A stretch of 64,000 bases of DNA from Cenococcum geophilum (Eukaryota): assembly GCA_050273025.1 (NCBI GenBank), contig CP158635.1:17856001-17920000 (forward strand), read 5' to 3'. Below are positions 1 through 64,000 of the stretch, piece after piece. Each line of letters opens with the position of its first letter. Position 1 is the stretch's first letter. Under the pieces are notes generated by a model. The model ran no database searches, was not told where the DNA came from, and saw only the letters and a program-made list of their open reading frames with translations. A program made the position numbers and the translations under genes.

Positions 1-599
1 ACAATGGAATCGATCCTTTAACTATTGCAGTAGACCTAAGCAGAGTGCCCCCGGTTGTTGTAGAAGGATAGAGTTATGCGGAGCTGCCTAAAGAACTATG
101 GGACAGAATTAAGTAAATGGAAGGACGCGAAAGAGCTACATCGTCTAAGAGCCGCTAGTTTAATGCCTCTCGTGCTGCCCCGCTAGGCGGACGCAAGCGG
201 TCTTATTTAACCAGAACGGAGTCTCCTTACTTACCATCTCAGGTTTGTGGTAAGGGCAAGGAACGCATATAATTACCTACCGCGCCTTTATTTCAAAGAT
301 AAGGAGTTTTAGAGTTTTAGAAGTCGTTAGGGGATAACGACTTAGGTAGGGGAGGTATATAGTGGTGTGATTTGGCCCTAGGATTTAATATCTAGATTAG
401 GTATAGCTTCGGGAGAGCCTAGGCCTTCCACAAGTTATATAGATCGGTCTAAAGCCTTTAGAGTCTTCAACAACTCGGGCGACACCGACAGACACCCAAT
501 TTTCCTATAATACACTCTTTTCTTTCTCTTCTTACTGCTTAATTCTGACTGATGGTGACTGACCAACAGACTGACCGACCGACTGACAGATAGCACTGA

Positions 600-2220
600 G
601 ACTTTCCTATCTTAGAGAGGTCGTACCCTCCCACACTACTATGCGCTATTTCCATGCCAAATATAACCGCGTTAAGAATCGCGTTAATGGACTCCCTATA
701 TAGCCTAGACTATTAGCTTATAACCTAATATTTACTCTATATAAGAATAAGGGCCTTTTAATATAGCTATATTACTATAATATACTTAGAACGCGTGCGA
801 TAGTCTAGGAGCTTAAGTAGGAGTGTAATTATATACTTAAATTACGTTATACCGGCCTAGAAGAACTACCACTTTATAGTAGCTATTAGACTAATAAATT
901 CCTTAAGCGCTATCCTAAATTTAGCCTATATACTAAGAATCTTAAAAAGCTGAAAAGATAGGCAGTAAAAGACCTAATAGCGCTATCGCGCTAGTATAAG
1001 GGCTATAATTACATAGTAGGGCTTTATGAAATTATAGTAGGAGATATATATAATTATAATAAAATAGGTATACGCCTAGGCGTAGGTAAGAAAGAGAAGG
1101 TAATTATAGCTTTAAAGGCTTTTTAAATTACTACTATAAAGGATACTAGCTACGAATTAGCTATAGTTATAGAGGTAATTTCTAGTAATAGAGTTATAGG
1201 GCCTCTACTTATTATCCTAGGAGGTAAAACTATATAGAAGCGCTAGTATATATAAATAGACGAGCCGCTAGGTAATTACTTACTAGTAGTAAGCGATACT
1301 ATATATACTAATAACCAGCTACTATTAGAGTAGGCTATTTACTTTAAAAAGTGGTCTAAAAAGCGCTAAATTAGCAAAAATCAACTCCTTATCCTAAATA
1401 GCTATACTAGCCATTTTACTAGGCAATTTATATAGTTTTATAACGATTACCTAATTATCCTATTTACTATAATTCCGCATATAACGCATATCTATTAACC
1501 TCCTAATATTATAGTTTTTTAGCTATATAAGTGCTATTATAGGCAAGCTATGGCTAGGGCCTTTTAAAATAGTTATATAGATTTTAATAAGATAGAGTTT
1601 CTACAAGCTCTATATAAAGTTCGCTTTAATATATTTAAGAAAAGTATAGTCCTAAGCGTCTAGGCGAAATTAGGGCTAATTTCTTTTAATCCTACTATTA
1701 TGCTTAGCCAAATTTAAAAGCTATTACTATAAGTAACAACGTCTATAGATACGGGTTCTATAGATAATTACCCTTTAGAGGCACTAACTTATACGTATAT
1801 ACTTATAGTACTAGCTAATTTACTAGATTAGAAGGAGGACAAGGATACATGGTATATTCTGCATAAAAAGTTTATATATAATAGCCTAGTAATTGCGGTT
1901 ATAGCTAAGGCTATATATAGAGACTTATTATATACCACTATAGTAGCGCAGAAGCGTAAGGATATGCAAAAGGACGCTTAGCAGTCGCTTTATATGGGAG
2001 GTATACTTTATATATAAGATAGGCGCAATACTATAGAGAATTCTAAACTCTTAGTATTGTAAGGTATATAAAAGAAGCTAGAGAAGCTTAAGAAAAAGGC
2101 TGCTAATAAGGTAATTAAGGCCTAGAAGTATAAAGAGATAAATATATACAAAGTTATAAGGGCCTATAATAAGGCTAACGGAATTATAGTAAGACAAGGG
2201 CCTTGTAAAAAGAAGTAGTA
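600..2220 (+). pseudogene. RIP-inactivated Fot1/pogo-family (DDE_1) transposase; ends approximate
   Basis: De-RIPed motifs GDIYNY(D)(E)(T)GIRLG (~1041-1080), LLIL(D)(G)(H)TSHFT (~1385-1420) and (P)(D)(V)(V)VF(Q)(P)YK (~1500-1530) match pogo DDE motifs; many TAA/TAG stops. Its own TIRs were not identified. Confidence 0.85.
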
Positions 2221-2273
2221 AATATATCGTAATTTTCTAAGTTTCTTGCTAGGTTATATACCGTAGAAGTCGA

Positions 2274-2306
2274 GGCCGGCTCGTGCACGGTACCAGCTCG
2301 TGCACG
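2274..2306 (+). repeat. Left TIR core GGCCGGCTCGTGCACGGTACCAGCTCGTGCACG
   Basis: Exact reverse complement of 8946-8978. Confidence 0.9.
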
Positions 2307-2955
2307 GTTTTCCTCACCAAAATCTACCTAAATACACCTTTTTCTACTACCTATAACTTAATGACCTTTTAATATAACTTTATAAAAATTTTAATATGGC
2401 TTATCAAATACTATGACTATAGTTTTATCTAATAAAAATATATAATATTAAAAAATATTTATATTAAAAATAAGGTTAAAAAAGTGCGTTTTTAATAGAA
2501 ACTTAAATTGTTAATAATAAAATTAATAGACGTATTATATAGCTATAAAATATTTTTTATATATAATTATTACATAGGTAAGTTTTTTTTAAATATTTAT
2601 TGACTTTATTAACTATATATTTAAATAGATTATATTTAAGTAAAAACCAAAGCCATAATATTATAATATTACATTTTAATATGCTTTACTATAGCTATAA
2701 TAAGTTATAAAAAATATAATTTAGTTTATAATTATATTAGATATTACGTTTTTATATTTTTATCTAATTTTTAACCTTTTATTTTTGACTTTTCTTATAT
2801 ATTATATAATTATAGAGTTTTTTATATTATAAATGGTTTAATTTATTATATAATAGTTATATAAATTAAAAAAACTTAATTTTTTAATTTTTTATTATTA
2901 AATTTTATATAAAATTAAAAGATCTTAAAAAAATTTAAAAAATTTAATATATATA

Positions 2956-3110
2956 TGTCGGTATACTCGCTTTATCAACATGCACGAATATCACTCGTAG
3001 TGGTACGTATGCGGTGTTGAAGTTGGTAGTTAATTATTGTTTAGAAGAAAGGGGTTGCTCCAAGGTCAGACAGTTAGTCTCGCTTCGTAGTCCCGTGACT
3101 ACGTCACGTG
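2956..3110 (-). repeat. Copia 3' LTR, truncated by 15 bp on its inner side
   Basis: Near-identical to 8319-8473, then jumps directly into RNase H coding sequence. Confidence 0.9.
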
Positions 3111-6100
3111 TCTGCTAGTATAAGTACGTAGCCAATTTGCGAAAATAAGTCCTTATTGTTGGCGAAGGAAGCGTCCGTAAATACCAGAAGTTATAAGGTA
3201 TTAACGTCTAGCTTAACGAACTTTAGGCCTCTATTTACGTTCTTAATCTACCAGCTTAATCGCTTATTAAGACTCTTTATATTATCTTTAACTAGGTTAA
3301 TTACCTAGGTAGTAAAGGATAGGTTAAATAAGGCCTTTAGCTAATAGACTAAGGCGATATAGGCTCCTCTGGCGCGTTAAGCGATATACTAGTTCTTTAG
3401 CGTAAATAGGCCACGCGTAACTCCTCTAGAGCTAGTACTATCTACTAGCGTAGTGTTAACTATACTAAGGTTCTTACACTAGCGCTTTTGCGTTAGCGTA
3501 ATACTCCTGTCTTATATTAATTAAATAAGTCCTCCGTTAAACTTAATTGGTATATTAGCGGTTAATTACTCTTACTTCTTAGCCATAAATTTGGCCTTAT
3601 ATAGTTCGCTTTATTTAGCCTCTATAAAGGTATTATCTGCAAGGAATAGTGTATTGTTAGTTTATAGGCCGACAATTCTAAAAGGCTTATCGCTGTAGAG
3701 TAAGTAAGGGTTGTACGTAGACTGGTCCATTTGCAGCTAATTAACGTAGTGTAAATAGTAGGTCTTAAATTAGTAGTTTTTAGCTTTAGGTACTCTATAA
3801 AGTGGCTTTATAACCTTTAGAATGGAGTCCGTATTAATTCCCAATTGTTTATTTAGCTTGTGTGGTGGTTATATATAGAACTCGCGGTTTAGGTTCGTAG
3901 TAGACTAGACGTAGGCTTATAAGATGTCTTAGAGGTAGAGTTATGTCTGCGGTAGCATAGCAGCGATACAGAGAATTAGCCGCTGGCTAACTCGTTAAAT
4001 TATTGGTGACTAAGTAAGGACTAGCTCTTTCTCTAAGTCATTATAGGCCTATACAACGAGTTATGATTTCTTAAAGGCTTTATTAGTTCCCTTATTCTTA
4101 ATCTTATTAATAAACCGTAAATTAAAGAGTCTAACCCCCTTTGGTATATTGTGTAGTTTAATAATCTTAAAGACGCCTTTCTTAAGTAGGCCTATGACCT
4201 CCTTTTGTCGTGAAGCGCTAAATTAGGTATTGCTATCGTTCTATAAGTAAATAGTAGTGCTAGCCGTATCTGCGGTATTATTGTCCTATAAGTAGATAGC
4301 GATATCTATAATACCCATAATATCCGCAATATTACCTGTAAAAGCGTCTATATCTATTATAGCATCCGTAATAGTTGTATCTATAACAGCTATAAGTAAT
4401 AGGTATTTACGGGGGCAACCTCTACCTCGCTTTGGCGGTAGCTATGGCTTAGCCTTAGGTAACGATTAAGGTTTGGCTAGTAAAGGTACTAGTTTATCTA
4501 ATTTAGCAGACTCTTATAGTTTAACTGGGTCTTATAGGTCTAGTAAGTAAGGTTTTACAACCGTAGAGCGGAAGGTTATAGGCCTATTTAATAGCTTTAC
4601 GGTATAGGTCTTGCCGTTAATGGTAAGTAGTATATATAGTCCGTCCCAATAACCACTTTAGCTAGTATTGCCTTCTCTCTAGACTAAGACAGGCAAACTA
4701 GGTGGAAGGCCGTAAATAGCGTCGGTTTATGGTCCATTTCGCATATTAAGAGCGTTAGCGATCTGTTATTTAGCTTATAGCTTCTAGATTTCCACCATTG
4801 CTTTCTTAATAGCCGCAGCTTGTTATATAACTGAAGGTAATAGTGCATCCAATTTAACCATTTAGGGGTAGGCTCTAAAGACTAAGAGTGTAGGGACTAG
4901 GCCTTCTAGGCCGGCCGTATTATTAATGGCTTTAAAGGCCATTTATAGGGCCATCTTCTTACTAATTTTAGGGATTTCAGTTGTAATGATTTGGTAGGCT
5001 TATTGTAGCGGGCCGTAGTAGCGTTCTACCATTCTAATGGAATTATATAATTCGACTAGAACCAACTTTATAGTTACTCCTATAGTAGCTATATAGTGCT
5101 TAAACTCCTTACTAATAAAGTTCTTTCTAGCGTCTATAGTGATTAAGTCTGGTAGTCCTAAATAGCTATTAATCTAGTACATTTAAAGAACGTCCTAAGT
5201 GTGCTTAGCGCTAATATCTTATAGCTATCTACTAGCTTAAAATTGAGTTGCTTCGTCAACTACATATAGTAGGGGGGAGCCGCTAATATATATAATGTTA
5301 ACGATAATATTATAATTAAAATTAACGTTATCTTATAAGGTGAAGCGAAATCTACCTAGGGGTCTGCTAAACTTCTAGCAGTAGTGGCAGAGTCTAGTTA
5401 GTTCTTCAATAACAGATCTATTAGTGTCGTGGCCGTGGCCAGCCTTATTAAGAAGCTTTTGCAGTTTATTAACTAACGGGTAACTAAATCAACGGTGTAG
5501 ACGTCGTAGTTCTACGTCAGTTAAGTAGTAAGGGTTTATATTAAAAGACTTGACCAAATAAGACTGTAGGGAGAAGCTCTATAGGAGAAATAGGTGGCCA
5601 AATCGTCTAACTACTAGCACCTTTTTAGTGCGAGTAATAATGACGTCTTTTAGGTTATCGTATTTAATATAGAGTTTATCCATATCTGCTAAGCAAAGTA
5701 GGAAAGAAGTATCTGCTTTAACGATGTGGAATTATACCTTACCTATAGGGCTGTTAACGTCTATAGTTTCAATAGACGTAGAGGCTCCGATCCCAAATTA
5801 GATAGTTACTTAGCCCTTAGTTAACGTGTTAAGACTTACAGACTTATCTACGGCCTATAGAGCTTAGAATTAACTATAGCCAGCTATAGACTTGCGTAAA
5901 GCACCCGTATTAATTATAATTCCTATAAAGACCGTTAAGGTGTATCGTGACGCTATAGCTGTAGCCGTACTGTAGGTAAATGGGTTAGTCTCCGTATAAG
6001 GTTCCGTGGTAGACTCCGTGGTAAGTTCTAAAGCTATAAGCAGGTGTATATAAGCCTTATTAGCTAGCTCTACGCTTATAGAGGTTGCTTCCTCCGTAAT

Positions 6101-7982
6101 AAGTGTTCTAAAGGTAGTAATATAGGTAGAACTATCGTCAGGTTCTCCAGCATCGCTCCTAGAGTTGTTAGCGTCTTATATATAGGCTTTAAAGTCTAAA
6201 TTATTATCTTTATCTCTTTTACAAGCAGCGATATATTGCTTAAAGTGGTTGTTAAAGTTACCCTTATTACGGCCCTTAATATCAATAAAGCGTCTCTTAT
6301 AGTCATCTCTGGACCAATTGCGCTCCTCCTCTATATATTTTTATAAACGGTAGTCCTCCTTCTTACAGACGTAGTACTTGGCCTTTAGTCTGCCATTGGT
6401 TCTACGAGAGCGATTGCTGCTATAGCAATTGGTGTTTCGGTCTCAACTTTAGTTGTTTTAATAGTAGCGTTAATCCATAAAAAAGGCTTAGTGAGACAGT
6501 CTTATTAAGGCCTATAAGGGGTGTTCTTTTTCCTATGTAATAATAGAGGATTATAGCTTATTAATTAACTAAGAAAGGTTTTCTAAGGGGTTGGAGACAG
6601 TAATACGGCATACTAGTACTCCCTAGTAAGCGGTAACCAACTTATTTATAAGAATGCGGTTTATACAAAAGTCTAGGTATAGTTTATAATATTACTTTAG
6701 CAGTTTATCTATAAGTAGTTAGAAGTTCTAATAGATTAACTTATTAGGGTTCTCGTCTATAACTTCTTAAAGGGTTATGCTGTTCTACTCCATAAGGTTC
6801 TTACGGTAGTATTTTAGCCCTTTAAAGAACTGTCATATATAGTTACAGGCTTTAGTAAAAGGTCTTAACTTAAGATTGCTGTTATAGTAGTGGTCCTAAG
6901 TAAGCCCTTTTAGCATGCTAGGGAATGCTACTATGTAGCCTTCTAGTAGCAAGCTAGATCTCTTGCAGATATTATAAAAGATAGTTAACTTAAAGTTAAA
7001 GCTATTACTAACTCCATCATACTTTTGGTCGTCTGTGTAGATCTTTATAATTATAGCCACCTCTTTACTGTATCTAGGTCCTTATCTAGGTCCTTGCTCT
7101 ATACTAGGCATAGCTAGTTTAGGTGGTATATATATATATAGCTACTACGGTTACTGCGGCTGCTATAGCTGCTATAGTTGCTGTTCTTTTAGCCATAGCA
7201 GTTAGTTAATAAGAGCGTGGATTTATTTATAATTAGGGGATTAAGGACTAAGAGGGGTAATAGGGGTAGCGGGGGTAGCAATTGGAGTAGCTAGTAGTGT
7301 AGCAATTGGAGTAGCTGGTAGAATTAGCGGAGCAGTTAGTAGTGAGGCTAAAGGTATAAATACGGGTATTTACGTACCAGACCTAGGTGGTATTACAACT
7401 ATATCTATACGCTAAGCTAATAGACCGTTATAAGTGTGGTTTAACCTATTTCGCAGTACTCTTATAGCTAGTAGTTCTGCCAACTCCTTAATAGTTACTA
7501 CGATCTCCTTATCTATCCATTAATATAGCTCTTCTTATTATACAACTTTAAATAACAGTTTGGATATAGTAACTCTATTACTAGGTTTGCCTACATATAT
7601 ACCTCCTTTAAGGAGATGTTTTTACAGCTTAGATCTAGTATCTATACATATCTTCTTAAAGTTCTCTACTATAAACCCTTTAAACTGCTCTTAAAAGATG
7701 GTCCATAAGTTATTATCCGTAAGGTCTTATGTTAGGTATATCGTCATCTATACAAACTCTACTAGTTCGTCCTTTGTAGCCTCATCTACATTAATTCCGT
7801 ATCCATATTTACTGGCCATTACGGCCCATTCTTCCTCTATTTATACCATAGTTGTAGGTATAAGGGTAGGTATAAGGGTAGGTCGTCGTTTAAGTATTAA
7901 AGTAAGAGTGTGAAGGTATATACGTGTCCTATTAACAAATCTATAGTTCTTAGACACTATAGACGATTCTTAGTAAAGATAC

Positions 7983-8280
7983 GGTCCTTTAGGCGATCTA
8001 ACGCGTTAACAGTTAAGTTAATACGTGGTTTTAAGCTTTAAGGGTCCTCTAGGCAATCTAACGCATCAGCGAGCTAATATATAGTCTTAAGCTTTAAGGA
8101 TAACGTAGCTCTCTCTAAGTAAAAATACAGTTCTCTAGGCGATCTAACGCGTTAGCAGTTAAGCTAATACGTGGTTTTAAGCTTTAAGGGTAACGTAGTT
8201 TTCTCCTTTAACTAAAATAGGGCGATAGCTCTGCGATCTAACGCGTTAGTAGTTAAGCCAATATATGGTTTTAAGCTTTG
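7983..8280. repeat. Four imperfect ~50-bp repeats in the copia 5' leader
   Basis: GCGATCTAACGCGTTA.CAGTTAAG.TAATA.GTGGTTTTAAGCTTT recurs at ~7993, 8052, 8140 and 8233. Confidence 0.85.
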
Positions 8281-8318
8281 CTATTACGTATTTCCTAATC
8301 TATACGTCTACTAATTAG

Positions 8319-8488
8319 TATCGGTATACTCGCTTTATCAACATGCACGAATATCACTCGTAGTGGTACGTATGCGGTATTAAAGTTGGTAGTTGATTGT
8401 TGTCTAGAAGAAAGGGGTTGCTCCAAGGTCAGACAGTTAGTCTCGCTTCGTAGTCCCGTGACTACGTCACGTGATTAATGTTCCGACA
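8319..8488 (-). repeat. Copia 5' LTR (170 bp)
   Basis: TATCGG (RIPed TGTCGG)...CCGACA termini; near-identical to 2956-3110. Confidence 0.9.
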
Positions 8489-8945
8489 ATATGTATAAAA
8501 TAAAAGTATTTATATTTATATTATTAGCTATTTAATATTTTTAGTATATAATAGTATATTATATTAAAAATTTTTAATATTATACTTAATATTATACTAT
8601 TTTTATTATAATCTTTTTTTTATATAAATTTGAAAAATTTAATCCATAATTTTATAATATATATTATTATTATAGCCAAGAAAACTTTATATATAAATTA
8701 TATAATACTAGGAAATTAAAATATAAAGTTTTTATATCCTATTTTACATTTAATTAATTAATTATTTAACTATATAAATTTTTCGTTAAAAATTTAAAAG
8801 GTTTAATAACTTTCTAAATATGTAATATTTTTAAAAAATTATTTTATATTATTATTTTATATTGCTATCAGTATAATACGTGTAAATTATATGCTATTAT
8901 ATAAAGAGGTTAAAAAGTTATTATATTTTTAGTGGGGTGGAAAAG

Positions 8946-8978
8946 CGTGCACGAGCTGGTACCGTGCACGAGCCGGCC
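8946..8978 (-). repeat. Right TIR core
   Basis: Exact reverse complement of 2274-2306. Confidence 0.9.
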
Positions 8979-9241
8979 CAAACGCTTACTAGTAGCCACC
9001 TAGCTAGCTAGGTAGTATTGGTTAAGTTTACGAAAATTAAAACGCCACGGGTATATCTTTTCTTTAGTTGTTTTTTTTCTTATTAAGGTTCCCCAGGGGT
9101 TTAAAGTAGGGGTCAGACAGCCAGATTATATATAGCAGTATATTAATATCCTTTTAAACCCTTCTGGGATAAGTCCTTTATAATCTCCCTTTACTATAAG
9201 GTAATAGCGATTAGGAGCCAACTATAAGAAGGGGGGGGCAA

Positions 9242-9595
9242 TATAAGGGATATTATTGCGGTTACTTTGGGTTACCTTTAGGACAACCCCCAGATACCCT
9301 CGGATGGCCGTCGGTCACGTGCCGGAGGCACGTGCCTGTAGTATATAGTCTCCACGATCCCAGAGGCTTTACCTCGTCTCCTCCACAATCTATCCTGTTC
9401 CTACAATCGTACCTTATAGCCCCCTATCTACAAAGTCCCCTTATATACAGGCTGTATATATTATTATTTATTTATTACTTAACGTCTAATTCGGATCCAC
9501 GTAGACTACTCCGTACACGTAGGGGAAAAGTAATATTAATAGGAAAAACCCCCGTTATATATTATAGGGAGAAAAGCCCTATAAGCTACCTTACA
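9242..9595 (+). mobile_element. 3' LTR of a further (probably Ty3/gypsy) retrotransposon, with polypurine tract
   Basis: Termini TATAAGG (RIPed TGTAAGG)...CCTTACA; AAGAAGGGGGGGG PPT ends 3 bp upstream (9238); RIP signature stops abruptly at 9595. Partner LTR is not in the window. Confidence 0.65.
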
Positions 9596-9661
9596 GTGCA
9601 CACGCGAGCCAACACCACACGATCCTCTCTCAACTCCATCTCATCCTCACCACTAGCAACC

Positions 9662-10297
9662 ATGCCGCACCCCAAAACGCCTTCAATTCGCAATGAGAGC
9701 GACAGCGACTCAATATCTCCTCTCACTTATCATGTCCTGGTATTCACACTTGACTTCATCCAACCCAACCCTCATGCCTGGTCACCACCTCTGTGCAACA
9801 ACCGCGGACTATCCACTCAGCCTGGATTGAAGCCCGGTCGAAATGGTTTCAAACTATTTGACCCGCCCCTGAAACTCAAAAGCACCGGTCCAATCCCCCG
9901 GCCTACCTCGCTCGACATCCCTGAGAGCCTATGAGCTGGCGGGCTCGAAGTGAGGGGCACCGGATTCATTGAGCTTGACGTCCTAGACGGCAACGGTGAA
10001 GCAAAAGAAGCTAGACTGAAGTTTAGGAACGTCCTCTTCGTCCCCGGTCTCGCCATCAACCCCCTCTCCGCGTACCAGCTCGAGAAAGAAGGGCTCCACA
10101 TCACGGCCTCCCTCATCGTCTCCCCGGCGCCCGTCTCCCAAGACGACGACGGCGCGGCGACGCTCTCTAACCCAAACCCGCCCATGCAGAACGCAACGCC
10201 TATCGCATCCCATCCCATCATCAACTCCCCCAAAAAGGTTACCTCAATCATCCTCCAGCGCCTTTTCCCTCTTCCACAAAAACCGCCAGTGTTATAA
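9662..10297 (+). pseudogene. Stand-alone ORF with a degenerate copia Pol protease/beta-barrel-like region, one in-frame TGA at 9932-9934
   Basis: ORFs 9332-9934 and 9950-10297 are in the same frame, separated only by TGA. GGLEVRGTGFIEL...LKFRNVLFVPGLAINPLSAYQLEKEG resembles the copia G.G.V.L...L.DVLYVP.L..NLLS..QL motif; upstream LCNNRGL resembles H.CNDRSLF; no DSG triad; no RIP signature. Confidence 0.55.
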
Positions 10298-10378
10298 ATT
10301 ACAACGCCACTTTTTTTATCCACACCGTGATGACCAACTACCTCTAAAAACACAAAACACCTCAACCGACATGTACAA

Positions 10379-10962
10379 TCACTGGTACCACTCCTCCTCA
10401 TTATACGCACACATCGCGCCCCCATACCCATTAACGCCATTCATCCCCACCCCACCCACCCCACCCACCCCATTCCCATTCCCCGCCACGCCTGCCCCCG
10501 TGCTCACAAACCCGCTGTCCAGGCTGCCGCCCCCCGCCGCCGTGGTGCTATTCAGCCACGCCACGTCCGCCTCGGTGATGTTCCAGTTGTCGAACCCCAG
10601 CGCGAGCTGCGACTGGTCGCGCAGCCACCAGTCCTGGCCCTCGCGGATGAGGGCGTCGACGCCGCCGAAGAGCTGCGAGGGGGAGTCGTGCGCCGACGTC
10701 GCGCTGCTGCTGTTGACCGACTGCCGCTGCGTCGTCGAACTGGCGGGCGACGTCGGGGCTTGCGTCGCGCCGGACGCGTGGCGCTGCGCGCGCGGGTAGT
10801 TCAAGTCGGCGGCCGTGCTCGGGGGCATGCAGCGGTTTTCCGAGGAGCGGCACAGCGCGGCCGAGGTGAGGGAGGGCGCGGTGGCGAAGGACGAGGTTTG
10901 GAAGAAGTCGGTGGTGTTGGGCAGTGCGGGCATGCTGTAGGCAGGCAGAAGGGGCGAGGTCA

Positions 10963-10993
<31 letters not shown>

Positions 10994-13444
10994 TGTCGTA
11001 TGCTCTAGTACCGCGATAGGTGGTTTGCGGTGCGTGGCTTTGGGCGTGCTGACTTCGTTGTAGGGCCCGAATTTGGCGTCTGTGCGCGCGAGGACGGCGG
11101 CGGCTTCTTCGGGGAGATCGACGCTCCATTTTTTGGCGAGCACGGTGAGGAGTCCGAGCGTGCGGCGTGCGCAGAGCCAACCTTCTGCTATCTCCTCGAG
11201 GTGCTTGACGCCGTGGATGATGTCTCGCCGGGCGTCCTTCCCCGGGAGGTTCAGGAGGTGGATGGTGCATGCCGAGTGTGCAATATACACGACAACGTTA
11301 CATATCTGTCGTAATCCATGTGAACGCTTATACAATCGGAGAAGTTTAGAGATCATAGCGGCAGCTTGGGTGCAAAGCTTTCGTGGCGACACGTGCGCAG
11401 GAAGGGGAGATGTAGCTTGGTTGTATTTTAAGAAAGGGCGGAACAAATGAATATAGAGCAATTGGAAGAACATGCTATAGGTAAATAATCAATCGGTATC
11501 TTGGAATGAAAGTTCGGGGTTGAACTCACTGCATGACTAGCAGACTTGGTAATCCTCCCTCTTTCGGCTCAAACTCTTTGGGAAGTTCTCGCCTCCATAT
11601 TTCGAGTCTTTGGTGAATTTCGCTGAGCTTCTTAAGTTCGGATTGCCTCCCTTTAGCTTTGTCCATATCTATTGGGTTGTAAAAAAAATTGATAAGGTCA
11701 TTACTGATCTCGCAAAGAGCGGAGATTTGACGAGCAACCTAGCAATGGTATTAGTAAGTTTCAGATGCGGCTATCAGCAAATGATAGAGACATCATATAT
11801 TACTCACAGCTCGAGTACGTGACGGTTGCGCATGCGCTTGGCTAAAACCAGAGTCGGTATATCCAGTCCAGATGTCGGCGTCCTCAACAGGGAACACATC
11901 AAACTTAGGCACCGTTATGATAGAAGTCGGGAGTTGCGGAAGGCGGCCAAGGTAGTTCGACCAGCACCTGGGAAATAGTCAGCAATCAACTTCGAGATTT
12001 ATAGGGAGACTAGGAAGAGTTGATATATGACCGACGAAACTAGTAGCAGAAACATACTTATCGAACAAGAAGCATCCCCAAAACGTTATCCGGCGTGCGT
12101 CCTCTTCCGTCTCATCAAGCGCAGAATTAGTGTTATGGTACATGTCGATGTTAAGGCCAAGGTCGCAAGCCATTCGAAAGCTCATTCCACTGTACACCCA
12201 ACCTTTTGCTTCTCGACCGCATCCTGCTTCGCGGACGGACATGAGGGCAAGTGCTTGCACTGAGTGAGAACATTAGCAAGACTCCGACTTGAATTATCAA
12301 AGCCTAACCTTACCGGTGGTCAACTTCGGTACTTCGTGTAGATCGCCTTCCAATATTAATCTTTTAGCTTCCTTAAAGAAGTGGTCGCCAGCAGTAGCCG
12401 AGTCATCGCGAACTGCTCGCGCCCCAGGCCAGGATGTGAAGTGGCATCCAAGAGCCAGCATGGCATTAACCAATAATGGAGTGCAGTATTCAGTCTTCCG
12501 TCGTGAATCAGGTGGCGGTTTTCCCAAAAGAAAATCCCTATAAAAGAGGCTTTTCGATAATGTTGTAAAAAAGGTATAATGCCAGCAAAAATACATATTC
12601 ATAAGGTGCGTTATCAACTCCGTATCCAAAGTAACCGCCGTCCACGACGCTATGGCATTTTCGTGTTGTTGATATTGCTCCACATTGGACAACGATCCGG
12701 ACGAATCTTCTGCGTCCGATCCCGCTCCAAGATATATGAGATTGGAAGTCCCTCCAATATAACGTGTTGATCCATCCTCCAGCCTTAGCTCGCCCATCTT
12801 CCCGGATAATTGAGATTCGAATGTTGGCGCCGCTGATATCGACGCATTGGAGAACGGTGATGCTGGTTCATCCTCCTCTTCCTCCAGTCCACTCTCCTTC
12901 GTTATTATCGCCTCCGCAACCGCGTCCAGACTCTCGCATGTCCGAATCTGCTGTACCAATCCTGCGACCTCATCTTCGGGATAGTTTAGAATAGCCTGTA
13001 TGAGGGTCTGAAGGGTTGAATTGCGGGTTTTCAGATTATCGATGTCCTTCTTGTACACGCCTTTCCGGCGGTGATCCGAGTTCAGATCATAGACACATTC
13101 GGTGTTATAGACGGCGGCGCAAGCGGAGCACGAAGGAGTGGAGCCGTCACACTGAATTTATCGATATGTTAGCGGACGCAAGTACAAGTATCATGTGTAA
13201 ATCTTATGACAGGCTCAGCCGTGGGCGACAGGCTCAGCCGTAGGCGCCAGGCAAATGGTCGCACCTTTGACTTCCGCTTCCTGCAAGGCACACAGGCGCT
13301 CGAGATACACCTTCTCTTCTTCGACCCATCGTCGCCACTGTTCTTCTTCCCTTTCCGCCGTCCTTTTGGCCCGCTCGTCCCTACGTTCCCGCTCTGGGCA
13401 TTAGGCAGAACGTCGCTGGTCTCAGATTTTGGGTCTGCATCCAT
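10379..13444 (-). CDS. nirA: Nitrate-assimilation pathway-specific Zn(II)2Cys6 transcription factor (NirA/NIT-4 ortholog), multi-exon
   Basis: Exon 1 (13444-13265) joined over the GT-AG intron 13264-13152 gives CVPCRKRKSKCDGSTPSCSACAAVYNTECVYDLNSDHRRKGVYKKDIDNLKTRNSTLQTLIQAILNY, the NirA signature. Fungal TF middle homology region (GCGREAKGWVYSGMSFRMACDLG, ARRITFWGCFLFDK); C-terminal DWWLRDQSQLALGFDNW; stop TGA at 10379. Confidence 0.93.
10964..10990 (-). repeat. (ACG)9 coding microsatellite, poly-Thr in NirA
   Basis: Nine tandem CGT on the + strand, in frame with ORF 10379-11473. Confidence 0.95.
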
Positions 13445-14082
13445 TACCGGGTCTCGTAACAGGCTGTGTGTTTACGAAGTAGTGGGGAGCTGTTGGAGCT
13501 TACTACGTCTGCCGCAGAGTTTCGCGCATCTTTCTTTCCGCGGAAAACGCGGGATGATTGGTGGCGGGGTTGGTCTTATCGCCTTGGACGCGACGAATTT
13601 GCCGATATCAAGAAAAGGCAAGTCTGCACGAGGGACACTTGCCTTGCCCAAATTGGACCCGCTACACTCTGCAACGGTCTGCCACATAGGTCAATGAAAG
13701 TTTCTGATTAGTTGGGCCTCTACTCCGAGATTTGGGCTTATACGGTTGCTGACATATCAGGACTTGTGCCTGGAGTGGAGGAAAACTTTTATTTCGTGCA
13801 TAGTATGGGGGTGGTCCCGACGATCTGGATTTGCAGCAGCCATGCATGTTAAAGAAAAGCAAGTAGCTGGTCATAACCCCAGATAAACGCCTCCAAATCC
13901 GATCCTCCAACTCGACGAAGCCGCCTATCTCATGATCTGCAGAGCAGTTGCCAAATATCCCGAGTCTTAGGATGCCAATATCCTTATCAAACTTGAAATC
14001 AAGGAAAGCAACCGTAAGTCAACCGAGCCCCAGAAATAATCCCCAAATTCTCCAGCTGCCACCCACCAAAGTACCCAAGTCC

Positions 14083-17000
14083 TTATGGAGAATCCTGAAA
14101 ACTCTCATCATCGCCGCCAGGAACAATCCTTGGAAGCGTTGGTGCATCGGGCACTAGAATGAAAGGTGTGCCCTCATCGTCCTCTTCCAGAGGACCAAAG
14201 AGCCGCATCAGCTCCTTGGTAGTCAATCTGTATTACATTAGCTACAAATGCCCTTAAGCCGCTTCGAAGATCCAGCTACTTCTTGCTTGTTGTGCCGCCA
14301 TTCTCCATAATCCCATCAATCTCCTCTTGCTTTCGCTCTTGCATCTCCACTAGGTCCTCATCGACTGTGTTCTCAACGCAGAAGCGTGTCATGAAAGTCT
14401 CTTCCTTTTGACCATAGCGGAAGACACGGCAGAAAGCTAGAAAGGATTAGTTCTGATGTTCCTTTCATTAGACGTGGGGCATACCCTGCTGCTCTACGGC
14501 ATTATTCCACCAAGGATCAATCACAATAACTCGGGATGCCATCATCAGATTCAGACCCTCTTTGAATGGTGCGTTAGTTAGGTTATTAAATATGGATGGA
14601 AAAAAAACGTACGGCCACCACATTTCAGTGAAGCAAGCAGGATATGCTTATCTTCGTTGAACTTGAATTCCTGAATTGCCTTGTCTCTGGCTGAAAGGCT
14701 CATCTTTCCCTGGTACTGCTCGTAGTCAGAATGTGATGCGAAGGCGGAATTTCATATTTAGTTACCTTACAGTAATTCCAGCTTTCGCTCTCGCAGACCC
14801 TCTCGAGAATGCGGATCCTAAAGTAAGTCAGTCACACATTCTGTCATAGTGTCTTGAAACTGGGGTCTTGCTTACATTGAAAGAAATTGGGTGTACACGA
14901 TGATCTTGATCTTCGGGTTCTCTGTCAACCAGTTCAATATCTGAGCTTTGATCGCCAAAGTCTTTGCCGATGGCAGCACCCTGCCGCTCATTTCGATCCA
15001 GTCGTTTTTTGCGTCCTCGTCATTCTTCCGCCTCCAACGACGTCTCTTTGGAGCGTCTTCTTCCTCGGAATCTGAAATTTCCTCCGACAGTTCTGGGGAC
15101 CTGGCATCTGGATCTTCGCAAGGGTAACTAAAAGTGTACTCCACGCCGCAGACCATGCACGACGCTCTGTCTTGGTCATGTTGTGCTGCCAGGTGGGTCT
15201 CCAACTCCAGACAGTCCAGGCAATAGATATGATGGCAGCTTGTCAAGTAAGGATTATCTGGAATTTGATGGCAGCTGGAACATTTTGCCTTTTCTTTAAT
15301 CTCTTCCCACTTTTCGCCTTGTTGTAGTTTATCCAGATACCTGGTGAAGTCATAGCTTAGTCCATGGCGGCCGCCAACCTCTAGTAGTACCCGCTCTTTA
15401 GTGGTCTGGCCTTCGGTGGAAGTGGCTGTCGGTGCAGTTGAGGGACCTGCTGGCTGGGAAGGCCCTGCGGATGAACCTTGACTTTCCATTACTTCTTGAG
15501 GAGGTTTCTGCGGGTTCGTACGAGAGGAGACATATGTAGCAAGAACCTTGCGCAGTTGAATTATTTGCTTGCCACGGTCGGTATTTTCACTTATATTTGT
15601 TTCCTTTTCCGTAACCTGACGCAGTCTCTCGATGTCTTCGCGTTTGAGTAGATCCTCTATTGTAGTTTGAATTGTAATGAGATGACCAGTCAGCTGCCGC
15701 AATCTTAGGAACATCCTGACAGAGAATCAGCATCTACAATTTTAATAAGTATTAGCACTCACGTAAAAATATGCTTGTATCTCCGTTCTAGCTTCTTCGA
15801 CCGGGCGAAGCCATTAATAATGTCGATAAATCTGTTTTTGACAATATCATAGGCGTTGCGTTCCACGTCGTTGAACTTAACCCAATGTGTGATTATCTGG
15901 GTCTTCGGAAGCTTCAGAATGGGACGTCCGAATAACAAATCTTTGTGAGTCCGGCGAAGCATGAATACGGAAAGCCGGGCCAGCAGACGATCTTGAGTAT
16001 CAGGATTTGATCTGTTGCCGTAATTCGCCTTGAAGATGTTGTATGTTCCAGTGAACGGAACGTTCAAGAACTTGAAGTATGGATAAAGTTCCTCCAGTGA
16101 GTTCATAATCGGTGTCCCCGACAGTGCCCATCTATAATTGGCCATAAGTGCCCGGCACGCAATTGAAGTTCTTGCAAGGTGATTCTTGATGGCTTGAGCT
16201 TCGTCGAGCACCACTCGATGGAAATGGATCCGATGCAAATCACCTTTCATTTCTTCAAGATACTCGATCCACCAAGCTTTCTTTTGCTCAGCGGTCAAGC
16301 ATTCTTGAGGCGGCGAGTACTTCGGGTAGGACTTCATGACCTCGGTATAAGTTGTCAGGCTATATTCCATGTTAGAAAGAGGAATCTGTGGGCCATAAAC
16401 AAGAACTCACACAATGTCAAAGGTCTGAAGGTCTTCCACGGTTGTGTTTGAAGAAGGCTTATGCCCCGCAACATATTTGTTGACCCTCCCAACCACCTTC
16501 GGCTCGACATGTTTGAAAATTTCCTCGTACCCTGCATTTTATTAGCTGACAGCTGTTGCCAATGAATGGGTATTACATACATTGATTGACAAGGGCTGGG
16601 CTTGCTATAATCAGAGTAGTTTTCGGCTGGCCTTTTGGCGCCCGGCCATCGACCATATTCGCTGTATGTTTGGTAAGCATTCGGGGAGTATGTTAGATGA
16701 ACAGACCGTTCTTACCAAGCATCATAACCGTCTTTCCCAGACCCATTTGGTCAGCGATAATTCCACCGAGAGGTTCTTCGACAGCATGTTCTCGCTTCCT
16801 CATGAACGAAACACCCAAGAGCTATCCTCATGTCATTAATAGCCATCCTGATAGAAGGATCTGTACGTGACTTGCCTGTGAATTGCTTAGAGACGACTTC
16901 ATGCCTCTGATGCGCCAACCTTCCTTCCCATCAGGAAAGACCATTCTCTTAGTAGAGAAATCTCTCGTGGCCTGCATCAAGTAAAATTTGTCGTTGTATG

Positions 17001-19006
17001 CATCCTTTCTGCATGTTCCTTCAGGAATACTAGCAATCAACTGCTTCAGAGCTTCGCCTTTTCTATGAGTATCGAAGCCCGCTTCATCTGGGCCACCATC
17101 ATGGGTCTGAGCATCTCTGATAACATTGTTGTTCTGCAGATCCCCGAGACTGATCGTATTTCGCTCTTTCGGGCGACCACGAGATTTCTTCTCCTTTTCC
17201 TTTGGAGCGTCTTTGGCAGCACCTTTCTTCCCTTTCTGGGCGGCCTTTGCTCTTGGCGCACCCTTGGGCTTTCGCTTCGCCCCCGCTGTGGGCTTCTCGC
17301 CACCCTTGTCAGCTTTCTTCTTCTTCTTAGCCTTATCCAAATCCGCTTGGATTCCCACCAGCATGCTCCGTTCCTTAGCATCCTGGAACATCTCCGGCTT
17401 AAGAGGTTTTCTCGGGAGCGCCACTCTCGGACGCTTTCGACTCGAAGGGCCCTCCCTGAATTCACACGCACCGTCAGTAATCGTCTAGCAACCCTACACA
17501 GAAAAACTTACCCAGGATCCACTTCCGGCGCTCTGTCGTCCCCAGACTCGTCCTCGCTTTCCTGGGCACGAGCACGCTTGCCCGAAGTTCGGTCCCCAGT
17601 CCCGCTGCAAAAGAGCGCCTGATCATCACTCGACCTAGCGAGAGTCAGCCACCGTCCCAATCCCAGCCATCCGGAAAACTTACCCATCAGCCTCCTCGTT
17701 CCGCCTGAGCCGGCTCTGCTCAAGCTTCTTAAGCCGGACATCCTCCGCGCTCTGCAGCTTCATGAAGGCAATATCATCCCAAACACTAATTTCACCCTTC
17801 CTCTTAAGCCTCTCATACTTCTTTTTCGCCTCTGCAAACCTGCAATCAACATCAGCAAACGCAGACACCCAGCCACGCCCTCCCCTCGAAAGGGGAAGAA
17901 AAAAAGACCTACTCCGCAGCCGCCCTCTCGTTCTCCTCCCTCTCCAACGCCTCCTCCACCGCATCCTCCGCCACCGTCTCAGGCCCCGCCACCGGCAACG
18001 GCAACGGCACTGGTACTAGCAACGGCAACGGCAACGGCGCCACCCCACCTCGCGACACCATCTCCGCAACCCTCCGCTCGCCCCTCACACACGGCTGCAG
18101 CGGAACCGGGAGCGGAACCGCAGCTGCGACCAGCGGCACCTGCCCCGTCGCCGCCTGCTTCGCCCGGACCTGGTACCGCAAGATCATTTTCCTCGCGTCC
18201 GGCGTCATCCGCGCGCCCGACGCGCCGCCGGGCTTCTTCGCCGTCTTCAGCAGCGAGGCGCCCAGGTGCAGGCCCGAGCCGCTGGCCTGGCCGTTCGGGA
18301 AGCCGGGGAGTGGGAGCAGAGGCGTGCGGCTGCGGTGGTGCGCGGCGGCAGGAGGGTGGGAGGTCGGAGGGGCGGTGTAGGGATCGAGCGACGACGACGA
18401 CGGGATCCCCGAGCGGGTGGTGCTCGTGGGCGCGTCGGTGCTGGTGGAGTAGGGGGCAGCGGGCCCTAGCGGGGCGTGGGGGAAGGGGGAGGGCGCGTCG
18501 CCGAATAGAGTGCTGAAGTCTAGGAGGCCGGGCTCGGCGTCTTGCTGCGCGAGGCGGTCTTCTAGGAACTGGTCGGCGGCGTAATCGAAGTCCATGGTTT
18601 CTATATCCGAAAGGAAGGGGTTTGCGAAATTGAGTGGTATGGCATATTGGGGAGCCATACCTGCATCGGCGTTAGCCGTGGTGGCCTCTTGGATATTTCC
18701 AGATTGCTCAGGAATTGTGAGTATGGCATTTTGCCTGCCATTATTCTGGATAGCAGGGCCATCGTGACTGTTGCTTAGGTTCATCATGAACATCCAGTCA
18801 TCTGTAGCCGGCTTCTCCTTAACAGTAAGGCTGGCATCGACGTCCATAGGATCAGCATGGGCAGGTCCAGGTGGAGAGACTGCTGATACATCTTGGCCGG
18901 ACGACATTCCAGAAAGCTGTTCGCGAGTGTCCCCGATCTCCGAGGCACCAGCAGGATCTGGCATGGCATAGTCCCCAACTCCTAGGTTGGATTCCGGGGA
19001 TGACAT
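14083..19006 (-). CDS. SNF2-family ATPase with internal RING finger (Rad5/Rad16/Ris1-like), multi-exon; start codon tentative
   Basis: Motif I GGIIADQMGLGKT (~16690-16770), motif II RVVLDEAQAIKN, motif III WALSGTPIMNSLEELY, RING CSSC...CHHIYCLDC...CMVC, helicase-C KIIVYTQF, GLNLMMASRVIVIDPWWN and QAFCRVFRYGQ. Exons link by plausible introns from the low-complexity exon 19006-17913; last exon ends ...FQDSP* at 14083. Confidence 0.88.
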
Positions 19007-20901
19007 GATTGTGGAAGTTTCGTTAAGACGTTTGCAAGAATATCGCAAATGCTGTTGCGCTTCAAATTCAAGACAGTGGCCTACGAGCGAGTAATGCCTT
19101 TGGCTTGATTGAAAGCCCTGAAGAAATTGATCAAGCGGGCAATTATCCTGTCTGTTGTAGTTGTCTTAAATGAGGAGCTTGATGTGAAGCTCGAAAGGAT
19201 GTGACCGAAAGAAAATCACTATATACTTGAAAGCAGAAATTCAAGCTGAGCAAGTAGATTGGACCGAAGAAGGTATAATGAATGAAAGAGTTTTGAGAGG
19301 CCTAGGAAGAAATATAACTTGAAAGAAAAGAGAAAGGCAATCGAGAAGTGCAAGGTGAGGATTAAGTGATAGGCAAGAATGGGGATCAGCCGGGGGACTT
19401 TCGAGATGGTCGACAATATGGACGACTCGAGTTGGTGGGAAGTGAACTACGACTGAGACGGTAGTGAAGACCGGGGGCCAACGCCGCGAGCTTAAAAGCA
19501 AGATCGGATGTGTAGATGTGAGGTGCGAATGCGAAGTATGGGTCGACGCTAGCGTCTGCGCTCGCGCGATGTTAGGATTGATGCTGTGAGAATTTCTCAG
19601 TGGTGAATAAATCGATTGGCGTGCACAAAGTTTTAAGTCGATCTTTCCAACTAGGCGCCGATGGGCGAGCTGTGGTGGGTACCAGGTTTAAGTGTTGCTC
19701 TTTGTACGAGGATTACTTGGGGGTTGTAAGTAGAGCGTGAGTTAGTGGGAGAGCTTCAGTGGAATGGAAGAGTTCAAAGTTGGGGAGGCTGAATGCTGAG
19801 AGGATCTCGAGAGGATATGTTGGATGGTAGGCCAAGACCGTGCGAGAAAAGATATATTGCAGGATATGAACCTGAATATGAATGTCGTTTGAAGTTCCGG
19901 GAGAATAGTAGACACACCAACTCATCCATCACCCCAACTCCACCGCAAACCCCTTCCCAAGACACCAGCATTCTCCAGACTTCTTCCTGTCCCACAACCC
20001 GCACGCAAATACCCTTCCATAGAGCATCCACCAAAAACCACATCCCGCTGCCATTCACAGGAACAAGCGGCCCTTCAGGCCACCCGTTCCCAGCAGTGTT
20101 CCAGCCCGACGAGCGCAGTCCAGCTCGTCGGGCTTGCCACTCTCAAGCGTGCTCGGGCTCCCACGCTAGAGTGCATGTCAAGTTCTTCAACCGAGAAGAC
20201 TCGAAGACGCTCGAGGGACGTAGACCATCTAGCCGCGCAATAGATTGCGAAGAGGACCATTCGGCAGCGTCGAGGAATCCGAGCAGTCTTTCGAGGTCGG
20301 GAGAGCTAGATGTGTTTTTCGAATCAGGCGTGACGTGGAAGGGCTGTTATGAGGCAACTAATATTAGCGGTTGGAATGGTGATGGCAGGGTTGAGGGAAG
20401 AATCTTACCTTTCCTCGTTCTGCCTAGTCAGTCTTTCGATGCGCTTGGCGTAGCGGAAATAGAGCCTTCCTAACATCTAACAGCAGTATACTGCCTAAAA
20501 TCAGTTCGCTAAAATTAGTTCACTTCCGTAAACATTTCTGTTCCCTTACAACCGTTGTCCTACACATTTTCTTGCCAGAAACATAGTACACGTATAGATT
20601 TGTTAATAGTAGAAGCACCCTCGCACCATCGTAGTTAAAGTTATACAAAAGGACCAAGTCGTAGTGACCACGCTAATAAGACATGCTTGGAAAAAGGAGG
20701 AAACAAAAGAAACCAGCCGGCAGGCAACCACGATGTTTTAATAGACGCGCGAAAGTCAGCCTAGGGTGCTCTAGAAGGGTATTCGCTGAAGCCGCCGAAA
20801 CTCCATTTCACTCCCCAGTTGCCCGGCCCCGACTGAGGCTCTACCGCAAACGCCAATTTGAACCAATTTTAAGCGACAGAAGCAGATAAGCAGAGAGGTA
20901 C

Positions 20902-22860
20902 TTATAATGGAGTGGGGCAGAGAGGATCTGAGGCCGTTTTTGGGTAGAACCAGCCGGCAACGGCTATGATGAGATACGTTGCTATGAGAAGGACTCCTTC
21001 AAGCCAATCTATTTGAAGTTAGTGAAAGTAATGCTATGTAGCTAAAAAAAAAATTTAAAAACTTACGAGATTTGCCATCCTGAATAAGATAATTCACCAG
21101 GAGTACGGCAACGAACAACACGGCAATCTGGAAGGTATCGAAATAGAGTGTCATGCAATCCCGGCCCATGATCCAAGCGACTACAACGACGAAGGGGAGA
21201 ACAAGAAGAGCAATCTGCATGCTGGATCCAACAGCAACACCGATTGCCAGATCCATTTTGTCCTTGCAAGCTACTGTGACCGCTGTTGCGTGCTCGGCAG
21301 CGTTGCCAACAATTGGGAGCAGAATAAGACCGACGAAGGTGGTGGAGACAGTGCCACTTGCCGTAACCTCGCTGATGCTATCAACCATGAATTCAGAACA
21401 GAAGGCGACCAAGACGGTGGAGATCGTTAGAGTGACGAGCGCACCCCAGATTGTCAGTTGGGGCTCATCAATCTCATCGTCTTCTCCTTCTGCGTTCGAG
21501 AACCGCACAAGCTGTTCTTGGTTTACCCCACCTCCAGATGCGGCTGCCGTCCCAGCGCCGATCTGTGCGATTCCACGGAAAGCGCCACCCTCCTCAACTT
21601 TAGAGGATTTGCGCTTAGGAACCTTTTGGCTGGGAGCATTGTACATTTCGGCGTGTGACTTCAGTTGAAAGATAAGGTAGCAAGCATAGACAACCAAAAG
21701 AATGACAGCTGTTCCGCGTGAAAGCTCCTGATTAAGAGTAGAGCTATTAGGGTCCGTGGCTAAGTGGGTTAGTATCTGTCTGAAGTCTGAAGTCCTTATT
21801 GAACTTACTTGACAGCATAGAATGGAAGACGGTTGGAATAATTAGGCTGCCGATGCACAGAGCTAGAAGGCTGGCTGCAGTCTGTGCGACTGTGACATTA
21901 AAGTACTGCTCCACCCGGCTGATGCCTCCAAGGAAGAAGCACATTCCAAGAATAAGGAGCAAGTTCGAAAGCATGCTACCGATTAAGGAAGTCTTAACAA
22001 TGGTAATCTCGTCCTTAACCAGAGCTTGAATAGAGACAATCAATTCCACAGCGTTTCTGCAGTTGAGGTTAAATAATGACGAGATACGGAAGGGGGCCAA
22101 ATACGTACCCGAAGGTTGCGTTTAAAAGACCACCGAGTGTCTCACCAACGCGGAGAGCAATCTCTTCGGTAGCGTAACTAAGCATTGCAGCGAGTGGAAC
22201 GATGGCAATGAAGTTAACGACAAATATCGCAACGCCATTAATATGAAGGTAGTTGACTATAAAACCGGCGGGAACGGCAACCAGAAGAAGGTTTATCCAT
22301 GAGCCGAACAGGACGGCGCGAACCTGATGCTTGATCGGAATTCTACGTTTAAAAGCAGCTTTCTGCCTTTCAGACTTTGTGGATTTCTCAGTTTCCACGC
22401 GATCTATGCTTTCGCTCTCTTCAGTGTTGTTGCGCAAAGGGTTTTTGAACTTCAACCTATTGCGAAAACCCTTTTGACTACCAACCAAGGTATCACTAGT
22501 CGTAGTAGCCGACTCTTTGCTAGTACCCTGCGGTGATTGGGGGCTTTCGTCATCAGTTACCTGCCGACCGGGGTCCACAAGTGGAGGCTTTTCGGGGGTC
22601 GCAGAAGCTGGTGGTGCAGTACCAGCATGTTGAGGACCTGGAAACTCCTTCTCAGCCTGACGGCTCTCTAGGCGCCTTTGCTCCTCGATTGCGGGCTCAA
22701 GATGTGTTTCTGAGCGACTTCGTAGGCCTAAGCCGGACTCTTCGTCGGGCCGTTTGTCATTGGACCTCGTGCGCGCAAAAGGATTGTAATTCGGAGTGTT
22801 TCCATCAGTCGTCCAGGCTGCTCGACGGGCCTTTGATCGTATCGAATCTAAATATGCCAT
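20902..22860 (-). CDS. Ca2+/H+ exchanger (CaCA/CAX family, Vcx1-like) with a long hydrophilic N-terminus
   Basis: Alpha-1 repeat GGLLNATFG|NAVEL (spliced) and alpha-2 repeat LPIVGNAAEHATAV; KDKMDLAIGVAVGSSMQIAL; last exon WLEGVLLIATYLIIAVAGWFYP...TPL* at 20902; ATG of MAYLDSIRS at 22860. Confidence 0.93.
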
Positions 22861-23541
22861 TGTAAGCACGTTTTCAAAGTGCTTTTAGAGCGAGCACGCG
22901 CTGAGACAGTCGGTTTTGTAGTCTGGAGAGCACGCACGCATGGCAAAGAGTGAGAATTCCGACGGTAGTCAGAACAGTCAGGCCAACACCGACGCTTTTG
23001 AAGCCGCAATAGCAATTTCAGCCTTGCGCGACTCAATATCACGAACGGAAAGCCGACGTAAGGTCCGAAGTAGGTATTGTGGAGGATCAACGTCAATGGT
23101 TGGGCAAAAGAGTTGGGGGCCGAAAGTGGAAGGGCAGAGTTGGCTTTTATTATCGCGAAACAGCCCACAGCCTTATTGAGCCCTGTCCAGTCGGTGAGCG
23201 TTTAGCACAGCCCATCAGGCTCAAAAATTCCAAATAGCTGCCTGGATGGATTTAAAGAAACGTACCTTGTTCCAGCGATGAAAGGAAACGGGGGGCGGTC
23301 AGGAGGAGTGAGGAGGGCTTTGATGGAAGATTGAAAACTCAAATGCTAGGTAGAACCGCTCGGATAACCATATTAATGCCTTTATACTTATCCGGATATA
23401 TAATCCAGACATTATTATCTATATGGCATTGCGACTATATATAGTTACCTATTTTCGGAGCCTTGGGGTTTGCTTATAAGTTGGTAATAAGTAATAGTGC
23501 ACCTACTGGTGTCTTTATAGTTGAATTTCCGCCAGCCCTAA

Positions 23542-23964
23542 TATAACGGAACCTTATAGCAGGTACTACGGTGGGCTCGTTATTAGGCTAGGTGTGTAGG
23601 TAAAGTAAGTTAAAGTCAACAACGTAATAATAACTGGTGGAGTGGTTGCCTAATAGATTAACTCTAATTATATTCTAAGAATCACTACAAGGAAGAAACT
23701 ATCTAGGTAGGGACTAAGGGTCCTTAAATACACAACCGTACTCCTATAAAATCCTTCTTATACGTAATATACGTGTTATATATGTTATACGTACGTTCCC
23801 TTTATACACTGCGTACATTACGTACAACGTCATATAACCTTAGCTACAATTCCTCGTTATATAGCTCTACTAGTTCCATCCTAGACTATGCCTAAATTAA
23901 CTAACTAGCTTCTTCTAACTCTTCCCTAAGTAGTTATAATATTATACTTAAAGCGTCCGTAACA
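23542..23964 (-). repeat. Gypsy 3' LTR
   Basis: TATAACGGA (RIPed TGTAACGGA)...TCCGTAACA; matches 34372-34794 apart from transitions. Confidence 0.95.
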
Positions 23965-24072
23965 CTATCTCTCTCCTCTTTATCTTTGTTTTTAAAGATT
24001 TAAAATATCTCTAAGTTATTTACTAGAGGTATAATATCCATCTAATTAATTTAGTTAATATTATTGCTTATT

Positions 24073-24760
24073 ATACCTAAAGCAATTTCTTCCTCGCAAG
24101 CGCAACGTCGTGCTTATACTATTGCTGCGATATTATCTCTTAGTGAGATTATACCGTCTCTATATTCTTGCTGTTTAAAAAAGGGGTTAGTTTATATTGC
24201 GTTAGCGAACCTATCTTCGTAACAACTGTCCTCTTATTTAGAGTGCACTAAAGCGAATATTTGTTTATCCTATGATATTCGCTCTATCTCTAATACTAAA
24301 TATATATAACCTATTACTTTTAATAGTTATCTAGTTCCCTAATTAATTTATCTTAGGGTCTTATATTTAATCTACTGCTATACGGCTAGATAGTAAACTG
24401 TCTTAGGCTCTTGCTAAGCTAAAATGTTCTTAGGACGTAGAGCAGAAGGCCCTAAAAGCTTATATTACGGCATCTACTTAGTTACTCCGTCTTAAAAAGG
24501 GTTATAAGAAGGTCCGTTTTAAGAAGTAAAAGCTCGTAGAATAGGGTCTATAGGAACTTGGTAATAAAAGGGCTAATCTTCTTTTAGCTAAGAAGGAAAC
24601 AGATCTAAGTAATTCGGTAACTACTCTTTTTAGGTCCCCCTTAGGTGGTTTATTTTTTAGCGATCCTTCTTTATTAATACTACCTAACCTAATCTCTTCC
24701 GATACTCCTATACCTTTCCTATAGTATTCTTTAAATTCTCTAGTAGCTCCTAGGTAGTCT
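24073..24760 (+). pseudogene. Antisense accessory ORF inside the gypsy element, with a Zn2Cys6-like cluster; end approximate
   Basis: De-RIPed (M)PKAISSSQAQRR...(C)S.C-x6-(C)-x13-(C).EC-x8-(C)D. Two Cys are literal and four are inferred from TAT<-TGT. A Lys/Glu-rich segment follows. Confidence 0.5.
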
Positions 24761-27700
24761 TAGTGTAGCCTATCTACTTAACCTTATACTATATTTTATT
24801 GTTAACGTCCTTATAACTAACGATCTTTAAAACTTACTATTTATCTTCTTCCTATTCTCTATACGTGTCTGCTTTATAAACCGATGGCTTAATATCTCTA
24901 TATACTAGCTTTAGTATTACAATAAACTATATAGGGTAGATCTTTATTTTGGCTAGTAGGTCTAACTTAAACGTAACTAGTAAAATCCTCTATATAATTT
25001 TAAAAGGTCCCAGTCTAACGTAGTCCAACTTTTTACTTAGTCGTCAACTCTTAAAATTTTTATATAGTAGCTATACTTTATCTCCCTCCTTAAGATCTAG
25101 TCCCTTAGATCTCTTAGCGTTATAGTACCTTTTTATTCTCTTTTATACTTTCTTTACTAATTCTATAAGGTCTATATAAAGATTTATTAGCGTTTTTATT
25201 CTTTCTTTAGCTATACTACTTATTTTCTTTACTTATTGTAGTAATAATGATGTCCTTAGCTTATATCTATAATTTGCCTTAAATAGTAATATGCCTATTC
25301 CTTCTTAAGGTGTTGCATTATATATAAACTGTATAACTAGTAATAGCGATATCTAATTATTCTGTGCGTAATTAATATAGTGTTTTAGATACTGCTCTAG
25401 TATCTAATTTAATCTTTCTATTTAACCGTCTGTCTGCGGATAATATGCAGTGGAAGTTACTACTTAAACTCCTTATTCCGCCAAAAATACCTCCTAGAAT
25501 GCTGCTATAAATCTTAGATCCCTATCTAATATAATCTTACTTAGTGCTCTATATCTTATAAATACTTCCTTAATATAGATTCTAGTAATATCTTCCGCTA
25601 AGATTTCTTTTGTGCATGCTATAAAGTATTTCTACTTTATAAGCTTATTTACTATTACTAAGATCGCGTTATAATCTTGTCCGGTAATAGGATCTCTTAA
25701 CTTTAGTAACTTAATAATAAAGTCCTATAATATAACCTCCTATGGTCTCTCTAGTATTTTAATAGGTTATAGCCCTCTATATAGCTTATACCTCGTTAAT
25801 TTATTTCTTTAGTAATCTAAATATTCCTTTATAACTTTTCGTACTAAGCCCTAGATTCTATTAATAATATACTCCTTCTGGAGTCTTAACACTAAGCCCA
25901 TAGCTCCATTATATTCTTAAGTTATTCCCCTATAGAAATCTTTTATAAATTACTCTGCTACGCTCTTTAGGATATACCTTACTTCTTAATTTTTGTATAT
26001 ATCCGTTTATAGATCTTCTAGCTATGCTTCTAGAATTCTTTATACCTAAAAGCTCTCTAGTGACTCGTAAACTCTGTCTAGTTCTTCTTAAGTTATTATA
26101 ATTTATAGATAATTGTACCTAATTAATCCGTCTATATCCTTTCGCAGTAAAGCCCCTAATGGCTTTTTGTTGCTTTATAGTTTAGCCTTCTAACTTAGAG
26201 CGTCTGCTTATGTGTTGTCTGTACCCTTAGTATACTAAATTTCGAAATGGTATTCTGTAAGCATTTCTACCTATTTAACCTATCTTTAGTTAAGTTTCTT
26301 TATTATTAGGAATCCTATTAGGTTCTTATAATCTATCTTAACTATAAATAGTTTCTCTATGCCTTATAAGAATGCTCTCTATTTTTTTAGTACTGCAATT
26401 ATACCTAATAACTCCTTATTGTAGATATTATAGTTTAACTCTAGTAGTATTATCTTTCGACTATAATATGCTACTAGGTGCCATCTATCTTAATATTTCT
26501 GTATAAAGTATACCCCTAGTGTATAATCTAATACATCTGTCTTTATAACCGTCTTTAGACCTAGTTAATAGATCTTAAGAACTAGCTCCTAGGTAAATAA
26601 CTCTTTAACTTTCTTAAATAGCTCTTACTATTTCTTTCCCTATGCCTATAGTTCTTTTTTCTTTGTTAATTGCGTAAATGGTTTAATATCCTTTAACTAC
26701 TACGCTATAAACCTTCTACAGTAATTATAAAACCCTAGGAACGATCTTAACTACGTAATGTTCTCTAGTTCCTACCAATTTATTATAGCCTTAATCTTCT
26801 TTAGATCTATACTAAGTTGGCCTAGTTTAATAATAAATTTAATAAAATTGGTTTTCCTAATAAAGAATTTGCATTTCTTAATTGCTACTAGTATCTATTC
26901 TTCCTATAGTCTCTTTAAGACCTATTTAATATATTCCCCGTGTTCTTCCTTAGTTATTAAGTAGATAATAATATTATTAAGGTATGCTATAATAAATTCA
27001 TCCAAATGTTCTCTTAATATATTATTAATACGCTTTTAGAACGTTGCTAGTGCGTTTATAAGCCCGAATTATATAACTAATAGTTTATATAGTCCTTCCT
27101 TTAACCTAAAGGCTGCCTTCTATTCGTTACCTTCCTTAATCCTAATCTAATAGTACGCCTATCTTAGATCTATCTTTGTAAAGATTTGTACGTTACCTAT
27201 CCTATCTTAAATTTCGCTAATTAAGGGTAAAGGATACCTATCCTTTCTAGTAATACTGTTTAACTATCTGTAGTTAATATATAGCCTTAGTTTACTATTC
27301 TTCTTTAGTATAAATAGTACTAGATAACCCGCTAATAACTACGATAGTCTAATATATCCCTTTCGTAGATTTTTCTAGATAAACTCTTTTAATGCTCTAC
27401 CTTCTTCTTTAGTAAGCTTATAGATTAGAAAGAACCTTAGACTTATTTCTGGTTCTAATTCTATCTTATAGTCCTATACTATATACTTTAACAGCTTTTT
27501 ACTTTCTGGTGACCATAGTTTCTTACCATACTTATAGTATCTCTTTAGTATATAACTTAGTCCTTTTTCTATTTCTTTATAGGTTGCTCCTACTTAGTAC
27601 TATACCATCTTAGCTTATTATTGCATCTTACGGCGTTAAGTATCTCTAATATTGACCTAACCTGTAACTTAATTAATCTTTAGATTGTATTCCTATAACT

Positions 27701-29977
27701 AAGGTATTCCTAGTACTGCCTTATTATTCCCTAATAGTAATATGTTAAAAGATATCTTAATTTATCTCCCTTTAATAGTTAACTAAATCGGTCCTATTTT
27801 AAGATTAATGATGCCTCCTCTATAGGCTATTGGATCTCCTAAAATTGTTACTAATAGGTAAGGATGCTCCTTCTTCTGGTGTGGTAATCCTATTCTTTTA
27901 ACTACTGCTAATAAGATGTGGTTCCTTATTACTCCACTATCTATTAAAGCTTTAAACTGTTAATCTTACTATTTAACTTATAAATTTAGGTGTTAACCTT
28001 AAATTCCTTTAAGGGTTTAAGGCTTTACTACTGGTTTCCTCTAATCCCATAGACCTCTACTTTTCCTAACTATTAGCTACTTAATCCTATTTATACTTAG
28101 TCTAACTTTAGCTAATACTTAGTTCGCTTTTTATCTTCTATATACCATAAACACGTATTCTCTAGGCATTCCCACCACTATCGTCCGTCTAGGTATTTTT
28201 CCGTAAGGAATCTTCTTAGTTAAAGTGTTAAGTCTCCTAACTCCTAAACTTCTACTAGGTGCTAACTATATATATACTTAGCGTTTTAATATTTCGCCCT
28301 ATTTAATAACTAATACATCCTTACTGGGTACTTTCGGTTCTTATTCTTTAGTATTCTATATATATTATATACATTATCTATATACGTAATCTATGCCAAT
28401 ATGTAATATAATTAATGTCTTAGGTTAACTCTTAGCTTGTCTTCGTCCTTAAGTTTAAACCTTTCTTATATTAATCTAAGCGTTGCGACTTTATTCGCAG
28501 GTACTATAATTTACCTCTCGCTTCTCTAGTCCTCTAATTACTCCTCTAGATCCTTTGACGTTATAATTAAGGCTCCTTTAATATAACTTATAGCCTTCTT
28601 TATAATCGGGTGGTTTTAGATAACTTTTTTATCTAACCACATGTAGAAATCTTCCTACTTATCGTTATACCTTTGCCTATACTACTTTTAGTACAGCTGC
28701 TTAAGTATACACGGCTTATCCGTAAAGAAGTATCTTCTTATTACTACGTTATAATAGCCTTTAGTGTGTTATTCTTTAAACCTAGTTAGGATTCCTAGAT
28801 CCTCCTTATCTTCCAGTTTAATAAGCCACTTAGCTCTTAGTATGCCTATTCTAGGCCTATTAGTAATTCTTCGTACTAGCGCTCTATCCCTTATATGTCC
28901 TAATATACTAGATCTCTTATCTAGTTTCTGTTCTTACTATATAATAATTCTTTACCTAAATTCTTCTATAGTTTCCTTTGGTTTACGCCTTACGCCTAAA
29001 TCCTTAAAGTCTCCCTACTTCTTAATCTTAGTATCAACTTTTCAATCTTTAGGCCGAACACTGTGTCCTCCTAGTAAGTCCTCTAAGTCTATATATCTGT
29101 CTCCTAGTCTAACTACTATTTATACTATAGATTCTCTAATCTATAAAGAAGCTCCTTGCCTTTTAGTTATAGGTGTCCTAATTTATACTCCGAATTCTTA
29201 GTCCCTTAGATTCTTTAATCCTAAGCTTACTTCTAACTTAAGCTTTACTCCTACCTTAGTCCAACTAGGCTTAGGTATTCTCATCTTATCTTAAGAGTCT
29301 TAAATCTTACTTATTTTATCTTAAGAATCTTATACCTATAGGAAACTCTGTCCCGAGCTTATTCGTATATCTTTAAACTAAGCTGCTGCCCTACTCTATT
29401 GGTTTCTATCCATTATGGGTCCTTAGGTGTGCCTTATCTCGTCTTAAGAATCTTAGTTGTCTCTTATTTTATCTTAAGAATCTTAAGCCTTTAACTTCTT
29501 GCCTTTATTAAGTGCTAAAGTAGTTTACTATCCTACTTCTCTTATATCTTGTAAAGTAATAGACATTATATCTAGTAGGGTCTTAATCCCTACTAATGTT
29601 CCCTATTCTATAGTGGAATTATCTTTTACCTCTTATATAATATCTTTAAGGTCTATATACTCCTAGTAAGCTGCCTTTATTACCTTATTGTTATAGAATA
29701 TTTCACCTACGTTAAATTTATCGTCCTTAATATCCAATCTACGAACTAGTTCGTTAGTTCCTCTATACTCTATAAATTTTAGCTCCTATAGCTAATAGCT
29801 TGCGCCATACTTAGCATCTTTATAAACTCGGTATGCGTTATTATAACAAAACGCAAAACTTTTAATTGAACACTCTTTTGTTCCTTGTAGTATATTATTA
29901 TCCCTCTATATATATGTCTTCTACTATAGGTCTTATTCCCTTCATTATATAGTAACTCTAACCATTTTTAGAATCCC

Positions 29978-32900
29978 CAGGGTAGGCAAAAATCTAATCT
30001 TATCTTGATACGATCGACGATCGACGATCAATACGATATCTCGTATCGATTAAAGTATCGTGATATTCCTTGGCATTCACCATCAAATTTTCTTCTATTA
30101 AATTTACTGCTTTTCTACTACAATATTATATAAAATATGGCTTCAGAAGTGAATTCATCTCTTCTTAAAAATACTCCTAGCTTAATTAAGAGCTCCGCCA
30201 CACAACAGGCTTAGCTTCGGTCTCTAGTCTATGAATTTACTTGCCTACCATACGAAAATAAGCTAACACACAATAAAAAAAACCGAAGGCTTATATACTG
30301 CAATTAGTGCGAAAGTTACTTAGCAGTATTAACTACAAATATTAAAAACCACCTTGCGAAAGACCACGCAATCTCTATTAACTTAAAATAGCCTTATATA
30401 AAGGAGCAAGCACTTTAAAAGCTTTAGGAACTTTAGGCATAAATAGCATTAGAATTTGGGACAGATAAAGTTAATTCTATAATCCTTATAAAGGTTTTAA
30501 ATAAGGAAGTTATCCAGTAAGCTCTTATTAACTTAGTTGTCGTATAAAACCTTCCATTCCGGATTATAGAGTAAGAAGAGTTCCATATCTTCTGTTAGGC
30601 TCTTAACCTAAAGTTATCTAATTTAATAACAACAACGCACACAAAAATTTCTTAGATAATTACCCATTCCTTCTAGTTACAGAAAGACATCATACAAAGA
30701 TAAGTTTAATCAGCGTTAACAAGTATTCATCTTTCTATTAATATCTAGACATCCCTAAACAACTACCTTCTTCTTACAGTCTGCGCCCATTTTATTAATA
30801 GCCAGGAAAACCGGATAAAAGCTCTTCTTGCCCTTCGTACGGTAGCTAGTCACAGTAGAGCTAAACAATGGAATACTCTTCTCCCAGTTCTAGAGGAGTA
30901 TGGGATTATATAAAAGCTTAGAGCTATTATTGCAGATAATTCTACCATAAATAATACCCTCTGTTGTACGATCTATAAGTATCTCGCCGATAATAAGGAT
31001 ATTACCTAGGATCCCATCCAACAATATATCCGCTGCCAGGGGTATACTATTAATCTTGCCGTCTAGGCCTTCCTCTTTAAAGATACTCTTAAACTTAAGG
31101 CTATTAAGTTATATAAAAGGAATAATGTAAGCAAAAAGGAGCGAAGTTATAAGGAAGAGATTAAGCAGAAACAGGCTTTCTGAGCAATAGGCCTACTTAG
31201 TAAGCTTTATAATATTATAGTATACTTCTATACCTTAGTAAGTCGTATAAAGGAGTTTAAGACTTTAGTTAGGAGGCGAGTTCTACTTAATAATCGTATA
31301 AGATAGAATAGCTGGTACTAAATGCTAAGCGTTTCACTTAAGCACAAGTTAGAAATTAATAACTATATTAAGAGTAACTTTAATACGCTTAAGGAGGATT
31401 ATATCTCGCCGCAAGACTGGAAGCTTCTTTATATAACTTATATATTTCTAAAGCCATTCTATTATGCAATATTAGAGATACAAGGGGATTATACAACACT
31501 TAATCGAGTACTTTTTACAATAGATGTGCTTATTAAACATATAGAGAACTCTCTTATATAACTCTTCTTCTAGCTACTTTATTTAAGCTAAAGCTAATAT
31601 CGTATAATAGGTACTCTTTAAATTAAATAAAGCTCTCTTACTTCAAGTAAAGAATGCATAGGCGAAATTTAACGAGTACTACCAGAGAACGGATAACTCG
31701 CCTCTTTACGCCGCTGCACTTATTCTTCACCTAAATCGTCATATAAAGTATATTAAGACATTTTGGAAAAAGGAGTGGCAGAAAACGGTACTTCTAAAGG
31801 TCTAACGGCTCTGGGAAACATACCGAGAATTAGAGAAGCCTATTACTTCTCTTCAGATAACATCGTATAATAAGCTATCACAAGATAAGTATAAGGAACT
31901 TAATAAGTATGATTAAATTATAAACGAGCTAAATAAAAAGGTTACTTAACTAGTAAGCCAGAATGAGTACAAGGACTACTGCTCTGAAGCACCGTACGAA
32001 ATTAAAGTTTCTCTACTTTAGTAGTGGTCTTAAGAGCAACAAATAAAGCGCTGGCCGCGGCTTTTACTCTTTATAAGAGAAGTACTTTTAATTCTAGCTA
32101 TAAGCGATAAACCAGAGAGAGTATTTTCAGGAGGACGTCGTACGATATCATAGGAAAGGATGCAGCTTGGAATACTAAGTGTTAAAAAAATAGAGTATAT
32201 AAAGAGTTAGTATAGGAGTAAAATTTTAAAAGAGAATAGCTAGATTTTGGATAAAAGGAGAAATAAAAGAAATATAGTAGTTGTACGAGGGAGGGTATAT
32301 AAGAGATATGTTGTACAACGCTAAGGGGTAAAGGTGTAGGGTATATAAATAAAATAATTTTAGGCAAAGGTAACCACTAAAGGCGTATAGGTGGCGTATG
32401 TAAATATATGCTAACTTTAAACTTAATAGATTATAAGTTTAAATCCCACCGATATTGTCCTTTATTGGGAATTGGGTAATATAATTATCTAGTATACTTC
32501 CCGTCCTACCATATAAGAGATTCTCCGGCAACATTGCCATACTATAAGTAACTCTCCTCTCTATACAATATACCTATATAACTAACTACTCTTAGGATAA
32601 GTAAAAAAGGGTAGAAGCTTTGCCGGCAATTAATGTAGAGGCTTAGGTAGGGGGGGTATTAGAGAAGCAGGTGTAAATAGGGAGGCCCTTATATATAAAT
32701 GCGATTCTAGTTTAGAGCCATGGCTCTCTAAATATAATTGTAAGTAACCTATATTACTCGTACAAGGTAGAGAGCTAATTAATATTAGTCATGCGAGGCT
32801 TGTACGGCGACTCCACGTCGTCTAGTAGGCCCTCGCCCCTTTACTAAGTGTTGGAGTCTTCTAGGGTTCTGTGGTGGGTACTGTGGAAATTACAAGTAGC

Positions 32901-33279
32901 GGGATTATAGAGCTCAATGTTTATCGTATGATAAAAATTCTTAGCCTATAGCAGCGGTAGTGGGAGCACTGGAGGGTAAGAATCGGATTATAGAACTAGA
33001 GGATAACGAGGAATAGATAAAAGTTACTAAATTTAATCTCCTCTCTTTTTACCACTTTTATTTTATTTTATAATATCTTATATAAGAAGAAGTATAAATA
33101 GAGAGGGTAGAGAAGAAATACCTAATTAATAGAGAAGCTAAGGACGTTAGTAGTTAATATTTTAGCTATAATTATTCGCTTATTTAGTAGCGGATCAAAA
33201 AAATCGATTGATATGATATAATATGATATGATCTCACTTATCGTATCAATAAGGTTTAATTGGATTTTTGCCCACCCTA
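29978..33279 (+). mobile_element. hAT-superfamily DNA transposon nested in the gypsy gag-pol region
   Basis: TIRs CAGGGTAGGCAAAAATCTAAT and revcomp TAGGGTGGGCAAAAATCCAAT; 8-bp TSD AGAATCCC/ATAATCCC (7/8); subterminal CGAT/GATA repeats at both ends. Confidence 0.92.
30137..32230 (+). pseudogene. RIPed hAT transposase; end approximate
   Basis: BED finger YCN.C...NHLAKDH; IHLSI(D)I(W)TS(P)N; IADNST; RCQG(H)TINL; N..R(W)NSWY; C-terminal dimerisation motif I(P)A(M)SD(E)PERVFSG. Confidence 0.9.
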
Positions 33280-34371
33280 ATAATCCCTTACGAAGTAACC
33301 TTATTTTCCGCAATTTATATAAGCTCTATCTTTAAACTATTAACTTTATTATAGAGTCCGCCTAAACGTCTTCTATTGCTAAGATCCCTGGTTTAGCCTC
33401 TACTCCTTAGTCCTATAATCACTAAATCCTTAACCTCTAGGTTTTTACGGTTTCTTACTCTATCTCTTATAGGCTTCTTTAGTACTACTTAGGTCTATTA
33501 ACTCTGCGCCATACTATGGTTTTTAACTTAGCTTTAGTTAATGCGTACTCTGCGCCTTATATAACTATAAAACTCTATCCTAACCTCTCTTGGCCTATTC
33601 CCTTTAGTAAATCCTATTATCGATCTTTATCGCTTAATCTATTAGTTCCCTTAGGGTGTTCGCATCTTCTATCAGAATAATTACATCCTAGACTTTAGCC
33701 TTAAGTCCTTACTTATACTGTGCTATAAGCGCCCTATTATTCCACTTAACTTATATCGCTAGCGTTTAAAACTACGTGGTATACTTAATTGCTAAGGTTC
33801 GCTGCGTAATGTTTTAGAGTTTTCTTTCCGCCATAGTTGTTACCTCTAGGTCCCTAAACATCTGCGTAAGTCGTTCTATAAATCCATTCTAGTTTAAAAA
33901 TATAAATCGTACCTCTTAGTTAGTAGTCGTCATTTCGTTTACTTATATCTCTATAAGATAAGGCTTAAACTATTTAAGTGCTCTTCCTATTAGGAATAAC
34001 CCTGTATACGCTATTTAATCTATAGGTATTGCTAGCTTTACTCCCTCTTGCGTAACCTTAAAATACATTTACGTAAGGAATCCTTTAAGCTTTAATCTTT
34101 CTCCTAAGAATCTTTTAATTAATAGTAACTTAACCTTCGCTACTCCTATCCCGTTAATCCTATTTTTAAGTACTACGTTATCTTCTATTAACTGGTCAAC
34201 TATTACTTATAACTGTCCGACCGTTATAGGTTACTGCGAGTTAGTATCTGCTATACTAGTGTTACCCTCTAACCTTAAAGTAGTTGCCGCCGTTAATAGC
34301 GTTGTGGTGGCTGCTTTTAGTGGCATGTTATTTAACTTCCTATACTTATTACTGTAACTAGGTAGTAATTA

Positions 34372-34794
34372 TATAACGGAACCTTATAGCAGGTACTACG
34401 GTAGGCTTATTATTAGGCTAGGTGTGTAGGTAAAGCAAGTTAAAGTTAATAACGTAATAATAACTGGTGGAGTAGTTGCCTAATAGATTAACTCTAATTA
34501 TATTCTAAGAATTACTATAAGGAAGGAACTATCTAGGTAGGAATTAAGGGTCCTTAAATATATAACTGTACTTCTATAAAATCCTTCTTATATATAATAT
34601 ACGTGTTATACATATTATACGTACATTCCCTTTATACACTGCGTATATTATATACAACGTTATATAACCTTAGCTACCATTCCTCATTACATGGCTCTAC
34701 TAGTTCTATCCTAGACCGTGCCTAAATTAACCAACTAGCTTCTTCCAACTCTTCCCTAAGTAGTCGTAATATTGTACTTAAAGCGTCCGTAATA
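34372..34794 (-). repeat. Gypsy 5' LTR
   Basis: TATAACGGA...TCCGTAATA; same length as the left LTR. Confidence 0.95.
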
Positions 34795-37700
34795 CCTAAT
34801 CTTTATAGGAGAACAAGATATATAGAACCCTCGGTTTCCGCTCGCGTATCTATATCCTATTTTACATTTAGTATAAGCATATAACTATTAATAGACTTAT
34901 CTTTAGTGTTTTTATCAATATATATTACTTACTATTAATATAAAATTCGTAAATTAATATTTTCTAAAACTGCAAAAGTAGTTAAAAAAAGGAGGTATTA
35001 ATAATAACCCTAATTTCCTTACCATGCAATAATAACTCTATCTCCTAATAGGAAAGATAATGGGACGGTAAAGCTGTAGTCCTCGTTAATGTTATAGTTG
35101 TTTAAAATCTGGCCCTCTTTACCCTTCTGTACTTAAGGACAGTTTTCTTCCTAGCTCTAAACTATAACCTAACTCTTACCCTTATTATAGGAGAAAGATA
35201 TCTAATACGAGCCGCCGCTATATGCGGCACCTAGGTTATATATAGTTATTCCTATACTTCTTATACTATTAAATAGTTTATATTATTAGCTAAGAATAGA
35301 GAGCAGTTAATAAATATACTAAAAAGTTATAAGTTGTCCTGGCTGCTAGGTTACTTCTAGATTACTAGCCAGACTATTAATATTAACGTAATATCCTTTA
35401 TAAGGGAAAGGTTGCTAGCCCTAGCTAGGGCCGTAATGGTTAAGATCTCCATTTAATGGCATAATTAACTTATTAACATCTTTATTCCATTTAAATGGCC
35501 GGGGATTTCCTATATAAATATGCCCTATAGATATTCCGGCAGCGTATAAAAGGGTAGTAATTAGATAGAGTAGACTTATAGTACTATAAAACCAATAAAG
35601 TCAAGATTAGGAGTAGGGTCCAGAAATACTATATACTCTATAGCGCTAGGTCTCTATTTATAGCCCTAATGTTAAGTAAAACTTTTTTTTTGGGTTAAAC
35701 TTTCTTTTCCTTATAATAGGGCGCTTGGAACGGATCCCTAGCTTTTCTAACATTAAGAGGTAAGAAGTTTAGAACTTTTTAGGTCCAATTTTAACTATTT
35801 AGAGCCATTTCTAAATAAAAACGTATCTAAAAAAGGGCGGGCTCTAGTTCTGGTTTTCCACTTAAAATTGGCCTTAAAGAATTTAGCCTAGAAGCAGATT
35901 AACTAGATATAGTCTTCTTCTTCTTCTTTAATTTATTTACCTTAACCTCTCCTAAAGGATATACAGGCTACCACTACTAGGGTCTATCCTTAATATCTAT
36001 TTACATTATGCCACTATATACACGACATTTACGCCTCATTAAGGCCTACCGTTAATCCTCTACCTGTGGTCCCTATTTAGGGACCCGTCTACTTATCGCG
36101 ATTGGAATCCCTATAATGCTTAGGCGAAATCAAGTACTGTATTTAGCACCTCTGCGTTTATTAACCAGTTTTCCCTTTCCTAAGTGCCATAAGGCTTGCC
36201 TCCTAGCTTTACTAAGATTTTGTTAAAAGCGTCTCCTATCTTATTCCGTAGTTCTTATCTTAGTTCTTAAAGATATAGATAGTCTACCAGCACATAAACT
36301 ACTGTCTCTCTTGCTCCGTATATATATTTGTCCTCCTTACTAAAGCGGAAGACTCTGGCGTGGGAAGCTAGCCATAAGTGTCCTATTCTAAGCTGCGCTA
36401 GTAGGTATGCTCTGTTCCTTTATTAGGGGCTATAGAGCTTTTATATATGTTTTAACGGGAGGCCGTTGTCAATCCTACGTAGGTGCTTGCCTTTCTTTAT
36501 AGTCCGCCACTCTTTCTACTACTTCTAGAGTATCTTATCTTTATTATATTTCTTCTATAATGTTAGTAAGCGTTAAAAAATATATTGTTCCTCTAGGCCG
36601 ACCGCCCTTTTGGCTAGGTTGTCGGCGAACCACTCTATAGTAGCTAGCGCTAGTGCGAGTACTGTAATGCGTAGCTCCTTTAGGGCGCTATCTCTACTAA
36701 AAAGGGTCCCAATTTACTGCTATAAATTGGCTCCCCAATTTTTAGGGTATAATGGATCCCCTAGTAGATTATCAGAGTTTTCCTTCCATCTTCCTTCCTC
36801 TCCTATATATGTATAAGATTGGCATTATCTTTAATTGCTAGGTTCTGTAACTACACTTCCGTAATATAAAGAGTTCTATTATCTCTAGTATTCTTTCTTC
36901 TAACCGTTTTTGGGTTCTAGAACTGCACATTAGATATTACTGTGGATTAAAGAATAGAGAATCCTATATAGCGATTTGGTGTGCCGCTTTACTAGGACTA
37001 TCTTAATAAAACGGAACCTAGGTATCTGGTAGAAAGTACAGTTAAGCTCTCTTACTTATAGTTATCTAGTTACTAATAATGTATAAGGTCTATCGTTATT
37101 CGGTTTAGTAGTCCCTATATTAGCTCTTTTACTACAAATTACGGGAATAGCTAATGGAGGGAGATCTACTATAATGGAAGCAGCTCTAAAACTCTTAAAA
37201 TTCTTTCCGCTTTCTTCAGTTTCTTATAACGCGCTTTTCTCTACTAGAAATAGCGTATATATTTGCTTTTACTCCTTAGCACTAATAATAAGCCAATAGG
37301 TTTTCCTTATTAATTTAATTAGCTGTACTACCTTTAACGTATTTAGCTTAGGAGACGGCGGCGATAGCAGTGCTTAAGATATCTTGTAGTGGTGCTCTTC
37401 TTTAGCGTAGGGGTTTATTCTCTTAAGAGTCTGTAATTTAGCCTTTAGTTCTATCCATAGCTTCCTTATACGTATAGTCGCAGCAGCAATAGGGGCGCAA
37501 AAAGCCACTATAATGCTCCGACTTTAGTCAATTTAATTTAACTAAGGCCTTTATATTGATTGAGTTGCCAAGCCAGCATTAGCGCTAGAATTAGCTCGCA
37601 GGATATCGCATTAGCTAAATTCTGCGCTCCGTTATATAGTGTGGCGAGGCGTATAACTAGTATAGAAGATATCTTTTTGTCCTAGCTACTTATAGGTTGG

Positions 37701-38129
37701 GTTTTCGATTATAACATTTGGTCCTTATAAAGTAAGGTAGTTGTGGAACTAGACCTTCTAAATCCTGACGTGTTAAAGATGTACGAAATCCCCTATTATC
37801 TGTCCTTTCTAATATTAACACTTTTAGGTTATATATTTGTCCTCTCTTTAAAGTTCCTTTTTTACAGCCATTTCTAGTATATTAATTAAAAAGTAAGAGG
37901 CGGGACTAATGCTAATATAAGACGTGGTATGAAGCTAACGAGTTAAGAGTATTAGAAAGGCCCTATTAGGGCATTAAAGAGGCGAAAATGAAAATCAAAC
38001 TAAGTTATATTGGGTTTAATTTTATTACTTATTGGAACCCATATAAGTTGCTTTATTTACTTAAGATGCAGTAATGTAAGAGACTTAGCGCCCGAGTAAA
38101 ACGTCCATAGAAAACCGTCCTTTAAAATT

Positions 38130-39240
38130 ATGCGTAAGGCTGTAACTGGCTTTACTATCGGCTACTATAGAGATAAAGTAAGTCAATTACAACCTAGAGA
38201 TGGAGGTTTAATAATAGACTCTATAGAGCCTAGAGGTGACTATAGAGATACTAGGCTAAGTAAGGTTTAAATTTAGTCCAGTAGCCGCTATACCGTGGGC
38301 AACTATATAGAACTACGGTAGGAAGGTGTCCTAAAGCGACATCCTTATATCCAGAAAGGGCTTCTCTGGGTAAATTATTGCAATTAGAATATGCATAAAA
38401 TGCAGATAATAATTAGGTTGCCTTCTCCCTTTAAGCTAGGGTCCGTTAATAATTGTTTATAGAATATAACAACCGTAAGGAGATTGACCTTATAGTACTG
38501 TATAACGTGCTTAGATTAAGTATAAGATTTGGCTATAGGCTAGATCTAAAAACTAAACCTTAAGCCGCTAGGTCTTTAGAAGAACTCTAAATTTACTCCT
38601 AGGGTATAGAAATAGACCCCTAAATTGCAATAAGTATAGCGCTTTGCTTAGTTGAATAACATCCACTCTTCTAGTAGTACTAATATTATCGTTATCAGCT
38701 ACCGCCTTCTTATAATAGGTGGAAAGTACTATAGAGCGTTGGGTATTTTTAAATAATAAGGGAGCGATGCAAATATAGAATACCTTATTGATTAGGCACT
38801 AAATTTTATAACTAGAGAATGATACAAGCCATCTTAGGAGCCTATAAGTTATACAAATAAATTACTAGTTAAAAGCTGGGCGACTAGAGGAGAGGGGCAC
38901 CGTAATAGTGTAACTGTGGACTTAAAAGACCCGTATATAAATCTCAACTGAGGTTAACATCTTAAATAGTATTTAGGGCCTCTGCTTATAAAACAAACGC
39001 TTTATTAGAGATATAAATTGTCGCGCTAGAAGCGCACTACGCCGCGCAGAGTTAGAGGTACCTATTTGATTTCAAAAAGTCTTAGTATAACTCCTTAAGA
39101 TGGCACCGGCTATCCGTTGTTCTAGATAATATAGGAAGACCATTCTAAAGTTAAGAAAAAGATTAATCTCCGTGTATGGATATAGTAGAGTATATTGAAA
39201 CTTATATTTGTACTAATAACTAGTTCTAAGTTACGAATGT
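38130..39240 (+). pseudogene. RIPed chromodomain-containing gene (domain 38718-38880); gene limits approximate
   Basis: De-RIPed GKYYRALGIF...GSDANIEYLID(W)A(P)NF.T(G)E(R)Y(E)PS(W)EP.S.TN.LLV.SW fits the fungal chromodomain pattern YLIDW...TGE.Y.P(S/T)WEP. No integrase recognised upstream. Confidence 0.7.
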
Positions 39241-42200
39241 AGTTTTTTAGCTTTTGCTGTTAAAACTTCCCAGAAAGTCACAGGAATAAGAAAGAAAGGA
39301 AGATATAAAATAAGAGAATTATTAAATAGGTTAAGGGCAGTCAATTAAATATATAGATAGGTTAAGTATAGTGACTAATTGAATTAAAAAACTGTAGACG
39401 ATTATTAACTATAGATTAACTGTTTACTGCGCAGAACAAAGATAGGTCTTACTACGTGTTATAAATCCTAATAATAACTGCCGCAGCTCTTCTCCAGATT
39501 GACCCACTGTATTAGAGAAAAGGGGGTGAAGAAGATTTTATGCTTTAGCTGTAGACGTAAACCAATCTATTTACCCTATCCTTGTGCCAATAATTTCAGG
39601 CAATCAATAACCCTCTATAGTAGATTAGCATTTTGTAAATAACCATTATATATATAATCTGGTGACTTAAGCCGTAGATATTAAACACCCCTTAAAAAGC
39701 CCTTTTAGGGACCCTTATTGCGTAAATTAAGCCTCCTAGTAAATTTACAATTATAAGATCTCGAAATAATATTAACACGCTCCGTTAATAGAAAGTTAGC
39801 TTATTGGTATAGATAGAAAGATAGATTGCTAGTAATATCGCGGCAAACCTAAGAGTAAAGTAAGTAAAGATTCGCGCCGAACAGCTCCTTAGTTAGTAGA
39901 ATTTAGGTCAATAGACGTAGATCGCTAAGATAAGAGCTAAGGCTGTTATAAATCTTATATAAAGCCTTTATATTTAACTATTATACCTAAACGCGAAATA
40001 TATAAATGGGATCGTAGATGCCTAGATAACAATCACTACACCTAAGTAGTTAATACGTTGCCACCAATTAGCGACTCTCTTGCTATGGTTAGAAAATAGG
40101 TAATAGGCTAATAAGTAGGTAAAGTATATAATGACTCCTAGGGTAAAATTGAGGACTATAATGGTGTCTATAGACGGATTACTATATTTAAAGAGGAACT
40201 AAATTAGGATAATAGAAAATAGAATCGCTGCTAATAAATAAGACCAGATGTTAACTGTCTTATTATACAGTTTTTTAACGTCGCTTATAGAGCGGAAGTA
40301 TAAGGATAAGGGCTCTTGGTAACCATAAATAATAAATTTGTCCTTTTACTAGTTAGTTATAGATTCCTAACGCGTGGCCATGGAAATATCTATTAAAACG
40401 TTAAAAGATAGAATATAAAAATCGCAGAAATAGTCTTCTCTAGTAAGAGAAGGGAGTAAGCTGCACTACGATAATTAAAAACTTGGCTAGGGCATCTTGG
40501 CTATTATCAGAAGACCTATTCTAGACCAGATCTTCTGCACCTATTTTAGTATCTACTATAACTAAATAGAGTAACTAAAACGTAGACCTGTAAAAATATA
40601 TATACTTATAGAATGTAGCTCCTTCCCTAACTTTAATTCCACGTGTTATTCCAAATAATAAGCTTAACTATTAATATATTTAGTTTCCTAATATTTCTAT
40701 CTCTTCTTATTATAGGGCATTTATGGGTTGGTTTACGCCCCTACTAAATAACAATTTACTAACCATCTAGCTTAAGGAAAATAAAAAGCTAAATGAAAAC
40801 GACTAGCGTGTAGGAGAAATTTGAAACTATAGTATAAACTGTTACTGGTGCGGTAAATAAGTCACTAATAAGAGGTAAAGCTAGTTACTTTAACGCTTAG
40901 AGTGTACTTCTAATCCTACTAAACTAATCTTTTTGCAATCCGTAAGAGTAATACCAATTCCTAGGAATTTATAAACTTTAAGCTTCTTCTATAGCTCCTA
41001 TATTAACAGATTTTCCGCCTAATTAGTATATTCCTTACTTAGTGTGTAAACCCTCTCTAATAGCGAATATATATTTGTATAGAATTAGGCTTTTATATTT
41101 AGAAAAGTCCTAGGCTAGAAGAAGAGTTAGAAACACAATGGCCTAAGAATCCTAAGTTAATAGTTTATTTAATAAGACAAAGGACTTCCCAAAAATGGTT
41201 TAGAGTAGGTGAAAATTGGCGGAGGTAATTGCTCCCCTAGTATAGTACTATTTATTTTATTAATCACTCCAGGACTAGAGTTATAAGTATAGCTACTAGG
41301 TAATTCGTTAATGTGTAATAATCCGCATTTCCCAGAGAGTTTACTTAAGGTAGTAGCCTCGTCTTCTACTTAACTTAAGTTTAAATAGACTGGATAGTAA
41401 TAGTATACCTTATATATAATAAATTTAAATTATTGGTAATCTGTTTAGGTTAGAGTATATATTAACCTTAAGCAGATGCCTAGATACTATGCCTTTTCTC
41501 TAAAAGAGCGGCGGCCTCTATATAAGACGTATTGGTATTTTAGAATAATCTAGTAACTAGAAGCTCTCTCACGTACATGATTAATTGGCGTTATTAACCT
41601 ATTTTGACATTTCGGAAAAGAGAGAAATTGTTAGGCATTTCCGTCTATTATAAGAGCATTTAGCTTAATATATAACAGTTATGCCCATTCTTCTTAGCTG
41701 AGGAGACTTTTGTTAAAGAGCTTAATATTATAAATACACGTTAGAGAGAATAAGGTTAAATCCGAAATGGATATTAGGAGGCTGCTTTTCAGTCCTAAAA
41801 GCATCCCCTTTAGCGCTCCTAAAAGTTCCGGTGTCTTTTCTTACCCTTTTTTATAGCCTAATATTGGCTTAAGAACGGGTTAACAATTGGCCTCTAAACC
41901 TATTAGTGCCTTTTCTAACCCCTTTCTTAGCTACAAATTGGCGGAAGTCTATTATTAACTCCCGTAGGTGCCAATTCCAAAATTATAGGGCAATTATACT
42001 CTATTAGCATGAAAAGGTATAGCAAAGATATGTTTTTAGATATTTTATATATTATAAAAAATAAAAAATAAACCCCTATATTGCGGACCTCACTATTATA
42101 TAGAATCTATTAGTTTAATACCGCTTACTATAAAACCTAGGTGCGAACATTATAAGTACAAAGGCAAGCCTACTTTTAAAGATTAGGATAAGTGGCACCA

Positions 42201-45200
42201 ATGTGGAGAAATATATAGGAAAAAAGAGCGATGTTATAAAGGGCCCTTTAGGTAATTTTCACTACTATAGCATTGCTGCTTAGGATAAGCAGATAATAGG
42301 AGCTGTTAACCGTTTTGCTTTAAGTCTAGCATTATTTATACGTTACTTGCAAATATCTCTCTCCTATTAGTGCGGTAAAGAATGGTCTTATAAATTATAA
42401 AGAATTATATAACCCTGTTTTTTATAAAACTAAAAATTACAAAGGCAGGAAGAATAGACTTCTTAGGCAAAGGCCACTAGTATTATTGTTAGTCTGCTTA
42501 TAGAGTAGTATTCTTTTTTAATTTTAGAGAACGAAGAGAGAAAAAGGTTCCGTAATTATATAAGTTAGACTTGAAAACGGACACAATATCAGCTAAGAAG
42601 AATTGTTTTTAGTACTCTAAGTAGAGCTCGGCTCATATTTAATATTAATTACAATAAGAATTACCGAAAAACATGCGCTTAATACCGCTATAATTAAATT
42701 AATAATAATTTGGAGAATTTTAAAGTCAAATATGCCTAATATAGAAAGAGATAATAAAAATAGAAGTAAAAAAATCCCTAACGAAATATATTTTTTAGAG
42801 GAAAGATACTTTAATATGGACGCGATAGTTGCGTAGATTAAAGTAATTGCCTAGAGAGAACCACGTATAAATCGTATATAGTAGTAAATTGGTATAATAA
42901 ACATAAGTAGGTAGAGTATAGAAATCTTAGAGATATTATTACTAATATAGGGTGCTCCAGTTACTATAACAGCCGATTAAGTTAGTAGTTTTCGGTAATA
43001 CTACCTTTAAATATACCGTAACTGTGAAATATATAGCTAAAAACTACTATAATCGGAGCAAAGAGAGTAAATAGCTATAACACGTTGTTAGTATATACTT
43101 AGAATTAATAATATTATTCTTACCCAAATTTCCGCCCAAATTCTTTTCCGATTTAGGGATAATGATTCTTGCAGAGGTTCGGTTCCATACTCTTAGCTTT
43201 TAGTAAGCTGTTTAAAACTAGACATTTTTTTTCTAAATAATAATTAGAAAAAAAAAACAGTCCTATACTAGCTATAGGTGGCTAGTCGGTTATATATAGA
43301 CACTAGTTTTTATTAATATAGTTAGAAATCTAAAATAGGATCCCTAAGGTACTTCCTAGATAAGGCGGCTAGATGTTACTACTCGTAAGTTTTAGGTTTT
43401 AAGCAAATAAAAACGCCCAATGTTGGTTCCTAAAAAGGGCCATTTTTAGTATTTTAAAAAGGGGTCTATATCTAGGTATTTAAAGGTCGCACTTATATTT
43501 ACAACTAAGATAAATAGCTTAGCTGGTAGTCGTTTTATAGGTATTAGGGCAATATGCAATGAAAGTAAATTCCGGATACTTAGGATAAGCGCTAAGGAGT
43601 TACACGTAACCCCTAGCGTTATATTAGGATTGCTCCTTAAATATCTTAGGAAAACTGACGTTACTGAGCTAAATTCCTTGTTCCCCAAGTTAAAATCGCC
43701 CTATAATGGCCAGAGGTGTCTAAAATAAGGATTATTGATTTCTCTCCGCCTACCATCACTTTAGAATAGGCCATTTCTACCTTATGTTATTACTTATGAA
43801 TCGACCTAAAACTAATAGTATTTACTAGGGAGTCAGTTATTTTAAAGGATCGTTAAGGCGACTACTTTTTTCCGAACTAGAATTACACGCTACTTCCGAT
43901 AAATTAGCCACACTTGTTTAAAGAAATATTTTCCCGCGAAACATGTTTATAACATTTTACTATAGTCCCTCCCTTATAAAGTGTTGCATTATATCTACAC
44001 TCTCTTAGTCTTCGATCTTTCCTCTTTCTTTATTTAGTCCACTCTTTTCTTTAGTTCTTTTTAGGAAATAGAATTTTATCCCATTAACTAGCTATAGTTT
44101 AACCGCCGTAACGTCTTTCGGTCTGCATACTAACTAGGAAAAGGGCTTATTTTGTAATAATTCCAATATTAACTAGATAGGAAGCATTTCTATAATTACT
44201 TTGGCCGCTTATATTATACTCTTTATCTTCTAAGTTGCATAAGCTATTTAGGTTTCCCTACTATATTAGACTGGAAATAATAGCTACAAGATTGGTATTT
44301 ATAGAGAGCTACTTAGTAATGTAGCGGAGCAGTTATATTTATAACCCTTTAATTATTCCTTGTGTAAAACCACTAGCTTCCCTTATCTAAGCATATTATT
44401 GGCTCCTAGCAGTTAATAGAGTAATGCTGTTGACTTATTCTCACCTCTAGAGTATATATCTCGCCTTGCAGCGATAATAATATACTACTATAAATAGTCT
44501 AAAATTAGAGTCTATGGCTAAGCTAAGTATAGTATCCTCACTACTATCTACGCCTAGACTCGGTAATCCCTTTAATAAGGGTTCGGCGCAATTCTCCAGC
44601 TTAGTTAGATAGTTAGGCTTGCGATTAGAGTATATAGTTTAATATTAGATAGTATAGATTAAACTTTTTTAAGTACTTATAAGACATCATTTTGCCCTAT
44701 ATTTATTAGTAAGTATAAACGCTAAGGATCTATTGCTTACCTCTAGCTATAAGCCATTGATTTGGCGCGGACTTATACTATAGCCTATATGTTTTAGAGA
44801 AGTGAGCAAATAAGTTTCTTATAGAGCTTAACTCATCTTTAGAGAACTTGTTCTTAAAATTCTCAACTATTGACCTTAGTATTTAGGGTTAATTTAATAG
44901 AACGCTAAAGTTTATTTTATAAACGTTAGTAAGTCGACGCTCCTAAATGGGTAAACTCCTAGGTATTTAACTCTTGGGGTTTAGAACTGGCTCCCTCTTA
45001 AAGTAGGGGTCCTGAAAAGGTTCCCCTCCCCCTGGTTTAGCTCCCTCTCTAGGGTACTATATCCCGCTTTAAGTGCATTATTAAGCCTCTAAAAGGCTCA
45101 AATTTGGGTCGTTAATGGTCTAGTTTTAGAGCCCCTTACTCTTACGGACAGAAGAACTTGCCTTAGCTTAAAGTGTTTTCCATCCTTTTTGTTAGTAGAG

Positions 45201-45764
45201 TACCCTTATAAGATACTTATTGAAAGGTTATAAGAATAAAAGTCATTATTAAGGCAATATGGGCCTGCTTACTACTTATTTACTTCTACTATTAAACGAG
45301 GAATAAAGCTTCTAGGCTCCTTATTCCTTATAATCGCCTTACCGCATCTTAGAAGTAGATAACTAAAACACTATTTCTTCCACCTATAATAAGCCTACTA
45401 TTAGTATAGCATGGGCAAACATAGATATGCATTACGGTAATTTGTTATAGATGGTATTGACGTTTATTATAGGAGGGAAATGGATTAGGGATACTAGGTC
45501 CTGGGCGTAGGCAAGTAAATAAGCTCTGCGCCTATAATTTAACTGCGTAATATATTACCTAAGTAGAAGGATTAAATAAGTAGGCCTATATTACTTTATA
45601 GTCTTTATAATTTCTTCTCACTTATTATAATAAATTATAGCATCTCCCATATTATAAACCACCCAGATTACTTCAATATTAGCCTCTATAGTGATCTTCT
45701 ACGCTTACTAGGAATACTCTCCTTTGTAATATTTTAATCAATAGGGTATACTAGAAATGTACTA

Positions 45765-46046
45765 GGCCCGGCATCTACGGAAGCGATTGCCGCTTTACTA
45801 AAGGAAAAAATTATAAGCGAGATGCTTAGGTTAGAGGGTAAAGCGAAAATATATAGTATCTGCCAGTACGAGTTTAAAGAGGGCGAAGAGGCCACTATGT
45901 TACATTGTTGTCACTAGTTCTATAGCCGATGCATTGGCTTATAGCTTAGTAAGTAAGACTCTTACCTATACTGTAGAAAAGGCATTACCGAACGTTAGGA
46001 GGATAAGACTACTAAAGAGTTATCTAATACTAAAGCCAAGAACTGA
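45765..46046 (+). pseudogene. RIPed RING-H2 E3 ubiquitin ligase (RNF115/126-like C-terminus); 5' part not delimited
   Basis: De-RIPed GPASTEAIAAL(P)KEKI..EML..EGKA..(C)SICQYEFKEGEEATMLHCCH(W)F(H)SRCIGL(W)LS..DS(CP)YCRKGI. Confidence 0.85.
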
Positions 46047-49000
46047 AATAGTGTCGTAGCCCTAGTAGTTAGATATATACTAACTCTTTTTAGCGTAAGC
46101 TAAAGTTAAGAGATGCGTTCCTCGACTAAAGTTATAGGCTTTTTTTTTTTTAATATTTTCCATTCCCTAATTTTAGGAACTTTCTTTGGCGGCATTATAG
46201 GAACTAAGACTCGAATTTCTGTGCCGCGTCTATTTATAAATCCTAAGAGCCTTACGTTTTCAGCTTACTGTAACTATTATTTCACACTAACCACCCTCTT
46301 TTATAATTTTATATAAAGCTTATAATATATTAAAATAATACTAGTATTAAGAAAAGCTAGGCCTCTAGTAGTAAGAAATAAATATACCTCCTAGAAAATA
46401 TATATAAATCCTCCCGTAATGATATAAGTAATATCATTCCTTAAGTACAATTACGACTCTAAAAATATTTCTGTTTTGGTATTATATATCTATTAAGAGC
46501 AATTTAGTCCTGCCTATAACCTTAAAGGTATTAACCTTCTAGGAGATTATTGAAGAGATATAAGGTTATTGGATAATATGCTAGCAAAAGTCTGCTAGCT
46601 CCGTCAATTAATAAGCATTTAGGAGGCCTAGAAAGTGGGGCTTACACGGAGATGTTTATAGTGAAAGCAATTTCTTAAGTGCTTTAATTATTTCTTCTTT
46701 ATTAGCTCGCATGCAGATTACTATAGTACTACTTACTTTTACTATTATCTCTAGGAGATTTCTTATGTACTGTTGCTTAAGGGATTTTAAAAGGTCTAAA
46801 TACGTTCTTACCTAGAACTAATTAATTCTAAATCCAAATTGTTATAGTATATAACTACCTACTTTTATCATCTCTGTGACATTTAGAAGTAGTAAGTTTC
46901 CCTCTACACGAGGCATTTTTAAAGGCCTAGGATTTTCCTCCCTATAGCAAAAGGTTAGGAATGCCTAGCGGTGATATAAGTTGAGAAATGTTGTATTTAT
47001 GTAGCAGTGACATACACTTGCCCAAATCGTCGTCCTTTATATCGCTGGTAATCCTTAGTATAGTATTAAGGTAACTAAAGTCGTTTCTGCCAATAAGGAG
47101 GCCTCTAAGAGAGGTCCTATATACTTATCTGCTTGCCTAGACAAATTCGTAGAGATAAGATATATTGACCCTTCTAGAGTGGATTTATATATATTTATCC
47201 TAATAGAAGCGACTACCTTTTGGGGGTTTACAAGGGCAATAAATTTGCTTCTACTTAGTAAAGGTTATATTCGCCCCCTTTAAGACTAGTCTTATAACAT
47301 ATAGCAATCTTTTAAAAGTATTAATATAAGAGGAAGTAATGGCTATATATTACTTTACCTACCCTACTTTTGCACTCTAACCAGGTTTGTTATCAATATT
47401 GGTTATTAATTAAGTTATTAAATATTAAATATTGATTAATTTAATATTAATATCAATATTAGATTGTTTAATATTAAAATATTGACTTTAAACATAAGTT
47501 CATTTGGTGTTAATTTTTATAGTATTGTGCCCTAAGGTACTAAGATTAAGTACACCCTAGATAGACTGTAGTAGTAAACCTTATATAAATATATCGCCGA
47601 GGTATATCTATAAAATAGACCGAGCATGTATATAATCGATATGTCCTATAAAACACCTTCCTTTACACATATATAGGACCTCTAAAATTACTCTCACTTC
47701 TAGAAACAATAAGCTATTGATAAAAGAGATGGTTATTACTAGTTTGTAGCAAAGTAAAAACTAGAACTATATTAATAAGAAAATTAATATTCCTCCTAGA
47801 AAACACACGCAACCCCTCTATTAATGCTTTAGAGCTGCCCGGATTTCGTACTAGGATATACTGCTTAAAACTAAGTACTAGTGATAAGGCCGGCTTTAGC
47901 TCTAAAATTACTTTAAATTAAAGAAAATTAATTTTGTACCTTTGGGTTGATATAATCTGCGCTGTTAGGACTATACTTATATCCGTTTAAGAATAGCCTG
48001 GGAGCATTAATAATAGCAGTATTGATAGTAGATAGTTTATAGGGTTACTACTAAGTACTTTGGCTATATTAAAACAATAACTTATAAGCCAATAACGAGA
48101 CTACTTACATAGTAGTTAATGTCGGGCACTTTTTTGGTAAAGTCTCCTTTTGGAAACTGGTTAGACTACTCTTAAGTGGACTAGCTGCGGATAAGGATGC
48201 TCCGATTATGAATATTATGTAGAATACAGAAGTATATATATTTTAGGATTAACAAGTTTTGATAAGAAAAAAGAAATGGAAGGGGATATAAATTGTTAAA
48301 ATAAAGAGACCTATTTACAGTATTTAAAGCTGGACGCTTTTACTAATTAGGAAAAATCCGATGTTAGATCTAGGGGATGTTTGTAGCTCTTTATAGTTAG
48401 GAATCTATAAACGCTCTCTAAGGACCTAATTTAGCGTTCTAAAGAAAGCGCAAGAATATCCCTAAAGATACTAAAAAAGGAACGTATAGAAATAAATTAG
48501 TACTTAGGAAGGTCTTAAGCTTTACATCAGCCAAGAACTCTTCCTACTTAACTACGACCTACCTGCCTAGTAACGGGCAGAGATGCAAGATAAAGGGCCC
48601 TATTAATATCCGTTTTATATTCCTTTTACAGATACCTTTAAGTCCTAATTTATCCCTAAGTTTTGGTTTGTCACTAACTTCTAATTCGTCTCCTGATATT
48701 AACTACGAAAGGATTATCCACTTTAATAACTTTTTAAGGTCGCCTACAGAGCTGGCCTTAGATAATGACGAGTATAGCCCGCCTAATGGAGGTATTACCG
48801 GTAAGAACTCCGCTAGTTTCAGCAGTTGTAGACACATTTTAAAGGGTTAATATAGCCCTAAAGTTCCTTAAATCAGTAGTAAGTATATTTTAAAGCTTAT
48901 TGTATAGATGTAGTAGACCTATTAATAATCGGCAGGAAATCTAGTAATTATAGAGGATAATACGGAAGATAAAGATAAAGACTTTACTAGTATAATCTAA

Positions 49001-52000
49001 GTTTTAAATATATTAAATCTTTCTAACGGCCTATAGGCTGCGAAAATAACAGCGAAGGCTAACGCACTCCTTCGGATATATCTCTATTAGAGGATTCTAC
49101 GAGTGGTATGTTAATTAAGACTACTAGCATTACAGATAGTATCTAAAAGGATAGGTCTGTGACCCTATCTATAGATTATCTTACTAAACCTAGAAACTCT
49201 CCTGGGGAAGGAGTTAAACGCAAGGTAGCTAATCTAGAATTATTAGAAACTAATAAAGGAAAGATTTAAGTTATACCATAAGTTTGCCTAGTTGGTAAAG
49301 AGATAATAATTATAGCTGTAGGGTTATGCCTAAAAAAATATAATGGAGTAAAGGAAGGCTATAAAGTAGGGATTACTAAGGAGTAAATGGGAACTAGGAA
49401 AGGCGAAGCTTACGACGCTAATGATTAGCTTTATATAATAGGGAATTGTAATTGCACCGGGTATAGCTTTATAGTTTAACAATTTTATAATACGAAATGG
49501 GATTAAGAACAAAGTTTTTAATTTGCGTGATGCTAGAGCGAATACTATTTTAATTTACACTAATAACGCGCAAACTCTCTCCTTTCTGCAACTTATAGCA
49601 TTTATTAAGTATAGCTAGTGTCCGTTTAACTAGCCTTGCATACTTCCTTATGGATTTAGCGATGCTCCAACCCAAACTTTACAACTTCTTTTACTTCGGC
49701 CATTTGCCTCTTAGACGGCTCTATAGAAGCACACGTTATCAAATCTTTATCCTTAGGTTTTGGTTAATTTGCTAAATACTAGGTCTTAGATTCTTCTTTA
49801 ATTATCTTAAGCAATATTACTGCCCTTTAGACCATTTTATCTATAAGTAGATTAGAGTAAAGGTAAATGAAAATAAAGAGATTAAGGTGCTATGTACTCT
49901 ATTAATACTTAACAGAAATAGTCAGCAGCTCCTAAAGCCAAAAAGAGGTCCTTAAGATTGGAGCCTATTTTAGGCACCCTATAGAGCGGTGTTCTTTCTA
50001 GACCTGTACGGCTTAAGCTATATATTGCGTTCTATGCTTAAATCGGAATGATTTATAAGGAGCCTAAAAGGTATAAGAGATATAGTTACTATACCAAATT
50101 ACAGATTAGCGAAAATACACCTCAGCCGTTTATTGGTATGCATCTTTACCTAAGGCCACTCTTAGCTCCTAAGGAACCTATTAATGGAACTAGTATTTAC
50201 ATTCTAGCATTAAGCGCTATAACGGCTACTGCTATCTTTAAATTGTTGTTGCCTTGTAGGTCCTAGATAAATTAGTAATTTATATATTTAAAGCGGGGTC
50301 TCTTAGGAGATAAGGCTGGGTCCTACGCTAGGACTTCGCTCTAATGCGTCTAAGGGATAGCGGTGGTCGGTTGCCAAGCTAATTAGCTACTTAGTTGGAG
50401 TTACCAAAGTTATAACGCCTATTTTTAATACCCAAAACAGTTACACGTCTAGTCGCGGTGGGAAGGTTTTCTAAAGCGATATTATCGGACCTAAAAAAGG
50501 GCTCTTAGGAGTAATACGCTTCCCTATTAATCTTTTAGTTTTTAGAAGTTCTTATATTCTTCTAGGGCCAAGTAAGTGCTAGCTATGCTTGGTAAAAAGA
50601 CTATAACGCGTGGGGCCGAATTCTTATCGCCGGGCTATTACCTAAGACTCGCGGTAACATCTATATTAGTGGCCACTGTTGTTACCTTAACCGTAATATG
50701 TTTTAAGATTCTATGCGAGGCTAATGTTCTTAAGGCCGGTATTCTTATATTTGTGGTATGATTTCCTTCCTAATAAGTCAATTGGTTATTACTAATGGGG
50801 CTAGACTATAAGGTAGATATAAAACTCATTCTACAAGGGCTGCCTATCGATAAAACTGTACCTATTAATTGCAGCGTTAGTATAATATATTACTATCTTA
50901 GTTACACCACGCATAGTGACTGTAAATATCTCCCCTTAAGACTGACGGGTATATTACCTATCAATTCCTTAGGACTTCGTTCTATTGACCAGTCCCTAAA
51001 ATTCATTATTCCCAGCAGCATTAAGCCGCCTTTAATACTTAGACTGATCCTTGCGATTAGCATAGCTATTATAGTTATGGTTTAATTGTTTAGATCTATA
51101 TAGCGCGTTTCCGTACTAGTCTAAATTGTACTCGCCATTATATCTTGTCTTGTATTTTTAGTACCAATAACCCTTATATATCTGCTACTAAAAAGAATAT
51201 AGGACCTTCTAGAGAGTATAAAGGCAGATAAGGGCAACTTTTTTACTAAGTACTTAGTAGTTCTGTTATGTTTAGGGGCAATTATTATACTTACGCTCGC
51301 AAGTATATCTTAGTCTCCGCTATATAATCCATTAAAAACTTAAGCGGTAACACGAACTTTTTCTCTTATAGTTAATTTAAATTTTATATAGAAAGCTATC
51401 TAATGTATAAAATTTCCCTTATTTTTAATTTCTTTCTCTATATAATGTCATCCTTTTCACTAAAAGGATTTATCGCCAAGACCGCAACATATCTCCAATT
51501 ATAAGCCCTATCTCCTCGAAAGGCGTGGACTCTAGTAGGGTTTAAAAAGTTAGCGGCAATACTAATTAAAGATTAGAAATGGGTTAACGGACTTCCTTTC
51601 GGCGAGCGCCTGAACGCGCATATAGCTGTATTATCTTTCTTTATTCTAGGGTTTTAGATATTCAAAGACAGATAGAACATTCCAATACTCTAACGTATAT
51701 ACTAAACTACGTCTAATAAAGGAGACTTTACTAGCTTCTAAGTGTTCTAGATCTAAGATCTTTAGTAAGGGCTCTATTTAAGTTAGTTCCCTTTTTAGAT
51801 TAGTCCTTTAGCCAATACAATCCGCAAATCTGCGACTAGGGGTAGGTGCCTTAATCAACGATCTTAGAAGATCGTTGGGCTTGTCTATAACGATGTTCTT
51901 ATCCAGTTTAAGCACTGATATCCCCGAATTAGAAGGTTCCTAGACTAGTTAACCTCCTCTATTGACTATACTTGCGAACTCTATAATCGGCCTTCTAAAG

Positions 52001-52414
52001 ACTTTAGTAAAGGCAAGTAGGAATGCTGTAAGTGCGAATTTTACGGAGTATAGTTATATACCTTGGAGAAACAGCTTTCTAATAGTCTCTATAGAAGTCC
52101 TCTATAACATCTTGCTTCCTAAATTGAAATAAGAAGAGAAACAATATCGGCGGAGTGAAACACTTATAAAAAAAAAAGATAAAGAACTGGTATATAAACG
52201 GGCCGCATTCTACAAAGGATGTTGCAGATACGCTTTTCTACATATACACTATTACACTAAAGAAGTCTAATATTAAATTTTAGTAAAGATTAAGTTTCCG
52301 ATAGGCTGTCTCTCGCTAGTACAATACCCTATTAAGGTATAATAATATATATATACTGAAGCAAACTCTTAGATATATTAAGAGGAAAGGATAGGTATAT
52401 AAGAAGTAAACGTT

Positions 52415-52991
52415 TTAGACACGCTTACCACAGAGGCAACGAGCAAGTTAAACGTCTTTACTCTCTATTACAGCCGTTAGTTGTTATAAATGATGAGAGG
52501 AACGTGTATTAAATACGGATAGTAACTTGCTTGGCGTAGATCGCGCATATATTAGCGTCTTTAAAAAGAGTAATAAGGTATACTTCGGCGCTCTCTTATA
52601 GAGTGCTAATAGCAGAGCTTTAGAAGCGGAGATCACTTTTAAAGACCTAAGCAATTTTACGGACTAGATGTTAGAATAGGCGTTTGCGGATTAAGAGCTT
52701 GGTACTCTTCTAATAGCGATAGATTTTACGAAGAGTAACGGTACCAGGCTTGTACCTATAAGGCCTCTTATAGGCGGCCTTACTAGCGAGATGCTTATAA
52801 GGGGTTTTCCCACCTATAGGCCTACCTATTAAATTAAAGTGAGAAAATAGGAGGCCGATGGTGTTAAGGAATTAAGCCCTTTATCTCTAACCCTGTTAGT
52901 GAATAGAACTGTGGCCGGAACTAACGCGTTAAAGGTAAGCGGATAAAAATAGACGGTTTGACTTATAAGCAGTTTATTTAGTGCGAGCCAT
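52415..52991 (-). pseudogene. RIPed, diverged histone H3 gene (3 exons: 52991-52967, 52825-52517, 52464-52415)
   Basis: Exon 1 ATG GCT CGC ACT AAA TAA ACT GCT = MARTK(Q)TA. Exon 2 contains GGK.P.KHLASKAA, RYKPGTV.LR, KST.LLIRK, FKSDLRF.SSAI and CAI.AK.VTI. Exon 3 QSKDV(Q)LAR.L.G.RV*. Intron 2 is GT...CTAAC...TAG; the intron 1 donor is RIPed to ATAAGT. Confidence 0.95.
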
Positions 52992-54999
52992 TTATAGTAC
53001 TATGTGCTGTGCTAACGCTCTAGCTTTTAGAGTTTTAACTAGTTCCACCTTAAAGCAGCTTAAGTAAGTATCTACATTCGCATATATCCCTTATTAAATT
53101 GCTTGTAGTTATATTTTAAATCTAGTATTAGGCACCACATGTCCGCGAAGTAAGAACGGCACGGCATGATTAAACGCTGCTTAGTAGTAGAGGAGCGCTA
53201 GGCATAGACATTATCCCTAACAGTTTAGACAAAGTATTTAACGAAAGCGGTAGTGTTAATGTGTAGAAAAGAATTCACGTTTTAAAAATAGGCTTTTATT
53301 ATATCTATTTATTAGTTATCCTCGCCCCTAATATATAGGAGCCCTAGAAGGCCATATATAATTTATAGGAATCCAATTTTAGAACTATAAACGAGTCCGG
53401 AATATTGTTTAACTTTTAGTTAAGGTGATGAGACTTAAAAACAAGCTGGCTATTTTAGAGCACCTAAGCTATAAAGATATAAGGCGAATATACAATGGTT
53501 GTAAAGCTGAGGTAGTATACTAATATCGTATAATTAAGTGGTCTTAGGATAGTACGAGCGGGGGACGTAAAGATATAGAGAGAAACCCTAAATTAGCAAC
53601 TAGGGACTTATTTCTAAGATCCTTTTAAATATAAGCTAACTTAGGAGCGTAGTTTAGAAGCTAATTTAGAACCTAAGGCACCAAATTTTTATAAGAGACT
53701 ATTTTGTAGTCCCCTTACTTACTCTCTAAACTACAGTAGCGAAGCCTTATTTAGAGATTTTGGTGCCTTTCCCGAACCCCTTTCTATTAGGCTTAAGAAC
53801 GTGTCTAAAATTGGCCTATATACCTATAGGTGCTTATTCTAGCAATATAGTAGATATAATGCTTTATAAACTAAAAGTCTAAGCCGCGGGGCTTGCTATA
53901 ATATAGAGATTGTTAGTCTATATTCTTATACCGCCTCCTATACTATAGGATATAAGTGCCAATATAAGGGGTGTAAACTTGCTTATAAAAGTAGCGCTTC
54001 ACTTAAACGACATATTAAAAAGGCTTACCTTCCCCCTTAAGATTATGTAGTGTATGGGGGATGCCATACCGGTTTTTGTTTTATGGGTAGAGTATAAACA
54101 CCATATATGTTTAAAAGAGTTTAGAAAAACAAAAGAGATATAATAAAGAGATCTTTAGGGGGTTATACTAGCGTATTATTACTGCTTAGGACAAGAGCGA
54201 AATAGTAGCCATTAGCTATTACATTTTAGTCTTGCTCCGCTTATATTCTTCTTACAATTATATATCTTAAAATGATAAGATGCTAGGAAAAATGGAATTC
54301 TAAATCAAAGGGCATAGGCATATAAGAAGACGTCTAAATTGTTTCTATATAATATAAAACGTACAACCTTAATAACTGCTTTAACAGTCGTTTAATTTAA
54401 CTAGTCCTTACTATATAGGGTAGTTGCAAGAAAGCTTAACATACCGAGATTAACTAGAGAACGTTAATATTTTTTAACCCCCGTATGCGATTAGCTTAAA
54501 AGTTTAGATAACGTCGATAATATAGAGATGGTTTTTGCCGTTACCCTAAAGATACTATTCGCTGTAGATAAACTATAGCTATTTCTCTTAGTATATATTC
54601 TAATAGGCTTAAATAAATAAGAAATACTTGTGTAGGCAAGCAATGGATTAAAAGAAGTGTATTATAGTTCCGCTGCTAGTAGTATAAGAGGCTAACATTG
54701 TAAGCCTTATCGAGATGCTTAACTAACTGTCTTTAGCTACTAGATAAGCCACAGCCTTTATTAGCAAATACTGCTGTAAACTAGAAGATTACCTTAAAAT
54801 AAGCCGAGGAGTCTAACTAGATTAAATGTTTAAAGGTCTGTATAATCTAAGATAAGACATAGATGCTCCGAGCTCTATTATCTGGATATAGAGATTATCC
54901 TTTAACCTTATACAAAATGCAAGCTAAGAGCGGTAGAGATACTTGTCTTAGTAGCCGTTTTAAACTAATAGGGAATCCCGAAATTACTTCTTTATAGAG

Positions 55000-55670
55000 A
55001 TAGCGAGCGGAGCGTTGAATTTACCGCTGCGATTAGAATCCTATAGTCGTTTTCCTTAATTCCTATTAAGTATTCGTAGGCTTCTTTAGCTTATCGGTAT
55101 TTTTTTAGTACTTTTGAGTTTAAAACTCGGCAATATGCCTTATAAGACAATCCTCCGTAGTAGCTGCGACATTCTCTAACTCTGGAAGTTGTAGAACTGC
55201 ACTATACACCCTAAACAAGTGCGTATTGTTTTTAATGCCAGCGATTATAGCGTTGGGATTAATATACGCCTAAGCGTTATAAATGTCAAGCGCGAGCATA
55301 GCTTGGTATACCGCTGATATTAAAGGTAAAGTTGGACTTAGACAGTAGGGATGACTTAGTTTCGGTATAGGATCTAGTCTTAGCTTGGTAGACTGTTTTA
55401 AGGTAATTAATAACGTGTGTAATGGCGTAGGTAGAAGCCGAGCCTATAGGGAGACGGAAAGCTGTTTTGTCTTAATTTAGTAGATGCGAGAAGTAGTTAC
55501 GCGCATGCGTGGATGTGTGTATTAGTAGCTGCTTAGGTACATCGCAAACTTTCTCCGCGCCGCTTAGAGTATTTATTAAAATAGTGACTTTGGGACCGTC
55601 AAGGAGATTTAGGCGATCTTTTAGGTCAAAGTTAATTAAGTGGACTAAATCGTTGGCCTACTTAGAAGTG
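55000..55670 (-). pseudogene. RIPed gene with a BTB/POZ-like N-terminal region; limits approximate
   Basis: LLDGPKVTILINTLSGAEKVCDVPKQLLIHTSTHARNYFSH resembles the BTB start pattern (V.I.V......VPK.LL...S..F). Judged by eye only. Confidence 0.4.
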
Positions 55671-56973
55671 GTTAAGGGTATAAAGGTACATAAAGGAGGT
55701 AGATTTACTTAAGTCGGTAGAGTTATAAAAGGCAGTGATTTACTTTAAGCTAGATAACTAAAGAAGAAGCCGGGCTATTTAGAGTGCTAATTAATAGTTA
55801 ATATAAGAACTCTGGTTACTAATCGCGATATATAAAGCTATTGACTAAGAATCCAGTTCACTACTAGAGAAGAAAGAGGGCAGAAATTTATCTATATATG
55901 CATTGACGGTTAGAATATCGCTTAGTGCGGGAGCACTAAAGGATACCGTAGTAATATTCGCCACTATTCTCATTATGGGCTAAGTCCTAGTATTTGTTCA
56001 TAACTTCTAGATCTAGAAACGGTTTTGGTAATAGACCTAGAAATAGATCTAAAATAAAGTAAAGGAGTTTTGCCTTCAAACCCTTACAGTATTATAAAAG
56101 CATTCCTCCTGGTCTCCTTTAAAGTACTTACTTACTTCTCTAGTATTCGCTGTAATATTCGGATATAGGTTTAAGGGAGCACTAATCTTTTATATGGCTC
56201 TCTAGATCCGATTCCTCTACCTAGCCCTATTGCCTGTACTTTTCTTATAACATAGTTAGATAGCGAGACTAGCCATAAATCCCTTGCTCTTTTAATTTCG
56301 GAATATAATATTCTAGTTATAATTAAATGTGCTAAAAGGGCTTTTTTGCTCCTGGACTAATTAATCCAAAACCTAACCTAAAGGATCCCTTAGATAACTA
56401 TGTTTAGATAGCTCTAAACTAACTCCCAGAGTATATAGAAATGGCCCCTTTAATTATAACTTAATTATAGTATTTTTTGGAGTAATATGCTTACCGATAG
56501 CTTCTACTATACAATACTATACTATACCGTCTAATTTTAAACTAATTCTAAAATATAATAGCATTAATCTATATTATAAATATGCTCCACTTCTAGGACT
56601 TTCTTTTTAGACTATAGACCCTTTATTTCTAGCTCTTGAGCCTAAATATAGCGACTATTAGATTAGGCAACATTTTTACTTTACTTATATGTTGAGAAAT
56701 AGTTGCGTTACTGGCATTCCACGCAGCTAAGTAAATCTCCTTCAATTTTTGGGGGGTTTTAGTAAAGATAACTATATTAAAGTAATAAATCTCTTATATT
56801 TATAAGCTAAAAAAATTCTTATCCTCTTCCTTTGCTTTATAAAAAGCTCTTTTCTAGCGGGCGGAGTTAGATAATAAGCTTTTATTTTAGGTGTACTAAT
56901 TGCTGTACGCCTTAGGTAAAACAGCTCTTTTCTAGCCTTCCTTAAGTGCTACTTTTAAACGTCTCGGCCTCTA

Positions 56974-57186
56974 CAGAGGTGCGTTGCAAAAGTCTTCGCC
57001 GCCCTTATTAGGCGGTCTTATGGGCGGTGGCTGCCTTAAGGTTAGTAAGGCAACGGGCTAGAAGCCGCCCAATGGCGCCTAAGGTCCCCTAAAACCGGCT
57101 TAAAATGCGCCCAATTTTCGGCTACATTCGGGCTCCTTTGGCTCAACCTAGGCAGGGCCGGCAAAGACTTCTGCAACGCACCTCCG
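56974..57186. mobile_element. 213-bp Tc1/mariner-type MITE
   Basis: 28-bp TIRs CAGAGGTGCGTTGCAAAAGTCTTCGCCG and revcomp CGGAGGTGCGTTGCAGAAGTCTTTGCCG (3 transitions), each flanked by TA; no ORF; more GC-rich than its flanks. Confidence 0.88.
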
Positions 57187-57392
57187 TACTATAAAATAAC
57201 TAGCCTAAAAAGGACCCTAGGTAGGCGTTAATTAGATATTATAGAATAGAACATTATATTTTATAACACTCCTATTAAGAAATGGAGGTTCTAAGGTCCT
57301 TATAAATTGAAATATATAGAATTCCCTGGCCTAAAGCTGGTCCTAAATTTGCTAACTAAATTTCCTTTTATATACGAAACCCTAAACAATAA

Positions 57393-59275
57393 AATGCAAT
57401 TAATCTACTAATTAAAAGATAGCTAGCACTGCACCTCTAGTTAATCCTAGTCCAGATTCTTCTAATAAAGATAAAGGCGACATTAGATATATTACCCCAG
57501 CGCCTACCCTAGCGGCTAGTAGTGAAGCTGTTATAGGAAACACTAGTTAATTAAATAATAACGCTACTAGTGGCGGTGAAGCTAATAGATCGAATAATAA
57601 CTCCGCTAGTAGTGGTAAAGCAAATAGATTAAATAATAACTCTACTGGTGGTGGTAGAGCAAACTAGGCTCGTTAGGATAGATTAAATGATAATAATAAG
57701 GAGTCTAATAATAAGGAGTCTAATAATAAGGAAGAAGGTACTAAAGAGCAAGTTAAGGTAATAAAAAAAGTGTCAGACTGTTATAAGCACGAGTACCACT
57801 AAATTTTTAGTGTAGAAGAAAATGCTGCGAAGGGAAAAATAACAGAAGCTGCTTATAAACGTAGGACACTAGTGCACCCTATCTACTATAAAAATTTATA
57901 GGCGGGCAGCGCCTTTAATAGTAAGTGGAGTGTAAATAGAACCTATTATATAAAGTTATACTATCCTTTATATTAGAGATTATGCATATAGCCCGCAAAT
58001 TAGGGGTTAAAGAAAGCACTCTAAACGAAATATGGATATAGGATGGTAAGATAAACCTCTTAGAGGATAATATGGATATTAATGACTATAATAATTCGTA
58101 GCCTATTAGTTTTATCTAGACCGTTTAGAAAGAAGCTACGGAACACTTAAGTAAACTCTATAAGGATTTAGATAATTCCGCTGCTATAGATTTGCTTAAG
58201 GCCCTAAATAGTAAAATTAAAGAATAGAATGGGAAGGACGACATTGACGTAAAATAATGGAATATTAATGCTTAGCATTTTTAGAACAATTATAGGTAGG
58301 TAAATAATTTATTTAACTGAATAATAGATTATCCGGAAGATAAAGAAGCTAAGCGCCGCTATAAAGAGTATATTAAATTGTTTGCGAAGTTTAATAAACC
58401 CTACCACTACCTAAAAGAATAGGCGCTTAAGCCTCTTACCCTGTAGACTATAGACGAAGAGCGGGCAAGGAGGGTTAATTAGCCACCTTGTTTGTCTCTA
58501 GCGTCTGCGTAGGCACTCTAAGAAGTAAGACCCGGGTTTATAAAGGAAGGTGAAATTTTTTTAGGAATGTAACTAATAGTATAAGTTAGTAGGGTTACCT
58601 AAGAAGAAATAATATAGAAGTGCATATTCTTTGTAGAGAAGGAGGGCCGTACTAATCCTATGAAATGCGTATAGAGTGATAAACTTAGATAGAAGGTAGC
58701 CGACGGTTATATTAAAGAACTGCCCGCGGCCTAAAGACGTGATATTTAAAACGTATAGTCTAAATATAGCTGGCAGGACCGTTGAAATTTCAACTATATT
58801 ATTGGTTGGAATTTTAATGAGGAAGGAACCGCGTCTAGGTACCTAGAATTGTTTAGTTAGTGCCAATTTAAAGACGGGACGTAAGATATCCTAAACTGGT
58901 AAGCTATGCGAAATATTCTCACGCCTAAGAAAGCATATGTAAAGATAGAAGATTTTTTTCTCGATAAAGACCTTCCTATTTTCTGGATAAAGAGGGCCCC
59001 TAGGAGTTAGTCTATTAGAGAGAAGCAGTACGCTATAGAAAGCTTAAGCCGTGAAAGAGGAAGAACGCTAGTAAGTAGTATACTAGTAAGAAGTATACTA
59101 GGGAGGAGTATAAGAAGTAGATTTAGAATAGGCTCTATAACCTCTAATAAAGGGCTTAAGTAACTAGACTTACTAGAGGATAGATAAAGAAAACTTAAGA
59201 AAGGCTAAGAAAAATTATAGATATAGATATAATAAGTACTAAATATACTGTAGCAACGAACCTATTCGGACTATT
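57393..59275 (+). pseudogene. RIPed multi-exon gene with a degenerate J-domain-like region (57758-57920); limits approximate
   Basis: VIKKVSDC.KHEYH.IF(G)VEENAAKGKITEAAYKRRTLVHPIY...AGSAFN followed by GTAAGT resembles DnaJ Y.ILGV...A....I..AY.....HPD....A..AF but lacks the D of HPD. Three 39-bp N-terminal repeats (57553-57665); C-terminal RS(T)(P) repeats (~59070-59120). Confidence 0.5.
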
Positions 59276-60361
59276 AGTTCCTACTACTACTTTAATTCCT
59301 ACTATCGTCCTATATATTCTTTTAGTCTACGCTCTATTATATTAACTAGCAACAGTGCCGTATATATACGCCGCACCCTTAACCTTATACGTATAAAACG
59401 CAACCTAGCTATAGCCATTTACGCTACTAAGCCCGTCTTAGTATTGTATTATAGGTAATATTTAATATTCTTAATAGGGTTTTAATATCTCTAAACCGTA
59501 TTTAGTAGCGTGTTAATCTACTATTAGGCATTAACGTACTAAGAAAAGGATTTTAAATTACCAGTTCCCAACTGTTATTCCAGAAGTAATTACCATTTTC
59601 ACTTATTCTAAATCTTTTTATTTTAAAGCCGCTTGAATTTTTAAATGCTTCTGTTTTTCCTACTAGATCTAATATTATAAGTAGATGAAATAGTTGTTAT
59701 TTTAAACTAATGCGGTTAAATTGTGACATAGATATTTATACTTTACTATAGGCATAATATGAGTTTCTAGTGCAATTACCTATTATTGCCCTATAGTGTT
59801 AATTAAATAAGAACTTATAACTTCGTACTATAGCTATATAATTAGGACATTCGAATAGAAGGATAGATTTTGTATTTTGGCCATTATCTCCTTATAAGAG
59901 ATTTTTAAGGAGATAAGCCCTTAGTGGGGAATATAGACTTTATTATCTAATTCCTAGTAAGAACGACGCCCCCTTATCTTATACGTTATTCGCTCTTAAC
60001 CTTTATTAAACGCAATCCGAATAGAATCTACATATACATTATAGATCGATTTCTTTACATAGCCTAGGGTGTAATTGCCGTCTAGGTTATCTTGGCGTAT
60101 TCGCTTAGAGCTAAGAGATTAAGATATCTTTCTAGTTAGGTCCCTAACTTGGCGCTTTCGCTTAGGGCTAATAGATTAAAATGCCTTTCTGGTTAAATCC
60201 TTATTACTACTTAAAATCTTAATGATTTTAAGAGGTGTCTTCCTAAATATAGCAGGGTGCTGCTTTATAGGTATTTAATTGTCCCTACTATACCCTCCTA
60301 AATCCATCTTATTTCCTTAATTAATTTTACTGTTATATCCCTAGCTGTGCCTAAAGCTAAC

Positions 60362-60796
60362 TTAATTATCTTTACCCCCACCTAGGCCGCGCTTAGGGAT
60401 GCCTTAGTCGTAGGTGCATTAATTATCCTTACCGCTACCTAGGCTGCGCTTGGGGGTGCCTTAATTATTCTTACTACCACCTAGGCTGCGCTTGGGGATG
60501 CTTTAATCGTCCTTATAGTTATATAGGCTGCGGTTAAAGGTATTTTAATTATTCTTACCCCCACCTAGGCTGCAGTTAGGGCTACTTTAATTGTCCTTGC
60601 CGCTACCTAGGCTACGCTTAGGTCTGCCTTAATTGTCCTTCCTGTTACCTAGGCTGTAGTTAGGGCTGCCTTAAGCGTTCTTATCGCCACTTAGGCTGCG
60701 TTTAGGTCTGCCTTAATCGTCCTTACTATTACCTAGGTTGCGCTTAGAGCTGCCTTAATTGTCCTTATTACTACCTAGGCTGCGTTTAGGGCGTAC
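60362..60796 (-). repeat. Ten 42-bp tandem repeats (one 15-bp insert), probably a coding 14-aa repeat G(S/T/R)PKRS(P)GGGKDN(Q)
   Basis: Unit ~TTAATTGTCCTTGCCGCTACCTAGGCTGCGCTTAGGTCTGCC starts at 60362, 60419, 60461, 60503, 60545, 60587, 60629, 60671, 60713 and 60755. Unit and insert lengths are multiples of 3. Confidence 0.9.
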
Positions 60797-63700
60797 TTAA
60801 ACCTAACTATGCTTAGCACTAGCTTATTCGTCTTTTCTATTAGTATAGTTAAGCTTAGGGAGGCCTTTATCTTCGCTATTAGTATTTATTGCTTTTACGT
60901 TAAGCAGGCGTTTAAAATCAACTTTAGCCATATTAGTGTAGGTATAATTTAGAAGGATAAAATTTTTGCCTTTAGATTGGCTTGTTATTATATCTTAATA
61001 TATTATATCGCCTTTTACGAACTTTCCGATAATAGTATGGAGGGTTGTTATAAACAAGGAATATTTCCCGAATTAAAGTCCCTAGGGGCCTTTAGAGTCA
61101 TTATTAGAGGCTGTTAAAACGGCAAATATAACTATATAAATGGCGTTATTAAAGAAATGGATAAGTAAGGTATGTTTATAAAACTAGGATTTTTTTAAAC
61201 TATCTAAACTTATTTGTAGGTTTACGGAATCTATCTCTAGTAGCGGCGCCGCAGCATTTCCTCCACACTCTTAAGGTTTTCCTTTTAATGTTTACAACAT
61301 TTCGTCCTTTACTTAAAAATCTGAAGGCTTTTCTATCCAGATTTATACTTTACCCATTTTTTAAGCATTATTGGCGTTAACGAAGGCAAGTTTTGTACTT
61401 TACAAGTCTATTAGTCTTACTATCCTTATATATAGTATAATATACTAACCATCCTTTATTCTAGATATGCTGGATACTTTTTACTTACTAGCGAGCTCCT
61501 AAACTGCGCCGTACTTTATATTATAGGTGTTAGGTTAGGATACGCTTGCCTACCTAGCGCAATGGCGCTAAGGTAAAGGACGATGCGATTTATCTTTAAG
61601 GAATGTCTTAGTTTCTTCTAGCACTCTTTATATTCCACTATAATCTTAGTAGATTAGCACATCTTAAGTATAGAAAAGTTTATAACTTAACGAATTCTTT
61701 TAAGTATGTTAATGGTGAAAGAGAGGATTTATATCTTAGCTTTAGTGTAATATAAACGAATAGCTATAGGTGCTGTAATGCCTAGTAATATAATAAGTCT
61801 CACAGCTTATAAGGCTCCGTTTTGATTAGAGATATATAACACAAATATATTAGTAGTAAAATTTGGATAAAAATGGCTATATATAGCAATACCGCCTTAA
61901 GAAAATGTACTTAAATAATTGGACTATTAAATATAAACCCCGGCTTTTTATCTCCACAGGACCTACTATTGTAAAGCCACTAAAAAGTAGGTATACTGTA
62001 GTTTACGTTGACCTAGATATTAGCCCTACCTTATAATATATATTACTGTATAACCGGACCCGCCCAGGACCTAGCATATTATCTTAAACTCGTACCTCCT
62101 AAAACTATAGTATATTCTCAGCCGCTAGCAGCTTACTTTAACGCTCTAGAAGCTTTTCCTATTCGTCTTTAAGAACCTTAAACTAAGTAGAGCGTGTTAG
62201 ATATAATAAGTTTAGCTTCCTCCTATATAAGCGTCTGCCGATCTTTATTACTAGGAGTTAAGGCTATACTTATATCCTAGATTACCAGAAATCGCTTCTA
62301 TTAAGTTTTAGAATATTTGGTAACAGCCTATATATTACTAGCTTTGGACCTAGCGGTAAGACTTATTATGTGTGGTGGTGTTAAAATTATAGGTAGCTTT
62401 GTATCGCCCTCTTTATTATAAGCCTATAATAACTACCCTGCTTTATTATAAGACACCTATTTTAGAAAGCAGTTAATTGGGTTCCCCTTACTGCGTTGCA
62501 GATGTAAGAGGAGCTGGGACTATTAGGCGTAATAGCTAAGTTTTGGTTCGCATAGAAGGAACTGACTATGGTACTAGCTACGCCCGATAGGGCGCGAGGA
62601 TGCACGCTGTTACTTTAGTCACATTTCCCCATTATTGCCTTAAGGCCTTTACCATATAGACCGGTCATTAAGAAAGGAGAATTTATTTAATAGATTGCGA
62701 AACCTCCCTAATGTTCCGTATAAGCTAGAAAACAGAACCTACTTATAAAGTAAAAGATTACCTTTGGTAGACTCTTTTATAAAGCTCCCTATACTCCTAG
62801 CTATTTATAATAATCGCTGTAAAGCCTAATACTAAGACTATATAACAGTATTATATATTAGTAAACTAATAGCTAAAATCGGAAGGGCTTTGTATATCTA
62901 AGTTGCGATTATAATATAACTAGTTTGCTTAACGGTTCAGAATATAAAGGAAACCGTTAATGTAAACTATATACTAATTAACTAAATAGAGAATGCGGAT
63001 GTAGGGTAATCCTATATATACACTAATCGCGTAAGCTAAAGAAGAATAGCATTTAAACAAAAAATATAAAGGCGCTAGACTGGCTTATCTCTGGGATATT
63101 CGCGTATTGCTACTAAGGTGCAAATAAGTGCGGTGGAAAAGTAACTAAAGAGCCCTATTTTAATAATAGAGGGGTTTAGATTCCTAGAAAGCTAAGCTAT
63201 TACAGTAAAAAGGGTAAGGTAAATAAATCTGTCGACGGGAGCCATAATCTTAAATATCTAAAAGGAAAAGAATAAAGGTAAAAGAGGGAGAGGGCTAGAT
63301 TATAAGGACATTGTTTATTAGAAATAAGGCGAGCTATATAACGCTATATTAGTTAAGCGGCTTTCTAGGTAAGTTAGCGCCTAATATAAAAGACGGCACC
63401 TAGGGCGTTTAGGGGCCAGTTACCTCCTAGTACTAAATTAGAGGCTAATTACACCTAATGGCGCAATGGGTTTCGGGTAATGCTATAAAGGAAAGGAGGA
63501 GAGTGTAAACCTTTTGTTTTTTAATAGAGCTAGTAACTTGTAAGCTTTCTATAATAACTATACTAAGCTTTGTCCTCTAGCTGTATATAGGTAAAATAGT
63601 GGCTTATTAACTTTCCCTCCTTAGGCATTATATGTTGTTATCGCTTGTTATTATCGCTCTAACCTTCCCGCTAGGATCATTCCGTACCAAATATTATTAA

Positions 63701-64000
63701 GTACTGGAGGCTATAAAAACTAAAAGGTAAATAGGCAAACTAAGAGATAGGAGCGTCTTTATACTAGGCCACAGTGGTATCCCCAACTAGTAGATTTATA
63801 CGCTAAGCCGATACTAGGTTAATAGTAGGGTAATAAGAGGTCACTATAAGACTTATATATAGGCTGTCTGCGAAAAACTTAAACTAGTAAGTTAATAATA
63901 CGCTGTATATCTTTACTAAATATCTTATTATCTAAATCACCAGGGCAGCAATGGCTCGGCTTCTTTAGCTTCCTTTACTTCCTTTACCTCTTTTTCTTGT

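Follow-up and report, generated by a model that had tools for sequence, protein, structure and literature searches.

Large RIP-affected regions (LRARs), or AT-rich isochores, of Pezizomycotina have usually been described as transposon graveyards, and RIP-inactivated genes of the AvrLm4-7 type are single genes beside repeats, their mutation being ascribed to leakage. AvrLm4-7 of Leptosphaeria maculans itself is tabulated as a pseudogene, a single-copy gene inactivated by RIP in an AT-rich region (Table 4, PMC6714961). In Paecilomyces variotii, the Starship Hephaestus is described as RIP-destroyed following duplication, with persistent immobile remnants (Urquhart et al. 2023, PMC10104507), and in Zymoseptoria tritici the Starship-like mobile element Swordfish is reported to vary in copy number and to carry a duplicated sirtuin gene (PMC11231334).

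Here we analysed a 64,000-nt stretch of Cenococcum geophilum DNA (GCA_050273025.1, CP158635.1, 17,856,001–17,920,000, forward strand), hereafter the window. It holds a RIP-affected block that differs from LRARs in comprising 29 kb without a transposon domain, in containing whole dead cellular genes and in being single-copy where tested. Like AvrLm4-7 as characterised in that table, its non-transposon genes combine a RIP signature in their dinucleotides with premature stops; unlike in AvrLm4-7-type cases, the signature is even over at least 29 kb and several genes. A long gene-carrying segment with RIP along its full length is shared with RIP-destroyed Starships as outlined for Hephaestus, but no captain, Starship-associated genes, terminal repeats, empty site or second copy was found here, the window ending at 64,000. 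Swordfish, as summarised in its report, provides a precedent on a giant mobile element for a duplicated chromatin-related gene, whereas the present block is dead, single-copy where tested and devoid of a recombinase.

Extent and architecture of the RIP-affected block

When the default RIPper thresholds as quoted in PMC6714961 (product >1.1, substrate ≤0.75, composite >0) were applied, all 29 one-kb intervals of 35,001–64,000 were RIP-positive, with a GC content of 0.29–0.39, TpA/ApT of 1.38–1.79, (CpA+TpG)/(ApC+GpT) of 0.39–0.73 and a composite index of 0.73–1.25, whereas none of the 13 intervals of the adjoining gene island (10,001–23,000) was positive (composite −0.96 to +0.05). The indices changed state between 23,300 and 23,400, giving a sharp left edge at ~23.33 kb, and a contig of run X8 aligned with the island as far as 23,325, beyond which it ran on through 1,681 nt of dissimilar sequence. 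The dense RIP with an abrupt start at ~23,340 noted in the initial annotation was thus confirmed, as was the interruption of the block by a gypsy insertion, which is one element (23,542–34,795) with a perfect target-site duplication. The block and its insertions are arranged as follows.

23,326–23,541, unstranded: left stub of the RIP block, separated from the remainder by the gypsy insertion; left boundary at ~23,325–23,400
34,796–64,000, unstranded: main body of the RIP-affected block, without recognisable transposon genes, continuing past the right end of the window
23,542–34,795, minus strand: Ty3/gypsy LTR retrotransposon, RIP-mutated, a later insertion lying outside the original block
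29,972–33,281, plus strand: hAT DNA transposon relic nested within the gypsy element

The gypsy element is bounded by LTRs of 424 nt each (23,542–23,965 and 34,372–34,795), has its pol region at ~24.9–28.0 kb and matched the Pfam domains RVT_1 (5.7e-18), RT_RNaseH (6.3e-17), SH3_Tf2-1 and gag-asp_proteas. Transitions make up 37 of the 38 differences between the two LTRs (99.8% identity in transition-blind space). Since the 5-bp duplication CCTAA occurs on both sides of the element (23,537–23,541 and 34,796–34,800), the stub at 23.33–23.54 kb was once contiguous with the sequence from 34,796 onward. The nested relic was recognised by a Dimer_Tnp_hAT match at ~31,965–32,210 (7.4e-7, exceeding the Pfam cut-off); 29,972–33,281 is skipped by one contig joint, and the depth there (1,750–4,000) differs from that of the rest of the gypsy element, whose summed contig depth was 57,000–407,000 as compared with ~20–30 for single-copy DNA. 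The gypsy element thus entered the existing block first, and the hAT transposon then entered the gypsy element.

Gene relics in the block

The block was divided into 90 read-through pieces of ~800 aa each and scanned against Pfam at E≤0.05, which yielded only HlyIII, Histone, weak RING and C2H2 matches and two chance-level DUFs; no reverse transcriptase, integrase, transposase or DUF3435 domain was matched in any of the 90 pieces. The relics and repeats of the block are listed below.

39,515–40,381, minus strand: dead PAQR/HlyIII ("adiponectin-receptor-like") gene, intronless, with 12 in-frame stops
52,415–52,991, minus strand: dead histone H3 gene, from start codon (MARTKxTAYKS) through stop, with two intron-like interruptions
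~45,855–45,950, plus strand: probable RING-H2 zinc-finger relic (zf-RING_11, 5.8e-4, 19.9 bits, cut-off 27)
53,951–54,025, plus strand: possible, weak C2H2 zinc-finger relic, all profile scores under the cut-offs
60,377–60,838, unstranded: 42-nt tandem repeat of ~11 units, from a repeat search (family spacing 42 nt)
within 37,009–38,342, unstranded: small low-copy repeat, seen as raised contig depth

The PAQR relic scored 84 bits with HlyIII (1.4e-23; cut-off 26.2) and was colinear with the intact 279-aa protein P0017, with 137 of 274 residues identical. C>T/G>A changes alone accounted for 75 of the 137 amino-acid mismatches, as compared with 11–13 for each of three other change pairs and 12 for the reverse direction, and in column shuffles the share explained by C>T/G>A averaged 13% and reached 21% at most. 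In the alignment, 11 of the 12 stops correspond to Trp, Gln or Arg codons and the remaining one to a His codon. At the DNA level, comparison with the intact L001 showed transitions in the RIP direction (C>T or G>A) at 135 sites and in the opposite direction (T>C or A>G) at 47, besides 75 transversions; C>T was found at 30 of 53 CpA but 8 of 61 CpT sites, and G>A at 35 of 58 TpG but 6 of 45 GpG sites. CpG sites were mutated nearly as frequently as CpA, and some of the surplus of C>T could accordingly stem from methylated-cytosine deamination in heterochromatin instead of from RIP proper.

The H3 relic (Pfam Histone, 6.1e-21) gave a best PDB H3 match of 6.3e-34 with a 9–10-residue gap, and has lost nine codons, in frame, from its N-terminal tail (around canonical residues 27–35). 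Its second interruption lies directly after "VTI", the same place at which the read-through Pezizomycotina-type H3 P0040 is interrupted. With P0040 it shares 70 of 104 residues, and 23 of the 34 mismatches were RIP-compatible (5 in the reverse direction), the other 11 differences and the 9-codon deletion not being of RIP type. In the gene relics, the C>T/G>A damage relative to intact relatives was centred on CpA/TpG. The observation of a RIP-destroyed block of cellular-type genes, rather than of recognisable transposons, was therefore confirmed by the H3 and PAQR relics and by the lack of transposon domains in the 90 pieces.

For the RING-H2 relic, a second profile (zf-RING_2) gave 0.02, both matches becoming weaker when long pieces were queried, and by eye its Cys/His ligand positions are kept or turned to Tyr, as expected from C>T/G>A. 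The C2H2 candidate scored 0.0099 with zf-C2H2_aberr, 0.016 with zf-C2H2_11 and 0.021 with zf-C2H2. Judged from these sequences, the region would once have encoded a paralog of H3 and a PAQR receptor as well as a RING-H2 protein, together with a probable C2H2 protein. Among the cargo genes named previously, H3 and, weakly and under the Pfam cut-off, RING-H2 were recovered, but the chromodomain, BTB and DnaJ-like genes were not reproduced: no such domain matched at E≤0.05 in the 90 pieces, and a PDB comparison of the J-like piece gave nothing at E≤1. With three of the six named genes unrecovered, the proposed chromatin and ubiquitin theme is reduced to H3 and a single weak RING; of the other relics, the strongest is a PAQR membrane receptor.

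The tandem repeat at 60,377–60,838, formerly taken for a gene encoding a basic SP-repeat protein, yields a 14-residue repeat in all frames with strong 3-base periodicity; it had no Pfam match, and nothing indicates a former gene there.

Copy number and presence in other strains

Copy number was compared on contigs over 21,001–41,000, a comparison sensitive to partner copies of at least 80% identity, and no second copy of the block was seen among them at that level; transition-blind self-BLAST likewise revealed no long internal duplicate. Across 35,008–41,000 in X1, the summed depth equalled that of the single covering contig in six of nine bins (20.9–22.1), and the remaining bins stood at 28 (one) and 62–66 (two), with island contigs at 28–34. 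The two high bins are those of the low-copy repeat (37,009–38,342, against 21–28 in the seven others); variant contigs occur within it at 37,746–38,142, and the stretch had no Pfam match. The depth of 35–41 kb was single-copy in three genomes (X1, X6 and X14).

In run X14, the block was ~90–92% identical and the neighbouring island genes ~97.5%, which argues that the block is old and resident. Parts of the block were present in run X8 at ~85% identity. Words of 45–55 kb were almost missing from 17 of the 24 listed runs bearing the same species label; such low shares reflect divergence rather than absence, since the share of 31-letter words of this interval in X14 was 0.03, consistent with ~90% identity there.

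Origin of the block

The block is best read as an ordinary large RIP-affected region of unusual content. Specifically, the stub (23,326–23,541) together with 34,796–64,000 and beyond probably constitutes a single such region of formerly functional protein-coding DNA, and we favour, as fairly likely, a once-duplicated gene-bearing segment that was killed by RIP and lost its partner copy. Beside the observed RIP signature, gene relics, present single-copy state over 35–41 kb and presence in diverged strains, we infer the past duplication, from the RIP pattern only as no second copy was seen, and the partner loss. The earlier proposal that the whole block was formerly multi-copy agrees with the uniform RIP and sharp edge, which are best explained so. 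The whole segment, with its edge at ~23.33 kb, would once have been two-copy in a pre-meiotic nucleus; segmental duplication, insertion of a large element, or a translocation whose products met in a cross could each have produced this state. RIP would then have turned C to T on both strands, chiefly at CpA, converting Gln, Trp and Arg codons to stops and bringing GC down from roughly 45–50% to 29–39%. After removal of the partner by segregation or deletion, the dead AT-rich block would have remained in place and drifted, later gaining the high-copy gypsy element, which in turn gained the hAT.

The initial annotation, which was partly supported overall, had instead interpreted the block as a dead Starship-like element. 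In this reading, which we consider unlikely, the segment would represent a terminal part of a giant transposon that carried cargo genes and was mobilised by a DUF3435 tyrosine recombinase, with the captain past 64,000; it would have become two-copy through transposition or a cross and then been destroyed by RIP. The edge adjoins intact core genes and coincides with the divergence of the X8 island contig at 23,325, but a captain located at this edge should have left a relic within 34.8–38 kb, where none lay. The cellular-type genes in place of transposons would suit Starship cargo, yet DUF3435, DUF3723, patatin, NACHT/NLR and ferric-reductase domains were unmatched in the 90 block pieces (E≤0.05) and in the scanned parts of the repeat-rich flanks inside the window (29.9–34.4 kb, six frames, short pieces; 23.9–29.9 kb, plus strand in short and minus strand in long pieces; 1–9.3 kb, long pieces plus one 800-aa piece; island, 15 longest ORFs). 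Precedents exist, in that RIP destruction of duplicated Starships is known and immobile remnants are called common in the Hephaestus report (PMC10104507), and the duplicated sirtuin on a Starship-like element parallels chromatin-related cargo (PMC11231334). However, neither terminal repeat, empty site nor second insertion site was demonstrated, the depth of 35–41 kb was single-copy, and the near-absence of words in 17 of 24 runs, otherwise in favour of a Starship, reflects divergence.

That the block was always single-copy and accumulated its mutations across many sexual cycles, through RIP leaking from the gypsy element with its very high copy number and from further repeats within the block, plus methylated-cytosine deamination, appears quite improbable. 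The gypsy family is hugely abundant and sited within the block, a small repeat lies at 37.0–38.3 kb, CpG mutation is nearly as frequent as CpA, and the block is single-copy at present. Nevertheless, RIP ends within ~215 nt of the gypsy LTR on the island side but spans at least 29 kb on the other, at a composite index without decay by distance, and thus gypsy leakage cannot explain the block; 38.3–41 kb, without a detected repeat family, is equally strongly affected.

Finally, it is very doubtful that the block represents a patchwork of ancient transposons, now beyond recognition, with a few host genes captured by or lying next to them: ~94% of the block is without identified content, so that unrecognised repeats may be present, weak matches can be lost in long queries (as comparison of piece lengths indicated) and other AT-rich parts of the window are transposon mosaics, but the 800-aa re-scan gave no transposon domain while the same method detected four types in the flanks at a similar RIP level (gypsy, copia (RVT_2), hAT and pogo-like (DDE_1)), 35–41 kb is single-copy although the nested hAT family reaches 1,750–4,000 in that genome, and H3 and PAQR are each represented by the relic of a whole gene rather than by a fragment.

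Extent and mutational signature of the block

The gene island to the left of the block (~9.0-23.3 kb) was GC-rich and RIP-negative, its 15 longest ORFs giving Pfam matches to a Fungal_trans transcription factor, a SNF2/RING helicase, and a Na_Ca_ex exchanger, and it was bordered on both sides by AT-rich, RIP-positive tracts (1-9 kb and 23.3-64 kb). The RIP index switched between 23,300 and 23,400, which bore out the sharp onset near ~23340 proposed in the initial annotation; the left edge of the block was located at about 23,325-23,400, and the block ran past the right end of the window at 64,000. Windows were scored as RIP-positive at a product index >1.1, a substrate index <=0.75, and a composite index >0, which are the RIPper defaults (PMC6714961), and were non-overlapping with a 1-kb step, versus 0.5 kb in the RIPper definition. 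All 29 windows from 35,001 to 64,000 were positive, with a GC content of 0.29-0.39, TpA/ApT of 1.38-1.79, (CpA+TpG)/(ApC+GpT) of 0.39-0.73, and a composite index of 0.73-1.25, as compared with -0.96 to +0.05 in 13 island windows (10,001-23,000). These 29 consecutive windows, at the 1-kb step, were in good agreement with the large RIP-affected region of RIPper, defined by at least seven consecutive RIP-positive 1-kb windows. The block is a genuine and clearly marked large RIP-affected region, the unusual content of which comprises whole dead cellular genes, including a copy of histone H3.

Features in and around the block
About 1340-1573: pogo/Tc1-like DDE_1 relic (1.5e-4, long piece), just upstream of the inverted-repeat/copia structure
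2958-8473: copia-type LTR element; LTRs at about 2958-3110 and 8321-8473, 97% identical; RVT_2 1.1e-5
23,326-23,541: stub of the block
23,542-34,795: Ty3/gypsy LTR retrotransposon; LTR pair, target-site duplication, RVT_1, RT_RNaseH, gag-asp_proteas, SH3_Tf2-1
29,972-33,281: hAT relic inside the gypsy element; Dimer_Tnp_hAT 7.4e-7 (short pieces)
34,796-64,000: main part of the block
39,515-40,381, minus strand: PAQR/HlyIII relic; HlyIII seven-helix domain, 84.1 bits versus a cut-off of 26.2, profile positions 4-221 of 224
52,415-52,991, minus strand: H3 relic; Pfam Histone, 75.4 bits versus a cut-off of 26.4; PDB H3 chains, 6.3e-34

The gypsy element, with pol matches to RVT_1 (5.7e-18) and RT_RNaseH (6.3e-17), carried LTRs of 424 nt. 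Transitions made up 37 of the 38 differences between the two LTRs, which were 99.8% identical with transitions ignored. Since a perfect 5-bp target-site duplication, CCTAA, was present at both ends of the element, the stub and the main part of the block (from 34,796) were contiguous before the insertion, as the initial annotation had supposed in describing a continuous block broken by this element.

Gene relics within the block

In order to survey the coding content of the RIP-mutated DNA, stops were read as X in all six frames before the Pfam scan. The first scan of the block, with queries of ~5,000 aa, returned only HlyIII (5.5e-22), Histone (3.7e-20), and a weak RING match. As a control, long queries of this kind detected the gypsy pol, but one of 3,099 aa failed to show the copia RVT_2 of the left flank, which was recovered at 1.1e-5 only in an 800-aa query. 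We therefore scanned 34,796-64,000 again in 90 pieces of ~800 aa (15 segments x 6 frames) at E<=0.05. As a practical observation, hmmscan on a 3,000-5,000-aa read-through of such DNA can lose domains, and short pieces are advisable.

Pfam matches in the 90 pieces of the block
HlyIII: 1.4e-23
Histone: 6.1e-21
zf-RING_11: 5.8e-4, 19.9 bits, under the cut-off of 27
zf-RING_2: 0.02, 15.6 bits, under the cut-off of 27
Three C2H2 models: 0.01-0.02, under their cut-offs
DUF4512: 0.011, chance level
DUF7641: 0.041, chance level

No reverse transcriptase, integrase, or transposase was matched in the 90 pieces at this threshold, while the four transposon types around the block (gypsy, copia, hAT, and pogo) were detectable at comparable RIP levels. 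The block as a mosaic of ordinary RIP-degraded transposons was therefore rejected, with transposon domains in 0 of 90 pieces and positive controls in the flanks. The identified relics accounted for 1,615 of the 29,205 bases of the block (5.5%); 3-base periodicity, tried as a finder of coding relics, passed over the H3 and PAQR relics already identified and was dropped.

The PAQR relic was colinear with P0017, an intact PAQR relative of 279 aa, and contained no intron, with 137 of 274 residues identical (50% over 275 aligned positions). Among the 137 mismatches, 75 could arise through C>T/G>A alone from a codon for the residue in P0017, whereas T>C/A>G explained 12 and the two transversion pairs 13 and 11; column shuffles gave a mean of 13% and a maximum of 21%. 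The in-frame stops were opposite W, Q, or R in 11 of 12 cases, the other being opposite H. At the DNA level, the relic was identical at 565 of 822 bases to L001, the metagenome contig of 1741 nt that encodes P0017 at 130-966. From L001 to the relic we counted 68 G>A, 67 C>T, 26 T>C, and 21 A>G changes and 75 transversions, that is, 135 C>T or G>A changes versus 47 reverse transitions. The C>T changes depended on the next base (CpA 30/53, 57%; CpG 18/41, 44%; CpC 11/38, 29%; CpT 8/61, 13%), and the G>A changes on the preceding one (TpG 35/58; CpG 22/41; ApG 5/32; GpG 6/45). RIP is distinguished by C>T/G>A changes with a preference for CpA (TpG), and the changes between L001 and the relic show this pattern, with a sizeable CpG component. 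Counting RIP-compatible codons, which gives an upper bound, the relic was about as near (70-78%) to eight relatives, P0174-P0181, as it was to P0017. P0174 is encoded on a 14-kb contig and P0180 on a 94-kb contig. Among named proteins, those nearest to P0017 were from Exophiala (49-53% identity), and close relatives in the metagenome collection were present only on contigs of ~1.7 kb (L001 and L002). The closest intact relatives of the relic make up a small subgroup, nearly all of whose known members come from metagenome or assembly contigs.

The H3 relic represented a whole gene: its N-terminus reads MARTKxTAYKS, the main exon extends from GGK to VTI, and the sequence of the last exon is ESKDVxLARCLCGKRV, with a stop after it. 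Its two interruptions had CTAAC-like motifs and both ended in AG, the second, after VTI, being situated where P0040, a read-through Pezizomycotina-type H3, also holds extra sequence. The relic and P0040 were identical at 70 of 104 residues, and of the 34 mismatches 23 were RIP-compatible and 11 were not, with 5 in the reverse direction. The gene is dead by in-frame stops and lacks nine tail codons, in frame, at ~52700-52830, corresponding to canonical residues of about 27-35 (the K27-to-V35 region); it nonetheless combines the histone fold with the N-terminal tail of histone H3. None of seven proteins inspected among the best 150 of 10,747 library hits was an intact H3 with the same tail deletion, and a homologous-protein search with the relic gave two word candidates, neither significant. 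Apparent ungapped library matches to the relic were discarded as local artefacts. A Pfam scan of short pieces detected no H4 partner near the relic.

These results bear on the chromatin- and ubiquitin-themed cargo that the initial annotation had read by eye. Its premise that cellular-type, non-transposase genes were wrecked by RIP was confirmed by the HlyIII and Histone relics and by the 90 pieces free of transposon domains. The H3 gene itself held (Histone, 6.1e-21), and its sequence would suit either a variant that had diverged before death or a canonical copy that drifted afterwards. For RING-H2 cargo, matches of 19.9 and 15.6 bits exist, but both are under the cut-off of 27, and by eye the C3H2C3 ligands can be recognised only if Y is read as a C or H changed by mutation. 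For chromodomain, BTB, and J-like proteins, no match was present in the 90 pieces (E<=0.05); a chromodomain-like tail was seen, by eye, only at the pol end of the gypsy element, outside the block, and the piece at 57,740-58,009 proposed as J-like had no PDB match at E<=1 and no Pfam support. The proposed basic SP-repeat protein turned out to be a 42-nt tandem repeat. The theme is therefore not supported: it fits only the H3 and one sub-threshold RING, with the PAQR receptor outside it and identified relics in only 5.5% of the block. In the J-like region, we observed an N/S/G-rich stretch with strong 3-base periodicity (57554-57760), then J-domain-like spacing by eye, with HPI for HPD (57803-57898).

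Copy number and origin of the block

The words of 45,001-55,000 were shared at 0.96-1.00 by 7 of the 24 listed runs (three samples and three studies, 5 of the rows possibly being the source) and at 0.00-0.03 by the 17 others, which carry the same species label. The contigs of four runs, X1 (the likely source run), X6, X8, and X14, were compared with 21,001-41,000 at >=80% likeness.

Contig depth in run X1
Island: summed depth 96-260; individual contigs 28-34
Gypsy element: summed depth 57,000-407,000
Nested hAT: summed depth 1,750-4,000
Block, 35,008-41,000: summed depth 20.9-28.3 in 7 of 9 bins; 62-66 at 37.0-38.3 kb

In X1, the sum over the block equalled the depth of a single covering contig (20.9-22.1) in six of the nine bins, and X6 gave the same picture at 5.6-7.9. 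In X14, whose word share was 0.03, the block was present at about 90-92% identity (52/603, 193/1,940, and 61/764 other letters) and the island at about 97.5%; in X8, the island matched at about 97% and only parts of the block (35.7-38.3 kb) at about 85%, the lack of X8 contig cover at 38.3-40.3 kb not being counted as absence. The low word shares thus reflect divergence, not absence. Depth over 35-41 kb was that of single-copy DNA in X1, X6, and X14, and the block is single-copy where tested. On this comparison of contigs, which give no placement of the block in X8 and X14, it predates the split of the compared lineages.

The even RIP over at least 29 kb, together with the sharp edge, argues that the whole segment was a RIP target and so was once duplicated. 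RIP acts on duplicated DNA, and we infer a past duplication only from this pattern: transition-blind self-BLAST detected no second copy inside the window, and in the source run no partner with an identity of >=80% was present for 35-41 kb. The whole segment would have been duplicated, both copies subjected to RIP, and the partner lost; the dead block would then have persisted and received the gypsy and hAT insertions.

Whether this segment was a mobile element was considered with reference to Starships, which are marked by a DUF3435 tyrosine recombinase (the captain) at the 5' end, defined ends with short terminal or direct repeats, an empty site in other strains, and strain-variable presence, position, and copy number, and typically carry genes for DUF3723, patatin-like phospholipase, NLR, and ferric reductase. 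The initial annotation had read the block as a dead Starship-like element, which accords with the sharp left edge near 23.33 kb, with an X8 contig that departs from the window at the same edge (23,325, then 1,681 unlike bases), and with the non-transposon content. As duplicated Starships destroyed by RIP are documented, with remnants said to be common (PMC10104507), and a Starship-like element with a duplicated sirtuin gene is described (PMC11231334), the idea is reasonable, if not new in kind. However, DUF3435 was matched neither in the 90 pieces (E<=0.05) nor in the scanned parts of the flanks or the 15 longest island ORFs, and with a captain end at 23.33 kb its relic would be expected in 34.8-38 kb, where none was present. 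The typical cargo (DUF3723, patatin, NLR, and ferric reductase), as well as NACHT, likewise gave no match in the 90 pieces. Neither a second copy nor a terminal repeat or an empty site emerged, the right end lies beyond 64,000, and none of the contig joints listed bridges the block; nor do copy number and strain variation resemble those of a Starship, the block being single-copy over 35-41 kb, present in X14, and present in parts in X8. The window gave no match to any Rfam family or tRNA, and hence no 5S or tRNA target site. Taken together, a RIP-killed Starship appears unlikely, and a mobile-element origin is unproven. Leakage of RIP from the gypsy element explains the block poorly, because of the asymmetry on its two sides: toward the island the signature stops within ~215 nt of the LTR, but toward the block it is undiminished for at least 29 kb.

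Less probable still is the fuller reading of an ancient giant mobile element, killed by RIP, whose cargo end would be the block and whose captain would lie beyond 64 kb, and which would have carried its own H3 paralog (K27-V35 deleted), a PAQR receptor, and zinc-finger/RING proteins. If true, this would make an element-borne H3 without a major silencing-mark region a novel type of cargo directed against host chromatin defence. A narrow literature search found no report of histone H3 as Starship cargo in two papers, in which histone H3 occurs only in the reference lists; elsewhere, one of them, PMC11231334, mentions histones as methylation marks and as sirtuin targets.

Histone H3 is an essential, highly conserved gene, and RIP-rich regions are commonly masked on the view that they are transposon graveyards. 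On its own the block brings no new system to light; it is a clean case in which RIP has erased a long non-transposon segment that bore genes, a complete H3 copy among them. It shows that RIP-rich regions can keep what is left of large insertions or gene duplications, which bears on how RIP restricts gene duplication and on the recognition of dead cargo elements after loss of the recombinase.

Repeats in and around the block

The gypsy family reached a summed contig depth of 407,000, where single-copy DNA has 20-30, which points to a genome very rich in repeats; in X1, more than 130,000 contigs matched the region under comparison. The nested hAT stretch differed in summed depth (1,750-4,000) from the gypsy element, and one source-run contig skipped exactly 29,972-33,281. 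In the left tract, 46-nt inverted repeats (2274-2319 and 8933-8978, 93% complementary) surround the copia-type element and could represent the termini of a DNA transposon that received it. Within the block, a weak inverted match between 38177-38330 and 49617-49773 (82% over 161 nt, transition-blind, with noise at ~75-80%), near the stretch with a low-copy repeat (37.0-38.3 kb), may represent a small repeated element.
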